From an uncultured Gemmatimonadales bacterium (GTDB lineage: Bacteria > Gemmatimonadota > Gemmatimonadetes > Gemmatimonadales > GWC2-71-9), in NCBI GenBank assembly GCA_963748815.1, contig CAVVKJ010000005.1, positions 320,001 to 384,000 of the forward strand: a stretch of 64,000 bases of DNA, written 5' to 3'. The notes below the pieces were generated by a model. The model made no database searches. It saw nothing but the letters and a program-made list of their open reading frames with translations, and had not been told where the DNA came from. Both the position numbers and the translations under genes were made by a program. Shown one piece after another: positions 1 to 64,000 of this stretch (positions are counted from its first letter, which is position 1; each line of letters starts with the position of its first letter).

Positions 1-220
1 TCAACATGTACTGGGGGCCGGACGGGCCGGAAGTGACCCCGGCGGAGCCGCAGCGGGAGCTGATCCGGATTGGGGGTTAGCCCCCCCCTTCCCAAATCCG
101 GATTCGCGGGATAAGCTTGTCGGGCAAGGTGGTGGCCGCACCGCCGAGCATCGCCCCATCCCGGTCTGTTGCATTCAGTTACAGCAAGGTTCCTGTCGCA
201 TTCTGATTCGTGACAGTTCC

Positions 221-249
221 TTGACACGTGATTTGGGTCACGTCATATT
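221..249 (+). promoter_or_regulatory. sigma70-type promoter of the TBDR1 operon, with an overlapping CRP/FNR-like palindrome
   Basis: TTGACA (221-226), 17 bp, CATATT (244-249); ACGTGA-TTTGGG-TCACGT at 226-243 resembles TGTGA-N6-TCACA. Confidence 0.55.
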
Positions 250-447
250 GATTCAACCGACCGGGCCGCGGTCGGATGCCTCAATTTCTTCGCAGCACCT
301 TCGTGTGGTTTTCTCCCGCCGGCTTGTTCCGGCGTATCCGCAGTCGCATTCCCCAACTCGGCGCGTCAGGCGCAAGGAGGGAAGCGCGTGCATTTCGTTG
401 TTCGATTCGCAGGCAACACTGGGTTCACACCTTTGGAGGACGTGTCC

Positions 448-3400
448 ATGAAGCAAAGTTGTGTGAGCGCCTTCACCCGTGCGGCGCGGTACCTCGCGCT
501 GACGGCAGTCGTTCTGGCGACGGGAGCCTCGACGCTCTTCGCCCAGGCCGCGACTGGTAAGATTGAAGGCAAGGTGCGCGACCAGCAGGGCGCGCCAATC
601 GCGAACGTGCAGGTCATCATCATCGGTTCGAAGTTCGGCGCGCAGACCAACGCCGACGGCTACTACTTCATCAACCTCGTCCCCGCCGGCAACGTGACGT
701 TGCAGGCCTCCTTCATCGGATACAAGAAGACGCAAATCACCGACCTCCGCGTCCTCTCCGGCCAGACGATCACGGCCGACATCACGATGGAATCGACCCC
801 GGTCGAGGTCCAGGAAATCACGGTCGTCGCGGCCCAGAACGAACTGGTCCCCCGTGACGCGGTCACCACCAAGCAGAACGTCCAGGGCAACTACACCGAG
901 AAGCTGCCGGTGGACCAGATCAACAACGCCCTGGCACTGCAGCCGGGCGTCGTGGCCAGCACGGGTGGCACCACGCTTTCCATCCGCGGCGGCCGGACCG
1001 ACGAGCAGGCCGTGTACGTCGACGGCGTTCCGGTCGGCGCGGGCAACCGCGGCGGCGGCTTCGTCACCGGCGGCGGCAACTCGATCTCCATCGGCACCAA
1101 CGGCTTCGAAGACGCCTCCGTCACGACGGGCGCCGGTTCGGCGGCCTTCGGCGGCGCCCAGTCGGGCATCATCTCGATCTCGACCCGGACCGGTGGCGAC
1201 AAGTTCACCGGCGCGGTCGGCTTCGAGTCCGACGGGCTCTTCGGCAACAGCGTGAGCCTCGGCTTCAACCGGATCACCGCCAGCCTCGGCGGCCCGATCG
1301 TCAACAACCTCTCCTTCTTCGTCAGCGGCGTGCTCGCCGGCGCTGCCAGCGCCGGGACCGGCCAGGACCGCGCCAACTCGCCGTACTTCACGGTGGCGGG
1401 CGTGGACACGGTCGTCGCGGTGCCGGACAGCAAGGGGAACGCCGTACTCCGACACGACGTATGTCACCGTCGACCAGTACGCCGTGTACACCGGCAAGTG
1501 CGACGAGACCATGACGTACGCCGGCATCAACATCCAGAACAGCACCAACCCCGACATCGCCAACAACTACGGGGTCGACTGCCAGGGCATCCAGCTGCCG
1601 GGTACCGCCAATTCGCAGTACCAGCTGCAGGGCAAGCTCAACTACACGTACGGCACCGGTTCGCGCATCTTCCTCAGCGCGAACGCGAGCCAGGCGCAGG
1701 GGCGGAACTTCACCTACGCCAACCTGTACAACCCGCAGCAGATCTTCGGCAACACCGGCACCAACCAGGTCTACACCCTCGGGTGGACGCAGAACCTGGC
1801 CAAGTCGTCGGCGCGGGCGCTGGCGCTCGACGTCTCCCTCTCGTACCAGACGGACGAGTTCATCACCTCGCCGCTGACCCGGGAGTCGGAAGTCGACAGC
1901 CGGAACCCGTGGGGCGGCTTCATGATCTCGCCGCTCAAGTACCAGTTCAACTTCGACAACTTCCCGCTGAACCAGGAGTTGATGGACAACTTCCAGCAGA
2001 ACAAGGCGAACAGCCGGCGCTCTCCGTACGACCTGGAGAACACCGCGCAGTACAGCCTGGTCGACAAGTGGCGGAACAACGCCTACGGCCTCATCGGCTT
2101 CACCGAAGCCGGCGGCCCGACCGGCCGGCTGACCATGAACCAGGAAAACCGGTTCATCGGCGCGGCGGCCCTCGACTGGCAGGTGGACCGCTACAACCGC
2201 CTCAAGATCGGTGGCGGCTACACCGGGTATCGACATCACCTCGTACTCGTCGTCCATGACCAGCCAGGCGTTCTCCGACTTCTACATGGAGAAGCCGACG
2301 TCCTAGACCGGCTACGCGGAAGACCGCCTCGACCTCGGCGACGTGGTCCTCGTGGCGGGCATCCGGTACGACTACTACAACAGCAACGCGTCGCACCCGC
2401 AGTACTGCGACTCGACGGGCTCGTGCCAGCCGACCGTCCGGATTTCGAGCAACCCGCTCTGGGATCCGAACGATGTCCAGGCCTCGCTCGACACCATCTA
2501 CACGCCGGACCAGTCGCACGACTACATCTCGCCGCACATCCAGGTGGCGTTCCCGGTGAGCGACCGGACCAACATGCGCTTCTCCTACGCGCACCAGGTC
2601 CAGCCGCCGGACTTCTCGCTGGTCCTCGGCGGCATCAACACCGACCTCGCCGTGACGAACACCAACCACGTCTACGGGTCGGACCTGGACTTCGGGACCA
2701 CGATCAGCTTCGAGTTCGGCATCCGGCACGCCTTCTCGGACGACTTCGTGCTCGACTTCTCGGCGTACAACCGCGACGCGCAGGCCAACCAGGCCGGCCG
2801 CCTGCTCTCGTTGTACGACCCGCTCAAGCAGCAGAACCAGGACATCCGGATGATGACGAACGCGGACTTCGGCAACTACCGCGGCTTCGACGTCCGGCTC
2901 GACAAGCGGATCGGCAGCCTCTTCAACGGCACGCTGGCGTACTCCTTCAGCGACGCCAAGAACACCGGCTCGGATCCGTTCACGTACATCAACTTCGGCT
3001 CGCGCATCGTGAACCAGATCTCCGGCGGTAACGATCCGCCGCCGTCGGCCTACCTGCCGACGACCTACACCCGGCCGCACAACCTGGCCGGTTCGTTCTC
3101 GATGACGTTCCCGAATGGCTGGCACTCGGGCTCGACCAGCGGCGCCATCCTCCAGAACGTGGGCATCTTCGCCACCTTCCGGGTGGCCAGCGGCACCGCC
3201 TACACCCGCTGCCCGGTGGAAACCGGCAACGAGTCGGTCATCTCCCCCGGCGTCTGCGCCCGGCAGTTCGAGGGCGACGTCAACGGCTCGCGCCTCCCGA
3301 CCTTCCGGAATACCGACCTCCGGGTCACCAAGGGCTTCCGGTTCGGCGGCGTGGACCTCACCGGGTACGTCGACGTCCGGAACCTCTTCAACTTCACCAA

Positions 3401-3770
3401 CACCACGCAGGTGTTCGCCGAGAACAACAGCATCACGAACACCGTTGAGCTCGAGGAGACCTGGACCGGCGACTCGTCCGGGTACGCGAAGGAAGCCATC
3501 GCGTCGGGCAGCTACGACGCGGAGAACGGCGACATGTTCCTGCCGACGCCCTCGGGCTGCGGCAACTGGGTGACGCAGGACGGCAAGGCCGCCGCGCCGA
3601 ACTGCGTGTACCTGGTCCGCGCCGAAGAGCGTTTCGGCAACGGCGACGGCGTGTTCAGCCTCTCCGAGCAGCGTCGGGCGTCGGAAGCCCTGTACTACGC
3701 GGGCCGCAGCGAGGCGAACTTCACCGCCGCGCCACGACGGATCCGGCTTGGGTTGGAGCTCAATTTCTAG
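448..3770 (+). CDS. TonB-dependent receptor with N-terminal carboxypeptidase-regulatory-like domain (frameshifts ~1450 and ~2230, in-frame TAG at 2304)
   Basis: Signal peptide ...STLFA-Q; GKIEGKVRDQQGAPIANVQV; plug LQPGVV...SIRGGRTDEQAVYVDGVPV; barrel strands AGIRYDY and ISPHIQVAFPVSDRT; C-terminal RIRLGLELNF; pieced from ORFs 388-2259, 1484-3031 and 2343-3770. Confidence 0.9.
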
Positions 3771-3860
3771 CGTGATCGATCCACGGCGGGAGGGGGGCCG
3801 GCGCGCCGAACGGCGCCGTCCCCCGTCCAGCCGAACAGTATCCATCTGAGAGAGGATGCA

Positions 3861-6800
3861 ATGCACTCACCATTCCGTAAGAGGGGCGTCATCCTGGCGG
3901 GCCTGCTGGCGCTGGCGCTCGCGGCGGCTTTGCCGTCGAACGCCATGGCCAAGCCGGAACCGGGGGCCAAGAAGTCGGCCAAGGGATTCCGGCTCTTCGC
4001 CCGTCCCCTGGGCGCCATGACGATCAACCGCGTCTACTGCGGTCTGTCGTCCGACGGCCAGATCTGCGTCGACTCCACCAACTCCTCCACCGTCGGTGGC
4101 GGGTACTGGCCCAAGGGCACGGCGGACCAGTACATCTTCAACACCGGCCTGCAGCTGGCCGGCGTCGTTTCCCCGCTGGACGGCGGCCCCTGGGCCGGCG
4201 ACACCACGGGCGCGTTCTTCTTCGATCCGAAGGGGACCACCCAGCACGGCACCCAGGTGGAGCCGATCTACAACACGTCGAACAGCAGCCGACCTCGACG
4301 ACCTGCCGCTGGCCGGCTACGTCCCCTTCGGCGACGCCACGGCCGACCTGTACAACCCGCTCCTGACCGGCACCGCCACGGACCGGAAGAAGCAGGCGTC
4401 ACAGGGCGACGTCTGGTGGATGTCGTGGGACGGCGACCCGGCGCTCAACGCCGGCCGCAAGCACCCGCTCGGCATCGTCGTCGAGACCCGCGGCATGGGG
4501 TGGAACTTCCCCACCGGCAACGAAGACATCATCTACTTCGTCTACACCTTCTACAACGTCACCACGACGAACCCGGCCGACTACGTCAACATCCGGCCGG
4601 AAATGCAGGCGATCCTGCTCGACAAGGCGGCGGAGTTCCAGGCCAAGAACAACGCGACGTTCAACGTGACCCTGCCGACCGGCGGGTACACGATCGACGA
4701 CCTGTACGCGGCGTTCGCGACCGACATGGACGTGGCCTCGGCCGGCACGAACTACTCCAGCGTCAACCTGCCGTTCGCCCTGGGCTATACCTACGTCCAG
4801 AGCTTCGCGGGTGAAGTCTCCTGGACCTTCGACCCGAACATCTTCTCGGCGCCCTTCATGTTCGGCGCCGGCTTCGCGGGGGTCAAGTACCTGAAGAGCC
4901 CCACCGGTCCGGGCGAAATCCAGCTCTTCTCCAACACGGTCAACGGCTCCCCCTTCCCGGGCGCCTTCAACGACCCGCAGAACACCATCCAGCTCTGGCG
5001 CTACCTCTCGGGCAACATCTCGGTGCCCGCCGGCGACCAGCCCTGCAACACCGGCGATCCGTCGTCCAGCCGCATCTGCTGGATCAACAACACCCAGCCG
5101 GCTGACATGCGCTTCTTCCAGTCCTCCAGCGGCTTCTCGCTGCCGCCGGGCGGCCAGGGTTCGATCGTCGTGGCGTACATCTTCGCCGCCCCGGTGGCGG
5201 CGGGCGGTTGCCCCGCCCCCGGCCCGACCTGCGGCGGCGGCAACGTGAAGCCCGGCAACCCAACGCTGCTCGGCAGCCCGGCGGGCATGACCGGCGGCGT
5301 CAACCTGGTGGACAGCATCACCGGGTACATCTCGGCGACCGACCTCGACCTCAGCGGCGAGTACGAGCAGGAAGGCACCGCCGGTCCGGAGTGGACCGTG
5401 GTTCCCGGCTCGCTCCTCGGCAAGTCCTACACGGCCCAGGCCGTGTTCGACGCGAAGTTCCTGCTGCCGTTCGCGCCGGACCCGCCGAAGTTCTTCCTGA
5501 TCCCGAGCAACAACCAGGTCACGGTGGTCTGGCAGGCGTCGCCGTCGGAAGCCAACGGCGACCCGTACTACGCCATCGCCTCCGATCCGAGCAGCGCGCT
5601 CTACGACCCGAACTATCGGCAGTACGACGTCGAAGGGTACCGGATCTATCGTGGCCGGGTGGACAGCCCGGACGAGATGGCGCTCATTGCCCAGTTCGAC
5701 TTTTCGGGCACCATCTTCAACGACTATGACGGCGTCATCAACTACGTGGACGGCTGCGCTCCCGAACTGGAACATCTACCTCGACTGCCCGGTCGCCTGT
5801 CCATCGACCCGGTCGTCCCCGGTCAGCCGCGCACGGTGGCCAACCCGAACCCGATCGTCAGCCCGTTCATCGAGACGAAGTTCGGCAACCGGCTGGCGCT
5901 GGCGAGCGGGCTGTCCATCACCACCAAGGCGGACACGGTCGTCACCGGCGGCAACTCCGGGCTTCCGCCGCTTCGCGACACCGGCATCCCGTACATCTAC
6001 GTGGACAACGGCGTCCGCAACAACTTCCGGTACTTCTACGTGGTCACGGCGTTCGACGTGAACTCGTGGACGTCCGGCCCGACCAGCCTCGAGTCGCCCG
6101 AAGGCGGGGACCGCGTCGGTCATTCCGCAGGCGCTGGCGTCCAACCTCGTGCAGACCGGCACCCTCACGCCGGGCATGTTCGGGCGGCCCAGCGCCGAGG
6201 AGCCGGGCGGAACCAACCAGAGCCTCGTCTTCCCCAAGACGCCCGGGCTCAACACCAACGGCACCTTCACCGGGCCCTTCCCGCCGGCCACGGTTCAGCT
6301 CGGCTTCGTCGGGTTCGCGAGCCAGGTGGTCGGCGCCTCCGGGGCGCTCTCCGCGAAGCTCGACAGCCTCCAGGTCGGCGACGTCGACCTGACCGGCTGC
6401 TGCGGCGGCGGTCAGCCCGGTAAGCCGGCGGTGTACTACTTCACGATGTCCAACGGGTCGGACCCGGCATTCCAGATCGCGGTCCCGCTCCAGCAGGACC
6501 TCGGCGTACGATGTGTCGACCGACGTGTACTTCGCCGGTCCGGCCATCGACGGCTCCCTCGCCTCGCTCTACGGCGGCGACGGAACCTACGGCACCCTCA
6601 GCGCGCTCTTCACCCCGACCATCACCGCGGGCCCGATTGCCGCGGACTGGGGACTCGGGTCGGCGCTCAATGAACCGTTCCTCGCGCCGTCGGAGTTCCC
6701 GACCGGCGTGACCGGCGTCAACTACAACGGCTGGCGCTGGTTCGACGGCCCCTCGCCGACGACCAACGAGACCATGGCCGATCCGATCGGCGGTTCCTGC

Positions 6801-7895
6801 GGCACCGGAGCCACCGGCACGACGGCCTGCGCCAGCCAACGGCACCACGTCGTTCGCGAACGCCGGCCAGCTGACCGGGGTCACCACGGTCTACCAGCCG
6901 ATGTCGTACAACATGTACAACCGTGAATGGCGCAACGTGGCCGAATACCCAGTCGAGCGCCATTCGCGCCGCCGACTTCAACGTCTACTGGGGTGCGGCC
7001 GGCGTCGTCGACTCGATCATCGACGTCACCCACAACGTTGAGGTCCCCTTCCAGACCACCGCCGGTGGCGGCTGGGGCATCCTGAACACCTCCGACCAGG
7101 GGGCGGGCGGCTTCGACAACCGGCCGACCGTGCTGACTCCGACCGACTGGACCTGCGTGGATCCATTGCGCACCCAGGCGCCGGGCAGCGGCGCGGGCAC
7201 ATTCTTCCCGTGTGCCGCCGCCGCAGGCTTCGTCCTGAGCAACACGGCGGAGCTCGGCGCCATCGCCTTCGGTTCAGGCAATGCGCAGTCGGCCACGGCC
7301 ACCAAGTCGGACCGCAACCCGGCCAACATCGAGGCCGAGGGCGGCTTCTACATCTGGATCGCCGGCACCATCAGCGGCTTCACAATGCCGTCGCTGCCGG
7401 CGGCCGGCACGGTCTGGGCCCTCCGGAGCTACACCGGCGTCATCTACGGTGGCAACGGCGTGGCGCAGTCCGGCAATCGCGGTCCCTACTCGTTCGTGGC
7501 GGCCACCCGGCCGTTCACTGCGGTGGGCGCCACGATGGGCGTGCGAATACGACGTGGTCAACGACTTCAACGTCGCTGCGTCGAACCTGGATCTCTCGAC
7601 GATCCACACGGTGCCGGATCCGTACTACGTCACCAACGCCTACGAGGTGGACTACACCTCGAAGGTCATCAAGTTCGTGAACCTTCCGCTGCAGGCGACG
7701 ATCCGCATCTACTCGTCGAGCGGGATCCTGGTCCGGGTCCTCAATTACGAGGCCTCTCAGAACGGCGGCATGCTGGACTGGAACGTCCGGAACCGGAACA
7801 ACCAGGTCGTTGCAAGCGGTGTGTACTTCTATCACGTCGAATCGGGCAGTGCGCGCCACATCGGGCGCATGACGATCGTCAACTTCGCCAAGTAG
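3861..7895 (+). CDS. Large secreted protein (~1,340 aa, several frameshifts) with FN3-like module and C-terminal T9SS type-A/FlgD-Ig-like sorting domain
   Basis: Signal peptide ...SNAMA-K; PPKFFLIPSNNQVTVVWQ, DVEGYRIYRG, YVDNGVRNNFRYFYVVTAFD; C-terminus IHTVPDPY...IKFVNLPLQATIRIYSSSGILVRVL...LDWNVRNRNNQVVASGVYFYHVE; ORFs 3861, 4096, 6149, 6513, 6923 and 7281 join by frameshifts. Confidence 0.8.
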
Positions 7896-7906
7896 CCACG
7901 CCGGGG

Positions 7907-7929
7907 GTGGGGGGAACATTTCCCCCCAC
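7907..7929 (+). other. Intra-operon stem-loop between the cargo gene and porV
   Basis: GTGGGGGGAA-CAT-TTCCCCCCAC perfect 10-bp stem, no U-tract. Confidence 0.6.
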
Positions 7930-7956
7930 ATCCCGCATCCAGGAGACAGAATACTT

Positions 7957-9078
7957 ATGAAGCGGCACACTGCGCATGGGTTGGCCCTGGCGGCGCTGCT
8001 GGTGGGCGGGTTGCCCGTGGCCCTCGCGGCCCAGGCATCCGAGATCAACGCGGACAACACGCCATACGGCACGACGTCGGGAGAATTTCTTCTCCTCGGC
8101 GCCAGCGCCCGCGGCGCCGCGCTCGGCAACGCCTTCCAGGCCATCGCCAACGACGTCTCGGCCCTCTATTACAATCCCGCCGGCATCGCCATGATGGAAC
8201 GCCCGGGAGCGCTCGTCAGCACGTACTCGTACGTCGCCAGCACCCGGTACAGCTGGGGCGGTTTGGCCTTTCCGTTCTCGGGCGGCGCCCGGGCGGTCGG
8301 CCTCCACCTCGGCACCTTCGGGTTCAAGGACCAGCCGGAATACACGGTGGACCTCCCCGACGGCACCGGCGGCACCTACTCCGTGAGCGAGTCCTACCTC
8401 GGCCTCACCTACGCGGAGAACTTCTCGGACCGCTTCTCGGCCGGCATCACCGCCAAGGGCGTCTTCGACCAGCTGGGTGAAGTGAGCGGGAGCGCGTTCG
8501 CGGTCGACTTCGGCACCAATTTCCACTCGGCGCTGAACAACCACCCGATCAAGTTCTCCTTCGTCATCCAGAACCTCGGCACCAACCTGAGCTACAGCGG
8601 CGACGCGCTCAACGTCGGCGTCCCCCGGGACCCGGCCGAAGGCGAAGAGGCCGTGCCGAGCAACCCGCAGCCGGGTTCGTACCGCACCAAGGCGTTCTCG
8701 CTGCCGACCACCTTCACCGTGGCCGTGGCGTACGACATCATCGCCAAGGAAAGCACCCGCTGGACGCTGCTCGCCGACTTCAACCAGCCGAACAACACGG
8801 GCCCCGGCTACGTGTTCGGCACGGAGTTCGGCTTCCCGCAGATGGGCGGCAGCAACTTCAACGGGTCGGTCCGCGCCAGCTACAGCTACGCCTCGGCCAA
8901 CTCCGGTCAGGACGTCTCGGGCAGCCAGCTCAACGAAGAGCAGAGCTACCAGGGCTCCGCCGTCGGCGGCGGCCTGAGCTACACGACCGAAACGTTCAAT
9001 CTCGGGTTCGACTATGCCTGGAAGTACATGGGCATTCTCGGCTCGACCAATTTCTTCACGTTCAGCATCGGCTGGTAA
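7957..9078 (+). CDS. porV: PorV/PorQ-family outer-membrane beta-barrel (FadL-like fold)
   Basis: Signal peptide ...ALAA-Q; family motif FLLLGASARGAALGNAFQAIANDVSALYYNPAGIA; FAVDFG; QNLG; C-terminal aromatic strand FTFSIGW. Confidence 0.8.
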   Translation: MKRHTAHGLALAALLVGGLPVALAAQASEINADNTPYGTTSGEFLLLGASARGAALGNAFQAIANDVSALYYNPAGIAMMERPGALVSTYSYVASTRYSWGGLAFPFSGGARAVGLHLGTFGFKDQPEYTVDLPDGTGGTYSVSESYLGLTYAENFSDRFSAGITAKGVFDQLGEVSGSAFAVDFGTNFHSALNNHPIKFSFVIQNLGTNLSYSGDALNVGVPRDPAEGEEAVPSNPQPGSYRTKAFSLPTTFTVAVAYDIIAKESTRWTLLADFNQPNNTGPGYVFGTEFGFPQMGGSNFNGSVRASYSYASANSGQDVSGSQLNEEQSYQGSAVGGGLSYTTETFNLGFDYAWKYMGILGSTNFFTFSIGW

Positions 9079-9127
9079 CGGCGCGATGCGACGGCAGCGG
9101 CTCCGGCCGCTGCCGCCCAGGAGCACA

Positions 9128-10567
9128 ATGGTTCGCTGGTTTTCGCTGGCCCTCGCGGCTGGCGTACTCGTCGCCCCGACCCGGATCGGTGAGCGGCCAG
9201 CCGAAGATGTGATGGCGGTCCGGGCGGTCCGGTTCTATCGGGCCGAAACCCGCCAGACACTGGTCAAGGCGTTTGTTCAGATTCCGTACGTGGTCTTCTC
9301 GAACGACGCCGGCACCGGCTCCAGCGACCAGGTCACCTACTTCGTGACCGTCAAGGTGTCCGATTCCACCGGACTCGGGCTCCTGCAGGAAGGATGGACC
9401 AACCACATCGCGAAGGCCCTGGCGGTGCCGGGGGTGGTGGGGCTGGAAATGCTGGAGTTCCCTGTCCTCCCCGGGAACTACGTCCTCGACGTGACGATCG
9501 AGGACAGCGTGACCGGGCGGAAGGCGTTCGCCACGGCGGCCATCGAGGGGTATCGATCCCCGCCGGCCGTCTCGGACCTGCTGCTTTCCCCGGAAATCCG
9601 GGTGGCAGCGCCGGGCGACACGGTGCCGAAGCCCGGCGAGTTGCGGATCGGGAATGTCCTGGTGACCGGAGCGGTGGAACTGCACCTGACGCCGCTGCAG
9701 AGCCAGGCCTACTACCTGATCGAGGCGTACGGTGCGGCACCCGCGAACGGCACCTTGTCGGCCGCCATTCGCGACTCGGCAGGGAAGACGATCCTGAAGA
9801 CGCCAGCGGCGGCGGTCAACGTGCCGGCCGGTGGCGGAGTCCTGAAGGGTCAGCTGGACTTGACGGGGTTGCCGGAAGGGCAGTACACGATGGCGGTGTC
9901 AGTCGCCCTCGAAGGCGTCACGTCGGAGCGGGAACAGCCCTTCGTGATGGCCAATCTCGACGAAACGCTGCGCAAGGAAGCGGCGCGAATCGAGATGGAA
10001 CAGCGGACCGACGCGGGGTACTTTGCCGCGATGAACGAGGCGCAGCTGGACAGCGCCGCCGGTCCCCTGCTCTACATCGCGACGCCGTCGGACGGGCTGA
10101 ACATGTACAAGGACCTGAGCGTCGATGCCAAACGGCGCTGGTTGACGGAGTTCTGGGTCCAGCGGGACCTGAGTCCCGGGGTGGCGCGGAACGAGACGCG
10201 CGAGAATTTCTACGAGGCGGTCGCCTACGCCAACCAGCAGTTCAAGGTGGGGGGTCGCCGCACCACCCCAGGGTGGCGCACCGACCGGGGCCGGATCTAC
10301 GCGAAGCACGGGCCCTACGACGCGTTCCTCGACCGGGTGTCCCAGGGCCAGGCGCCGCCCTACCAGGTCTGGCGCTATACGAAGCAGAAGGACCTGTATT
10401 ACATCTTTGTTGACCGGAACAATCTGGGCGAGTTCCTGATGATTTACACGAACGACCTCACCGAGGTCTCCCGGCCCGACTGGCGGGATCTCCTGACCGC
10501 CGACGGGGTCATCGATGTGGGGCGCTGGCTGGGCGTGAATTTCTTCGGACCACAAAGCGACCAGTAA
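9128..10567 (+). CDS. GWxTD domain-containing protein
   Basis: FYEAVAYANQQF...PGWRTDRGRIYAKHGPYD...YQVWRY; AGGAG RBS before ATG 9128; N-terminal hydrophobic segment and Ig-like domains. Confidence 0.88.
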   Translation: MVRWFSLALAAGVLVAPTRIGERPAEDVMAVRAVRFYRAETRQTLVKAFVQIPYVVFSNDAGTGSSDQVTYFVTVKVSDSTGLGLLQEGWTNHIAKALAVPGVVGLEMLEFPVLPGNYVLDVTIEDSVTGRKAFATAAIEGYRSPPAVSDLLLSPEIRVAAPGDTVPKPGELRIGNVLVTGAVELHLTPLQSQAYYLIEAYGAAPANGTLSAAIRDSAGKTILKTPAAAVNVPAGGGVLKGQLDLTGLPEGQYTMAVSVALEGVTSEREQPFVMANLDETLRKEAARIEMEQRTDAGYFAAMNEAQLDSAAGPLLYIATPSDGLNMYKDLSVDAKRRWLTEFWVQRDLSPGVARNETRENFYEAVAYANQQFKVGGRRTTPGWRTDRGRIYAKHGPYDAFLDRVSQGQAPPYQVWRYTKQKDLYYIFVDRNNLGEFLMIYTNDLTEVSRPDWRDLLTADGVIDVGRWLGVNFFGPQSDQ

Positions 10568-10651
10568 ACGATTGGTTCATTTCAAGGGAGTTTCACTGCA
10601 GGACGCCGGAAAGAGCCGCTTTCCACCGTCTTCCGAGAACGAGGTACAAGT

Positions 10652-12375
10652 ATGACACGTTTGATTCGTGGTTCGGTCCTGCTCGCCGCCTGTGTGGGCC
10701 TCTGGTCTTGTGGCACTGACTCGACCTCGAGTGAGGCCGGGGTGCCCTACAAGATCGTCTCACTGCCATCGGTGGTGTTCATCAAGACCGATTCGTCCCA
10801 GCTGATTTCCTTCCAGCTGGTCGATGAGCTCGACGGACAGATCCCGACGAACTGGACGCTGACCAGCGCCTCGCCGAACTTCACGGTGGCGCTGGACTCG
10901 TCCTATCGCGTGGTCTACAACTCCGACGGCACCCTCACGCTGCCGGATTCTCAGACCGAGGTGCGCGCCACCATCACGGGCACCAGCCTGCTCGGTATCT
11001 CGGAATTCACCGTCTCGGCCGGCGGCAAGACGCTGACCATCCCGGTGAACACCGTCCCCGGCACCCTGTACGCCACCTTCAGCCCGGCCAACCCGGCTCC
11101 CGGCGAAACCGTCACTATGACGATGCCGCCGTCGCTCCGGCTCACCCCGGCGTCCAGGATCGGGTTCCCCGGCAACAACACGAGCGCGACCGACACCTCG
11201 AGCATCCGGAACCTGGTCATCGCGGCGGACTCGATGTCGGCCACGTTCATCGCCGCGCCGACGGTCGACACGGTGGCGCGGGTCACGAACGTCTACAACA
11301 CCGAGTTCCCGACCATCGTCCCCGTCACGCTGACCAGCCAGACCAAGGTGACCGGCACGCAGTCGGCCACCTGGAACGGGCAGCTGCCGGCCACGCTCTC
11401 CCCGCTGGTCGGCGGCCAGCTGACGGCCACGCTCGACCCGGCGTATGCGTACAAGTGCGACCCGACCTGCGCCAACGCGCTCCGTCGGTCTTCTCCTTCC
11501 CGACGCAGACGGCGCCGATCGTGGTGAGCGTCTCGGCGGACAGCACGGTCGCCACGCTCCAGGTCGGCCCGAACGTGCTCGTCGGTGCTCCAGGTGACCC
11601 GCATCACCTTCAAGGGCGCGCCGATGTTCGAGTACACGCTGACCTCGGCGGATGAGGTGAACAGCACTCGGTGTGCCTGACTTCCACGGCCACGTTGAGC
11701 GCTACACACCCCCAGATTGGCGACACCATCGACGCTTACGGCTTGCGGCGGGTCAAGTTCGACCTTCTCGGCCAGCTGGCGCGTACCACGGCCCTAATGC
11801 GGCGTGCGATGGTCCGTCAGCGCGGACAGCTCCCACCATGACGATCCAGCCGTAGCCCGGCTCCACCGGACTGCCGACCGTGAGCGGCGTTATCGCACCG
11901 ACGGACCCGGCTTTGCCAATCGTCCTTCCGGCCGGGCACGTCGAACTTGCTCACGCAATCGACCGCGACGAGCCATCCCCCCACCGGGACCCGACGCCTG
12001 GCACTGCCCGGTAATCGTTCTACGAACGCCGGGCTGTTCGACTCGGTCATCCTGCGGGCGTGTCAGCTGCGGTCTGAACGATCGTCGATGCGTCAGGATC
12101 GACCAGATCACCGTGCCGCGGGGAGCAGGACCTTCACCCCGACTTGGTCGAACGACTCGGCCCTTGGCGACTGCTACTTCCCAAGCCACGCTGGCGGATT
12201 CGCGGTGCGGGCATCACTACTGGATGCGATGCTCACGGCAGGGGAGACTGCACAACCGGAAAGCTGACGGCCGACCTTCCCGGCGGGAACGTACTTCCTG
12301 GAGGTGGAGAATCGTGCCGGTATCCGATCCGGATCCGATCTGGCTCAGATTCAGCTCAGTAGAGCAAGGAGTAGC
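10652..12375 (+). CDS. Putative surface lipoprotein with repeated Ig-like beta modules; 3' half heavily frameshifted, end approximate
   Basis: Lipobox-like GLWS-C; Thr/Pro-rich; recurring motif VIAADSMSATF / VSVSADSTVATL / SVSADS(S)...MTIQP across frames. Confidence 0.55.
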
Positions 12376-12396
12376 GATGGTAGTGGGAGACTGGGC

Positions 12397-12432
12397 AGCG
12401 CCCCCGCGAATATCCGGGGGCGCTCTTGCGTT
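12397..12432. terminator. Stem-loop between convergent genes
   Basis: AGCGCCCCCG-CGAATATC-CGGGGGCGCT followed by CTTGCGTT. Confidence 0.6.
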
Positions 12433-12462
12433 GCCGTCCTCCGGCGAGCCCCGGCTCGCGCG

Positions 12463-13867
12463 CTACCTGGTCGGGTCTCCCAGGCCCGCGGCGTAGAGTG
12501 AGCCGATGCGCTGCACGCGGAAGATGTAGGCGCCGTCCACGCCGGTCAGCTCCCACACCCTGTTGCCGGCCTGGTCCACCTCGATGACCCGCCCGCGCGC
12601 GGCCGAACGACACCGTCCCGTGCCCGTCGGCGTGGTACTGGGTGCTCCCGCCGACGTTGGTATAGGTGGTCGGGGCGTCGATGAACTCCCATTCCATCGT
12701 GGCCGTCATTGCGTCGGTGTCGAGCAGGTACCGCACGAACCGGCTCGGCGCCGACAGGCCGTTGTCCAGCATCTGGACTTGGTCCGGGCCCCGCCCACCG
12801 GACGCCGTGCTGCCGCTGGAAGCTGCCCTTCGGGTCGCCCAGGATGGTGAACTCGTTCGCGAGCCCGCCGAACCGCCAGATGACCGCCCCGGTGACGCGG
12901 TCGACCTTGGTCACCTCGTCGAGGCTCCGGAAGCCGAGGATGAGATTGGAGTCGCTGTCGAACCCGAGGCCGTTGCCATGCGTGAAGTTGACCGCCGGCC
13001 CGGTCCGCTCGGACAGGGCCAGGTCGGTGATGGCGAAGTGGTCGAAGGCGTTCCACTCCCAGAGCACCGCGCCGGTGGCGGAGAGATGCTGCACCACCGT
13101 GGCGGTCACCGCCGCGGCCGCCTGCCCGCCGACGGCGGTCAGGTCCATCGTGCGGGTTTCGTCGCAGAGCAGCCAGGCGTCGCCACCGGCGCTCGATCAG
13201 CAGATCGTGGAAGCGGGTCGGCCGCCCGGAACATGCGAGGGTCGCCGGTCTGCTCACCGAGGCTGTTCAGCACCCGAAATTCCGTCTCGAGCGGGCCGGT
13301 ACCGAGGAGCGTGTAGCGCCCCACCGGATGCGCCTGAAAGGAATTGAGGGTGCCGTTCGGCGAATGAGTGGTACCAGACCACCTTCCCCGAGTTGTCGAC
13401 GGTGACCGCCGCCATCCGGCAGCGACAGCGCCAGGTAGCCTGGCTGCGCGGAGGTGCCGACGCTTCCGATGGCGGGAATCCAGGCCGGCAGCGACCCGCT
13501 GGTAAAGGGGAGGGAGTCGACGACGCGATCGGCCGATCCCGGCCAGCGTGAGGACGACGCGGAAGGTGTAGGCGGTCGCGGTGTCGAGGCCGAGGACGGG
13601 GACCCGGACCACGGTGTCGCCGGCGAATCCGACTGCCGGGGTCCGGACCACCGGCGCCGCGCCACCGCCTGGTACTCGATGTAGGCGCTGTCGTACGCCT
13701 CGGCCCGGACCAGCACCGCGGCCGCGAGCACGTTTTCCGGAATGTCCTGTACCGATGCGCCGGCGTATTGCTGGGGAGGGGTCGGGGCCTGGGTGTCGGA
13801 GTCGCTGCATCCCGCCAGCCACAGCGAACGCGAAGGCGGCGACAAGGGCACGTGGAAGCCGGGTCAT
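12463..13867 (-). CDS. Arylsulfate sulfotransferase (ASST)-family lipoprotein, several frameshifts
   Basis: LWLAG-C lipobox; VPVLGL...YTFRV N-domain; FTHGNGLGFDSDSNLILGFRSLDEVTKVDRVTGAVIWRFGG; FQRQHGVR; MLDNG; ends YIFRVQRIGSLYAAGLGDPTR*. Confidence 0.8.
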
Positions 13868-13894
13868 TCGGTCCTCTGGGTCTGGACGTGTGTC

Positions 13895-15718
13895 TCAGGG
13901 GGTCATGCCTCGGCGGGGACGCCCTCCAACTCGGCATCTCCACTTCGGAACTGTCGTCTGATATAAGCGAGAATAGAGGCCATTTTGCGCCAGCAGGTCG
14001 GTGTGCGTCCCTTCCTCCACCACCCGCCCGTGGTCCAGCACCACCAGCCGGTCGGCCCGCCGGACGGTGCTCAGGCGGTGGGCAATAATAAGCGTGGTGC
14101 GGCCGACCAGCAGCTTTTCGAGGGCGTCCTCCACCAGCCGTTCGCTCTCGGTGTCCAGGCTGCTGGTGGCCTCGTCGAGGACCAGGACAGCCGGGTCCTT
14201 GAGCACCGCCCGGGCAATGGCAATCCGCTGCCGCTGGCCCCCCGACAGCTTGACCCCCCGCTCCCCCACGATCGTCCCGTAGCCGTCCGGCAGCCGCTCC
14301 ACGAACTCGTGGGCGTGCGCGGCACGGGCCGCCCGCTCCACGTCAGCCTCAGAGGCATCTGGGCGCGCATAGGCGATGTTCTCGCGGACGGTGCCGCTGA
14401 ACAGGGCCGGCTCCTGGGGGACCACCCCGATGGCACCCCGAAGGTCCCTGAGCCGAAGCTGGCGGACATCCACCCCCTCCAGCCGGATGCTCCCCTCCGC
14501 CACGTCCCAGAACCGGGGGAGGAGGCTCACCAGCGTCGTCTTTCCGGCCCCCGAGGGCCCCACGATGGCCACCACCTCGCCCGGCGCCAGCGCCAGCGAC
14601 ACCTCCCGGACGGCCCAGGGGGCGTCGGGGTGGTCCAGGTACCTGAAGGACACCCGGTCGAATTCCACCCGGCCCCTGAGCGGCGTGGGGAGGGGGGTGG
14701 GAGCGGGGGGGTCGGCAATGGCGGAATCGGCCTCGAGCAGCTGGAACACCCGCTCCGCTGCCCCCACCGATTCCTGGTAGTTGCTGAAGAAGGAGGCCAG
14801 CGCCCCCACCGAGGCGGCAATCGTCACGGTGTACAGGAGGAAGCTCACCAGGGTGCCGGCGGTCAGGGAGCCGTCCAGCACCAGCCGCCCCCCCTGCCAG
14901 AGCACGATGACGATCCCGGTGAACATGCTGAAGGTGATGGCCCCGAAGAACACCCCGCGCACCTGCGCCCGGACCAACGCCGACTCGACCACCTTGCCGA
15001 TCATCCCGCCATACCGCGCCCGCTCCGCCGGTTCCTGCACGAAGCTCTGCACCGTCCGGATCTGGCTGAAGGCCTCCTCCGCCACCGCCGTCGCGTCGGC
15101 CACCCGGTCCTGGACCCCGGTGCTGATTCGCCGGAGGCGGCGGCCGAAGAAGAGCGCCGTCCAGACCGCCACCGGGACGACGGCGAGGGCGGTGAGCGTC
15201 AGGCGGGGCTGGAGCCAGGTGAGGAGCGCGATGCCGCCCACCAGCGCCAGGATCTGCCGCGAAAATTCCGCGATCTGGTGGCTCAGGACCCCCTGCAGGA
15301 GCCCGATGTCGATGGTCAGCCGGCTGGTGAGCTCTCCCGTCTTCCGGTCGGCAAAGAACCCCGGCGGCATGTCCAGCAGCTTGGCGAAGAGCTCTTCGCG
15401 GAGGCCGGCCACCGCCCGCTCGCCGGTGGCGCTGAGGAGGTAGGTCTGGGCGTAGTTGAGAAAGGCCTGGATCAGGAAGAGTCCGGTCAGGCCGAGGGCC
15501 ACCCGGTCGAGGAGCGAGCGGTCCTGGTCCACGAAGGCCGCGTCGAGGAGGCGTCCCACTACCAGCGGAAAGGCGAGTCCGATGGCGGCGCTCAGGAGCA
15601 GCGCCAGCGACGCGAGCGCCAGCGCCCGGCGGTGGGGCCGCACCCGCGGCCAGAGGCGGGTGAGCTGCTTTGGGGATGGGAGACGGCGGCGGGCGGCTGG
15701 CTCGAGGGGCGTCGTCAC
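13895..15718 (-). CDS. ABC exporter, fused permease + ATPase (MsbA/ABCB-like)
   Basis: Six TM segments; GPSGAGKTT, LSGGQRQRIAIARA, LVLDEATSSLD, IAHRLST; GTG start overlaps the ctaB stop (GTGA); possible frameshift near 13960. Confidence 0.92.
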   Translation of the reverse strand: MTTPLEPAARRRLPSPKQLTRLWPRVRPHRRALALASLALLLSAAIGLAFPLVVGRLLDAAFVDQDRSLLDRVALGLTGLFLIQAFLNYAQTYLLSATGERAVAGLREELFAKLLDMPPGFFADRKTGELTSRLTIDIGLLQGVLSHQIAEFSRQILALVGGIALLTWLQPRLTLTALAVVPVAVWTALFFGRRLRRISTGVQDRVADATAVAEEAFSQIRTVQSFVQEPAERARYGGMIGKVVESALVRAQVRGVFFGAITFSMFTGIVIVLWQGGRLVLDGSLTAGTLVSFLLYTVTIAASVGALASFFSNYQESVGAAERVFQLLEADSAIADPPAPTPLPTPLRGRVEFDRVSFRYLDHPDAPWAVREVSLALAPGEVVAIVGPSGAGKTTLVSLLPRFWDVAEGSIRLEGVDVRQLRLRDLRGAIGVVPQEPALFSGTVRENIAYARPDASEADVERAARAAHAHEFVERLPDGYGTIVGERGVKLSGGQRQRIAIARAVLKDPAVLVLDEATSSLDTESERLVEDALEKLLVGRTTLIIAHRLSTVRRADRLVVLDHGRVVEEGTHTDLLAQNGLYSRLYQTTVPKWRCRVGGRPRRGMTP

Positions 15719-16712
15719 CGGCCGAGGGGGCTGGCCACCGGGGCCGGCTGGTCGAGAATGAGGACCTCGGGCGTTTCCGCCTGCGCCTCGCGGGGCAGGG
15801 CGCGGTCCACGCTCATCGCCACGAAGAGCAGCGCGAGGTAGGCGAGGGAATACTTGTACATCTTCCAGGCGGTGGGGGTGACGCCCTCTTCCCGCAGCAG
15901 CTGGAAGTTGTACCAGAGGAACCGGCCGCCGAGCGCCAGCGCCGCCACCGCGTAGAGGAGGCCGAACGCCCCGAAGAGGGCGGGGAGGATGGTCAGCGGA
16001 ATCAGGATGAGGGTGTAGATGAGCATCTGCACCTTGGTTTCCCGGTCGCCCCGGACCACCGGCAGCATCGGGACCCCCGCCTTCGCGTACTCCCCCTTCT
16101 TCAGCAGCGCCAGCGCCCAGAAGTGCGGCGGGGTCCAGTAGAAGATGATCGCGAAGAGGTAGAAGGCGGTGAGGTCCAGCTTGCCCGCCATGGCGGCGTA
16201 GCCGACGAGCGGTGGAAACGCGCCTGCCGCCCCTCCGATGACGATGTTCTGCGGGGTGGAGCGCTTGAGCCAGACGGTGTAAATCAGCACGTAGAAGAGG
16301 AGTCCGCCGAGCGCCAGCCAGGCGCTGAGCGGGTTGGCAAAGCGCCAGAGGATGGCGAAGGCCAGCGTGCCGAGCCCGATCCCGAACGCCAGCGCGGCCA
16401 GCGGCGCCACCCGCCCGGAGGGGACGGGACGCAGCCTGGTCCGGGACATGAAATGGTCGATGTCCTGGTCGAACCACATGTTGATGGCGTTGGCGCCGCC
16501 GGCCATCAGGAATCCGCCGAGGAGCACCCAGCCCACGAGGGAAAGGGGGGCGCGCCGAGTCCGGTGATGTACATCGGGGCGACGGCGGTCACCAGCAGGA
16601 GGGAAATGACCCGGGGCTTGGTCAGGGCGACGAGGTCGCGCACCAGGGAGGGGTGAACCTTTCGGTCATCCCGGCCCGTGGTTGGTTCCGATCCGCCATG
16701 CAACACACCCAT
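15715..16712 (-). CDS. ctaB: Protoheme IX farnesyltransferase (heme O synthase), frameshift ~16545, start uncertain
   Basis: LTKPRVISLLLVT; AINMWFDQDIDHFMSRTRLRPVPSG; KRSTPQNIVIGGAAGAFPPLVG; FYWTPPHFWALAL; EYAKAGVPMLPV. Confidence 0.93.
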
Positions 16713-16799
16713 GCCTGCTCCGGGTCACTGGGAAAGGGGAAAAGAAACGGCCCCGGGCGGGTCCTTGTCAAGCGGAGCCGAGGGGCGCAAACTCCACCG

Positions 16800-18170
16800 A
16801 TGCAAACAAATAGCGCTGGAACCGGCGTCCGCGACGCCTGGGGCGAACGCCTCCCCCGCCGCCTCGGCCTCATGAGTGCGGTGGCGGTCCTGGTCGGCTC
16901 GACAATCGGCAGCGGGATCTTTCGGGTGCCGGCCAGCGTGGCCGGGCGGATCACGGAGCCGGGCCCCTTCCTGCTGGCCTGGGCCATCGGCGGGGCCATC
17001 GTGCTCTGCGGAGCCCTCACCTACGCCGAGCTTGCTGCCGCGCTCCCGAGATCCGGGGGCGTCTTCGCGTATATCCTCGAGGCGTTCGGTCCCCTCCCCG
17101 CCTTCCTCTTCGGCTGGTCGACGCTGGCGGTCATTCGCGCCTCGGCGCTGGGGGCCATCTCGACGATCTTCGCCGAGTACCTCGGCTACTTCCTTCCCCT
17201 GACCGCCACGCAGGTCCAGTACGTGGCGGCGGGGGCCATCATCCTGGTGGGGCTCTTCAACTACTTCGGCGTCAACATCGCCGCCGTCCTGGTCAATCTG
17301 TCGACCGTGGTCAAGTACGGGGCGCTGGTGGCGCTGGCGGGGCTGGCCTTCACCATCGGCGAGGGCACCACCGCCAACTTTGCTCCGGTGTGGGGCGGTG
17401 GCGTGCAGCTGTCCATCATGGGGACCGCCCTCATCTCGATCATGTGGACCTATGACGGGTGGGCCGACCTGGCCTATCTCGGTGGCGAAGTGAAGGATCC
17501 CGCCCGGAACCTCCCGCGGGCGCTCCTGCTGGGCACGGTGGCCATCATCGCCATCTACCTCGTGGTGAACCTGGCCTACCTCTACCTGGTGCCGCTGCCG
17601 CAGATGGCGGGGTCCGCGCTCATCGCCGCCACCGCGGCCGAGCGGATCCCCCTCTTCGGGGGCGGGGCGGGGGGCGTCATTGCCGGCGTGGTGATGATTT
17701 CCACCTTCAGCGCGCTCCTCGGTTCGATGATGACGGGCCCGCGGGTCTTCTTCGCCATGGCCGACCGCGGCCTCTTCTTCACCGCGATCGCGCGGGTCAG
17801 CCCCCGGTACCAGAGCCCCTCCGTGGCGATCCTGCTCGCCACCGGACTCGGCGTGGTGTACGTCCTGCTCAACGACTTCCAGCAGCTGGCCGACAAGTTC
17901 ATTCTCGGGATCTGGCCGTTCTACGCCCTGGCGGTCGCGGCGGTCTTCGTCCTCCGGAAGAAGCAGCCCGACCTGGTGCGCCCCTACCGGACGTGGGGGT
18001 ATCCGGTGGTCCCCCTGCTGTTCATGGGGGCCTCGATCGCGATCATCGTGAACGCCCTGTGGACCGACCCGGTCAACACCGGTATCACATTCGGGATTAT
18101 CCTGGTCGGGGTTCCGGTGTATTTCGTCTGGCGCCGTGTGGCCCGTCCGGCGGCCATCGCCGAGTCCTGA
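16800..18170 (+). CDS. APC-family amino acid permease
   Basis: GSTIGSGIF, ALTYAELAAALPRSGG, WTYDGW, GEVKDPARNLP, RPYRTWGYP; ~12 TM segments. Confidence 0.92.
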   Translation: MQTNSAGTGVRDAWGERLPRRLGLMSAVAVLVGSTIGSGIFRVPASVAGRITEPGPFLLAWAIGGAIVLCGALTYAELAAALPRSGGVFAYILEAFGPLPAFLFGWSTLAVIRASALGAISTIFAEYLGYFLPLTATQVQYVAAGAIILVGLFNYFGVNIAAVLVNLSTVVKYGALVALAGLAFTIGEGTTANFAPVWGGGVQLSIMGTALISIMWTYDGWADLAYLGGEVKDPARNLPRALLLGTVAIIAIYLVVNLAYLYLVPLPQMAGSALIAATAAERIPLFGGGAGGVIAGVVMISTFSALLGSMMTGPRVFFAMADRGLFFTAIARVSPRYQSPSVAILLATGLGVVYVLLNDFQQLADKFILGIWPFYALAVAAVFVLRKKQPDLVRPYRTWGYPVVPLLFMGASIAIIVNALWTDPVNTGITFGIILVGVPVYFVWRRVARPAAIAES

Positions 18171-18341
18171 GGTCGGAATCGGCTCCTTGACCCCGGGCTG
18201 GCGAGGCGTAAGTTTTTCGGCCATCGCCCGGATGTGCCGGGCCGCCATTTGGGGGTGACCGGCCAGTCGCGGTCACGGGATGACGTGGGGCCAATTCTCC
18301 TGTCGGACGTGCGCCTTATTTACTCCAGTCGAGGTGTCCCT

Positions 18342-21300
18342 ATGCAGTCATGGTTTCGTCGGGTAGCGACCGCGACGGCCGTGGGCGTGCTGTTTGCGCT
18401 CGGGGCCGGCAATCTCTTCGCGCAGGGCGTCACAACGGCGGCGGTGACGGGGACCGTCACGCAGGAGACCGGGGCGCCGGTCGAGGGCGCCGTGATCACG
18501 CTGACCAACCGCGGCACCGGCGCCAAGACCACCGCGACCACGCAGGGGAACGGCAAGTTCTTCATCGAAAACGCGCCGGTCGGCGGCCCCTACACCATCG
18601 AGGCCCGCGCGATCGGCTTCGAGAGCGCCCGGCGCGACAACGTGATGCTCTCCCTCGGCCAGCGCTTTGTCTCCAACTTCACGCTCCGGCAGCAGGTCGT
18701 GGAGCTGCAGGAAATCGCGGTCAACGCCGAAACCGGCGACCCGGTCATGAACACCGCGAAGACCGGCGTGGCGCAGTCGATCAGCGACAGCGCCATCAGC
18801 CGCCTCCCCGTGCTGGGCGGCAACTTCACGAACCTGGTGGCGACCACGCCCCAGGTCGCGTCGATCGGCGCCGGTGTCTCGGCCGCCGGGCAGAACAACC
18901 GGTTCAACAGCATCCAGATCGACGGCGGCGTCAACAACGACCTCTTCGGGCTCGGCGCCACCGGCGCCCCCGGCGGCCAGGCGGACTCCAGGGCCATTTC
19001 CTTCGCCGCGGTGAAGGAATTCCAGGTGCTCATCGCCCCGTTCGACGTGCGGCAGGGCAACTTCGCCGGCGGCCTCGTCAACGCCGTCACGAAGTCGGGA
19101 GCCAACGCCTTTCACGGGTCGGTGTTCGGGCGCCTGCAGAACCAGGACCTGGTGGGCACCGACGTCAACGGCCAGAAGGCGGCGGACTTCAAGGTCCTGC
19201 AGTACGGCGGCACCCTGAGCGGCGCCATCCTCAAGGACAAGCTCCACTACTTCGCCGCGGCCGACATCCAGGAGCGGACCACGCCGTTCGACGGCATCAC
19301 GCTCGAGGAGTCCGGCGCCGCGCCGGGCGACGCCGAGCGGATGATCAACCATCTCAACGCCCTCGGGGCCGATCAGTGGGGCGGGGCCGGCAACGCCGGC
19401 GGCTTCCTGATCGAAAATCCGAACCCGACCTTCTTCGGGAAGCTCACCTGGGCGCCGGCCGCCAACCACAACGTCTCGCTCTCCTACAACAACGTCGAGG
19501 CGTCGGTGGACGTGATCAGCCGACGGCGGAACGGCGACTGGTCGCTGAGCTCCAACGCCTACTCCATCGAGAACAACACCAATTCGCTCCGGCTCATCTG
19601 GAGCGCGCTCTTTGGCGGCAAGTACTCCAACGAGTTCATCGGCGGCTGGCAGTCGATCCGGGACAACCGGCCCCCCGCCGCGACCTATCCGACGATCTAT
19701 GTCGGCTCGGGCGGATCGGGCACGCGCCTGGCGGCGGGCGCCGAGCGCTTCTCGCAGGACAACTCGCTGGACCAGGACATCTTCGAACTGACCGACAACC
19801 TGACCATCGGCGTCGGCGATCACCGGGTCACCGTCGGCACCCACAACGAGTTCTTCGGGTTCAACAACCACTTCTTCCCGCAGAGCATCGGGCAGTGGAC
19901 CTTTGCCAACATCGACTCCTTCGAGAACAACGCGCCGGTCCGGTTCGACCGCGCGCTGCCGCTCATTCCCGGCGGCCCGGTGTCGGACTTCAGCGTGAAC
20001 CAGTGGGGGCTCTACGCGCAGGACCAGTTCAACATCGGCAACCTCGCGCTGACGGTTGGCCTCCGGTGGGACGACCCCATCTTCCCCGATTCGCCGACCT
20101 ACAACCCGACGCTTGACTCCATCACCTCGGATGGGGCGTTGTGGACCGGCGGGACCATCAACACCAGCGTGGTGCCGAGCGGCAACGCCACCTGGTCGCC
20201 GCGCATCGGCTTCAACTGGGACGTGGACGGCTCCGGCACGACGATCGTCCGCGGCGGCGTCGGCTACTTCGGCGGCCGGCCGGCCTACGTCTGGATGTCG
20301 AATGCCTACGTGCAACACCGGCATGACGCAGACCCAGCTCACCTGCCGGAACGACAACGCCAACCCGGACGACAACGTGCCGGGCTTCTCCCTCGATCCC
20401 TCGCTGCAGCCGACCACGTGCGCCGGCACCGCCGGGGTCCTGCCGCCGATTCCGACCATCAACTACTTCGACCCCGACTTCAAGTTCGAGCAGAACATGA
20501 AGCTGTCGTTCGGCGTCGATCATCGGCTGCCGTGGGGGATGGTCGGCACGATCGACCTGCTGTACACCAAGTCCAAGAACACCCTCTACATCCAGGACAA
20601 CAACCTCCAGGGCGTGGTGGACGAGAGCACCCTCACCTACGCCACTGGCGAGGGCAACCGGGCGCGCTACGGCGTGAACTCCGTCACGACCGGCGCCGCC
20701 ACGCCGCTGAAGCAGACCGCCGCCTTCGGCAACGTGCTCGAGCACCTGAACAAGTCCGAGGACCACGCCTTCAGCGGCACCATCCAGCTGCAGAAGCGCT
20801 TCTCCAACGGGATCGAGTTCAACGGCGGGTACACCTACAGCGACGCGCAGGACGTGATGTCGCTGACGTCGAGCATCGCCTTCTCCAACTACGGATTCGC
20901 GACGCTCAACGGCCTGCTCAACGACCGCGAGCTGACCACCTCCACCTTCAGCCGCCCGCACCGGGTGGTCCTGAGCGGGAGCGTCAACCTCCCGGGTGAC
21001 TTCGACTTCTCCCTGATCTACTCGGGCGTCTCGGGCTCGCCCTACGGCTACGTGATCAACGGCGACGCCAACGCCGACGGCGTCGGCGGCACCAACCGCG
21101 AGTTCAACGACATGTTCTACATCCCGCGGGACCGGGATGACATCACGATGTACGGCGCGACGGCCGCGGCGCAGAACGCCTCGTACGACTCGCTGGCCAA
21201 CTTCATCAACTCCCAGGACTGCGTCCGCAACCAGCGCGGCCAGATCATGGAGCGGAACAGCTGCCGGAACGCCTGGGTCAACCGGCTCGACGCCCGGCTC

Positions 21301-21558
21301 CAGAAGAACATCCCGACCTTCAACGGCCAGGTGATGGTCCTGTCGCTGGACGTCTTCAACCTGCTCAACATGATCGACAAGGACTGGGGTCTCGTGAAGA
21401 CGACCAGCGCCTTCGAAGGCCAGAGCCTGGTCCAGCTTCGCGGCTGGGACCCGCTCTACAACCGCGGCATCTACAGCAACGCCTTCCCCATCCTCAACCG
21501 GGTCGATCCGATCGCTTCCGTCTGGCGCATTCAGCTGGGCGGCAAGTACATCTGGTAA
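18342..21558 (+). CDS. TonB-dependent receptor, Oar-like, with carboxypeptidase-regulatory-like domain (frameshift ~20310)
   Basis: Signal ...NLFA-Q; GQNNRFNSIQIDGGVNNDLFGL; EFQVLIAPFDVRQGNFAGGLVNAVTKSG; WSPRIGFNWD; C-terminal WRIQLGGKYIW. Confidence 0.92.
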
Positions 21559-21581
21559 CGAGGACTGGCTCTACCGCATGA

Positions 21582-21617
21582 CGACACGGCCCCCGGGATG
21601 TCCCGGGGGCCGTGTCG
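21582..21617. terminator. Long hairpin between convergent TBDR2 and lptG
   Basis: CGACACGGCCCCCGGGA-TG-TCCCGGGGGCCGTGTCG, 17-bp perfect inverted repeat. Confidence 0.7.
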
Positions 21618-21640
21618 CGTTGGGGAGGTTCAGGCCCCAG

Positions 21641-21691
21641 CGGGTGCGGACGGTAGGGGCACGACGCGTCGTGCCCCTACGTCCGCACCCG
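21641..21691. repeat. GTAG-type REP-like palindrome overlapping the lptG 3' end
   Basis: Core GTAGGGGCACGACGCGTCGTGCCCCTAC (21653-21680) is a perfect palindrome, extended by CGGGTGCGGAC / GTCCGCACCCG. Confidence 0.7.
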
Positions 21692-22762
21692 TTTCAGCAG
21701 CACCAGGGCCGCGCCCAGGAACAGGACGTTGGGCGCCCACGCCGCCACCAGCGGGTCGATGATCCCGCCGTTGCCCACCGCCTTGGCGAGGTTGATGATC
21801 AGCAGGAACAGCACCGTCGTCGCCAGGCTGATGGCGATGCCGTAGGCCGCCCCGGCGCGCGGGGAGCTCAGGCTCAGCGGCGCGCCGAAGAGCGCGATGA
21901 TGAGGCAGGTCACCGGCACTGCGATCTTGAGCGCCCGCTCGACCCGCAGCTTGTTCACGTCGTTGCCGGAGCGCCGCAGCCCCTCGATGTACTCCCCGAG
22001 CTCCCGGTACCGCATCTCCGCCGGGGCCTTCGAGGCGGCCAGCAGCTGGCTCGGCGTCTGGGAGAGGGCGCGGAGCCGCATTTCCTGCGCGGTGAACATC
22101 GGCTGGCTCAGCCCGCCGTAGATGACCCGGCTCGAGGCGCCCCAGATGCGCCAGACGGAGGCGGTGCTGTCATACGTGGCGCTGTCCGCGCTGACCGAGA
22201 GGTACGGATAGCTCGTGCCGTTGCCCTGGCGGAGGAAGACGGGCTCCCGGAGCACCTGGTTGACCACGTCGAGGGTGCGGATGGTGTACACCCAGTTGGC
22301 GTCGGCGCCGTACACGAAGTTGTAGCGGTAGGCGGTCCGGGTGCGCGACGACCGGGACTTCTGGAGCTCCAGCGACTTGCTGGACGCCGCCACCGAGATC
22401 TCCCCCACCGCGAAGGCCAGCACGGCGGCCGCCGCCGCCGCCCCGAAGACGGGGCGGGCCAGCCGGTGAAAACTCATCCCCCCCGCCTGCGCCGCCACGA
22501 TCTCCGAGTTCCGGCTCATCGTCCCCAGCGTGAACACGGTCGCGAAAAAGACCGAGGCGGGCATCACCATTGCGATCTCTTCCGGCAGCACGTACACGTA
22601 GCTCTGCAGGATTTCCGTGACGGTCAACCCGTTGCTGAGCAGCCGCCGCATGTTGTCGGTGATCTTGATGAGCACCGACACCACCGGAAACCCGAAGGCG
22701 GTGAGCACGAAGATCCGGATCCAGGAGCGCAGGATGTACCGGTCGAGGAGGCCGATGCCCAT
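21677..22762 (-). CDS. lptG: LPS export ABC permease LptG
   Basis: LDRYILRSW, TLGTMSRNSEIVAAQAGGMS, PAEMRYREL, AAWAPNVLF; TGATG coupling to lptF. Confidence 0.88.
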   Translation of the reverse strand: MGIGLLDRYILRSWIRIFVLTAFGFPVVSVLIKITDNMRRLLSNGLTVTEILQSYVYVLPEEIAMVMPASVFFATVFTLGTMSRNSEIVAAQAGGMSFHRLARPVFGAAAAAAVLAFAVGEISVAASSKSLELQKSRSSRTRTAYRYNFVYGADANWVYTIRTLDVVNQVLREPVFLRQGNGTSYPYLSVSADSATYDSTASVWRIWGASSRVIYGGLSQPMFTAQEMRLRALSQTPSQLLAASKAPAEMRYRELGEYIEGLRRSGNDVNKLRVERALKIAVPVTCLIIALFGAPLSLSSPRAGAAYGIAISLATTVLFLLIINLAKAVGNGGIIDPLVAAWAPNVLFLGAALVLLKRVRT

Positions 22763-24396
22763 CACCGTCGCCTCCACCGCGCCACCCGGCGCCGCAGCAT
22801 GTCCGTCAGCTCCGCGAGGTCGCCGCCGCGGGTCGAGCCGAGCTCCCGGTTGACCCGGAGGAGCCCCACGACGCCGAGGAGGGTGAAGATCACGTTGGGG
22901 GCCCACATCACCACGGCGGGCGGGAGGATGCCCGCGTCGGCCAGCGGTTCCCCGGCGGTGAGGCTGATGTAATAGAGGGCGAAAATGCCGAGCCCCCCGC
23001 CGAGGACCAGCCCCATTCCGCCGCGAGGAAACCGGAGCGCCAGCGGGATGCCGACCAGGACGAAGACCATGCAGGCCACCGTGATCGCGTACTTCTTGTG
23101 GACCTCGACGAGGAAGCCGTCGGCGGTCCGCCGGGCGGACTTGATGCCCTCCACGGTGGTGGCCACGTCGATCCACGACGAGAGGGTCACCTCGCGGGGC
23201 TCCCCACCCGCCGGCTCGACGCCGGCGCTGGGACGCCCCGTGGCCTCCGCCGGCGCGGGGAGAGAGTCCATGCTTCCGGTCTCGAGCTTTCGCCTGAGCG
23301 CCTCCCGCTTCCAGAGCGGCACCTCCTGCTCCTGGAACCGGGGGTTCCTCGGCGGGGGCCGCTGCCCCGGCTTGGCGCCCCCCGGCCGCTGTGCGGGGTC
23401 CTGGGCCTCGGCCGTCACCGGAAGGAGCCGCCCGCCGAGGGACCTGAACCATCGGCACCACGGCGCACCCGCGGCCCGCCCGCTGTCCGGGGTCGCCTCC
23501 GGAGCGGGGGGCAGTCCGAGCAGCGCCCGCAGGTCCGTCTCCAGTCGCTCGGCGCGGGCCTCGGTGAAGGACCGCATGGCCGCGGCGGTGTCCCCCACGA
23601 TGTCGAGCATCTCGCAGGTCGTCATTTCCCGGTCGCTCTTCGGCACGTCCCCTTCGGTGCGCGTCAGGGTGTTGCCGACGCTCCGGACCCGCATGGTGTT
23701 GACGGTGAAGTAGGTGAGCTGCAGGAGCCCCGGTTCCGTCCCCTTGAACTGCATGATCGAGCCGTCGTACAGGGTCAGGTAGAGGTCGTTCTGGTTCGCC
23801 TCGAAGCCCATCCGGCCGCTGTCGGCGTAGATGACCTGGCGCCCCTGCGTCCCCGACATGTCGAAGATCGTCACGTCGCGGAGGCGCCCGTCGGCCGGCT
23901 CGATCCGGCCCGCCCGGAGGAAAAGCTCGGAGGGGGGGACCTCGTTCAGCGCCTGCTCCCGGAACTCGACCGTCGGTCGCTTGCGGCCAATGTCGAACAG
24001 CAGCGCCTTGAGCCGCAGGTTGGCCGCGGGGAGGCCCTGGTCGACGAAGACGAAGTCGGCGGCGGTCAGCAGCAGCGCCGCCAGGAACACCGGCCGCAGC
24101 AGCTGCCCGATGGAGATGCCGCTGGCCCGCATGGCGGTGATCTCGTTCCCCGAGGCCAGCGTGGTGAAGGCGTACAGCACGGCGAGGAGCACCGCCATCG
24201 GCAGCGTCATGGCCACGATGAAGGGGAGGCTGAGGAGGAAGACTTCGCCGATCAGGCTCCAGGGCAGCCCCTTGCCGACCAGCGCGCCGAACCGCTTGGC
24301 GATCTGATTCAGCAGCATGATGCTGGTCAGCGCCGCCACCGCAAACACGAACGGGGCCGCCAGCTGCCGGAGGACGTACCGGCTCAGCAGGCGCAC
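22762..24396 (-). CDS. lptF: LPS export ABC permease LptF with a long periplasmic insertion
   Basis: LLSRYVLRQ, LPMAVLLAVL, NEITAMRASGISI, VEVHKKYAI, MWAPNVI; ~544 aa. Confidence 0.88.
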   Translation of the reverse strand: MRLLSRYVLRQLAAPFVFAVAALTSIMLLNQIAKRFGALVGKGLPWSLIGEVFLLSLPFIVAMTLPMAVLLAVLYAFTTLASGNEITAMRASGISIGQLLRPVFLAALLLTAADFVFVDQGLPAANLRLKALLFDIGRKRPTVEFREQALNEVPPSELFLRAGRIEPADGRLRDVTIFDMSGTQGRQVIYADSGRMGFEANQNDLYLTLYDGSIMQFKGTEPGLLQLTYFTVNTMRVRSVGNTLTRTEGDVPKSDREMTTCEMLDIVGDTAAAMRSFTEARAERLETDLRALLGLPPAPEATPDSGRAAGAPWCRWFRSLGGRLLPVTAEAQDPAQRPGGAKPGQRPPPRNPRFQEQEVPLWKREALRRKLETGSMDSLPAPAEATGRPSAGVEPAGGEPREVTLSSWIDVATTVEGIKSARRTADGFLVEVHKKYAITVACMVFVLVGIPLALRFPRGGMGLVLGGGLGIFALYYISLTAGEPLADAGILPPAVVMWAPNVIFTLLGVVGLLRVNRELGSTRGGDLAELTDMLRRRVARWRRR

Positions 24397-24484
24397 GGGG
24401 GGCCCGGACGGTTGAACGACATTTTTTCGGGCGCTATATTGCCGAGGTTCCTCACCACTCTCGCCTCTCATCTCCCGGACACGC

Positions 24485-27400
24485 GTGGCCCGTCTTGCCG
24501 TTGCTCTCGGGTGCCTGCTGTTGCTGCTGCCCGCCGTCGCGTCCGCCCAGGACGAGCCGGGGGCCATCGGCGTCGGCGCGACCTTCAATCTACCGCTCCC
24601 GGCGCTCCGGCAACCGCCCCAGGCGCGGGCGGCCTGGCTGGGGGCGCCCAGCGTCACGCCGGCCCAGGCGGGGGCACGGTGGCAGGCGCAGCTGGATCAT
24701 CGGCTCGACCGCGAGCGGGCGGCGTCGAGCTCCGCCACGCTCATGGCCGCGCTCTACGGGACCAACAACCTGCAGGTCCAGTACATCGACGCTTCGCTGG
24801 AGGAGCGCAAGAGCATCCTCGGGATCCCGTCAAAATACGCCGATTTGCGCATCGACGGCTCGGTCTTCCTGGAGGTGCGCACCGACCGTCTCCGGAACCT
24901 GACCTGTACCCCGGCGCAGTTGCTGGACCAGAACTCCGGCTGCCGGGGCGGGTTCAAGGCCCCCCGGCTCGACAACGAGTTCAACGCCAAGGTCGGCGGC
25001 CTGATCGGCAGCCGGCTCCACCTGAACGTCGACTACGACTCCCGCCGGGAGTTCAACGCGAACAACGACATCCAGGTCTACTACCAGGGGCTGCAGGACG
25101 AAATCCTGCAACGGGTCGAGGTCGGCACCGTGTCGTTCCGGACCCCGGCCTCCCGCTTCCTGACCGCCGCCATCCCCGCCAACAATTTCGGCCTCAACGC
25201 CACCTTCGAGTTCGGCGCCGTGACGCTGCAGGCCATGATGGCGACGCAGGAGGGCAGCGTCGTCGGCCAGCGCGTCTACACCGTCGGCTCCACCACCAGC
25301 GAGCCCCAGGATCGGCTGGTGCGCGACCTCGACTTCGAGACGGGGCGGTTCTTCTGGGCGGTCGACCCCGCGACGCTCCCGAACTACCCCTTCGTGGACA
25401 TCCTCAACCTCGACGCGGTGGCCATTCCCGCGGCGGTGCAGCCCGCGGACGCGCAGGTCCGCGTCTATCGCTACCGCACCGGCGCCGGGAGCGGGCTCAA
25501 CCCCAACCTGGGCGGCATCACCGCCATCGGGTTCCGGCCGGACGGCCCCGAGCGGGTCGAGGGCACCTGGCAACTGCTGCTCCAGGGAGAGGACTACTAC
25601 CTCGACCCCTCCGCCACCTGGTTTGCGCTGGCCACCAAGCTGGACCAGAACGACTATCTCGCCGTCAGCTACATCACCGTCACCGGCACCCAGGTCGGGA
25701 CCTTTCCGGCCGGCGAGAACCCGGCGGTCACCGACAGCGTCCTGCTCGTGTCCATCCCGTTGCAGGGACCCACGCAGCAGACCTTCCGGCACGAGATGCG
25801 CCAGGTCTACCGGGTCTCGGGCACCGACCTCGAGCGGCCCTCGCTCAAGGTCACCGTCACGCTGAACCAGTCCGAGCGTCCCTCGAACGACGAAGCGCAG
25901 ACGTACCTCGCCTTCTTCGGGCTGGCCATCCCGCCCGACCCGCACATCTTCGACGTCGACAACCGGGTCTTCCCCCGGGTCCGCGATCCGGGCGCGGATC
26001 TCGTCCTGCGCGAGTCGTACATCGCCTATCCCTCGCTCAAGCCGTTCATCGACCCGCGGCTGCAGCCGAACGAACGGGCCGATTCGGTCTACAACTCGCC
26101 GGTGTACCTGCTCCTGACGCCGCAGGGCCCGCCGTCGCGCTTCCAGATGCGGTTGGAATACAACGCCGCCGGCGGGACCGATCCCGGCAGCCTGAACCTC
26201 AACGCCCTGCAAATCCGCCGCGGCTCGGAGCAGTTGATCGCGGGCGGCCGGGTGCTCGAGCGCGGCGTGGACTACGAGATCAACTACGATCTTGGCCAGG
26301 TCACCTTCAACAGCCCCGCCACCCTCTTCCCCTCGGGCGTCGGCACCGTCACGGCGCGGTTCGAGGAGCGGGGCATCTTTGCCGTGGCGCCGACCTCGAT
26401 CCTCGGCGGGACGCTGAGCTACTCGCTGGGCGACGTGGGGTCGGTCAACCTGATCGGGATGTACCAGAAGGAGCAGTCGGTGTTCACCCGGCCGACCCTC
26501 GGGTTCGAGCCGACCTCCAACCTGCTCACCGGCGTCACGACCGACCTTCGGTTCCAGGTGGACGGCGTCAGTCGGTTCTTCAACAAGCTCACGTCGCAAA
26601 GCGTGACCGCCCCCTCCGTCCTCGACATCCGGGCCGAATACGGCACCACCCATCCCGACCCGAACATCATCGGGCAGGCGTACCTCGAGGACTTCGAGGG
26701 GGAGTCGGCCATTCCGGTCTCGCTCCTCACCTCGCGCTGGGACTACGGCAGCGTGCCGCAGTCGTCCGCGGGGGTGGAGAGCCTCGGGTTTGCCACCGGC
26801 TTCGACTCGCTCTGGGCGGTCCAGCTCTCCTGGCAGAACCTGATCCCGGCCTGCTCCGGCTGCCCCCCGGTCGAGCTCTACCCGCAGGACATCGACCCGA
26901 CCATCCGGACCAACGGCCAGGGGAGCCTCAACGAGACGGTCTTGTACATGACCTTCCACGCCGACACCGCCGGCGGGATGGTGCAGCAGAACAACCGTTC
27001 GCTGTGGACCCAGCCGGACCGGCCGTTCACGCCCCGCTGGCGCTCGATGGTGACGCCGCTCTCCCAGACCGGCATCGACCTCTCCCGGGCGGAATACCTC
27101 GAGTTCTGGGTCTTCCAGGGCGGGGAAAAGACGGTCGACTCGGCGGGGATGCAGCTGGTCGTGGACCTCGGCTCGGTCAGCGAGGACGCGCTTGCGGTGG
27201 CCCCGGACAGCCTGACGGTGGTGGGGTCGGACAGCCTCTACACCGGCCGGCACTACACCGGCGTCGGCCTCCTCAACACCGAGCGGCAGTCCACCGGCAT
27301 CTTCAACGCCTCCACCGACGACATCGGCATCCTGCTCGACCGGGTCGACTCCCTCTTCGTCAACGGCGCGGTGCAGTCCGAGGTCCAGACCTGCGCCCAG

Positions 27401-30400
27401 GTCCTCTCCGAGACGGTGTCGATCTACCCCTGGGGCGACCTGAGCAGCCGGTGCTCCAACGGCAACGGCTTTCTCGACACGGAGGACCTGAACGGCGACA
27501 ACCGCCTGAACGCGCAGGGCTCCAACGACAACGTGCTGCGATGGATCATCCAGCCCAACGATCTCTCCCAGTACTACGTGCGCACCGGCGCGACCTACAC
27601 CAACACGCAGGGGCAGACGTCGACCTGGACGCTCTACCGGATCCCGATGCGGATTCCCGACGCGACGATCGGCACGCCGAACCTGCGACTCGTCCAGAAC
27701 ATGCGGGTGACGCTCGTCGCCCCCGACACGCCGGAGCCGGACGTCGTCGCGCGCTTCGCGCTGGCGCGGATGCGCTTCACCGGCGCGCCCTGGGTGCGCC
27801 GGGCCGATACGCCGCTCATCGGCATCGGCGGGTCGGTGGCGAGCCCCACCGGGACGATGTTCGCCGCGGTCATCTCGACGGAGGACATCGCGCTCGGGTA
27901 TGACCTCCCCGCCCGGGCGTGGTGAACGAGCCGGCCCAGAACAACAACGGCCAGGCCGTGCAGGGGGTCCAGATCAACGAGAAGTCGCTCCGGGTCGTCG
28001 CCACGTCGCTCGACGTCGGCGAACGCGCCGAGGCGTACCAGCGCTTCCCCTCCGGCCCCCAGAACGTGCTCAAGTACCAGCAGGTGCAGGTCTGGTTCCG
28101 CGGCCGCGGCGCCGGGTGGGAGAGCGGGGACCTCAACGCCTACTTCAAGATCGGCAGCGACGACCAGAACTGGTACATGTTCATCCGGCCCGCCAGCAGC
28201 ACCGTCTGGGTGCCGGAGGCGGTGATCAGCATTCCCGTCTGGCGGCAGCTCCGCGCGCAAATCGAGCAGCGGTGGCTGCAGGGGCTGCCGCCCAGCGGGG
28301 CCGTCGAGTGCGGCATCGGCGATCCCGCGGCCTACGTCGCCTGCGACGGACCCTACGTGGTGCAGGTGGCCGATCCCGGCGTCAATCCGCCCAACCTCGC
28401 CGCCGCCCAGGAGATGGCCGCGGGCATCTACCGCGTCGCCGACACCGAGGTGCTGACCACGGTCGAGCTCTGGGTCGACGACATCCGGCTCGACGATCCG
28501 GTGACGGAGTCCGGTGCGTCCATGGCGTTCGACGCGCGGCTCGCGGCGGCGGATGTGGCGGACTTCTCGGTCAACTACGTGCGGCAGGACGGCCTCTTCC
28601 AGCAGATCGGGCGGGACCCGACCTACCGCACCACCGGCGCGCTCGTCCTCGGCACCAACCTCCGGGTGGACCGGTTCCTTCCGGCCTCCTTCGGGGTCGC
28701 CGTCCCGTTCTCGATCAGCCACACCTACACCTCCGCCGATCCGATCCTCATCGGCGGCACCGACATCCTCGCCGCCGACATCGAGAACCTGCGCCAGCCG
28801 TCCAGTGGACTGACGCAGGTCAACTTCGGCATCCGCCGGACCCGAAAGGGCACCAACGCTCTCCAGCGAGGGTTGGTCGACCCGCTGACCTTCACCGGCT
28901 CGTTCACCTCCGGGCAGAGCCAGACGGAGCTCTCCTCGGGGACGACCTCCGCCAGTCTCTTCAACCTCACCTACAACCTGTTCCTGCCCAGGACCGGACC
29001 GGCGGTTTCGCTGGGCGGGGCCGTGGACGCGCTGCCAGGCTGGGTGGGGAGGAGCGAGGGGCTGACGGCCGCCCGAACGACGCAGTTCGGGCTGGCGCCG
29101 ACCGGGATTCGACTAGGCAGCCAACTGGCGCGCACGGAGAGCGACTTCACCGGCTACCTCGTCCCGGTGCTCCGCCCCGGCGACGCCGCCCTGCAGCCGG
29201 CGGTGTCCCTCACCAACCTCTGGCGCAACAGCGCCGGTGTCACCTGGCAGCCAGTCGGGATGCTCACCTTCAGCGCCGACCTCGCGAGCACCCGGGATCT
29301 CCGGGATTACGACGACACCACCTCGATCGGCCGCCTTACCGATGCCTCCCGGAAGGAATTCCTCGGCATCGACGTGGGGGTGGAGCGCGACCGGACGCTG
29401 GGGACCGCCATCAACCTCAGCCCACGCCTGACCTCCTGGCTGCGGGGGCGATTCATCACGACGAGCAACTTCGTGCTTTCCCGGAGCCTGACCAGCCGGG
29501 CCCCGATCCAGGAATACGGCGACAGCGGGATCTACATCCTTCCCCAGACGCTGAACAACCTCCGGTCACGCGAATTCGGCTTCACGATCGACGCGCCCCG
29601 TGGCTTCAAGCAGCTGTTCAAGGACTCGAGCGCCGCCACCCGCGCCCTGCTCGGACTCCGGGTGCTGGACTTCGTCTACCGGACCTCGCGCGCCTCGACC
29701 TACGACCTCGCCACCTTCAATCCCGATCTCCGGTACATGCTCGCCCGCGGGAGCACCTCGGACTTCCTGACCCAGGACGGCGATTCGGCGCTTAACGTCG
29801 TCGAGACCACGACGATCACCGTTGGCGGCGGTGCCGATCTGCCGTACGGCATCACCGCCGGGCTGCAGTACTCCTCCTCGGAGATCGACCGGTACGCCCG
29901 CGCCAGCAACGGCTACCTCCTCTCCGAGATCACCCAGAAGGAATGGCCCATCTTCCAGGCGCGGTGGACCCAGACGGTCAAGCAGGGACTGCTCTCCGTG
30001 GTGAGCCTCTCCACCAACATCCGGAAGCGTTCCGGGCAGACGGTGCTCCCCTCCTCCACCGTCAGCGCCGTGTCCCTCAACGAGACCTCCACCTGGACCA
30101 ATGACCTCCAGCTCACCTTTCGCCAGGGCATCAGCCTCACCCTCGGCTATGGGGTCTCCAGCAACGAGCGCCAGAGCAACGGCACCACCACCCTCGGCGA
30201 CGGCACCGACATCACCGCCAACCTGATTTACCTCTTCCGGCTTCCCGGCAGCCTCAGCAGCGCACGCAAGCAGATGCGGGTCTCGATCAACGCGCTGTCC
30301 AGCAAGGCGGAGACCTGCCTGGAACTGCCAGGGAACCCGAACTGCACCGGGATTTCCGACATCCGCCGGAAGACGCTGCGCGCCGGCGTCGACACCGACA

Positions 30401-30531
30401 TCCTGAGCATCCTGACCGGCGGCTTCCAGGCGGCCTACGTCATCAACGACGTCCGCCAGCTCAACCGGAAAACCGAGCAGCTCACGCTCAGCCTGACCTT
30501 CCAGCTCTCCCTCTTTTCCGGAGATTATTGA
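24485..30531 (+). CDS. sprA: SprA/Sov-like T9SS outer-membrane translocon (~2,015 aa, frameshift ~27915)
   Basis: Signal ...AVASA-Q; SprA-like motifs LHLNVDYDSRREF, YYQGLQDEILQRVEVGTVSF, GSEQLIAGGRVLERGVDYEINYDLGQV, AYLEDFEG, DTEDLNGD, WTLYRIP; amphipathic beta-rich C-terminal third. Confidence 0.85.
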
Positions 30532-31433
30532 TGCAGTTCTCTCGCGGGCCGGCCCTCGCGGCCGTCCTGATGCTCGCCTGCGCCGGCCCGAAGCCCTCCC
30601 GTCCGTTCGACGGTGCGGCGGCGTTTCGCGCGGTGGAGGTGCAAGTGGGGTTCGGGCCCAGGATTCCCGGCGAGCCGGGGCATCGGGCCGAGGCGGCGTG
30701 GCTCGACAGCCTGCTGGCGGGGCTCGCCGATACCGTCATCGTGCAGCGCTGGACCCACCGGACCGCGCGCGGCGACTCGCTCCCCCTCGTCAATTTCGTC
30801 GCCCGCTTCAATCCGTCGGCGGGGGAACGGATCCTCTTCCTGGCCCACTGGGACACCCGGCCGATCGCCGACCAGGCCAAGGGTCCCGACAGCCTGCTCC
30901 CCGTGCCCGGGGCCAACGACGGCGCCTCCGGCACCGCCGTCCTCCTCGGCGTCGCGGCCGCGCTCCGCGCGGCGCCGCCGTCGGTCGGCGTGGACCTCCT
31001 CTTCGTCGATGGAGAGGACTACGGCGTCTTCGACGACAAGGTGGACGTGCTGCTTGGCTCCCGGTATTACGCGGCCAACCCCGCGCCCGGCTCGCCGCCG
31101 CTCTACGCCGTGCTCTTCGACATGGTCGGCGACCGAGACCTGCAGATCTACCAGGAGGGCAACTCGGTCACCGGCGCCCCCGAGGTGGTGGACCTGGTCT
31201 GGCAGGTGGCGCGGAAGGCAGGCCACGGCAATGTCTTCATCCCCTCCCTCCGGTACACCCTCACCGACGACCACCTGTCGCTGCAGGCCAAGGGGATCCG
31301 GGCCATCGATGTGGTGGACTTCGACTATCCGTACTGGCACACGCCGCAGGACACCCCGGACAAGGTGAGCGCGCAGAGCCTGCAGGCGGTCGGCGAAGTG
31401 GCGCTGGCCCTGGTGGCAAACTCCGAACGCTGA
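30531..31433 (+). CDS. M28-family zinc enzyme lipoprotein, probably glutaminyl-peptide cyclotransferase
   Basis: Lipobox MLA-C; FGPRIPG; AHWDTRP; GANDGASG; DGEDYG; DMVGD; DDH; YWHT..DT; ATG overlaps the sprA TGA. Confidence 0.8.
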   Translation: MQFSRGPALAAVLMLACAGPKPSRPFDGAAAFRAVEVQVGFGPRIPGEPGHRAEAAWLDSLLAGLADTVIVQRWTHRTARGDSLPLVNFVARFNPSAGERILFLAHWDTRPIADQAKGPDSLLPVPGANDGASGTAVLLGVAAALRAAPPSVGVDLLFVDGEDYGVFDDKVDVLLGSRYYAANPAPGSPPLYAVLFDMVGDRDLQIYQEGNSVTGAPEVVDLVWQVARKAGHGNVFIPSLRYTLTDDHLSLQAKGIRAIDVVDFDYPYWHTPQDTPDKVSAQSLQAVGEVALALVANSER

Positions 31434-31514
31434 GCGAGGGCCCGGCGGGAACAGGCGCCCGCCGGCGTTCGCAGGAGTTCGCCACCAGGCCCCGTCGCTG
31501 GCATCGTCCCGGGC

Positions 31515-32159
31515 ATGGAACCCACCGAGCGCCGGGCCATCCTGTTGCTGCTCCTGCTGGGGGTCGTCGGGCAGGGGGTCCGCTGGGTCGCGGGCCGGCC
31601 CGGGGAGCCGCCGGGGCAGGTGGCCCTCATGCCCGTGGAGCGGCGAGGAAATCCCGCCGCCCATCGGGATAGCGCGTTGGCCGTGGCTCGCCCCATGGCG
31701 CCGGGAGAGACCCTCGATCCCGACCGGGCCACGGTCGCCGAGCTGCTCCGACTTCCGAAGGTGGGCCCCGCGCTGGCCCGCGCCATCGTGGCCGACCGGG
31801 AGGCGAAAGGCCCGTTTCGGAATGCCCAGGGCCTCGACCGGGTCTCCGGCATCGGCCCCAGGCTGCTCGAGGCCGTCGGGCCCTTCCTGGCGTTCGCCGG
31901 GGGCGGTCCGGGCGGGGGTGGCGCGGGGTCGGACCCGCGGGCGTGCGAGGTGGAGCCCGTGGCCTGCCGGCTCAATCTCAACTCGGCGACCGCGGCGGAA
32001 CTCGAGGCGCTGCCCGGCATTGGCCCGGCGCTGGCCGGCCGGATCGTGTCATACCGCGATTCGCACGGTGCCTTTGCGGACATCGGGGGGCTGCGTGCGG
32101 TGGCGGGCATCGGCCCCGCGCTCCTGGGGCGTCTGACCCCCCTCCTGACAGTGCGGTAA
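31515..32159 (+). CDS. comEA: ComEA-family DNA-binding protein with two helix-hairpin-helix domains
   Basis: N-terminal TM; ATVAELLRLPKVGPALARAIV and LNLNSATAAELEALPGIGPALAGRIV. Confidence 0.85.
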   Translation: MEPTERRAILLLLLLGVVGQGVRWVAGRPGEPPGQVALMPVERRGNPAAHRDSALAVARPMAPGETLDPDRATVAELLRLPKVGPALARAIVADREAKGPFRNAQGLDRVSGIGPRLLEAVGPFLAFAGGGPGGGGAGSDPRACEVEPVACRLNLNSATAAELEALPGIGPALAGRIVSYRDSHGAFADIGGLRAVAGIGPALLGRLTPLLTVR

Positions 32160-32226
32160 GTCATTGTGTTTCAAGACGTTGAGCGTGCAGGTGAGGCGCG
32201 GATGCAATAGATGGCACGGGAATGGC
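32157..32226 (+). promoter_or_regulatory. IHF-like box and sigma54 promoter of pilBTC
   Basis: TAAGTCATTGTGTTTCAAGACGTTG (32157-32181); TGGCAC-GGGAA-TGGC (32212-32226), GG and GC correctly spaced. Confidence 0.6.
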
Positions 32227-32290
32227 AACTCGCGCCATCGGTTACTCCCGTCTATTTCATCGACCTCCGCCACCGAGGGGCAGCGCCAGC

Positions 32291-34003
32291 ATGACCACTA
32301 CGATGGGCGCCGAGCGTGAGCCGCTCGGCGAAGCGCTTCTCCATGAGGGGCTGCTGACACCCGCCAAGTACGATCAGGCCGTCGCGGAGCAGCGCTCCAG
32401 CGGCCATCGGCTGGGCTATGTCCTCGTCAAGCTGGGGTTCGTGCCGGAGCTGGAAATCACGAAGATCCTCGCGCGGCTGCACCGGATGCCGGCGGTGGAC
32501 CTCTCGCGCTTCGAGGTGGACCCCAAGGTTCTCAAGCTGATCCCGGCCGACCTCGCCACCAAGAACGTCGTCCTTCCGCTCAAGCGCGAGGGCCGCACGC
32601 TGACCGTGGCGATGGCCGACCCGACCAAGATGGGCGTGGTCGAGGACCTGAAGTTCATCACCCGCTACGACGTCTTCCCGGTGCTGGCGGGGGAGCAGAC
32701 GCTCCGCAGCATCATCGACCGGCACTACCAGGGCAGCGACCAGCAGCTCCAGGACATCCTGAAGGACATGGAGGGGCAGGCCGACGACGTCGAAATCGTC
32801 GCGGAGCTCGAGGACGAGGCCGCCACCCAGGCGCAGATCGACGACGCCCCGGTGGTCAAGCTCATCAACGGCCTCCTCACCGACGCGGTGCGCCGCGGGG
32901 CCAGCGACATTCACATCGAGCCCTTCGAGCTCGAGATGCGGGTGCGGTACCGGATCGACGGCGCCCTGCTGGAGGTCATGAAGCCCCCGCTCAAGATGAA
33001 GGCGGCGCTGACCTCGCGCATCAAGATTCTCTCGCAGCTCAACATCGCCGAGCGCCGGGTGCCGCAGGACGGCCGCCTCAAGCTCAAGATGGGCAACCGG
33101 GTCATCGACTTCCGCGTGTCGATGCTGCCGGTGCTCTTCGGCGAGAAGATCGTGCTTCGTATTCTCGACAAGGGCAACCTGACGCTGGACCTGTCGAAGT
33201 TCGGGTTCGAGACGAAGGCGGAGGACGACCTGATGGCCGCCATCCTCAACCCGTACGGGATGGTGCTGGTGACGGGGCCGACGGGGTCGGGCAAGACGAC
33301 CACGCTCTACTCGGCGCTGTCGCGCATCAACACGATCGAATCGAACATCATGACGGCCGAGGACCCGGTCGAATACAACCTGATGGGGATCAACCAGGTG
33401 CTGGTCCGGAACGAGATCGGGCTGACCTTCGCCGCGGCGCTCAAGGCGTTCCTGCGGCAGGACCCCAACATCATCATGATCGGCGAAATCCGGGACCTCG
33501 AGACGGGCAGCATCGCCATCAAGGCGGCGCTCACCGGCCACCTGGTGCTCTCGACGCTGCACACCAACGACGCGCCGAGCACCATCACGCGCATGATCGA
33601 CATGGGCATCGAGCCCTTCAACGTGGCGAGCGCCGTCAATCTCGTGGTGGCGCAGCGGCTGGTCCGGCGGATCTGCAAAGACTGCGCGGCCCCGACCACG
33701 TACAAGCCGGAGGAGATCAAGTCGCTCGGATTGACCCCGGAGGAAGGGAAGAAGATGCAGTTCATGAGAGGGACGGGGTGCGACACCTGCAGCGGCACCG
33801 GCTACAAGGGGCGGGCCGGGCTCTACGAGGTGATGGCGCTCTCGCCGGAATTGCGCCGCATGATCCTCCGCAGCGCGTCGATCGCGGACATTCAGGCTAT
33901 GGCGGTCAAGGAAGGCATGCTCACCCTGCGGATGGACGGGCTCAAGAAGATTGAGCGCGGGGTCACGACTCTCGAGGAAGTGGTGAAGGAGACTGCGGCA
34001 TGA
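32291..34003 (+). CDS. pilB: Type IV pilus extension ATPase PilB
   Basis: ASDIHIEP, ERRVPQDG, GPTGSGKTTTLY, AEDPVEY, LRQDPN, LTGHLVLSTLHTN, tetracysteine zinc motif. Confidence 0.95.
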   Translation: MTTTMGAEREPLGEALLHEGLLTPAKYDQAVAEQRSSGHRLGYVLVKLGFVPELEITKILARLHRMPAVDLSRFEVDPKVLKLIPADLATKNVVLPLKREGRTLTVAMADPTKMGVVEDLKFITRYDVFPVLAGEQTLRSIIDRHYQGSDQQLQDILKDMEGQADDVEIVAELEDEAATQAQIDDAPVVKLINGLLTDAVRRGASDIHIEPFELEMRVRYRIDGALLEVMKPPLKMKAALTSRIKILSQLNIAERRVPQDGRLKLKMGNRVIDFRVSMLPVLFGEKIVLRILDKGNLTLDLSKFGFETKAEDDLMAAILNPYGMVLVTGPTGSGKTTTLYSALSRINTIESNIMTAEDPVEYNLMGINQVLVRNEIGLTFAAALKAFLRQDPNIIMIGEIRDLETGSIAIKAALTGHLVLSTLHTNDAPSTITRMIDMGIEPFNVASAVNLVVAQRLVRRICKDCAAPTTYKPEEIKSLGLTPEEGKKMQFMRGTGCDTCSGTGYKGRAGLYEVMALSPELRRMILRSASIADIQAMAVKEGMLTLRMDGLKKIERGVTTLEEVVKETAA

Positions 34004-35139
34004 GTGTGAACCTGCGCGCCCTGCTGGAAGAGGTGATCGAGCGGGAGGCGTCCGACCTGCACATCACGGCCGGCGAGCGCCCGAAGCTCCGGATCGACGG
34101 CGACATCACCAACAGCACGACGACCTACGTGATGTCCCCGAAGGACACGCTGCAGCTGGCGTACTCCGTCCTGACGGAAAACCAGAAGAAGCGGTTCGAG
34201 ACCGAGGACGAGCTCGACTTCTCCTTCGGCATCCAGAACCTGGCGCGCTTCCGCGGCAACTGCTTCAAGCAGCGGGGCTGCGTCGGCATGGTCATCCGGA
34301 TGATCCCGTTCAGCCTGAAGACGTTCGACGACCTCGGCCTCCCGCCGATCCTCGGCAAGCTCGCCGAGAAGCCGCGCGGCCTGGTGCTGGTGACCGGCCC
34401 GACCGGCTCGGGCAAGAGCACCACGCTCGCGGCGATGATCGACAAGATCAACAAGGAGCGGAAGGGGCACATCATCACGGTGGAAGACCCGATCGAGTTC
34501 ATCCACCGCCACCAGTCGTGCATCGTCAACCAGCGCGAGGTGGGCACCGACACCAAGTCGTTCTCCACCGCGCTCAAGTACGCCCTGCGCGAGGACCCCG
34601 ACGTCATCCTGGTCGGCGAAATGCGCGACCTCGAGACCATCTCCGCGGCGCTCACGATCGCGGAGACGGGCCACCTGGCCCTCGCCACGCTGCACACCAA
34701 CTCGGCGGCGGAGTCGATCAACCGCATCATCGACGTCTTCCCGTCCAACCAGCAGCAGCAGGTGCGGGCCCAGCTCGCCTTCGTGCTGGAGGGGGTGGTC
34801 ACCCAGGTGCTGCTCCCCAAGGCGAAGGGCCGGGGGCGGGCCATGGCGTGCGAGATCATGGTGGCCACGCCGGCCATCCGGGCGCTGATCCGCGACGACA
34901 AGGTGCACCAGATCTAGAGCGCGCTGCAGTCGGGCAAGAAGCACGGCATGCAGACGATGAACGATGCGCTGTACCAGTTGTACATTTCGCGGGAAGTGGT
35001 CCGCGACGAGTGCCTGCGCGTCTCGGGCGACCCGAACGAGTTCCTCCGGATGATCGGCGAGAAGCCGCTGGAGGAGCAGGAAATGGGCACGATGGCTTCG
35101 ATGGACTCGAAGGGCGGCAAGTCCGCGCTGCGCCGCTAA
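34000..35139 (+). CDS. pilT: Type IV pilus retraction ATPase PilT (in-frame TAG at 34915-34917)
   Basis: ASDLH, GPTGSGKSTT, EDPIE, LREDPD, AETGHL, AIRALIRD; reading frame continues HQI*SALQSGKKHGMQTMN. Confidence 0.93.
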
Positions 35140-35160
35140 CACACAGGGGAGACTGACACC

Positions 35161-36369
35161 ATGCCGCTCTTCGAATATACGGCCAAGAACGCCACCAACG
35201 GGCAGATCATGAAGGGCCAGATGCAGGCCCAGACCCGGGACGAGGTGGTCGGCCACATCCGGAAGAACCGACTCATCCTCGTCAGCGTCCGGGAGGCGCC
35301 GAAGCAGATCAAGTTCAGCTTCGGGCAGCCCGGCATCAAGACGCGGGACATCGTCATCTTCACCCGGCAGTTCGCCACCATGATCAACTCGGGCCTGCCG
35401 CTGGTGCAGTCGCTCGTCGATCCTGGCGGCGCAGACCGAGAACAAGGCGCTGAAGGACGTCACCAAGCAGGTGGTCTTCGACGTCGAGGCCGGCAACACC
35501 CTGGCCGACGCCTTCAGCCGGCACCCCAAGGCCTTCTCGCGGGCTGTTCGTGAACATGGTCGCCGCCGGCGAGGCCGGCGGCATTCTCGACACCATTCTG
35601 CTGCGCCTGGCCACCTTCCTCGAAAAGAACGACGCCCTGATCCGCAAGGTGAAGAGCGCCATGATGTACCCGGCCGTCATCATGAGCGTGGCCGGCATCG
35701 CCATCACCGTGCTGCTCATCTTCGTCATCCCGGTGTTCCAGAGCATGTTCGCCTCGGTCAACATGGAGCTCCCGCTCCCGACCCGCGTCGTCATCGGGAT
35801 GTCGGAGTTCCTGACCGGGTACTGGTGGGCCATCATCGCCGCCATCGGCGGAGTCGTCTTCCTGGTGCGGCAGTACTACGCGACCCCGGCGGGCCACAAG
35901 AACATCGACCAGCTGATGATCAACTCGCCGGTCCTCGGCGACGTGCATCCGGAAGTCCGCCGTGTCCCGCTTCACCCGGACCCTCGGCACCCTGATCAGC
36001 TCCGGCGTGTCGATCCTCGACGGGCTCGAGATCACCGCCAAGACGTCGGGCAACCGCGTCATTCACGACGCCGTCATGGAGTCGCGGGCCTCGATCGCCG
36101 GCGGCGAGACGATCGCCGCGCCGCTCGAGCGCTCCAAGGTCTTCCCGCCGATGGTCATCTCGATGATCGCGGTCGGCGAACAGACCGGCGGGCTCGACGA
36201 GATGCTCTCCAAGATCGCCGACTTCTATGACGAGGAAGTGGACGTCGCGGTCGGGACGCTCCTCAGCCTCATGGAACCGGTCATGATCGTCGTCCTCGGC
36301 GTGGTCGTCGGCGGCATGGTGGTCGCCATGTACCTCCCGATCTTCGACATGATGAACGCGATTCAATAG
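35161..36369 (+). CDS. pilC: Type IV pilus platform protein PilC (frameshifts ~35420, ~35545, ~35945)
   Basis: FTRQFATMINSGLPL, NMVAAGEAGG, KSAMMYP, MIAVGEQTGGLDEMLSKIADFY, AMYLPIF. Confidence 0.93.
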
Positions 36370-36442
36370 GCGGGGCAGGGGGGCTGCGGGGCTGCGGGGC
36401 GGCCCCCACCCCCCCGTCACCCCGGCGAAAGCCGGGGTCCAG
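36361..36442 (+). repeat. Composite repeat copy 1: AATAG + G-rich tract + CGTC-type REP
   Basis: ATTCAATAGGCGGGGCAGGGGGGC ... CGTCACCCCGGCGAAAGCCGGGGTCCA (36415-36441). Confidence 0.75.
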
Positions 36443-36551
36443 TCCTTCGGCGGGCGGTCCTTCGGGGCCGCCCGCTCTGTTTCCGACCTTCCGAATCCTC
36501 CTTCGAGGGGACATCGTAAGGCTTGGATTCCCCTACGAATCGGAGCGCCGC

Positions 36552-37061
36552 ATGACCCGATCGCTATTGCTGTCCACCCTGCTGTTGTTGCCGGCCACCC
36601 TGTCCGCGCAGCAGACCGCCCCTGCCGCCCCCCCGGCCCAGCCGCCCTACGCTTCGGATTCCGCCGCCATCGCGCAGGTCGTGACCCGCCTCTTCGACGG
36701 CATGCGGACCCGCGACACCGCCATGATGCGGACCCTCTTCCACGAACCGGTGGCCATGCGCAGCGTCTCGTACCGCCAGGGCAAGCCGGTCGTCGAAGCA
36801 GACGGCATCGAGGACTGGTTCAAGGGCGTGGCGAGCGCCCCGGACACCCTGGTCCTCGATGAGCGCCTCGGACCGCCCGAGATCCGCGTGGACGGCAACC
36901 TCGCATCGGCCTGGATCTACTACGAGTTCTATGTCAGCGGTCGCTTCTCCCACTGCGGCGCCGACAGCTTCCAGCTTGGGCGCACCGAGGCGGGCTGGAA
37001 AATCCTCCTGGTTTCCGACAGCCGGCGCCGAGCCGGATGCAGCCAGTCGCTGACGAAGTGA
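36552..37061 (+). CDS. Secreted NTF2-like (DUF4440/SnoaL-like) protein
   Basis: Signal ...TLSA-Q; VVTRLFDGMRTRD; IRVDGNLASAW..YEFY...FSHCGADSFQL....GWKI. Confidence 0.75.
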   Translation: MTRSLLLSTLLLLPATLSAQQTAPAAPPAQPPYASDSAAIAQVVTRLFDGMRTRDTAMMRTLFHEPVAMRSVSYRQGKPVVEADGIEDWFKGVASAPDTLVLDERLGPPEIRVDGNLASAWIYYEFYVSGRFSHCGADSFQLGRTEAGWKILLVSDSRRRAGCSQSLTK

Positions 37062-38233
37062 GTCTCCCGGCGCGGGGCGCGGCGGCCCTCGCCGCCCTCC
37101 TCTTCGGCATGGCGCCCACCCTCACGGCCCAGGCGCCGTCGGGGTGGAGCGGACTGACGGAGCAATTCGATGCCTATGTCCGCGCCGACCGGATCGTCGG
37201 GGCGAGCCTGGCTTGGGTGCGCGATGGCCGGATCGTGGCCCGCCATCACGTCGGCATGGCCGACCGGGACGTGGGGCAGGCAGTGGGCGACTCGACCATC
37301 TGGCACTGGGGTTCCATCACCAAGACCCTCACCGCCGTGTCCGTCCTGCAGTTGCGGGATCAGGGACTCCTGTCGCTGGACGCCGCCGCCGCCGATCGGG
37401 TGCCGGAGCTTCGATTGATCCATGACGGGTACGGTTCCATCGACGCCGTCACGATCCGGATGCTCCTATCGCATTCGAGTGGATTCCAGAACCCGACGTG
37501 GCCGTATGGCACTGGCGAACCGTGGGAACCGTTCGAGCCCACCAACTGGGATCAGCTGGTGGCCATGATGCCGTGGCAGGAGCTGCACTTCGCGCCCGGC
37601 TCTCGCTACGGCTACAGCAACCCGGCCTACATCTACCTCGCGCGGATCATCGAGGGCGCCACCGGTGACCCGTGGATCGCCTATGTCCAGCAGAATCTCT
37701 GGACCCCGCTCGGCATGACGCGGAGCTACGTGAACCGGACCCCGCCCTACCTGTCCGCCCAACGATCCAACCGCTACTCGATCGAGAAGGACAGCACGGG
37801 GGCCGTGGTGACGGTTGCCGGCGGGCGTGACTTCGACCCGGGTGTGACCATCCCGAACGGCGGGTGGAACGCGCCCATCGACGACATCGCGACGTGGATG
37901 GGATTCCTGACCGTATCTGCGGATGGCCGGAGGGCGGCCTCGCTGCTCTCGCGCGCCACCCTCGCCGAGATGTGGACGCCGGTCGTCCCGGTCGGGCGGG
38001 ACAGTCTGGTGACCGAATCGATGGGCCTCGGCTTCTTCCTGTACCAGGTTCAGGGTCGAAAGCTCGTGGGCCACACCGGCAGCCAGGGTGGGTTCCGGTC
38101 GTTCATGGCGTTCGATCCGGCAACCGGCCAGGGAGTGATCGGCGTCGTGAATACCAGCAACGACGTGGATTCCAATTCCGATTCCGGATTCACGGCCACG
38201 TTCCATTCCGCGTTGGCGCTCTTGGCACGCTAG
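37058..38233 (+). CDS. Serine hydrolase, beta-lactamase class C / PBP-like
   Basis: SxxK (GSITK), YxN (YGYSN), HTG; signal peptide; GTGA overlap with the upstream gene. Confidence 0.88.
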   Translation: MSLPARGAAALAALLFGMAPTLTAQAPSGWSGLTEQFDAYVRADRIVGASLAWVRDGRIVARHHVGMADRDVGQAVGDSTIWHWGSITKTLTAVSVLQLRDQGLLSLDAAAADRVPELRLIHDGYGSIDAVTIRMLLSHSSGFQNPTWPYGTGEPWEPFEPTNWDQLVAMMPWQELHFAPGSRYGYSNPAYIYLARIIEGATGDPWIAYVQQNLWTPLGMTRSYVNRTPPYLSAQRSNRYSIEKDSTGAVVTVAGGRDFDPGVTIPNGGWNAPIDDIATWMGFLTVSADGRRAASLLSRATLAEMWTPVVPVGRDSLVTESMGLGFFLYQVQGRKLVGHTGSQGGFRSFMAFDPATGQGVIGVVNTSNDVDSNSDSGFTATFHSALALLAR

Positions 38234-38283
38234 CGCCGATGTGCAGGGGGCTCACGCGAAGCCGCGAAGCCGTGCCGGGCGTG

Positions 38284-38323
38284 CCCCCTCTCCAGGTCAT
38301 GGAGAGGGGGACAGGGGGTGAGG
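38284..38323 (+). repeat. CCCCTCTCC-type palindromic repeat, copy 1
   Basis: CCCCCTCTCCA-GGTCA-TGGAGAGGGGG-ACAGGGGGTGAGG; near-identical copy at 53555-53594. Confidence 0.75.
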
Positions 38324-38373
38324 TGGACGGTGAGCGACGATGTCCACCTGAGTCGAGTGTGCATGGCTCGGCC

Positions 38374-38407
38374 TTGACATATCAATAATTATTGATATGT
38401 TAGGTCC
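38374..38407 (+). promoter_or_regulatory. ars promoter with ArsR operator
   Basis: TTGACA 38374-38379; perfect 24-bp palindrome ACATATCAATAATTATTGATATGT (38377-38400); ATG at 38408 lacks an SD. Confidence 0.85.
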
Positions 38408-38752
38408 ATGCCCGCGCCCGTCAAGCTCCAGCCCGCGTCCGCCGCCGCCACCCGAATCCGGGTCGCGCGGCTTTTTCAGGCCCTCTCCGACCCGACCCGA
38501 CTCCAGCTGGTCGAACTGCTGGCCGACGGGGAGCACTGCGTCTGCGACCTGATGGCCGCGGTGGACGCCGCGCAGAGCCGCCTCTCCTTCCATCTCAAGA
38601 CGCTCAAGGACGCCGGCCTCGTGACCGACCGGAAAGAGGGTCGATGGGTGCACTATCGGCTGCGCCCGGAGGCACTCGAGGAGATGGCCGACGCCCTGCA
38701 CCTGGTTCGCGAGGCGCGCCCCGGCGCCTGGCGGAGCATCACCTGTTGCTAA
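38408..38752 (+). CDS. arsR: ArsR/SmtB-family arsenic-responsive repressor
   Basis: FQALSDPTRL, EHCVCDL, QSRLSFHLKTLKDAGLV, GRWVHY, C-terminal CC. Confidence 0.92.
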   Translation: MPAPVKLQPASAAATRIRVARLFQALSDPTRLQLVELLADGEHCVCDLMAAVDAAQSRLSFHLKTLKDAGLVTDRKEGRWVHYRLRPEALEEMADALHLVREARPGAWRSITCC

Positions 38753-38786
38753 CCCCCTACCGTACCTGTGCCGGAGGATGTTGAAG

Positions 38787-39662
38787 ATGTCCGACCACAT
38801 CAAGCAGGTTGTTCGCGAGAAGTACGGCGCCGCCGCGCTGCGTGCCGCCACCGGTGCAGGCAGTTCATGCTGCGGCGGCAGTTGCGGCACCGGGAGCGCC
38901 GACCCGATCACCAGCGATCTCTACGAGGCCGCGCAGGTGTCGGGCCTTCCGGCGGAGGCGGTGCTCGCCTCGCTCGGCTGCGGCAACCCCACCGCGCTCG
39001 CCGCGCTCGAAGAGGGCCAGGTGGTCCTCGACCTCGGCTCCGGCGGCGGCATCGACGTCCTCCTCTCGGCGCGGCGCGTCGGCCCCACCGGCAAGGCCTA
39101 CGGGCTCGACATGACCGACGAGATGCTCGCCCTCGCCCGCCGGAACCAGCAGGCGGCCGGGGTCGCCAACGTCGAGTTCCTCAAGGGAGACATCGAGCAT
39201 ATCCCGCTGCCGGACGCGTCGGTGGACGTGATCATCTCCAACTGCGTCATCAACCTCGCCGCGGACAAGCGCAAGGTCTTCGCCGAGGCGTTTCGGGTCC
39301 TGAAGCCGGGCGGACGATTCGCCGTGTCCGACGTCGTCGTTCGGGGCGAGGTGCCGGCGGAGGTGCGCCGGAGCATGGAACTCTGGGTCGGCTGCGTCGC
39401 CGGCGCGCTCGAGGAGCGCGAGTTCGAGGCGTTGCTCCGGGCGGCCGGATTCGAGCATCCAACCCTCGAGCCGACCCGGGTCTACCGACTTGAAGACGCA
39501 AGACAGTTCCTGTCGGAGGCGGGACTCGATCCCGATGCGGTCGCCCCGGACATCGACGGCAAGTTCATGGCGGCGTTCATCCGGGCGACCAAGCCGGTCG
39601 CGGTCGAGCTGGCGGGAGCCGGGATGGCCTCCCCCTGCTGCGCCCCCGGATGCTGCGCGTGA
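38787..39662 (+). CDS. arsM: Arsenite S-adenosylmethionine methyltransferase
   Basis: [33 protein letters not shown]; Cys-rich termini. Confidence 0.93.
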
Positions 39663-40759
39663 CCGAATCGTCGAGGGCCGCCGGCGTCGTCCCCGATGCC
39701 GGCGTCCTCAAGCGCCTCTCGACGCTCGACCGCTTCCTGCCGCTCTGGATCTTCGCGGCCATGGGGCTGGGCCTCCTCCTCGGGAGGCTCTTTCCCGGGC
39801 TGGGGGCGCTGCTCGACCAGGTGCAGGTGGCCGGTGTGTCCGTGCCCATCGGGCTCGGGCTGCTCTGGATGATGTACCCTGTGCTCGCCAAGGTGCGCTA
39901 CGAGAGCATCGGGTCGCACGTGGCGGACCGCAGGCTCATCGGGACGTCGCTGGTGCTGAACTGGGTCATCGGGCCGGTGGTGATGTTCGCGCTCGCCTGG
40001 TGGCTCCTCCCCGACCTCCCGGCGTATCGCAACGGACTGGTGATCGTCGGGCTGGCCCGGTGCATCGCGATGGTGCTGATCTGGAATACCCTCGCCGGCG
40101 GCTCTGGCGAAATTGCCGCGGTGCTCGTCGCTCTCAATTCGCTCTTCCAGATTCTCACCTACTCCTTCCTCGGGTACCTCTTCCTGACCGTGGTGCCCAC
40201 CTGGCTGGGCGGCAGCACGGCGGCGCTCGATGTCTCGATGCTCGATATCGCCCGCTCGGTGCTGATCTTCCTGGGCGTGCCGCTCCTGGCCGGCTACTGG
40301 ACCCGCCGCATCCTCGTGCGCCGGCGCGGCGCGAGTTGGTACGAGGGGTCGTTTCTCCCCCGCATCGGCCCGACCGCCCTCCTGGGCCTGCTGTACACGA
40401 TCGTCCTGATGTTCGCCATGCAGGGGGACCGGATCCTGGATCGCCCCGGGGACGTCTTCCGGATCGCCCTGCCGTTGCTCCTCTACTTCCTGATCATGTT
40501 CGGGACATCGCTGCTGCTCACGTGGCGGCTCAAGTTCCGGTACGAGGAGGCCACCGCCGTGTCCTTCACCGCCGCGGGCAACAACTTCGAACTGGCCATC
40601 GCGGTGGCCGTCGGCACCTTCGGCATCGCCTCCGGCGAGGCGCTCGCCGCGGTGGTCGGTCCCCTGATCGAGGTGCCGGCGCTGATCGGGCTGGTCTACG
40701 TGGCACTCTGGGCAAAGCGGTTCTTTCCTTCCAGCCCGTCTCCTGCACCTCCGGTCTGA
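39659..40759 (+). CDS. acr3: ACR3-family arsenite efflux transporter
   Basis: LDRFLPLWI, MMYPVLAKV, GLARCIAMV, AAGNNFELAIAVA, VGPLIEVP. Confidence 0.93.
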   Translation: MTESSRAAGVVPDAGVLKRLSTLDRFLPLWIFAAMGLGLLLGRLFPGLGALLDQVQVAGVSVPIGLGLLWMMYPVLAKVRYESIGSHVADRRLIGTSLVLNWVIGPVVMFALAWWLLPDLPAYRNGLVIVGLARCIAMVLIWNTLAGGSGEIAAVLVALNSLFQILTYSFLGYLFLTVVPTWLGGSTAALDVSMLDIARSVLIFLGVPLLAGYWTRRILVRRRGASWYEGSFLPRIGPTALLGLLYTIVLMFAMQGDRILDRPGDVFRIALPLLLYFLIMFGTSLLLTWRLKFRYEEATAVSFTAAGNNFELAIAVAVGTFGIASGEALAAVVGPLIEVPALIGLVYVALWAKRFFPSSPSPAPPV

Positions 40760-40766
40760 GTTCATC

Positions 40767-41255
40767 ATGCAGCCACCGAAATCGCCATTGCGCATCCTCA
40801 TTCTCTGCACCGGCAACTCCGCCCGAAGCCAGATTGCCGAGGCGCTCTTTGCCACGAAGGGCCGGGGCCGTTTTGAAGCGGCCAGCGCCGGCTCCCGCCC
40901 CGCCGAGCGGGTCAATCCGTTCGCCGTGGAAGTGCTTGGCGAGGCGGGCATCGACTGGCAGGGAAGAGCGCCCCGTGGAATGGACGGCCTGGAGCAGGAA
41001 CGCTGGGATTTCGTGATCACCGTCTGCGACCGTGCCAAGGAGAGTTGCCCCTACTTCCCCGGTCAGCCGCTGCTGGCGCACTGGGGCATGCCCGACCCCG
41101 CCGAGGTGGAGGGGAGCGACGAGGCCAAGCGGGCGGCCTTCAGGGACACCTTCGTCACGTTGAGCCGGCGAATTGACCTCTTCCTCGCGCTCCCGGTGGA
41201 GAAACTCGAGCGGCTTGTGCTCGAGCGCCGAGTGAGGGAGATCGGCGCCCAATGA
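40767..41255 (+). CDS. arsC: Arsenate reductase, LMW-PTP/thioredoxin type
   Basis: CTGNSARSQ, VITVCD....SCP, HWGMPDP. Confidence 0.92.
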   Translation: MQPPKSPLRILILCTGNSARSQIAEALFATKGRGRFEAASAGSRPAERVNPFAVEVLGEAGIDWQGRAPRGMDGLEQERWDFVITVCDRAKESCPYFPGQPLLAHWGMPDPAEVEGSDEAKRAAFRDTFVTLSRRIDLFLALPVEKLERLVLERRVREIGAQ

Positions 41256-41876
41256 GCGGCTCCGGCCCGCGGGAGCACCGGCTCTCCGTGACGCGTTCGG
41301 CGCGGTGTTACACGCAGGGTGGGGAAGCGGCCGCGGAAGCCTGGGTGGTGCTCCACGGCTACGGCCAGCTGGCGGCCCGGTTCCTCCGTGGTTTCGAGTC
41401 GCTTGCCACCCCCGCCCGCCTGCTGGTGGCCCCGGAGGGGCTGTCCCGCTTCTACCTGGATGCGGCGACGGGTCGCGTCGGCGCCTCGTGGATGACGAAG
41501 GAAGACCGGGTGCACGAAATCGATGACTACCTGGCGCTACCTGGAGCGATGCGCGCCGCCCTGGTGCCCGCCGGTGCCACTCACGGTGCTCGGATTTTCG
41601 CAGGGCGTGGCGACGGCCTCGCGGTGGGCCGTGGCCACCACGCCGGCGCCGGTGCGCCTCGTCTGCTGGGGCGGGTTGGTGCCCGAGGAGATTTCCGCCG
41701 CGCAGCTGGGCGCGATGCAGGTGACCTACGTCGTCGGGGAGGGGGAGGAGTGGGCCCCGCCGGCCGCGGTGGAGGCGCAGGCGAGTTCGTTCCAGGCGGC
41801 TGGAGTTGCGGTCGAGGTGATCCGCTTCGAGGGTGGGCACGAGATCCGGGCTGAGGTCGTCCAGCGTCTGATATAG
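41252..41876 (+). CDS. Phospholipase/carboxylesterase-family alpha/beta hydrolase (frameshifted)
   Basis: LHGYGQ, APEGLSRFY, VGASWMT, GFSQG nucleophile motif, GGHEI. Confidence 0.8.
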
Positions 41877-41905
41877 GGGGACTAGGTATCACGCGAAGCG
41901 GGCTC

Positions 41906-41941
41906 TTGACAGGTATTAACTAAACGATTAATTAGTACTCC
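41906..41941 (+). promoter_or_regulatory. Promoter/operator of the tetR efflux operon
   Basis: TTGACA 41906-41911; AT-rich imperfect palindrome TAACTAAACGATTAATTA (41917-41934); ATG at 41942 lacks an SD. Confidence 0.7.
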
Positions 41942-42571
41942 ATGGACCTCGTTCCCGACTCCCGCACCGGCATCCTCGACGCCGCCGAACAGCTCTTTGC
42001 CCGGCGGGGGTTCCGGTCGACCACCATCAAGGCCATCGCTGGGGAGGCGGGTGTCAACACCGCCCTCCTCTACTACTACTTCCCCGACAAACAGGGACTC
42101 TACCACGCTGTCCTCGAACGGGCGTTTGGCGGCTTGATCGCCGAAGGGGAAGATCGCCTTCAGCAAGGGCTCGAACCCGAGGCGGCAATCCGCGCCTTCG
42201 TGTCGCTGCAGGCTTCGTACTTCGGCCGCCACCCGAGTCGTCCCCACCTCTTCGTCCGGGAGCTGATCGATCACGGGGCCGAGTACGCCGCAGGCCAGCT
42301 CACCCGCCTTGCCGTCACCCTCTTCCGCCGCCTCTGCGACGTGATCGAACGCGGCCAGGCCGGCGGTCAGTTTCGCGCCGACCTCGACGCGCACCGGGCC
42401 GCGATATCCGTCGTCAGCCAGGTGGCCTGGCTGCAGGTGGCCCGCCCAGCCATCGGCATCTTCATCGGCGCGGGGCCTGCCGGCCCCCCTGCCCGTTGGG
42501 TCGATGAATTCGCCGACCATGCCGCCGAATTCGCACTGGCGGCGCTCCGTACTCCGAGGACCACGCCATGA
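41942..42571 (+). CDS. TetR/AcrR-family regulator
   Basis: ILDAAEQLFARRGF..TTIKAIAGEAGVNTALLYYYFPDKQGLY. Confidence 0.92.
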   Translation: MDLVPDSRTGILDAAEQLFARRGFRSTTIKAIAGEAGVNTALLYYYFPDKQGLYHAVLERAFGGLIAEGEDRLQQGLEPEAAIRAFVSLQASYFGRHPSRPHLFVRELIDHGAEYAAGQLTRLAVTLFRRLCDVIERGQAGGQFRADLDAHRAAISVVSQVAWLQVARPAIGIFIGAGPAGPPARWVDEFADHAAEFALAALRTPRTTP

Positions 42572-43539
42572 GATTCGCCCCAGCCGTCGCCCTGATCATG
42601 CTCGCTGCCTGTGGTCGTGGCGCGCCGGACGCCATCGTCGCGACCGGCACCCTGCAGGTCGATGAGGTCGACATCGGGCCGATTGTCGCCTCGCGCGTCG
42701 TCCGGGTGTTCGTGGAGGAGGGGGACGCCGTCGCCCCGGGCGACACCCTGGTGACCCTGACCCAGGCCACGCTCGCCCCCGACCTCGCCATTCGCGAGGC
42801 TCGGCTGCAGGCGGCGCAGGCGCAGCTGATGGACCTCGAACGGGGGGCACGCCCCGCGGAACTCCAGCGCGCCGAGGCGCAACTGGAAGCCGCCGCCGCC
42901 GAGGCGGAGCGGACGGCGGTCGAACTCCAGCGGGCCCAGCGGCTCATGGAGGCCGGCAACATCAGCCAGCAGCAGCTCGACAACGCCCAGGCCGCGGCGA
43001 CGTCCGCCGCCGCCACCCGCGATGCCGCCGACGCGTCGTTGCGGCTGCTGCGGGAGGGGGCGCGAGTGGAGCAGATCCGCGCGGCGCGCGCCGAGGTGGC
43101 GAGCGCCCGCGGCGCGGTGGCGGCAGTGCAGGCCACGGTGGAGGAACTGGTGCTGATCTCGACCGTGCCCGGAGTGGTGACGGGACGCCACGTGCAGCCG
43201 GGCGAGGTCGTCGGGGCCGGCCAGGCCGCGGTCACGGTGTCGCGCGCGCAGCGCCCCTGGGCGCGCATCTACGTCGGGGAGCGGGTGCTGCCCTTCGTCC
43301 GCGCAGGCCAGGAGGTCGTGGGGGCGCTCGACGGCGTCAACGGGGCGCGCTTCGCCGGCACCGTCGACCACATCAGCACCAGCGCGGAATTCACGCCGCG
43401 GGTGGCCCTCACCGAGCAGGAACGGGCCGACCTGGTCTTCGGGGTGAAGATCTACTTCGAGCCGGATTCGGCCGGGCTGCTCAAGGCGGGGCTGCCCATC
43501 ACCGTCACGATCCCGGTGGCGCCGGCCGACGCGCCATGA
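42568..43539 (+). CDS. HlyD-family membrane fusion lipoprotein (YbhG-like)
   Basis: LAA-C lipobox; VFVEEGDAVAPGD lipoyl-like half; coiled coil; AEFTP. Confidence 0.88.
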   Translation: MRFAPAVALIMLAACGRGAPDAIVATGTLQVDEVDIGPIVASRVVRVFVEEGDAVAPGDTLVTLTQATLAPDLAIREARLQAAQAQLMDLERGARPAELQRAEAQLEAAAAEAERTAVELQRAQRLMEAGNISQQQLDNAQAAATSAAATRDAADASLRLLREGARVEQIRAARAEVASARGAVAAVQATVEELVLISTVPGVVTGRHVQPGEVVGAGQAAVTVSRAQRPWARIYVGERVLPFVRAGQEVVGALDGVNGARFAGTVDHISTSAEFTPRVALTEQERADLVFGVKIYFEPDSAGLLKAGLPITVTIPVAPADAP

Positions 43540-44282
43540 ACGACCACGTCGCGATTCATAGCGAGGGGCTGCGCAAGGTGTTCGGCGGCCTCGCCGCCGT
43601 GGAGGGACTCGACCTGACGGTGGAGCGCGGCGAGGTGTTCGGCCTGCTCGGCCCGAACGGCTCCGGCAAGACGACGACGATCCGGATGCTGACCGGGTTG
43701 ATGGCGCCCTCCAGCGGCCGGGCCTGGGTCGATGGCGTGGACGTGACCGTCGCGCCCGAACAGGTCCGCCGCCGGATCGGGTACATGTCCCAGCGGTTCG
43801 GGCTGTACCACGACATGACCGTGGAAGAGAACATGCGCTTCTACGCCTCGGTCTACGGCCTGCGGGGCGCGGCACGCACGCAACGACTGGACGAACTGGT
43901 GGAGGAGCTGGGGTTCGGGGAGCGGCTGCACCAGATGGCCGGCACGCTGAGCGGCGGGTGGAAACAGCGGCTGGCGCTGGCCTGCGCCACGGCGCACCGG
44001 CCGCGGGTGCTGTTCCTCGACGAGCCGACCGCGGGGGTCGATCCGGCGGCGCGCCGGCAGTTCTGGGAGTTGATCTACGACTTTGCCCGGCGGGGGATCA
44101 CCATTCTCGTGACCACCCACTACATGGATGAAGCCGAGCGCTGCCACCGCCTGGCGTTTCTCTCGCGGGGGCACCTCATTGCGGTGGGGACGGCCGAGGA
44201 AGTGCGGCGGCAGTTCGACCAGCCCAGCATCGAGGATGTGTTCATCGAACTGCAGCGCCGCGACGAGGGGGTCATGGCGTGA
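43536..44282 (+). CDS. ABC-2 transporter ATP-binding protein
   Basis: GPNGSGKTT, LSGGWKQRL, FLDEPTAGVDP, TTHYMDEAE. Confidence 0.93.
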   Translation: MNDHVAIHSEGLRKVFGGLAAVEGLDLTVERGEVFGLLGPNGSGKTTTIRMLTGLMAPSSGRAWVDGVDVTVAPEQVRRRIGYMSQRFGLYHDMTVEENMRFYASVYGLRGAARTQRLDELVEELGFGERLHQMAGTLSGGWKQRLALACATAHRPRVLFLDEPTAGVDPAARRQFWELIYDFARRGITILVTTHYMDEAERCHRLAFLSRGHLIAVGTAEEVRRQFDQPSIEDVFIELQRRDEGVMA

Positions 44283-45409
44283 GCCTCCGCGAACGGATTG
44301 CCGGCTCCACCATCTGGCCGATGCTCTGGAAGGAGTTCGTCCAGATGCGCCGCGACCGCCTCACGCTCGCCATGATGCTCGGCATTCCCGCGCTGCAGCT
44401 CGCGATGTTCGGCTACGCGATCCAGACCGAGGTCCGGCACCTCCCCACCGTGGTGCTCGACGAATCCCGCAGTGCGGAGAGCCTCGCGCTCGTGGACCAG
44501 CTTCGGAACACCGGTAGCTTCGACATCGTGAGGTACGTGGCCGATCGCAGCGCTCTCGACCAGGAAATCCGCGCGGGCCGCGCCATGGCCGGGGTGGTGA
44601 TCCCGCCGACCTATCTCACTGACCTCCGGCGCGGGCGGACCGCGCAGGCCCAGGTCATCGTGGATGCCGCCGACCCGCTCGCCTCGAGCGCCGCCATGTC
44701 CGGTGCGGCCCAAGCGGGCGCCGCGCGCTCCACGGCCATTCTCTTCCACTCGACCGGCCGCGCGCCGCCGATCGAGATTCGGGTGCGCCCCTGGTACAAC
44801 CCCGGTCTCCGGAGCGCGGTGTACATCGTGCCGGGCATCATCGGCGTGCTGCTCAGCATCACGATGATCCTCATCACCTCGATGTCGATCGTCCGCGAGC
44901 GCGAACTGGGCACCCTCGAACAGTTGATCGTCACACCCATCGACAAGACCAGCCTGATGCTGGGCAAGATCCTGCCCTTCGTGCTGGTGGGGTACGTCCA
45001 GATGACGGTCATCCTGATCCTGGGGCGGCTCCTCTTCGATGTCCCCATCCGGGGGAGCCTGCCCCTGTTGTACCTCATGACCCTGGCCTTCATCGTCGCG
45101 AGTCTCGGCATGGGACTCTTCATCTCGACCGTGGCCCGCACCCAGGCCCAGGCGCTGCAGCTCGGATACTTCTTCCTGCTGCCGAACATCCTGTTGTCCG
45201 GATTCATGTTTCCGCGAGAAGCGATGCCCGTGGCGGCGCAGTGGATCGGCCTCGCGCTCCCGCTGACCCACTTCCTGAAGGTGTTGCGCGGCATCATCCT
45301 GAAGGACGTCGGGGTGGTGGAACTCTGGATGCCAACGCTGTGGCTCGTCGCGCTGGCGTCGATCTTTATTGCGCTCAGCGTGCGGAGGTTCAGCAAGCGG
45401 ATTGAATAG
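44279..45409 (+). CDS. ABC-2 transporter permease (YbhR/S-like)
   Basis: KEFVQMRRD, WYNP, IVRERELGTLEQLIVTP, LSGFMFP. Confidence 0.92.
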   Translation: MSLRERIAGSTIWPMLWKEFVQMRRDRLTLAMMLGIPALQLAMFGYAIQTEVRHLPTVVLDESRSAESLALVDQLRNTGSFDIVRYVADRSALDQEIRAGRAMAGVVIPPTYLTDLRRGRTAQAQVIVDAADPLASSAAMSGAAQAGAARSTAILFHSTGRAPPIEIRVRPWYNPGLRSAVYIVPGIIGVLLSITMILITSMSIVRERELGTLEQLIVTPIDKTSLMLGKILPFVLVGYVQMTVILILGRLLFDVPIRGSLPLLYLMTLAFIVASLGMGLFISTVARTQAQALQLGYFFLLPNILLSGFMFPREAMPVAAQWIGLALPLTHFLKVLRGIILKDVGVVELWMPTLWLVALASIFIALSVRRFSKRIE

Positions 45410-45528
45410 GCGGGGCCGGGGGGCCGGGGGGCCGCGGGGGCCGCAACGACCTGGGGCCGTCACCCCGGCGAAAGCCGGGGTCCATGTAACCACAGAGAAA
45501 ATGGATCCCGGCTTGCGCCGGGATGACG
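45401..45528 (+). repeat. Composite repeat copy 2: AATAG + G-rich tract + paired CGTC-type REP
   Basis: ATTGAATAGGCGGGGCCGGGGGGC; CGTCACCCCGGCGAAAGCCGGGGTCCA (45458-45484) and inverted partner TGGATCCCGGCTTGCGCCGGGATGACG (to 45528). Confidence 0.8.
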
Positions 45529-45545
45529 ATCATTCCTGTCCCGTC

Positions 45546-46289
45546 TCAGTATCGTCGCGTTCTCACCTGCAGCCCCAATGCCCCGTTCAGCCACCGCACC
45601 AGGGGGCGGAGTGCCTTGAAATCCGCGGCCAGGGTCGAGACCAGCCGCGGGCTCGTCACGAGGGCCGGCGGGAGCGCCCGCGAAACGATGAACGACTTGT
45701 AGCGCAGCCACTCCTCCGCCGGGTGCCCGGGGGCAAACCCGCGCGGCAGCCGCTTCAGCATCGCGTCCTCACTCAGCCTCCCGTACCGTCGACGGAACGC
45801 GGGCGCGCGGACGATGTTCGCGAACTCCGCCGGGTCCTCGGCGATGGCCGCGCGCAGCGTGGTGAGCGAGCCGGGGGCCGGCATCCAGATCCCGCCCGCC
45901 ACGAAGCAGCCTCCCGGTTCCAGGTGGACGTAATAGCCGGCGCCCCCCTCCGCGTCCTGCCCGACCCCCCGCCCGGCGTCCTGGTGGTAGAACCAGCAAC
46001 CGGCATTCGTCTTGTACGGCGACTTGTCCTTCGAGAAGCGGACGTCCCGGTGGATCCGGAACATCGAGCGGCGAGGATCGCCGATGATCTCCGGCGCGAT
46101 CGCCGCCAGGCGGACGTCCAGCGCCTCCACCAGCGCCGCCATCGGCCTCCGCAGGTTCTCCTCATACCGGGCCCGGTTGGCGGTGAACCACTCCCGATTG
46201 TTGTGCCGCGCGAGCGCGCGGAGAAAGGCGAGGGCATCGGGGCCGATGACGGCGTGCGGTGCCCCCTTCGGTACGGGCTTCCTCGGCAT
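45546..46289 (-). CDS. DUF2461 / TIGR02453-family protein
   Basis: FLRALARHNNREWF, FRIHRDVRFSKDKSPYK, LKRLPRGF, LRYKSF. Confidence 0.88.
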   Translation of the reverse strand: MPRKPVPKGAPHAVIGPDALAFLRALARHNNREWFTANRARYEENLRRPMAALVEALDVRLAAIAPEIIGDPRRSMFRIHRDVRFSKDKSPYKTNAGCWFYHQDAGRGVGQDAEGGAGYYVHLEPGGCFVAGGIWMPAPGSLTTLRAAIAEDPAEFANIVRAPAFRRRYGRLSEDAMLKRLPRGFAPGHPAEEWLRYKSFIVSRALPPALVTSPRLVSTLAADFKALRPLVRWLNGALGLQVRTRRY

Positions 46290-46408
46290 GGGTAATACAC
46301 TCCTTGGTCGGATCGCTTGCCCTCGACCTGCATGGCGTCCTACAATTATGCCATCAGTCACCGCATGGCGCCGAGGGCGTCGATGCGTCCTCTCCCCGAT
46401 GAGGTGTC

Positions 46409-48109
46409 ATGGTCTCCACCCCGCCGCCCGCCGCCGTCGCGACGCCCGTCGTCGCGCCCCATGGGCGACGTGGACTGGGGTGGGCGCTGCCCTCGCCGCG
46501 GCGGCTCATTGCCTGGCTCTTCGCGGCGCGGATGGTCCTGGCGGTCGCCACCTTGCTCGGCGCGTCGCTCTCCTGGACTCGCTCCCCCGACATCTCGTTC
46601 ATCGTCACGATCTCGGTGCTGTTCGCCTTCACCGTCACCGCCTACGGGTGGTGGGCGGTCTGGATCAAGAACCGGGAGACCGGGCCGCTCTTCCTGACCG
46701 TTCAGGCCGTGGTGGACCTCGGGCTCGTCACCACCCTCGTCCACTTTACAGGCGGGGCGGACAGCCCGCTCTCGGCGCTGTACGTCGTGGTGCTGGCCGC
46801 GTATGCGGTGCTGCTCCCGCTCTGGGTCGGAATCATCGTCTCGCTGCTGGCCAGCGCGCTCTACTTCCTGGCCGGGATGCTCGGCGGCGGCGGACTCGGC
46901 CTCCCGTTCTGGGGGCAGGTCGTCATCTTCAACACCGTCTTCGGCATCGTGGCCGCGCTGGGTGCGCGGCTCCGGCAGGCCGGTGCGGAGCAGGACACCC
47001 TCGAACTGGAGCTGCGCCGGGTCCGGCTCGAGGCGGACGACATCCTCCTCAACATCCGGTCGGGGGTGCTCACCGTCGACGGCTTCGGGCGCCTCGCGTT
47101 CATCAACCCGACCGCCGAACGACTCCTGGGCATCGACGGGAGCACGCAGGTCGGGTTGCCGGTGCTCGATCACCTGAAGTCCAAGAGCTCGGAGCTGTGG
47201 GCCTGCCTGGTGGCCGGCATCCGGAGCGGCCGCAAGGTCAACCGCGCCGAGGGGATCGTCTTCCGGGCGGACGGCAGCTCGTTCCCGATCGGTCTGATGA
47301 CGACCACCTTTGCGCGCGAAACCGCGCAGCACCCCTCCGTCACTGCGCTCTTCAACGATATCTCGGAGAGCAAGCACCTGCAGGAACTCCACCTGCGCGC
47401 CGAACGGCTGGAGGCGGTCGCGTCGTTGAGCGCCTCGCTGGCGCACGAGATCCGGAATCCCCTTGCCTCGATCAGGAGCTCGGTCGAGCAGCTGGCCGCG
47501 GCCACCGGCGCCGGCGACGACGAGCGGGTGCTGGCCACGCTCATCGTGCGGGAAGCCGACCGGCTGAGCCGGCTGCTCAGCGAGTTCCTCGACTTTTCCC
47601 GGGTCCGCGCCGCGCGGCGGGAGGCGGTGGACCTCCGGGAGATTGCGACGGCCGCCGTCCACCTCGTCGAGGCGCATCCCGACTGCCACGCCGACACGGT
47701 GCTCCAGGTCAAGGGTGCCGCCACCATCATCGACGCGGACGAGGACCTGCTGCACCGGGTCATCGCGAACCTGGTGCTGAACGCGGTGCAGGCGGCCGCG
47801 GGTCCGGTGCAGGTCACGGTTTCGATCGGGCCCGCCATGCAGAGCGACGTCCCGCGGGGCAGCGGCATCGAGTCGCCGATTCGCCTGGACGTGCAGGACG
47901 ACGGCCCAGGGATTCCGGTCGACATCTCAGACCGGCTCTTCCAGCCCTTCGTGAGCGGCCGGCCCGGCGGCAGCGGCCTCGGCCTCGCCATCGTCCAGCG
48001 GGCGGTGGAGGCGCACCGGGGTTTGATTACGGTGACCTCGGCGCTCGGCGAGGGCACCACCTTCACCATATTCCTGCCCGCCAAATGGTCGGCTGAGGAA
48101 GACGAATGA
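46409..48109 (+). CDS. pilS: Sensor histidine kinase, PilS-like (multi-TM, PAS, HisKA, HATPase)
   Basis: TGGADSP in the TM region, LAHEIRNPL, NLVLNAVQA, DDGPGI, GSGLGL; directly upstream of pilR and pilin. Confidence 0.85.
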   Translation: MVSTPPPAAVATPVVAPHGRRGLGWALPSPRRLIAWLFAARMVLAVATLLGASLSWTRSPDISFIVTISVLFAFTVTAYGWWAVWIKNRETGPLFLTVQAVVDLGLVTTLVHFTGGADSPLSALYVVVLAAYAVLLPLWVGIIVSLLASALYFLAGMLGGGGLGLPFWGQVVIFNTVFGIVAALGARLRQAGAEQDTLELELRRVRLEADDILLNIRSGVLTVDGFGRLAFINPTAERLLGIDGSTQVGLPVLDHLKSKSSELWACLVAGIRSGRKVNRAEGIVFRADGSSFPIGLMTTTFARETAQHPSVTALFNDISESKHLQELHLRAERLEAVASLSASLAHEIRNPLASIRSSVEQLAAATGAGDDERVLATLIVREADRLSRLLSEFLDFSRVRAARREAVDLREIATAAVHLVEAHPDCHADTVLQVKGAATIIDADEDLLHRVIANLVLNAVQAAAGPVQVTVSIGPAMQSDVPRGSGIESPIRLDVQDDGPGIPVDISDRLFQPFVSGRPGGSGLGLAIVQRAVEAHRGLITVTSALGEGTTFTIFLPAKWSAEEDE

Positions 48110-49488
48110 GCACCCAGCCCACGCTGTTGATCGTCGACGACGAATCCGGCATCCTCGACACCCTCCGCATCCTCCTCAAGAAGGAGGGGTTCGAGGTCAC
48201 CACGGCCCAGGGCGGCAAGGCGGGGCTGGAGGCGATCCGGACCGGCCAGTTCGACATCGTGCTGAGCGACGTCCGGATGCCGCAGGTGACCGGCATCGAC
48301 ATCCTCCAGGCCGCCCGCGACCAGGACCCGATGACGCCGGTGATCCTGATGACGGCGCAGGCCTCCCTGCAGACCGCCATCGGGGCGGTCAACGCCGGCG
48401 CCTTCTACTACATCCAGAAGCCGTTTGCGAACGACGAGCTGCTCGCGATCCTGCGCCGGGCCGCCGAGTTCCGGTCGGTGCGGGTGGAGAACAAGCAGCT
48501 CAAGCAGGAGATCAAGCGTCGGGATCGGGGCGGCACCACCCGCCCGATCGGGAAGTCGAAGCGCTTCCTCGATGTGCTGAAGCTCGCGGAACAGGTGGCG
48601 CCCACGGACTCGACCGTGCTGATCGGCGGGGAAAGCGGCACCGGCAAGGAGGTCGTGGCCCGGCATATCCACTACCTCTCCGACCGCGCGGAAGGGCCCT
48701 TCTTCAGCATCAACTGCGGTGCGCTGCCGGAGAACCTGCTGGAGAGCGAGCTCTTCGGGCACGTGAAGGGATCGTTCACCGGCGCGGTGCGCGACAAGCA
48801 GGGGCTGTTTGCGGCTGCGCGGGGGGGGACGTTCTTCCTTGACGAAGTCGGCGAGATGCCCCCCTCGCTCCAGATCAAGCTGCTCCGCGTCCTCCAGGAG
48901 CGCGAGGTCATTCCGGTGGGCGCCACCGAGGCGATCCCGGTGGATGTCCGGATCGTGGCGGCCACCAACCGGGAGCTCGAGGAGGAGATCCGGCGCGGAA
49001 CCTTCCGGTCGGATCTCTTCTACCGCCTGAACGTCATTGCGCTCGACCTGCCGCCGCTCCGCGACCGGCGCGACGACCTCCTCCTCCTGGTCGAGTGGTT
49101 CCTGCAGGGAATGGCGACGCAGTCCGGCACCGAGCCGAAGGCGCTCTCGTCGGAGGCGCTCGACGCCGTGATGGTCTACGACTGGCCCGGCAACGTCCGC
49201 GAGCTCGAGAACGCGCTGGAGCACTCGGTCGTGCTGACGCGCGGCAACCTGATCGAGCCGCAGCACCTCCCCGAGCGGATCACCCGGCGCCGCAAGGAGC
49301 CGCTGGTGACGGATCGCTCCTACAAGAACCCGGCGCTGGACGTCATCGAGCGGGCGTACATCATGTGGGTCCTCCAGGCCGAGGGAGGCAACAAGACCCG
49401 GGCGGCGGAGGTCCTGGGAATCGACCCCTCCACCTTATATAGGAAGCTCAGCCGGTACGAGGAAACGGCGGCGCCGGCAGCGGAATAG
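48106..49488 (+). CDS. pilR: sigma54-dependent response regulator, PilR-like
   Basis: Receiver domain; GESGTGKE; ESELFGHVKGSFTGA; WPGNVREL; Fis-type HTH. Confidence 0.85.
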   Translation: MSTQPTLLIVDDESGILDTLRILLKKEGFEVTTAQGGKAGLEAIRTGQFDIVLSDVRMPQVTGIDILQAARDQDPMTPVILMTAQASLQTAIGAVNAGAFYYIQKPFANDELLAILRRAAEFRSVRVENKQLKQEIKRRDRGGTTRPIGKSKRFLDVLKLAEQVAPTDSTVLIGGESGTGKEVVARHIHYLSDRAEGPFFSINCGALPENLLESELFGHVKGSFTGAVRDKQGLFAAARGGTFFLDEVGEMPPSLQIKLLRVLQEREVIPVGATEAIPVDVRIVAATNRELEEEIRRGTFRSDLFYRLNVIALDLPPLRDRRDDLLLLVEWFLQGMATQSGTEPKALSSEALDAVMVYDWPGNVRELENALEHSVVLTRGNLIEPQHLPERITRRRKEPLVTDRSYKNPALDVIERAYIMWVLQAEGGNKTRAAEVLGIDPSTLYRKLSRYEETAAPAAE

Positions 49489-49527
49489 GGCGGGGCAGGG
49501 AGGCCGCGGGTCCGGAAAATCGGAACG

Positions 49528-49663
49528 TCGTCACCCCGGCCCCGTCGTCATCCCGGCCCCCTCGTCACCCCGCCCCCGTCGTCACCCCAGCCCCCTCGTC
49601 ACCCCCGCGAAAGCGGGGGTCCAGTGAGTAGGCCTCTGGATTCCCGCTTGCGCGGGAATGACG
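49528..49663 (+). repeat. Four tandem 17-bp copies of the REP 5' end, then a paired CGTC-type REP
   Basis: TCGTCACCCCGGCCCCG-like units at 49528, 49545, 49562 and 49579; then CGTCACCCCCGCGAAAGCGGGGGTCCAG ... CTGGATTCCCGCTTGCGCGGGAATGACG. Confidence 0.8.
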
Positions 49664-49679
49664 AGGTCGTGAGCTTCGG

Positions 49680-49735
49680 CCCCGCTTCCCCGCTTCCCCG
49701 CTTCCCCGCTTCCCCGCTTCCCCGCTTCCCCGCTT
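49680..49735. repeat. Octamer tandem repeat (CCCCGCTT)x7
   Basis: Seven exact copies read directly. Confidence 0.95.
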
Positions 49736-49811
49736 CCCCCGGCCCCCGCCCTTGCAAAATCCCCCGCCAACGGCTTGCAACCCGCCATGCAATCTCCTGC
49801 GCACTATCCTG

Positions 49812-49869
49812 TAACTCATTGTGAATAAAATGGTTATGGCGTCGCTCAGGCAGGTGGCATAGTCGTTGC
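49812..49869 (+). promoter_or_regulatory. IHF-like box and sigma54 promoter of pilA
   Basis: TAACTCATTGTGAATAAAATGGTTA (49812-49836); TGGCAT-AGTCG-TTGC (49855-49869). Confidence 0.85.
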
Positions 49870-49956
49870 CTTTCCATCGGCCCGGGAAGGAAGTAGATGG
49901 GACCGATCACGGTCAGCAGCATAGTGCAGGATTCATTCTCTCTGGAGGTTGTACCC

Positions 49957-50367
49957 ATGTTGAACCGCAAGGGCTTTACCCTGATCGAGCTGCTGATTGT
50001 CGTCGTCATCATCGGCATTCTGGCAGCCATCGCGATCCCGAAGTTCGCGAGCACCAAGGAAAAGGCGTACCTGGCCTCGATGAAGTCCGACCTTCGTAAC
50101 CTCGCGACCACCGAGGAAGGCTTCTTCGCCGACAACCAGGTGTACACCGCGATCGCCGCGTCGAACGTTGCCGGCGCCGCCACGCCGGACGCCGCCACCG
50201 GCTTCGTGCCGTCGGCTGGCGTGACCATCGCCGCCGCGCTCAGCGGCGCCGGCTGGACCGCGACGACCACGCACGGCTCGACCACCAAGACGTGCGACAT
50301 CTTCGTCGGCATCGCGGGCCCGTACAACAACGCGACCGTCGAAGGCGAGCCGAAGTGCACGCCGTAA
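49957..50367 (+). CDS. pilA: Major type IVa pilin
   Basis: MLNRKG/FTLIELLIVVVIIGILAAIAIP; C-terminal Cys pair; GGAGG RBS; own sigma54 promoter and terminator. Confidence 0.92.
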   Translation: MLNRKGFTLIELLIVVVIIGILAAIAIPKFASTKEKAYLASMKSDLRNLATTEEGFFADNQVYTAIAASNVAGAATPDAATGFVPSAGVTIAAALSGAGWTATTTHGSTTKTCDIFVGIAGPYNNATVEGEPKCTP

Positions 50368-50394
50368 TCTCGGCCTAGCACTGGACTCTGAATC

Positions 50395-50426
50395 GGGGCG
50401 GCGGTCCACGGGTCGCCGTCCCTTTT
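50395..50426 (+). terminator. Rho-independent terminator after pilA
   Basis: GGGGCGGCGGTC-CACG-GGTCGCCGTCCC-TTTT. Confidence 0.75.
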
Positions 50427-50538
50427 CACACCCTCTCACAGGATCTCACTCATGCGCGAAGACATTCGGCTGGACCCGACGAAGCAGGCGCGAGGCGCCG
50501 CACCGGCGAGCCTCGTGTTCGCCCGGCGAGCCCCGGCG

Positions 50539-50925
50539 ATGAATCGCGCCGGCTTCACCCTGATCGAGTTGCTCATCGTCGTGGTGATCATCGGGATCCT
50601 GGCCTCCATCGCCATCCCCAAGTTCGGGAGCACGAAGGAGCGCGCGTACCTCGCCAAGATGAAGGGCGACCTTCGGAATCTGGCGACCGCGCAGGAGTCG
50701 TACGCCAGCGATAACCAGGTCTACTACGGCGGCGCCGTCCCGAATCCGATCCTGGCGTACAATCCGTCGAGCGGGACCATCATCACGATCACCGAGGCCA
50801 CCGCCGGCGGGTGGAGCGCCACGGCGGCCTATCCGGTGACGCCGAAGACCTGCGCGGTCTTCTTCGGAGCCGCCACGCCAGTGGCGCCGGCGACCTCCGA
50901 AGGGCAGATCGCCTGCGACCCCTGA
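50539..50925 (+). CDS. Second type IVa pilin paralogue
   Basis: MNRAG/FTLIELLIVVVIIGILASIAIP; same Cys pair (KTC...EGQIAC). Confidence 0.9.
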   Translation: MNRAGFTLIELLIVVVIIGILASIAIPKFGSTKERAYLAKMKGDLRNLATAQESYASDNQVYYGGAVPNPILAYNPSSGTIITITEATAGGWSATAAYPVTPKTCAVFFGAATPVAPATSEGQIACDP

Positions 50926-50938
50926 CGGGGAGCGAGAC

Positions 50939-52133
50939 GTGACCCGGAGTTCGGGGCCGCCACGCGACGGGCCGCCTGGCGGCACGCCGGGCGGCCCGCT
51001 CCGTTCGCTCCGGACCGAGCTCCTCTTCAACCTCGCGTTCCTCACCTCCGCGGCGGTGGTCCTCGCCAGCCTGACGACGCTCCTCGTCGCCTCGCTGGAC
51101 CCGGACGCCGCCGTCTGGGCGCTCTGGATTCTCTGGGCCGCGAGCACGGTGCTCTTCGTGCTCTTCGGCCGCCACCTGGTCCAGCGACTGGTGCTGCGGC
51201 CGCTCAGCGAACTCTCCGCCGAGGCGGACCGCCTGGCGAGCGGGGACATCTCCGCGCCCCCGCAGTCGTTCGAAACTCGCGAACTCGCGCACCTCGCCGA
51301 CCGCTTTCACTCGATGGCCGAGCAACTCCTCGACGTGCAGAGCCAGGCGGTGCGCGCGGAAAAACTGGCCGGCGTGGGTCGACTCGCCGCCGGCGTGGCG
51401 CACGAAATCCGCAATCCCCTCGGCGCGTTCGGCACCTACGTCGAGGTGCTCCGCCAGCGCGGCGCCGACGCCGCGCTGGTCGACGGCATGCGCCGCGAAG
51501 TCGCCCGCATGGATCGGATCGTCGAGGGGCTGCTCGACTATGCGCGCCCCGGTGCGCCCTCCGGCAGCGCCGCGCTCGCCGAGGTCGCGCGGGATGTCGT
51601 CGGATTTCTCGGCGACCAGGGCGCGCTCAAGGCGCACGAGGTCGTGCTCGAGGTGAGCGATTCGCTCCGCCCCGTCCGCGGCGATCGGAAGGCGCTCGAA
51701 CAGGTGCTCGTCAACCTGGTGCTGAACGCCCGGGACGCCTCCCCGGCCGGGGGGCGGATCTGGGTGGGCGCCGTGCCGAAAACCTTTGTTCCTCGCAACG
51801 TGCCAGAACATCGGGCGGCGGACGGGAATGGGGCCGGGGAGGCCCCGGAACGCCCCGGAGCGGCCGGCAGGCGCCCCTGGCGGCCCGACCTCCCCTCAGG
51901 CACCGCAGGGGGCCTGCTCTACGTGGCCGACGAGGGCCCTGGTGTGCCCGAGGATGAGCGTGAGCGCATTTTCGACCCCTTCTACACCACCAAGGACCCC
52001 GGCAAGGGCACGGGGCTCGGTCTGGCCATCGTGGCGCGGACTGTGCATGACGCTGGGGGCGTAGTCTGGGTGGACCGCGCCCGCGAGGGCGGGGCGGTGT
52101 TCAAGGTATTCCTGCCACAGGCAGAGGCGGTTG

Positions 52134-52153
<20 letters not shown>
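50939..52153 (+). CDS. HAMP-containing sensor histidine kinase (PilS2-like)
   Basis: Two TMs, HAMP, AEKLAGVGRLAAGVAHEIRNPL, FDPFYTTK..GKGTGLGL. Confidence 0.88.
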
Positions 52154-53518
<1,365 letters not shown>

Positions 53519-53522
<4 letters not shown>

Positions 53523-53594
53523 GGGCACGGCATGCCGTGCCAGATAGGGTCGTCCCCCCTCTCCACATGGTGGAGAGGGGGTCAGGGGGTGAGG
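53519..53594 (+). repeat. Degenerate GTAG-type palindrome plus CCCCTCTCC-type repeat copy 2
   Basis: GTAAG-GGCACGGCATGCCGTGCC (to 53541); CCCCCTCTCCACATGGTGGAGAGGGGGTCAGGGGGTGAGG (53555-53594). Confidence 0.7.
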
Positions 53595-53670
53595 TAGGAC
53601 CGCGCGCATGGGATCCCATGCGCGCGTTTTTTGTTGCGATGAATCGGTGGTGCGGCGCTATCGTCACGCC

Positions 53671-54045
53671 ATGCGCCACGCCACCGATCGACACGGCTTC
53701 ACCCTGCTCGAAGTTCTCGTCGCGGCCATCCTCCTGACCGCGGGAATTGGCGCACTCCTCCGCACCGCGTCACTCACCACCCGGATGACCGTGCAGGCTC
53801 GCCAGGCGACGCGCGCCATGCAGGCGGCCACGACGCAGATGGAGCTGCTTCGGGGCCTCGCGGCGCTGCCACCCGCGCACTGTGGCGGCCTGGCCGACGG
53901 CACCGACTCGATGCCCGACGGCACCGTCTGGCGGTGGCGTCTGGCGGCAACGGGAAGCTTGCGGGAAGCGTCGGTGGCCGTCTCCGTGCCTGTCCCCGGC
54001 GGTCGGTTGGAGGACACAGTCACGACGACCATCTGGTGCCCCTGA
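53671..54045 (+). CDS. Minor pilin, PilV-like
   Basis: RHG/FTLLEVLVAAILL prepilin motif. Confidence 0.8.
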   Translation: MRHATDRHGFTLLEVLVAAILLTAGIGALLRTASLTTRMTVQARQATRAMQAATTQMELLRGLAALPPAHCGGLADGTDSMPDGTVWRWRLAATGSLREASVAVSVPVPGGRLEDTVTTTIWCP

Positions 54046-54902
54046 TGCGTGCCGACTCCCGAGGGGTGACGCTGGTCGAGATGATCGTCGCGATCGCCCT
54101 GCTGACCCTCATCACGACGGCCACGCTTCGGAGCCTGCTGGCGCTCGGCCGGCAGTCCGTCGCGGTGACAGAACACGCGGCGGTCCAGGCGGGCGTCCGG
54201 ACGGGGATGGGGCTTGCGAGGGCAGAGCTGCGCGAACTCGGCAGCGACGTCGGCGGCGCCGACCTGGTCCAGTTGGCCACCGACTCGATCACCTTCCGGG
54301 CCGCGCGGGGCTTCGGCGTCACCTGCGGCATGGCCGTCAGCCAGGTCCGGATTCTCGACGCACCGCCCCTCCCGTTCAGTCGGCTGCGCGCTCCCGCGCC
54401 CGGCCGCGACAGCCTCCTGCTCTTTGTCGAGGGCGACTCCGCCACCGCCGCCGACGACCGCTGGATCGTGTTGCCGGTGCTCTCGGTCGGGGGAGCGTCC
54501 TGCGGGGGCGTGCCGGCGCTCGCGATCGGCACGGTCGACCTGACAGCCTTTCTCCCCTCGGGCGCGCTCGCCGAGATCGTCGTCGGCGGGCCGGTCCGCA
54601 CCTTCGAAGTCATGCGGCTGGCGGAATACGCCTCCGGTGGCCAGCGCTGGCTCGGCCAGGCTTCGGTCAGCGGGGGAGAGGTGATTCAGCCGCTGGCGGG
54701 TCCCCTTGCGGGCGACGGGCTGACCCTGGAGTACCTCGGCGACGGCGGCACGGTTGTCGACCCGGCCGCCGTCCGCAGCATTCGCATCACCCTCGTCGGC
54801 GCCAGCGAGCGGCGCGCGGCCATCAACTGGACCGGCGGGGCGAATGCGTTTGTCGCCGAGACGGTCTCCACCCGGCTCTTCCTGCGGAATGTCCGGCGAT
54901 GA
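54045..54902 (+). CDS. Minor pilin, PilW-like
   Basis: SRG/VTLVEMIVAIALL; ELRE; C-terminal VRSIRITL...LFLRN. Confidence 0.8.
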   Translation: MRADSRGVTLVEMIVAIALLTLITTATLRSLLALGRQSVAVTEHAAVQAGVRTGMGLARAELRELGSDVGGADLVQLATDSITFRAARGFGVTCGMAVSQVRILDAPPLPFSRLRAPAPGRDSLLLFVEGDSATAADDRWIVLPVLSVGGASCGGVPALAIGTVDLTAFLPSGALAEIVVGGPVRTFEVMRLAEYASGGQRWLGQASVSGGEVIQPLAGPLAGDGLTLEYLGDGGTVVDPAAVRSIRITLVGASERRAAINWTGGANAFVAETVSTRLFLRNVRR

Positions 54903-55366
54903 GCGAGCGGAGGCGCGTGCGCGACCCTCGAGAGCGGGGCTTTGGCCTCCTGCTGGTCGTCGTGGTGCTCGCGCTGCTCGGTTTTCTCTCGCTCAGCGCC
55001 TTCGGGATTGCCCGCCGCGAATTCCGGGGCGCGACAGACCTGGGCTTTGCCGCGGAGGCCTTCGAGGCGGCGGAATCGGGGCTCGCCGCGGCGGCGTCGG
55101 CCGCGGCCGTCTTTGGGAGCGCTCCCCTGCGCCAGCCGCAATTGGGCCCCGGCATGACGGGAGACCGGGTCCGGTTCGCGACGACGATCCTTCGGCTGAC
55201 CGAGTCGCTCGTGCTCCTGCAGTCCACCGGGGAACGGCTCGACGGGGCAGGGGAGGTGCTGGCCCGGCGGCGGCTCGGGCTGGTAGGAAGGCTCGTCTCG
55301 CCAGCTGGCTCGGCTACCCCACGATTTGAGCAGATCCAATCCCAAGGTTGGGTACAGCTGTACTAG
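54899..55366 (+). CDS. Minor pilin, PilX-like (no Glu5)
   Basis: ERG/FGLLLVVVVLALL; AFEAAESGL. Confidence 0.78.
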   Translation: MSERRRVRDPRERGFGLLLVVVVLALLGFLSLSAFGIARREFRGATDLGFAAEAFEAAESGLAAAASAAAVFGSAPLRQPQLGPGMTGDRVRFATTILRLTESLVLLQSTGERLDGAGEVLARRRLGLVGRLVSPAGSATPRFEQIQSQGWVQLY

Positions 55367-55370
55367 CTTC

Positions 55371-55424
55371 CTGCCCCCTGCCCCCTGCCCCGCTGCCCCG
55401 CTGCCCCGCTGCCCCGCTGCCCCG
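55371..55424. repeat. Tandem repeat (CTGCCCC)x2 + (CTGCCCCG)x5
   Basis: Read directly; one substitution per unit from the 49680 octamer. Confidence 0.9.
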
Positions 55425-55516
55425 CCTTTCTGACCCTCCGCTTTCCGCCACTTTCCTTGCGAAAGCGATTGCACCCTGCCCGGATGCCGGGGTTTAGTGG
55501 TCGAGGTGCCGTTTGT

Positions 55517-55574
55517 TAAGTGATTGATATCACGGATGTTATCTTGCCTGTGAATCTTTTGGCACATCGGTTGC
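55517..55574 (+). promoter_or_regulatory. IHF site and sigma54 promoter upstream of pilM
   Basis: TAAGTGATTGATA is an exact reverse IHF consensus (WATCAA-N4-TTR); TGGCAC-ATCGG-TTGC (55560-55574). Confidence 0.85.
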
Positions 55575-55743
55575 CCGAGAGGGGCGTGGGCAACTCCTTC
55601 CCGGAACGGGATTTGGGGCCACCACCTGGGGGAAACAGCAGTCGACCGGGGCAGTTAAGCCCCCCTCCATGAGTCGGTGCCGGAGCGCATAACTTCGCAT
55701 CGAGCAATGGCTTGTTCAGTGTGACCTCAAGCAAGTTACTAGC

Positions 55744-55772
55744 TTGACAAATTTCGGGTCGAATGGTAGCGT
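55744..55772 (+). promoter_or_regulatory. sigma70 promoter of pilM
   Basis: TTGACA, 17 bp, TAGCGT with extended -10 TG. Confidence 0.6.
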
Positions 55773-55809
55773 AGCCTACCTAACTCCCCTTTTACCGCGT
55801 CAGGCACCT

Positions 55810-56853
55810 ATGGCTCTTTTTGGTCGGAAACGGACCACGGTCGCCCTCGACATTGGCAGCGGGCTCATCAAGCTCGTCGTCATTGACCACGGCTCGGGCG
55901 AACCGGTGCTCACGAAAGTGGCCTTCACGTCCGTGGTGGACGGGGCCATCGTCGAGGGCGAGGTCATGGACCCAGGGATCGTGGCTGACGCCGTCCGGGG
56001 GCTCCTGGCCACCGCGGGGATCAAGGCCAAGCGGGTGGTGACGGCCGTCGGCGGTCGCGACGTGATCATCAAGAAGATTTCGATGGACCGGATGAAGGAG
56101 GGCGAGGCCCGCGAGCAGATCCGCTGGGAGGCCGAGCAGCACGTCCCCTTCGACATGGACAACGTGGAACTCGACTTCCAGATCCTGGACCCCGAGGGTG
56201 AGGGGCTCCAGATGGCCGTCCTCCTCGTGGCCGCCAAGCGCGAACTGGTCGAGACCAAGCAGACGCTGCTCTCCGATGTCGGGCTCGAGGCGGGCGTCAT
56301 CGACGTCGACGCCTTCGCCCTGCACAACGCCTTTGAACTGAACTATCCCGACGCCATGCACGGCGTGGTCGGCCTGGTGAACATCGGGCACGAAATGACC
56401 AACGTGAACATCCTCGACGACGGCGTGCCGGTCCTGACGCGGGACATCATGATCGGGACCCGGCGCTTCCGCGAGGATCTGCAGCGGGAACGGAACATGT
56501 CCGCCGACGAGGCCGACCAGCTGCTCCGCGGCTTCGAGCGCAACGAGGCGCTGGAGCCGCTGCTGGCCTCCCGTGGCGAGGAACTGGCCGTCGGCATCGA
56601 GCGCGCCGCCGCGTTCCTCCAGTCGTCCAGCCGCTCGGCGAGCGGGCTCGCCCGGATCTTCACCTCCGGCGGCGGGTCGCGCATCCCCGGCCTCAATCGC
56701 ATCCTCGCCGACCGCCTCCGGCTGCCGGTGCAGGCCGCCAACCCGCTCGAGCGCCTGCAGGTGGCCGAGGGCGTGTTCGACACCATGTCGCTGGATGAGG
56801 TCGCCCCGCTGTTGATGCTGCCCGTGGGCCTGGCCCTCAGGACCGCGGCGTGA
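55810..56853 (+). CDS. pilM: Type IV pilus assembly protein PilM
   Basis: ALDIGSGLIK, WEAEQHVPF, VLLVAAK, IDVDAFAL, GGGSRIPGL, VGLALR. Confidence 0.95.
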   Translation: MALFGRKRTTVALDIGSGLIKLVVIDHGSGEPVLTKVAFTSVVDGAIVEGEVMDPGIVADAVRGLLATAGIKAKRVVTAVGGRDVIIKKISMDRMKEGEAREQIRWEAEQHVPFDMDNVELDFQILDPEGEGLQMAVLLVAAKRELVETKQTLLSDVGLEAGVIDVDAFALHNAFELNYPDAMHGVVGLVNIGHEMTNVNILDDGVPVLTRDIMIGTRRFREDLQRERNMSADEADQLLRGFERNEALEPLLASRGEELAVGIERAAAFLQSSSRSASGLARIFTSGGGSRIPGLNRILADRLRLPVQAANPLERLQVAEGVFDTMSLDEVAPLLMLPVGLALRTAA

Positions 56854-56878
56854 GCCCCGAGACCCGGACCGACGCCTC

Positions 56879-57583
56879 ATGATTGAAATCAACCTTCGTC
56901 CAGGCCAGAAGCGCGCGCGCGGCGGATCCCCGTTCGCCGGGTTGCAGGCGCAGCTGTCCGGACTCCGCGAACGGATGCGCGATCCGCTCCCGCTGGTCGC
57001 CGTGGGCGTGGTGGCGCTGGTGGTGCTCTGGCTGAGCTGGTCGTGGTTCAAGACCGGCAGCGACCTCGGCGCGCTCGAGCCGCAGCTTGAGCAGGCCCGC
57101 CAGGAAAACCAGCGCTTCCGGAACTTCGTGGCCCAGAAGAAGAAGGTCGAACTGATTCGCGACTCGCTCGTGGCCCAGATCCAGGTGCTGCAGCAGGTCG
57201 ACGGCGAGCGCTACGTGTGGCCCCACGTCATGGACGAGGTCACCCGTGCCCTGCCCCCCTACACCTGGCTCGTGGACCTCGGCGCCGCCGGTCCCGCGCC
57301 GGTGCCGGTCGTGCCTGGCTCCCCCGGCGACACCATGCCGGCGGACGCCCCGCCGCCGGTGATGCGCCTCCAGATCAATGGGCGCACCGTAGACGTGCAG
57401 GCCTTTACCCGGTTCCTGCGCCAGCTCGAGGCCTCGCCCTGGATCTCGGACGTGCAGCCGATTTCGGCGCAGACCGTCGTGCAGGATGACCGCCCCGTGA
57501 CGGCGTTCTCGATCCGGGCCGCGTTCCGCAAGGCGGACTCCGCCTACATCCGGACCGTGCCCCTCAGCCAGTCGGTGAGGTAA
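56879..57583 (+). CDS. pilN: PilN
   Basis: MIEINLRP motif, TM, coiled coil, LPPYTWL. Confidence 0.9.
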   Translation: MIEINLRPGQKRARGGSPFAGLQAQLSGLRERMRDPLPLVAVGVVALVVLWLSWSWFKTGSDLGALEPQLEQARQENQRFRNFVAQKKKVELIRDSLVAQIQVLQQVDGERYVWPHVMDEVTRALPPYTWLVDLGAAGPAPVPVVPGSPGDTMPADAPPPVMRLQINGRTVDVQAFTRFLRQLEASPWISDVQPISAQTVVQDDRPVTAFSIRAAFRKADSAYIRTVPLSQSVR

Positions 57584-57590
57584 CCGCGCC

Positions 57591-58223
57591 ATGGCACTCA
57601 TCAACGACCAGAACAAGGTGCCGGTGCTGGCCATCGTCATGGCCGGTCTCATCGGGTACATGGTCTACTCCGGCGCCGGCATCGACCAGATCGGCATCGA
57701 CGGGGTGCAGGCCCGCGAGGCCCATGTCGTCGCGCTCCAGGACACCCTCGACCGCGTGCAGGCGCAGACCGACAGCGCCAAGCGGGAGCTCGCCAAGGGC
57801 ACGGCCGAAGACCTCCGCAAGGAGCTCGACAGCCACCGGGCCAGCCTCGCGCTGCTCCGCCAGATGGTGCCGGAAATGAACGAGGTCCCGAACCTCCTCG
57901 ACGCCATCTCCACCCGCGCGAAGATCCGCGGCGTGAACCTGGCGCAGGTGGTGCCGCTCCCCGAGCAGGCGGGTCCGGCCCCGTTCAACACCTACACGTA
58001 CAACATCTCGGTGCTCGGGCATTACGACGAAATCGGCGAGTTCCTCGCCGACATCGCCTCCCTGCCGCGGATCATCGTTCCCCAGGGCGTCACGATGGCG
58101 CCGGCGCCCAACAATTCCGCCAAGGTCATGGGCGACACGACGGGCGCGCTGCTCGAAGCCAAGTTCCAGATTCGGACCTTCGTGAAGTCCGCCGATCGGG
58201 AAGGAGCGAACAGTGGCACCTGA
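57591..58223 (+). CDS. pilO: PilO
   Basis: EVPNLLDAI, GHYDEIGEFLADIASLPRII. Confidence 0.9.
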   Translation: MALINDQNKVPVLAIVMAGLIGYMVYSGAGIDQIGIDGVQAREAHVVALQDTLDRVQAQTDSAKRELAKGTAEDLRKELDSHRASLALLRQMVPEMNEVPNLLDAISTRAKIRGVNLAQVVPLPEQAGPAPFNTYTYNISVLGHYDEIGEFLADIASLPRIIVPQGVTMAPAPNNSAKVMGDTTGALLEAKFQIRTFVKSADREGANSGT

Positions 58224-58734
58224 CCGTATCGGGCTCACGCTCTGCCTGGCGCTCGCGCTGGCCGCCTGCGGCGGCGACGCCGAGGCCCCGGCCGCCGCCC
58301 CGGACGTCGCCCCGGCCCCAATGGTCGATGCCCAGACCGCGCAGGCCGATTCCGTCGAGGCCGCGCGCGTCGCGGCCGCCCGCGCCGACAGCGCCTCCGT
58401 CACCGGACCGCTGGCCCAGCGCGAGACCTTCGCCTACACCGGCGGCAGTCGCGACCCCTTCGAGTCGCTGCTCGACATGGCCACCTCCGGCCCCGAGCTC
58501 CCCGACCTGATGCTCGTCGCGATCTACCAGGACCTGGCCTACAACAGCAACTCCGTCGCGCTCCTGCGCGACCGCACCAACGACCGCCGGTTCAAGTTGC
58601 GGGTCGGCGATCAGCTCGGCCGCCTCAAGGTGGCGCAGATTCGTCAAAAGGATGTGGTCTTCATTGTCGAGGATTTCGGCTTCGAGCGGCAGGAAACACT
58701 GTCGCTGACCAAGCGGGAGGAAGAGACGCCATGA
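58213..58734 (+). CDS. pilP: PilP-like lipoprotein
   Basis: LAA-C lipobox, RDPFESL, LRVGDQLG; lies between pilO and pilQ. Confidence 0.8.
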   Translation: MAPDRIGLTLCLALALAACGGDAEAPAAAPDVAPAPMVDAQTAQADSVEAARVAAARADSASVTGPLAQRETFAYTGGSRDPFESLLDMATSGPELPDLMLVAIYQDLAYNSNSVALLRDRTNDRRFKLRVGDQLGRLKVAQIRQKDVVFIVEDFGFERQETLSLTKREEETP

Positions 58735-60492
58735 CCCGAGTACTCACCTGTGCCCTTGCCGTCGCGCTCATGGGGCTGGCCTCGCCAGCCCGGGCCGACG
58801 TCTCCGACCCCGGGTCGGTCACCGGCGTCAGTGTCGTCTCCGCGCCAGGCCGCGCCGAGGTCGTCATCGCCATCTCCGGTGCGGTCCAGCTCAAGGACTT
58901 CATCCTCAAGGATCCCGCCCGTCTGGTCGTGGACCTGACCGGGGTCACCATCGATCCGCGCTCGCTCGGCATGTACGACGGCGTGAATCGCGGTGGCGTC
59001 CTCAACGTCCGGACCGGCCAGTACTCAGCGCAGACCGTGCGCGTGGTGGTCGAGCTGGACGCGGTCAAGGACTACACCATCGACCAGAACGCCAACGAGA
59101 TCCGGATTTCGTTCGGCGCCGAGCGGCCCTTCCTGGCCTGGTCCAGCGCGGCCCCCGGCGAGTTCTCCGCGCCGGCGTCGCGCCCCGCCTCGGCGCGTCC
59201 CGCCGGGACCCCCGAAGTGACCACCGCCTCCTACAAGGCGGCGGCCCCGGGCGACGAGCCCCGCATCACCGTGACGTGGGACAACGCGTCGATCGCCGAC
59301 GTGGTGGCAGGCTTCGCCGCCTTCAGCGGCCGCTCGATCATCCTCGGCCGCGACATCAAGGGCGAGGTGTCGGCCGAGATCAAGAACCAGCCGTGGACCG
59401 AGGCGTTCTATGCCGTCCTCGCCACGCAGGGGCTGTCCGCCACCGAGCTTCCCGGCGGCATCATCCGCGTCGACTCGCCGTCCGCGCTGTCGGCCCTCGA
59501 CTCGCTCGAACCGCTGGAGACGGTCGTGGTGCGGATGAACTACGCCCGCGCCAAGGAAATGTCGAAGAACCTCGACGGCATCCTGACCAAGGGCCGGGGC
59601 AAGGTCTTCCCGGACACCGCGTCCAACTCGCTCATCATCACCGACACGCGGAGCCGGGTCCAGAACGTCGCGACCTTCGCCCGCAGCCTCGATATCCGGA
59701 CGCCGCAGGTGGCGATCCAGGCCAAGATCATCTTCGTCAACCGCACCAGCCTCGACGAACTCGGCCTGAAGTACGACCTGGGCAGCCAGTCGACCTTCTA
59801 CAACTCGCTCGTCAGCCGACCCGATCCGGCGAACCCCGGCGACACCTACTCGCCCGGACCAGACGGTCGTCGGGCTCGGCGGCAACTCGCTCGCCGCGGT
59901 CGGCAACGCCGAAGCCAGCATCTCGCAGCCGGCGCTCGACCTGGTCTGGTCCACCGCCATCGGGAACTTCGACTTCACCGTCTTCCTCTCGGCGCTCGAG
60001 CAGACCGAACTGGCCGACATCCAGGCCGAGCCGAGCATCAACACGATGGACAACCGCGAGGCCACCATCCTCGTCGGCGAAGAGACGCCGGTTCGCGTCA
60101 TCGACTACGGGTCCGGGACCGTCGCCGCGCAGTCCACGGTGGACTTCAAGCAGACCGGTATCAAGCTCGTGGTTACGCCGCACGTGACCGACGACCGGCA
60201 CATCACGATGAAGCTGCACACCGAGCGGTCCGCGGTGCGCCCGGTCGCCGACCGCGAGCTCGGCTTCATCGTCGAAACCCAGCAGGCCGACAACCAGCTC
60301 CTCGTGGCGGACGGCCAGACGGCCGTCATCGGCGGCCTGACGGTCACCGAGGTCAACAAGACCCGCTCCGGCATCCCGATGCTGTCGCGACTGCCGCTCC
60401 TCGGCCCGCTCTTCTCTTTCAGCAGCAACCGGGAACAGCGGAAGGACCTGATCATCCTGGTCACCCCGCGCATCCTGGACGACAACTTCTAG
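58731..60492 (+). CDS. pilQ: Type IV pilus secretin PilQ with AMIN domain (frameshift ~59860)
   Basis: PARLVVDL AMIN motif; DTASNSLIITD; PQVAIQAKI; GIKLVVTPHV; DGQTAVIGGL; DLIILVTPRI. Confidence 0.92.
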
Positions 60493-60533
60493 GCGGACCG
60501 CCGCGCGGCCTCGCCGCGCCACCTTCCACCACC

Positions 60534-60567
60534 CGTGAGCCCGACCCGTGTCGGGCTCACGCGTTTC
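60534..60567 (+). terminator. Hairpin between pilQ and aroC
   Basis: CGTGAGCCCGAC-CCGT-GTCGGGCTCACG then CGTTTC. Confidence 0.6.
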
Positions 60568-60608
60568 TCCCGGCCGCGCGGCCTGGCGACCGGCAACCTG
60601 GACATCGC

Positions 60609-61805
60609 GTGCACTTTCGATTCACCACCGCAGGCGAATCGCATGGCCCGGCCCTCGTGGCCATCGTCGAAGGGCTGCCGGCAGGACTGCCGGTGGCCGC
60701 GTCGTTTGTGGATGCGCAGCTCGCCCGCCGGATGCAGGGGTACGGGCGCGGCGCCCGGATGCAGATCGAGCAGGACCGGATCGAGTGGCTCAGTGGCGTC
60801 CGGCGCGGCGAGACCCTCGGCTCCCCGGTCGCCATGCAGGTCGCCAACCGGGACTGGGCCAACTGGAAGGACGTCATGGCGCCCGAGGGGACTCCAGGCG
60901 AGCCCCGACGCCGCCAGGTGACCCGCCCGCGCCCCGGCCACGCCGACCTCGTCGGGGTCCTCAAGTACGACCGTGAGGACGCCCGGGACATCCTCGAGCG
61001 CGCCAGCGCGCGCGAAACGGCGGCACGCGTCGCGGCCGGCGCCCTGGCCCGGCGCCTCCTCGAGGAGTTCGGGGTCGCCATCGGCAGTCACGTCGTGTCA
61101 CTCGGCGGCATCCCTGCCCGGCCGCCCCATCCGCTCCCCTCGCCGCTCAACGAGGCCGCCGACCGGTCCGCCGTTCGGGTCCTCGACCCCGCCGCCGAGG
61201 CCGAGATCATCCGGCGGATCGACGCGGCCAAGGCGGCCGGCGACACGTTGGGCGGGGAAGTGGAGGTCGTGGTCGAGGGGCTGGTGCCGGGCCTCGGCAG
61301 CCATGTGAGCTGGGACCGCAAGCTCGATGGGCGGCTGGCCGGACTGTTGATGTCGATTCCAGCCGTGAAAGGGGTCGAGATCGGGCTCGGATTTGAGGCC
61401 GCACGACGGCCCGGCTCGGCAGTGCATGACCCCATCCTCGCCGCGCCGGTGCGCGGTGCCGGGGTGAAGGTAGGCTACGGGCGCCAGACCAATCACGCCG
61501 GCGGGCTGGAAGGCGGCATGACGACCGGTGAGCCGCTCATCGTGCGGGTGGCAATGAAGCCGATCAGCACGCTCATGAGCCCGCTCCCGACGGTCGACCT
61601 GACGACCGGGCAGGCGGCCGCGGCGCAGAGCGAGCGCTCCGACGTGACCGCGGTGCCGGCCATGGGGGTGGTGGCGGAAGCGATGGTGGCCGTCGTGCTG
61701 GCCGACGCGATGCTCGAAAAGTTCGGCGGGGATTCGCTGGGCGAGATGCGCCGCAACGTCGAGGGGTACGTCGCGGCGCTCCAGGCGCGGCGGACCGCTC
61801 GGTGA
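60609..61805 (+). CDS. aroC: Chorismate synthase
   Basis: FTTAGESHG, RPRPGHAD, ERASARETA, NHAGGLEGGMTTG, MKPISTL, RSD. Confidence 0.96.
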   Translation: MHFRFTTAGESHGPALVAIVEGLPAGLPVAASFVDAQLARRMQGYGRGARMQIEQDRIEWLSGVRRGETLGSPVAMQVANRDWANWKDVMAPEGTPGEPRRRQVTRPRPGHADLVGVLKYDREDARDILERASARETAARVAAGALARRLLEEFGVAIGSHVVSLGGIPARPPHPLPSPLNEAADRSAVRVLDPAAEAEIIRRIDAAKAAGDTLGGEVEVVVEGLVPGLGSHVSWDRKLDGRLAGLLMSIPAVKGVEIGLGFEAARRPGSAVHDPILAAPVRGAGVKVGYGRQTNHAGGLEGGMTTGEPLIVRVAMKPISTLMSPLPTVDLTTGQAAAAQSERSDVTAVPAMGVVAEAMVAVVLADAMLEKFGGDSLGEMRRNVEGYVAALQARRTAR

Positions 61806-62323
61806 TCGACCGGCACATCGTCCTGATCGGACTTCCGGGTTCCGGCAAGAGCACGGTGGGACCCCTCGTGGCTGCCGCCCTCGAACTCCCGTTCGTCGAC
61901 CTGGACGGCGTGATCATTCGCCGGATGGGGATGCCGGTGGCCCGGATCTTCGGGGAGTTCGGGGAGGCGCATTTCCGGACGCTTGAGCGTGAAGCGACGG
62001 CCGACCGACTCGCCTCCGATCCGGCCGTAATTGCGCCCGGTGGTGGCTGGGCCGCACAACCGGGGAATCTCGAGCAGGCCCGGGATCGGGCGCTGTTCTT
62101 CTACCTGCTGGTGGCCCCGGACATCGCCCTCGAGCGGGCGGGGCGGGGCGCGGTGCGTCCGCTGCTCGCCGGCGGGGAGGGACTGACCCGCATGAACACA
62201 CTCCTGGCCGAGCGGGAATCGTTCTATGCGCGGGCCGACGCGACCGTCCGGAACGACAGCGAGGACCCCGCGCCCGCCGCCGCCGAAATCGTGGAGTGGA
62301 TCCGCCGAGGCGGCTTCGCCTGA
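61802..62323 (+). CDS. aroK: Shikimate kinase
   Basis: GLPGSGKSTVG, DLD, GEAHFRTLE, GGG, RPLL. Confidence 0.93.
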   Translation: MIDRHIVLIGLPGSGKSTVGPLVAAALELPFVDLDGVIIRRMGMPVARIFGEFGEAHFRTLEREATADRLASDPAVIAPGGGWAAQPGNLEQARDRALFFYLLVAPDIALERAGRGAVRPLLAGGEGLTRMNTLLAERESFYARADATVRNDSEDPAPAAAEIVEWIRRGGFA

Positions 62324-62440
62324 GCCGTCCATCCGCGGTGGATTTGATCCTCCCGCCTTGCCATTCGGTCACGCCCGTCCTTAGTTGCTAGCGATTTTCC
62401 GGGTTGGCGGGACCAATCTGACTGTCTGATATCGAGGCCT

Positions 62441-64000
62441 ATGGCGAAGTCGACGACCAAGAAATCCGCGAAGCCGAAGTCCGCGTCGCCCAAGGCGGCG
62501 GGGAAGCAGGCGCCTGCCGTGAAGGCCAGGGCGAAGGGCAAGGCCGTGGCGGCGCCGAAGGCCGCCAAGGCGGCGGCCCCGAAGGCCAAGGTCACGAAGG
62601 CCAAGGCCGCCAAGAGCGCGGGTCGGCGCCGGCACCACCCTCGTCATCGTGGAGTCCCCGACCAAGGCGCGCACGATCCGCGGCTTCCTTCCCGCCGGTT
62701 ACCGCGTCGAGGCCTCGATGGGCCACGTCCGCGACCTGCCGGGCGACGCCAAGTCGATTCCCGCCAAGTACAAGGAATTCGAGTGGGCTCGACTGGGGGT
62801 CAACGTCGACAACGACTTCGAGCCGCTCTACGTCGTCTCGCCGGACAAGCGAGCGGTGGTGCGCGACCTCAAGGCCGCCGTGAAGGACGTGGACCAGCTG
62901 CTGCTCGCGACGGACGAAGACCGCGAGGGGGAGAGCATCAGCTGGCACTTGCTGCAGCTGCTGGAGCCCGACATTCCGGTGCGCCGGATGGTCTTCCACG
63001 AAATCACCAGGGAGGCCATCGCCGAGGCGCTGGCCAATCCCCGCGAAATCGACGACCGCCTGGTCCGGGCGCAGGAAACCCGCCGCATCCTCGACCGCCT
63101 CGTCGGCTACACCCTCTCGCCGCTGCTGTGGAAGAAGATCGCCTTCGGGCTGTCGGCCGGCCGGGTGCAGTCGGTGGCCATGCGCCTGCTCGTCGTGCGC
63201 GAACGGGAGCGGCGCGCCTTCCGCTCCGCGGCGTACTGGGACCTGCTGGCGGGACTGCGCCACGGCGGCCAGGCGTTCGAGGCGGAACTGGTGCAGCTCG
63301 GCGGGAAGCGGCTGGCCAGCGGCAAGGACTTCGACGAGCGGACCGGCAAGCTGCTCGCGGGGCGCGACGTGGTCGTGCTCGGCGAACCCGAGGCGACGGC
63401 GCTGGCCGCCACGACGGCCAAGGCGACCTGGCTCGTGTCCGCCACCGAGGAGAAGCCGGGCATCCGGCGCCCGTCGCCGCCGTTCACCACCTCCACGCTC
63501 CAGCAGGAAGCCAATCGCAAGCTTCGGCTGAGCGCCCGCGACGCCATGCGGGCGGCCCAGGGCCTCTACGAGCGCGGCTTCATCACCTACATGCGGACCG
63601 ACTCGGTGCACCTGTCCGAGCAGGCCATCACCGCGGCGCGCGCCTCGGTCACCGAGCTCTACGGCAAGGAGTACGTGCCGGACGCCCCGCGCCGGTACGC
63701 GAACAAGAGCGCCAACGCCCAGGAGGCCCACGAGGCCATCCGGCCCGCCGGGGCGGCGTTCCGTCACCCGAAGTCCACCGGGCTCGACGGCCGGGACCTG
63801 GCCCTGTACGAACTGATCTGGAAGCGGACGATGGCGTCGCAAATGGCCGACGCGCGGCAGACGTCCATGTCGGTCACGTTCGACGTGGGAGACGCCACCT
63901 TCCGTTCCACCGGAAAGCGGATCGACTTCCCCGGCTTCCTCCGCGCCTACGTGGAGGGAAGCGACGACCCGGAGGCGGCGCTCGAGGACCGCGAAGTCAT
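62441..64000 (+). CDS. topA: DNA topoisomerase I, 5' part (runs off the window; frameshift ~62620 after a Lys/Ala-rich N-terminal tail)
   Basis: [65 protein letters not shown]. Confidence 0.95.

Follow-up and report, generated by a model that had tools for sequence, protein, structure and literature searches.

The locus described here raises the question of whether a SprA-type pore can bring cargo to the cell surface without the motor of the known type 9 secretion systems (T9SS); to our knowledge, in every type 9 system studied the extraction of cargo from SprA depends on the proton-driven GldLM motor. The locus lies in a window of 64,000 nucleotides, the whole stretch of DNA analysed, from an uncultured Gemmatimonadales bacterium whose genome is about 86% complete and rich in indels. 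On balance, and by a modest measure, we favour the reading that it encodes a T9SS outer-membrane core, lacking a recognisable motor, ring or sortase, which exports one cargo on the cargo's own PorV-family carrier and holds it at the surface.

Layout of the locus

The initial annotation had named a SprA homologue, a PorV-family barrel, a large secreted protein with a C-terminal sorting domain (CTD) and a glutaminyl cyclase-like M28 gene, and all four are present in the window among the following features:

448..3770, plus strand: TonB-dependent receptor of about 1110 aa, first gene of the cassette, with Plug and CarboxypepD_reg domains; breaks near 1440 and 2231
3861..7895, plus strand: CTD cargo, about 1320 aa in intact relatives; several indels
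7581..7892, plus strand: C-terminal sorting domain of the cassette subtype (VPDPY ... GRMTIV), placed by TIGR04183 and alignment; its predicted partner is the product of the next gene
7957..9078, plus strand: PorV-family carrier barrel, cassette paralogue; NF033709 133.4 bits (cut-off 90)
9086..10567, plus strand: GWxTD-domain protein (TIGR04514), neighbour of the cassette
10652..11800 (end approximate), plus strand: Ig-rich lipoprotein; breaks at 11481 and 11577
21680..24396, minus strand: lptF and lptG, divergent from sprA throughout the phylum; context genes, retained upon sprA loss
24485..30531, plus strand: SprA/Sov translocon of about 2014 aa; single indel break near 27900-27916
30528..31433, plus strand: glutaminyl cyclase-like M28 lipoprotein, PF04389 117 bits; downstream neighbour of sprA

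The four named genes are not a single operon: cassette and sprA stand about 15 kb apart, with unrelated genes in between. The M28 gene does adjoin sprA, as had been claimed, but the two are not fused, the M28 start only overlapping the sprA stop codon. The host is placed outside the Bacteroidota, as proposed, all 71 close sprA loci being assigned to Gemmatimonadales, Gemmatimonadaceae, Gemmatimonadetes or Gemmatimonadota; a SprA system outside Bacteroidota is nevertheless not new as such, SprA having already been described in print as FCB-specific. Comparisons across the phylum used 151 Gemmatimonadota genomes, 136 from the host's class and 15 from sister classes, of which 120 were SprA-positive (above the family cut-off) and 31 SprA-negative.

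The SprA translocon

The assignment of 24485-30531 to SprA is borne out by family scores and by fold. The part at 24485-27925 scored 347.9 bits against TIGR04189 (cut-off 200), 27919-30531 gave 88 bits on the following part of the model, and the SprA of an intact relative reached 450.2 (cut-off 200); the match to PDB 6h3i_A had an E-value of 2.3e-25. Canonical SprA is a 36-strand barrel with a lateral opening. The C-half model, covering the C-terminal 870 aa only (pLDDT 87.8), has about 25 long antiparallel strands, and in a fold search its top matches were all SprA (8gl8_A, E 1.7e-28, TM 0.53), the best non-SprA match reaching only E 6.6e-7. Compared with the three best-matching relatives, the window has two surplus bases near 27900-27916, and in the closest relatives sprA is a single ORF of 2014 aa with 87-91% identity; the split is likely a sequencing indel.

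A receptor-cargo-carrier cassette

The cassette consists, in order, of the TonB-dependent receptor, the CTD cargo and a PorV paralogue, an arrangement that also occurs on a Rhodothermus marinus plasmid. The receptor, left unnamed in the initial annotation, belongs to the system: it leads the cassette in every locus whose retrieved stretch extends that far, and it shares 88-89% identity with an intact copy in the same genus. It scored 50.2 bits against the SusC model TIGR04056 (cut-off 368), and a profile search of the cassette neighbours gave no SusD match. Regarding the breaks in these genes, the surplus base at 2231 and the cargo indels at 5769-5804 and 7543 are missing from short-read contigs (among the matches listed), which come from two runs of one study and cover the cassette only, sprA lying outside the covered stretch. 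Pseudogene decay was rejected as an explanation, given these contigs and the intact relatives. Pieces of every cassette gene are matched by RNA-library contigs from one study, and a relative's contig covers the CTD and porV; neither is proof of transcription.

The cargo comprises a signal peptide, a beta-supersandwich domain, an Fn3-like part, a variable beta-rich domain and the CTD. In a fold comparison chiefly covering model residues up to 495, its N-half resembled the non-catalytic domains of GH15, GH116 and GH94 enzymes (Z 17.3, rmsd 3.4, 252 aligned); the catalytic helical barrel was not present in the cargo model, and Foldseek gave weak matches only. Within the genus the N-half is 82-92% identical and the C-half only 35-45%, a pattern that would be expected of an exposed surface. 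The type-A CTD-like end claimed for this protein is upheld marginally, 7521-7892 scoring 23.4 against TIGR04183 (cut-off 23) and falling under the Pfam cut-offs of FlgD_ig, CHU_C and Por_Secre_tail. At the position of the Lys conserved in type A CTDs, this CTD and most same-family copies have Arg, and distant cassette copies have Lys. The host genome encodes only one other CTD protein, which is payload-free (TIGR04183 25.1, cut-off 23).

The product of 7957-9078 is a PorV-family barrel, as annotated, its NF033709 score being joined by a match to 6h3i_F (E 2.9e-5). The role of general type-A shuttle assigned to it is not sustained: it scored 44.7 bits on the PorV equivalog model NF033710 (cut-off 250), and in a quick tree the cassette PorV clade is separate from PorU-adjacent PorV. 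The era locus of the host genome has no porV. A PorV paralogue of its own accompanies every copy of the cassette, and genomes of one sister family have 11-14 matches each. A second PorV-like gene in the host (C10:1109060-1109929) scored 42.7 bits (cut-off 90) on a long branch of the quick tree. Structure prediction suggests that the cassette PorV binds the CTD of its own cargo: the modelled complex had an ipSAE of 0.88 (best of three controls 0.00), with contacts agreeing by at least 82% between runs and partner pLDDT of at least 80, a mark that 116 of 157 solved complexes attained, as did 2 of 215 mismatched pairs; a similar complex is already solved (8GL6 and kin), so that the pass may reflect memorisation by the predictor.

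Among the neighbours, the GWxTD gene is still found in five SprA-negative loci without the cassette and is probably not a dedicated part, since it is kept, at least partly, after cassette loss. The Ig-rich lipoprotein (49% identity within the genus) accompanies 13 of 14 same-family cassette loci and is absent from the five SprA-negative loci that hold GWxTD, three of which have no room for it; it is a candidate accessory surface partner.

Distribution and joint loss

SprA, PorV-family carrier and CTD cargo are lost together, which supports this part of what had been proposed. Matches to the PorV family at E<1e-15, a threshold picked after data inspection, occurred in 117 of 120 SprA-positive and 3 of 31 SprA-negative genomes, and one of these three carries part of sprA where a contig ends; with the limit set at E<=1e-3, the numbers were 119/120 and 18/31. 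The cassette CTD was detected in 71/120 SprA-positive and 0/31 SprA-negative genomes. Fisher tests on this co-loss overstate it, because related genomes are not independent. In 19 of 20 retrieved SprA-negative loci (17 genera), lptF/G and the M28 gene are at most 1.8 kb apart and no sprA intervenes. The cassette cargo is not universal in the phylum, as 49 of the 120 SprA-positive genomes do not have the cassette; five of these, examined individually, have retained a general PorV linked to era or to rRNA, and other CTD proteins survive in some of them.

These patterns bear on the possibility that SprA no longer exports large cargo and is a plugged channel or relic, the cassette proteins being periplasmic or otherwise surfaced. 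The loss of sprA in 31 of 151 genomes, the loss of PorU and most canonical cargo in the host's class, the two CTD proteins of the host and the survival of the payload-free CTD protein in 15 of 31 SprA-negative genomes would all agree with it. Against it, sprA ORFs of about 2000 aa (intact ORFs about 1930-2200 aa) are found in 72 loci retrieved from the phylum, the cassette is strictly nested in SprA-positive genomes (71/71), and two modules 15 kb apart are lost jointly while the genes between them remain; we regard a relic as very improbable.

The M28 protein, by contrast with sprA in its distribution, was detected in 24/31 SprA-negative and 12/16 SprA-positive genomes (47 of the 151 searched). 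The gene, fold and motifs annotated as glutaminyl cyclase-like (QC-like) are all present: the solved structures closest to it are glutamine cyclotransferases from Bacteroidota (6qro, E 5e-51; 6qql, E 9e-49), with which the metal and catalytic QC motifs align, and 60 of 73 copies have a lipobox-like site. In the host genome, by a crude pattern, Gln follows signal-like sites in 22% of 171 N-terminal and 2.5% of 2877 internal cases, indirect support for cyclase rather than aminopeptidase activity. It looks like a real glutaminyl cyclase, similar to PgQC (PG2157; PDB 6QQL, 6QRO) in M28 fold, motifs, lipobox and Gln enrichment and distinguished by its place beside sprA. A role as secretion component, also claimed, was ruled out, the gene persisting where sprA is cleanly deleted. 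In P. gingivalis, according to the available text of PMC5837995, T9SS targeting is not controlled by pyroglutamate.

Motor, ring and sortase components

No motor gene or PorU is present in the window, as first noted, and a full gldKLMN/porU set was not found elsewhere in the 86%-complete genome, although the GldL, GldM and GldN models matched no control. Across the 151 genomes, GldL and GldM (TIGR03517, PF22827, E<=0.01) and GldN (profile search) gave no match, as in 14 control genomes; a Parabacteroides record with sprA, tried as a control for the motor models, had no gldM. GldK was not detected above cut-off in any of the 151, and half-length matches in 35 span the FGE-sulfatase half only. 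PorP/SprF (TIGR03519) was weakly matched in two genomes, both from sister classes, and not in the host, and a PorP-like query found no match on plasmids. One weak TIGR03519 match sits behind a weak type-B-like CTD. A TPR cluster matched by the myxobacterial GltE model turned out to be a chemotaxis-type locus.

The sortase has a different history. No C25 protein was found in the host genome and only three weak partial matches among the 136 genomes of its class, while all 15 sister-class genomes have PorU (two were checked, both above the PorU cut-off); its absence is therefore likely a loss in the host's class. Of the suggestion of a reduced or ancestral system, 'reduced' thus fits PorU, and the phylum-wide absence of the motor may be ancestral.

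The same export route could instead be powered by an unrecognised chain, either a diverged GldKLMN or an unrelated inner-membrane motor. In F. johnsoniae, the available text of PMC10994853 reports cargo trapped in the pore once the motor or SprE is removed, so that exit from the pore seems to need force. The motor models that failed in controls, and the incomplete, indel-rich host genome, also leave room for such a chain, and the sister classes, with 15-26 or more canonical CTD proteins plus PorU and no detectable motor, are explained by a hidden energiser no less well than by diffusion. On the other side, models trained on Bacteroidota did detect SprA, PorV and PorU here at high scores; the surroundings of sprA (about 7-10 kb, compared in 20 distant genomes) hold no recurrent motor-like gene, and neither do those of PorV genes; a crude topology scan, a weak test, found no GldL/GldM-like neighbour pair among 1699 called genes; and the partial GldK matches also occur in SprA-negative genomes and in none of six genomes of the host's genus. 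We consider such a chain rather unlikely.

Improbable, in our judgement, is that the pore borrows a general machine, whether TonB-ExbBD via the cassette receptor, Tol-Pal or the PilB/PilT/PilC pilus motor. The constant place of the receptor at the head of the cassette and the presence of comEA-pilB-pilT-pilC downstream of sprA in much of the phylum speak for it. However, no Ton/Tol paralogue is co-distributed with SprA (two ExbB/TolQ genes in the host, 2-4 in the 31 SprA-negative genomes), a count still compatible with a shared motor; the receptor cassette is missing from 49 SprA-positive genomes; and pilB/pilT are not beside sprA in one sister family and remain after sprA deletion, on which ground pilus genes were ruled out as dedicated partners.

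A possible export route

Under the favoured reading, export on a private carrier without a dedicated motor, cargo and carrier, whose sequences both carry signal peptides, would be brought by Sec and BAM to the periplasm and outer membrane. The CTD would then pass into the barrel of SprA, where the cassette PorV would receive it at the lateral opening, a step drawn from the predicted PorV-CTD binding and, for docking, from F. johnsoniae structures. With no PorU, the CTD would remain uncut and the carrier would serve as a single-use anchor, like that of type B cargo with PorP/SprF. The loaded carrier might diffuse out of the pore, its return being prevented by tight binding between carrier and cargo and by capture at the partner transporter; this is the weakest step, plausible but short of probable. 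Fold and gene order suggest that the cargo likely serves the transporter by binding a ligand of glycan type, much as SusD serves SusC, and the pore likely places the cargo on the surface as partner of the upstream TonB-dependent transporter.

Comparison with known systems and implications

The system shares SprA sequence and fold, a PorV-family barrel and signal-peptide-bearing, Ig-like CTD cargo with the T9SS of F. johnsoniae and P. gingivalis (6H3I, 6H3J, 8GL6, 8GL8). It differs in a SprA about 390 aa shorter, in GldK/L/M/N not being found in the 151 genomes, and in a host without PorU, PorP or era-linked general PorV and with only two CTD proteins. The type B CTD/PorP-SprF pairs described in the available text of PMC12618676 likewise have one carrier per cargo, encoded directly after it and likely a lasting anchor; the present locus differs from them in its PorV-family carrier and type-A-like CTD, in the TonB-dependent receptor at the head of the cassette and in lacking a GldK track for attachment. 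A translocon and carrier without motor are also known for Ignavibacterium and Melioribacter, where a one-sentence BLAST result in PMC11705866 gives SprA, PorV and Plug without other components; the available text of that paper holds no analysis of cargo, co-loss or mechanism. The resemblance to SusC/SusD lies in a TonB-dependent receptor with a predicted binding partner at the surface and an Ig-rich lipoprotein encoded after it, but the receptor is not SusC and the partner is a barrel-held CTD protein rather than a lipoprotein. We found no study of a motor-less T9SS in Gemmatimonadota, although published surveys may already contain the point; the available texts of PMC7323717 and PMC5445135 yielded nothing on these phyla.

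SprA, carriers and cargo appear to be selected for jointly across a whole phylum in which no motor could be detected; either an unpowered pore works or an unrecognised energiser is hidden. Having only two cargos makes the host lineage a simple case for testing this. The cassette points to an undescribed uptake complex common to several FCB lineages. A motor-less phylum also suggests that the pore arose first, which challenges the gliding-motor origin inferred in 2025, when, according to the available text of PMC12635249, the T9SS was taken to have begun as part of the gliding machinery. In a bolder reading, possible but somewhat unlikely, SprA and PorV carriers would be an energy-independent surface display older than GldKLMN, the payload-free CTD protein a placeholder for idle pores or carriers, and the cassette a second SusCD-like uptake complex, in which a binding protein of about 140 kDa from an undescribed family is held by a private PorV paralogue beside a TonB-dependent transporter. 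If so, the motor would have been added later, in the Bacteroidota, which would invert the published order.

Two separate modules and the identity of SprA

The window contains a three-gene cassette and, separately, a module around sprA, laid out as follows:

448-3770, TonB-dependent receptor (cassette)
3861-7895, large CTD-ended cargo protein (cassette)
7957-9078, PorV-family barrel (cassette)
24485-30531, sprA, divergent from lptF-lptG and followed by the M28 gene, comEA, pilB, pilT and pilC

Downstream of the cassette are genes for a GWxTD protein and then an Ig-rich lipoprotein. A second TonB-dependent receptor (PF25183; 18345-21558, forward strand), located between cassette and lptG, is patchy among relatives and is kept in SprA-negative genomes. 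The comEA-pilB-pilT-pilC block (31515-36230, forward strand), whose order behind sprA is conserved across classes, probably encodes a type IV pilus for DNA uptake. The 3.16-Mb genome, at 86% completeness, comes from an assembly with many indels. Listed extra bases of the cassette are absent from short-read contigs (two runs, one study), receptor and cargo genes are intact in same-genus copies, and sprA in the closest relatives is a single ORF of 2014 aa (87-91% identity); reading-frame breaks were treated as sequencing errors, for sprA on the basis of relatives only.

The assignment of 24485-30531 to SprA in the initial annotation was confirmed, the product scoring 347.9 bits (450.2 in an intact relative) against a curated cut-off of 200 bits and matching Flavobacterium johnsoniae SprA in the PDB (E 2.3e-25). 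The C-terminal 870 aa gave no PDB sequence match; their model (pLDDT 87.8) has about 25 long antiparallel strands, and its top fold matches are four SprA structures (8gl8_A, E 1.7e-28, TM 0.53). All 71 of 71 close sprA loci are from Gemmatimonadota, in agreement with the proposed host phylum rather than Bacteroidota.

The cassette barrel and CTD proteins

The barrel scores above the PorV/PorQ family cut-off and below the PorV equivalog cut-off. In a quick tree it branches among the cassette copies (clade of 22 rows, support 100), and PorU-adjacent PorV forms a clade apart (6 rows, support 99); hence the earlier PorV assignment stands for the family and not for the PorU-linked general PorV. The latter type persists without porU beside era in some genomes of the class, and is absent from the era locus of the window's genome. 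The receptor-cargo-PorV order recurs across the phylum; one sister family carries numerous copies in each genome, and every copy has a barrel of its own. This order is also found on a Rhodothermus marinus plasmid, whose cargo resembles that of the window at the CTD alone (E 1.8e-13).

The large protein does end in a CTD as claimed, by a margin of 0.4 bits over the TIGR04183 cut-off. Its family has at least 1347 members, some labelled T9SS type A sorting domain protein by NCBI, in which the tail is the sole Pfam domain; atlas look-alikes fall in unnamed Gemmatimonadota and Bacteroidota clusters. The model (pLDDT 90.3) shows an N-terminal beta-supersandwich, resembling non-catalytic domains of GH15, GH116 and GH94 enzymes (Z 17.3, rmsd 3.4, 252 aligned), followed by Fn3-like and beta-rich parts. 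Within the genus, cargo identity is 35-45% in the C-half versus 82-92% in the N-half. The sole other CTD protein of this genome, of 145 aa, has no payload, only a signal peptide and a canonical CTD:

Contig C10, 512737-513171 (locus stretch L217, 7738-8172), reverse strand, payload-free protein with canonical type A CTD, between selB and clpB

This conserved, single-copy protein occurs in 101/105 SprA-positive versus 15/31 SprA-negative genomes of the class, and is thus partly co-lost with SprA; it is possibly a placeholder or signal for the pore. Some genomes of the class have a few further cargos, such as an S8 peptidase with a CTD. A CTD protein beside smc (L256:4538-6802; L255:6902-7966), an S8 peptidase in one genome and peptidase-less in another, is a second cargo where the general PorV is kept.

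Further genes were also observed. An unnamed ~300-aa protein with a weak DUF5683 match, directly behind general porV with or without porU, is conserved across the phylum (L184:1928-2872, L237:9276-10310, L206:2570-3694) and is a candidate further component; it was not found in the window's genome. A highly diverged short PorV-like barrel (C10:1109060-1109929, reverse strand; L218:7064-7930) lies behind a 602-aa lipoprotein-like gene, and weak matches resembling it also occur in SprA-negative genomes. A FadL-like barrel gene with a GDSL-like lipoprotein gene behind it (contig C5, 233279-236070, reverse strand; L220) resembles the BamG/BamH pair as described, though no family model confirmed this.

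Co-distribution with SprA

SprA was detected in 120 of 151 phylum genomes, 149 of which have completeness of 90% or more and contamination of 5% or less. PorV-family matches at E<1e-15, a threshold set post hoc, were present in 117/120 SprA-positive versus 3/31 SprA-negative genomes (119/120 versus 18/31 at E<=1e-3); among the three exceptions, one carries part of sprA at the end of a contig, and in another the neighbouring gene lies at the start of one. The cassette CTD was found in 71/120 SprA-positive and 0/31 SprA-negative genomes; related genomes are not independent, so that such counts overstate the number of events. In 19 (17 genera) of the 20 SprA-negative loci fetched from the 31, lptF/G lies at most 1.8 kb from the M28 gene and sprA is missing between them, and in the five loci reaching GWxTD no cassette gene was detected upstream of it. 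These loci thus indicate joint loss of two modules 15 kb apart, with the intervening genes kept. The cassette is absent from 49 SprA-positive genomes and is thus one of two routes that the class retains.

Neighbours of sprA

The M28 protein appears to be glutaminyl cyclase-like as initially annotated, resembling Bacteroidota glutaminyl cyclase with aligned motifs (6qro, E 5e-51; 6qql, E 9e-49), and 60/73 copies have a lipobox-like site. In a crude whole-genome scan, Gln followed 22% of 171 signal-like sites versus 2.5% of 2877 internal sites, a roughly ninefold enrichment suggesting that this genome, too, follows the Bacteroidota Q-rule; no mention of Gemmatimonadota was found in the accessible part of the Q-rule paper. 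As a proposed component of the system the M28 protein was rejected: its gene does not follow SprA, being present in 24/31 SprA-negative and not found in 4/16 SprA-positive genomes, and it is a neighbour. Pyroglutamate reportedly does not control T9SS targeting in Porphyromonas gingivalis (PMC5837995, in part). The pilus genes and lptFG, retained after sprA loss, were likewise rejected.

Motor and sortase

The initial annotation saw no motor or PorU gene in the window, and the search extended to the whole (86% complete) genome gave no GldK, GldM or C25 match either. Across the phylum, GldM, GldL_N and GldN were each found in 0/151 genomes in searches run without a positive control, by a pipeline that detected diverged SprA, PorV and PorU; GldK was over the cut-off in 0/151, with 35 half-length FGE-domain matches that include SprA-negative genomes.

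C25 proteins are present in 15/15 genomes of the other classes, where the two tested exceed the PorU cut-off and lie beside a PorV gene, and canonical CTD matches number 15-26 or more per genome. In the window's class (136 genomes) there were three weak partial C25 matches in all, and the query for canonical CTDs gave one or two matches per genome. The loss of sortase and most cargo is therefore likely derived, if PorU has the age that its occurrence in Bacteroidota suggests. The motor was found in neither group, so either its absence goes back at least as far as the phylum or its genes are unrecognisable; of the proposed "reduced or ancestral" system, the reduced part is likely right for the sortase and most cargo. 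One sister-class locus (L166:526-3616) encodes a weak type-B-like CTD protein and then a PorP-like barrel that carries a long extension at its C-terminus, again with no detectable motor.

Proposed mechanism

The genes, their co-distribution and their folds are observed, as is the lack of any motor or sortase that could be detected. The CTD is predicted from modelling to bind the barrel. The modelled complex passes the test (0.88, best control 0.00, contact agreement at least 82%, partner pLDDT at least 80), a mark reached by 116/157 solved and 2/215 mismatched pairs; because a like complex has already been solved, this shows likeness rather than binding. Cargo would pass through SprA and keep an uncut CTD, for which the barrel would be a lasting anchor, as in the analogous case of type B carriers (PMC12618676, in part). 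The cargo may then serve as a surface binding partner of the TonB-dependent receptor.

Release would occur without a dedicated motor, which conflicts with the report that F. johnsoniae cargo is trapped once the motor or SprE is removed (PMC10994853, in part); a hidden energiser driving export therefore stays the main rival to motor-free release. ExbB/TolQ copies do not track SprA (two in the window's genome, 2-4 in SprA-negative genomes). A chemotaxis-type cluster (CheA/B/C/D/R/W/Y-like) with TPR and GspIIE-like proteins lies upstream of cell-division genes (C10:574909-595355, reverse strand).

Relation to known systems

In the parts of the literature available, T9SS was confined to Bacteroidetes in an earlier survey (PMC4793230), reviews assign it to the FCB superphylum (PMC9127263; PMC11205867), and it may occur in Gemmatimonadetes too (PMC11285876). 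SprA has been called FCB-specific, with Gemmatimonas aurantiaca among listed representatives (PMC12611786, text and supplement), Ignavibacterium and Melioribacter have PorV, SprA and Plug without other components (PMC11705866), and T9SS was inferred to derive from gliding machinery (PMC12635249). Our search, which covered surveys in part, returned no Gemmatimonadota study on the cassette, the payload-free CTD or a system lacking the motor. The finding is real and partly anticipated in print. The system is not a canonical T9SS, from which it differs in having no detectable motor or sortase; the likeness lies in the outer-membrane half of the canonical system, and it likely works like that half.

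Follow-up and report, generated by a model that had tools for sequence, protein, structure and literature searches.

In the SusC/SusD (RagA/RagB) systems of Bacteroidota, a TonB-dependent transporter (TBDT) with a CarboxypepD_reg-like extension is encoded directly ahead of its surface partner, SusD, a lipidated TPR/helical protein. The pairs TbpA/TbpB, BtuB/BtuG and XusA/XusB also combine a TBDT with a separate ligand-capturing surface protein; TbpB, BtuG and XusB are lipid-anchored, and entry titles call two of them lipoproteins. To our knowledge, every TBDT accessory protein described to date is a lipoprotein. In type IX secretion (T9SS), as the available sections of the source describe it, PorZ of the P. 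gingivalis attachment complex retains its CTD and has PorQ as its anchor, with PorU-PorV as a companion pair (PMC5562754). Type B CTD cargos, in the accessible part of a further paper, stay on a PorP/SprF shuttle, and a cognate carrier gene directly downstream of the cargo gene is there a known pattern (PMC12618676). In the Bacteroidota BAM, the 14-strand FadL-family barrel BamG holds the surface protein BamH beside a larger barrel (PMC12611786).

Every part of the cassette described here, which lies at the start of a 64,000-nucleotide window (the whole stretch of DNA analysed) from an uncultured Gemmatimonadales bacterium, has a known counterpart. The features are:

448-3770, + strand: TBDR gene, with start and stop codons at its ends
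3784..3832, + strand: RNA hairpin in the TBDR/cargo gap, GC-rich, without a U run (z -3.9)
3861-7895, + strand: cargo gene (signal peptide and CTD), with start and stop codons at its ends
3995..5470 (approx.), + strand: cargo N-terminal domain, a galactose-mutarotase-like beta-supersandwich with helical insertions (model pLDDT 89.0)
5470..6150 (approx.), + strand: FN3 domain of the cargo, carrying a long insertion (VIA-align Z 11.6, rmsd 2.2-2.4 A, 94 residues aligned to FN3 domains)
6150..7545, + strand: variable beta-rich region, with the lowest conservation in the cargo
7560..7892, + strand: T9SS CTD of the cargo, type A-like (TIGR04183; within NCBIfam it matches the CTD part of PorZ best)
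7900..7936, + strand: RNA hairpin in the cargo/PorV gap (z -3.1)
7957-9078, + strand: PorV-family barrel gene, intact, 373 aa, with start and stop codons at its ends
9086 or 9128-10567, + strand: fourth, co-oriented gene, for a GWxTD-domain protein (TIGR04514, 72.6 bits)
24485..30531, + strand: sprA (SprA translocon), frame-broken in the assembly (TIGR04189 above cut-off at 24959-28743; PF14349 match in 27919-30528)

The first three genes run head to tail in one orientation, with gaps of exactly 90 and 61 bp, as the initial annotation had stated. The reading that we favour, though we judge the case for it as a whole to be evenly balanced, is that they may form a conserved unit in which SprA exports the cargo, the uncut CTD stays on the cognate PorV, and the cargo captures ligand for the TBDR. 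We found no paper on this triplet in the literature.

As in SusC/SusD, a TBDT with a CarboxypepD_reg-like extension is followed directly by the gene for a predicted surface partner. The TBDR, however, falls far under the SusC cut-off; the cargo, 1330 aa long and all-beta, has a cleavable leader and a CTD, whereas SusD is lipidated and helical; a third, barrel gene belongs to the unit; and no glycoside hydrolase is seen beside the cassette in Gemmatimonadales, where the neighbours are an M24 peptidase and the GWxTD protein, a setting that tells against the favoured reading. With PorZ-PorQ and PorU-PorV the cassette would share a retained-CTD protein on a PorV/PorQ-family barrel, and the cargo CTD scores best against the PorZ profile, but the passenger is neither PorZ nor a C25 sortase, the barrel misses both equivalog cut-offs, and the pair is tied to a TBDT gene. 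The carrier lies directly downstream, and the cargo is predicted to stay on it, as in type B pairs; here, though, the CTD is type A-like and the carrier belongs to the PorV family, and the accessible part of the type B paper describes no TBDT in such pairs (PMC12618676). BamG-BamH offers the likeness of a barrel holding a surface protein beside a larger barrel, but BamH, a lipoprotein, has no CTD, and BamA serves as the large barrel. In contrast to the lipid-anchored partners of TbpA, BtuB and XusA, the cargo would be anchored by a barrel and exported by the T9SS.

The TBDR looks like a complete importer, a TonB-dependent transporter, as judged from its domains and a model. A signal peptide and the CarboxypepD_reg-like N-terminal extension precede a TonB-box-like EITVVA, in which the I/V/L-x-V of the TonB box consensus is conserved; the plug matches Pfam PF07715 at 32.3 bits (cut-off 23.9); and the terminal Phe is invariant (82/82). 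An AlphaFold2 model of the intact orthologue from the relative G001 (pLDDT 89.4) has a 22-strand barrel with large, Cys-paired extracellular loops, and all its Foldseek matches are TBDTs, among them PhuR, PqqU and FepA (E ~1e-24) and members of the TbpA, BtuB and XusA systems. TonB_C (PF03544) is present in 4/4 genus genomes. Against the SusC profile TIGR04056, the TBDR reaches 54.5 bits, over its N-terminal part only, where the cut-off is 368.25; SusC above cut-off and SusD (PF07980) were found in 0/4 genus genomes, both searches being positive in the controls, G026 and B. thetaiotaomicron.

As had been claimed at the outset, the protein encoded next is not a SusD-like lipoprotein: there is no lipobox in 115 cargo homologues, the cargo has no match to the SusD Pfam, and its model is mainly beta. 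Nor was the initial annotation wrong to call it a Sec/SPI protein with a CTD, although the CTD score is marginal (TIGR04183, 23.2 bits against a cut-off of 23). The leader, read by eye, ends AMA-K, and a basic N region, hydrophobic core and A-x-A end recur in the homologues listed. Most orthologues score 22-29 bits against TIGR04183, with that of G001 under the cut-off, and the genus has only about two matches per genome, the cargo being one. The best curated match of the CTD is the PorZ CTD region (E 1.2e-7), here and again in 5/5 distant cargos. The cargo is not PorZ itself: the match to NF052228 (30.6 bits versus 260) is confined to profile positions 683-739 of 757, and its N-terminal domain is modelled as a beta-supersandwich. 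Few parts of the cargo are as well conserved as the CTD, and the G-[RK] before its last strand carries R or K in 77/77. A search with representatives returned 1315 relatives at E <= 0.001, as sequences without gene context; the ESM Atlas gave only unnamed clusters.

Both proteins had been described as rich in Cys pairs. The pairs are real. The Cys count is even in 63/63 Gemmatimonadales TBDRs and in 110/118 cargos, and all 8 Cys of the mature TBDR lie in predicted extracellular loops; "rich" overstates the matter for a TBDR with 8 and a cargo with 14, ~1% of its residues. We dropped this as a defining trait, since 19 distant TBDRs have only 0-3 Cys.

The top fold matches of the cargo's N-terminal domain, the most conserved part of the passenger, are carbohydrate-active enzymes: dextran dextrinase 9ju0 (VIA-align Z 18.9, rmsd 3.2 A, 254 aligned, 7% identity) and glucoamylase 1lf6 residues 34-275 (Z 18.7). 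Polar residues including N55, D181, N230, D413 and R415 are invariant or nearly so. These two observations would also suit a PorV-anchored surface enzyme that cuts polymer for the TBDR, in the manner of SusG, in place of a binding lid, as would the presence of a subtilase or an HExxH protein ahead of other PorV paralogues in Gemmatimonadota. We nonetheless consider an enzyme unlikely. The matches fall mostly on the N-terminal beta-sandwich of these enzymes (1lf6 residues 34-275 being an example), which we take to be non-catalytic; identities are 6-13%, and the YidC periplasmic domain matches too (Z 11.7-12); no enzyme is among the Pfam matches of the cargo, and a PDB sequence search with the cargo profile returned nothing. 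For a capture partner, the fold makes carbohydrate a weak lead to the ligand. The same domain family also occurs in shorter proteins that carry FG-GAP repeats or an ordinary CTD, so the domain does not need a TBDR; homologues come from Ignavibacteria, Rhodothermales, Zixibacteria and Bacteroidia, among others.

The barrel belongs to the PorV family (NF033709, 133.4 bits against 90, over profile positions 1-324 of 326) and does not reach the PorV and PorQ equivalogs NF033710 and NF033711 (44.7 against 250 and 66.7 against 220). It has no Cys, and its sole PDB sequence match is PorV 6h3i_F (E 2.9e-5). The FGF loop is kept, aligned with F113-F115 of F. johnsoniae PorV, and the residue equivalent to F115 is F in 64/78. 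According to the available text of PMC10994853, known PorV binds CTDs via extracellular loops, and a contact between a CTD basic residue and the F115 loop is described. In a quick tree with 6 era-locus and 11 other PorV-family rows, all 27 sampled triplet PorVs fall on one side of a branch (SH-aLRT 94). The initial annotation's view of the gene as the cargo's own PorV paralogue thus stands as to family and triplet-specific branch; no other gene of this genome exceeds the family cut-off, so it cannot count as an extra copy next to a housekeeping PorV.

The cassette is conserved as a unit across Gemmatimonadota. Among 76 loci drawn from the best 80 of 550 matches, a sample that leans to close kin, the triplet is complete in 51 of the 56 Gemmatimonadales loci with room on both sides. 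It is complete, too, in 18 of 20 hand-picked distant loci (cargo 23-43% identical to that of G001), the other two lying at contig edges; the same TBDR family stands directly upstream in 19/20, and one genome with several copies has it ahead of every copy. Such persistence bears on a different view, that cargo and PorV make up a unit for adhesion or a surface layer that brings its own carrier, with the TBDR co-regulated only and making no contact. FN3 and variable beta domains suit an adhesin; other cargos of the phylum, too, are generally followed by a PorV, as in a second, weak pair in this genome; and some copies lack the TBDR, namely L072 and L083 (cargo and PorV only) and the solo cargos L099, L104 and L123, L046 standing outside that count. 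Because of these copies, the cargo appears tied more tightly to PorV than to the TBDR. One locus, L089, has TBDR and cargo with no PorV match within 2.5 kb. The orphans are few, however; the genome of L072 also contains the full triplet L067, and a TBDR of the same family lies ~6 kb upstream of L083. Together with the constancy of the TBDR in the distant loci, this makes an adhesin quite unlikely in our estimation.

For the cargo of the proposed uptake unit, SprA is the likely export channel. The sprA gene lies ~15 kb downstream of the cassette, and in several relatives on the same contig at a similar distance. SprA occurs in 223 of 301 phylum genomes and the cargo in 102, of which 101 also have SprA; the exception is 88% complete and in 540 contigs. 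Within family f1, the cargo is found in 0/26 SprA-negative genomes, but two things weaken the co-occurrence count: the closeness of SprA to the cassette in f1 and the non-independence of related genomes. Should the CTD instead be vestigial or serve only in docking, with the cargo working in the periplasm under the TBDR, one would understand the marginal CTD score and the missing motor (see below), and a Sec leader and disulphides suit a periplasmic protein equally. Such a location seems to us very improbable, given the conservation of the CTD, the near-absence of cargo from genomes without SprA, and the binding of CTDs by extracellular loops of known PorV, as the available text reports (PMC10994853).

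No PorU-type sortase was found in four genomes of this genus: NF033707 (PorU) matches the CTD only, and Peptidase C25 (PF01364) is found in 0/4 genus genomes (86-98% complete), a search positive in G042. This fits an uncleaved CTD. In G042, a distant triplet carrier, the C25 protein is encoded ~30 kb away, and the CTD might be cleaved in that case.

GldM and GldN were found in 0/301 phylum genomes, in a search run without a positive control that may miss diverged motors. The Gld motor and hub are reported, in the available parts of two papers, to be needed to pull carrier-cargo pairs from SprA (PMC10994853, PMC12635249), which makes the negative search a point against the favoured reading. One might then suppose that the TBDR serves secretion, TonB force acting through it to pull PorV-cargo from SprA in place of the Gld motor. 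The number of genomes with SprA and no detected motor favours this, as does the standing of the cargo as one of only about two TIGR04183 matches per genome in the genus. Yet SprA is common in families f2 (45/70) and f7 (46/48), where this cargo was found in none, other cargo-PorV pairs have no adjoining TBDR, the TBDR has the look of a complete importer, and the motor may simply have diverged; a secretory role is therefore very unlikely in our view.

From T9SS biology, the favoured uptake unit would be assembled as follows. Sec would move the cargo into the periplasm, and oxidation of its Cys pairs would take place there; its CTD would load onto PorV loops inside SprA, and the PorV-cargo pair would exit SprA sideways. 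As no sortase was found, the CTD would remain uncut and PorV would be a permanent anchor, as PorQ is for PorZ; the CTD tail thus likely holds the cargo on a barrel, instead of a SusD-style lipid anchor. Export and retention on PorV are, we think, quite probable. The weakest steps come last: the anchored pair might dock beside the TBDR, and the beta-supersandwich might bind a polymer or oligomer and pass it to the barrel for TonB-driven import. Granted export and retention, we hold the capture role to be moderately probable.

If true, an SprA-exported, PorV-anchored partner would represent a second design for a capture machine and account for outer-membrane feeding by Gemmatimonadales without SusCD. 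A functioning SprA/PorV/CTD system would then also exist beyond Bacteroidota, the group to which the literature, in the sections available, confines the T9SS; and since these genomes lack a detected motor of the kind reported as essential, the energy requirement of type IX secretion would become directly testable. A bolder picture, which we regard as doubtful, is that Gemmatimonadota carry a stripped type IX system (SprA and private PorVs without a Gld motor and, in this genus, without a sortase) whose main job in this genus is a single machine: a TonB importer under a lid of 1330 residues that is tethered to a barrel and takes the place of SusD, while TonB possibly provides the missing motor's force.

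Covariation was explored in two ways. MI-APC over 77 paired PorV and CTD rows (effective number 49) gave no clean intra-protein control signal. Rate covariation over 38 five-gene loci (TBDR-PorV r 0.54, cargo-GWxTD 0.47, TBDR-cargo 0.43, TBDR-M24 0.36, cargo-PorV 0.22) does not set the triplet apart from its neighbour genes.

In the assembly, though the initial annotation does not mention it, the TBDR gene shifts frame by +1 twice (~1441, ~2231) and carries a TAG in frame (2304-2306), and the cargo gene, ~1335 aa when read through, has ~8 breaks (~4285, 5769, 5799-5804, ~6096, ~6506, ~6833, 6943, 7543). The frame breaks are likely assembly errors, because short-read contigs of near-identical strains, among the matches listed, lack the extra bases at 2231, 5769, 5799-5804, 6835, 6943 and 7543. 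In G001, both genes are whole (1106 and 1333 aa), its cargo being 91% identical over the query stretch, and the TAG position is W or Y in 57/82 homologues. Programmed frameshifting or amber recoding is ruled out by the intact relatives, by the short-read contigs and by the use of TAG to end both genes; true pseudogenes are unlikely on the first two grounds, and other window genes such as sprA are broken alike.

A purine-rich ribosome site precedes all three starts. The TBDR/cargo hairpin has z < -2 in 59/69 relatives against 0/69 coding controls, and the cargo/PorV hairpin in 45/63 against 9/63 controls. Rfam gave 0 matches on 8 cassette loci, and hence no riboswitch clue to the substrate. RNA-library contigs from three studies (relatives 85-92% identical), which as contigs cannot prove transcription or a single transcript, cover all three genes and bridge each junction. 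A literature search with the term GWxTD found no paper. Among the loci from the best 80 of 550 matches, the GWxTD gene follows PorV in 52 of the 58 Gemmatimonadales loci with room, and the M24 peptidase gene neighbours the cassette in 48/57.

Three genes at the head of the window lie on one strand:

448-3770, +, TonB-dependent receptor (TBDR)
3861-7895, +, cargo with a leader and a T9SS CTD
7957-9078, +, PorV-family barrel

The initial annotation read this triplet as a possible SusD-free, PorV-tethered uptake module, and that proposal is partly supported: the cassette is real, conserved and not a member of SusCD, and it likely works as a TonB-dependent transporter (TBDT) with a surface partner. 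The best 80 of 550 cargo relatives in our genome collection gave 76 loci, and the suggested survey of Gemmatimonadota found TBDR-cargo-PorV in 51 of 56 that have enough flanking sequence on each side, the others having cargo and PorV without a TBDR (L072, L083) or the cargo by itself (L099, L104, L123). Outside these 56, L089 has TBDR and cargo with no PorV match. In the same best-80 sample, a gene of the GWxTD type, at 9086-10567 in the window, follows the cassette at 52 of 58 loci and an M24 peptidase gene precedes it at 48 of 57; a separate 20-locus sample overlaps the 76-locus set and is hence left out of these counts. Among 20 distant loci hand-picked from weaker matches (3 in f4, a family of the same class, and 17 in f10 and f12, families of other classes), 19 have the TBDR upstream and 19 have PorV downstream, the contig ending at each exception. 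Five f10 genomes (G042, G045, G048, G053 and G058; L132-L151) carry two or three divergent triplet copies each. Two more GWxTD genes occur elsewhere in the window's genome, and a literature search for the term found no paper.

The proposed gene limits and gaps of 90 and 61 bp are borne out by start and stop positions, the PorV gene being the only one of the three read as a single open frame. Third-position GC marks repeated frame changes in the cargo gene and two in the TBDR gene, which also has an in-frame TAG at 2304; the orthologues in G001, a relative with whole genes, are unbroken (TBDR 1106 aa, cargo 1333 aa). In DNA alignment to G001 the breaks are mostly single extra bases, and six extra bases are absent from short-read contigs of near-identical strains among the rows listed; source genome completeness is 86%, and the window's close homologues carry the label Gemmatimonadales. 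The breaks are read as assembly errors, and G001 proteins stood in for the frame-broken window genes in models and searches. In most relatives stable hairpins follow the TBDR and cargo genes; both intergenic hairpins of the window are without U runs, and they may affect relative mRNA levels.

The N-terminal part of the TBDR comprises a CarboxypepD_reg-like extension, a plug and a TonB-box-like stretch. The AlphaFold2 model of the G001 protein (82 rows, pLDDT 89.4, pTM 0.85) has 22 barrel strands, and every Foldseek match among those listed is a TonB-dependent transporter (9-13% identity); that such a receptor would instead power secretion through TonB seems improbable. SusC was ruled out as its identity (54.5 bits vs a cut-off of 368), and neither SusC above cut-off nor SusD was found in four genomes of the genus, both being found in G026. 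Loops 2, 6, 10 and 11 of the receptor hold its four Cys pairs, and since all 19 distant homologues have only 0-3 Cys, these pairs are a Gemmatimonadales trait. A second, frame-broken TBDT-like gene (CarboxypepD_reg plus OMP_b-brl_4; window 18234-21558) lies just upstream of the sprA region and is followed by unannotated frames.

The cargo leader is of the cleavable type, a lipobox is found in none of 115 homologues, and the CTD exceeds the TIGR04183 cut-off by 0.2 bit; a periplasmic cargo is the least probable reading considered. The top NCBIfam match of the CTD is the CTD part of PorZ, as in five of five distant cargos scanned. G-[RK] opens the last CTD strand in 77 of 77 rows, and we infer that its basic residue corresponds to the conserved lysine of PMC10994853. 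Neither Pfam, against the full-length orthologue, nor a PDB sequence search with a profile of the N-terminal half returned a match. Residues 31-1225, as modelled (pLDDT 89.0, pTM 0.75, 58 rows), begin with a beta-supersandwich matching mostly N-terminal domains of GH15, GH94, GH65 and related enzymes (Z 13-19), then mutarotase-like proteins (Z 12-13.5) and the YidC periplasmic domain (Z ~12), all at 6-13% identity; an FN3 domain comes next (Z 11.6), the comparison barely probing beyond residue 760. A surface enzyme is accordingly worth naming, if unlikely, the predicted fold likeness being no demonstration of function. Related proteins carry the source labels Ignavibacteria, Rhodothermales, Bacteroidia, Zixibacteria, Hydrothermota and Glassbacteria (proteins only). 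At L104:6782-14474, L046, L099 and L123, cargo paralogues stand alone or in tandem; their C-terminal ends are altered and they lack an adjoining TBDR or PorV.

The cassette barrel passes PorV_fam (133 vs 90 bits) and misses both the PorV and PorQ equivalog profiles; among PDB sequences it matches F. johnsoniae PorV and nothing else. Its F123 aligns on F115 of that protein, a residue that contacts the CTD lysine (PMC10994853), and 64 of 78 rows retain this F. A quick tree of 44 rows (27 of the 78 aligned triplet PorVs, 6 from the era locus and 11 others) places the triplet PorVs on one side of a branch (SH-aLRT 94), away from all other rows. Because most of the 11 others directly follow a large co-oriented gene, encoding a subtilase or HExxH protein where nameable, a private PorV for each cargo looks like the rule in the phylum. 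The cassette PorV is its genome's only one above cut-off; a weak second barrel (42.7 bits) is preceded by a 602-aa cargo-like frame of no family, the two lying beside dnaE on contig C10 (L169:8064-10750, minus strand), and orthologues of this pair elsewhere in the order have a cargo of HExxH type. In other Gemmatimonadales (L163-L168) a barrel of the PorV family, scoring 123 bits in L163, has era on one side and a second outer-membrane-type gene on the other, and no CTD cargo precedes it; this barrel was not found in the window's genome and could be a general carrier or BamG-like protein.

In systems already described, CTDs load on PorV loops inside SprA and extracting the pair needs energy (PMC10994853, PMC12635249); PorZ, anchored by PorQ, and PorU, anchored by PorV, both retain the CTD (PMC5562754); the gene for a type B cargo is directly followed by that of its cognate carrier (PMC12618676); and BamG, a FadL-family barrel, holds a surface protein next to BamA (PMC12611786). 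On these precedents and the genomic results together, the cargo is probably exported and retained on its cognate PorV. The pair would then serve the TBDR, the evidence for this step being gene order, kept down to ~25-30% identity; two covariation tests on the cassette genes gave no informative signal. A capture partner of the TBDR has about an even chance of being correct and is favoured over all four rivals, among them an independent adhesin, which we consider slightly less plausible than the enzyme.

The window contains sprA. The cargo family occurs in 102 of 301 phylum genomes and SprA in 223, including 101 of the 102 cargo carriers, a co-occurrence that is support and not a statistic, because kin are not independent and sprA and cargo are linked in family f1. 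The 301-genome tallies include unpublished G177, SprA-positive and not a cargo carrier, on which the 101 of 102 does not depend; GldM and GldN, the two motor and hub genes searched, with no positive control, were found in none of the 301. Peptidase C25 is in none of four genus genomes and is found in G042, ~30 kb from one triplet copy. TIGR04183 finds only about two proteins per genus genome, the cargo and a conserved short protein:

G000:C10:512550-513000 (L052:1477-1926), -, 149-aa protein made up of just a signal peptide and a T9SS CTD, in the window's own genome, TIGR04183 25 bits

Among the SprA clients visible in the genus, the cargo is thus the main one, though diverged CTDs would escape this profile. 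A similar short frame is the match or second match in all 16 other genus genomes; the protein may act as a plug, decoy or accessory in the reduced system. In families f2 and f7, which have SprA, TIGR04183 gives few matches or none in the genomes searched (f2: 0/8).

The module is apparently undescribed: among the papers listed by literature searches on T9SS/PorV/SprA, TonB-dependent proteins, SusCD, and Gemmatimonadota and kin lineages, none came up as describing the triplet; these searches cover subscription papers thinly, and supplementary distribution tables may list SprA or PorV in the phylum. One survey found T9SS only in Bacteroidetes, with Gemmatimonadetes omitted from its figure (10.1101/031039).

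The window also carries an ordinary set of type IV pilus genes, among which a frame error fuses the secretin to chorismate synthase:

31515-36230 and 53934-61805, ComEA-like, PilB/PilT ATPases, PilC, pilin, PilN/O/Q
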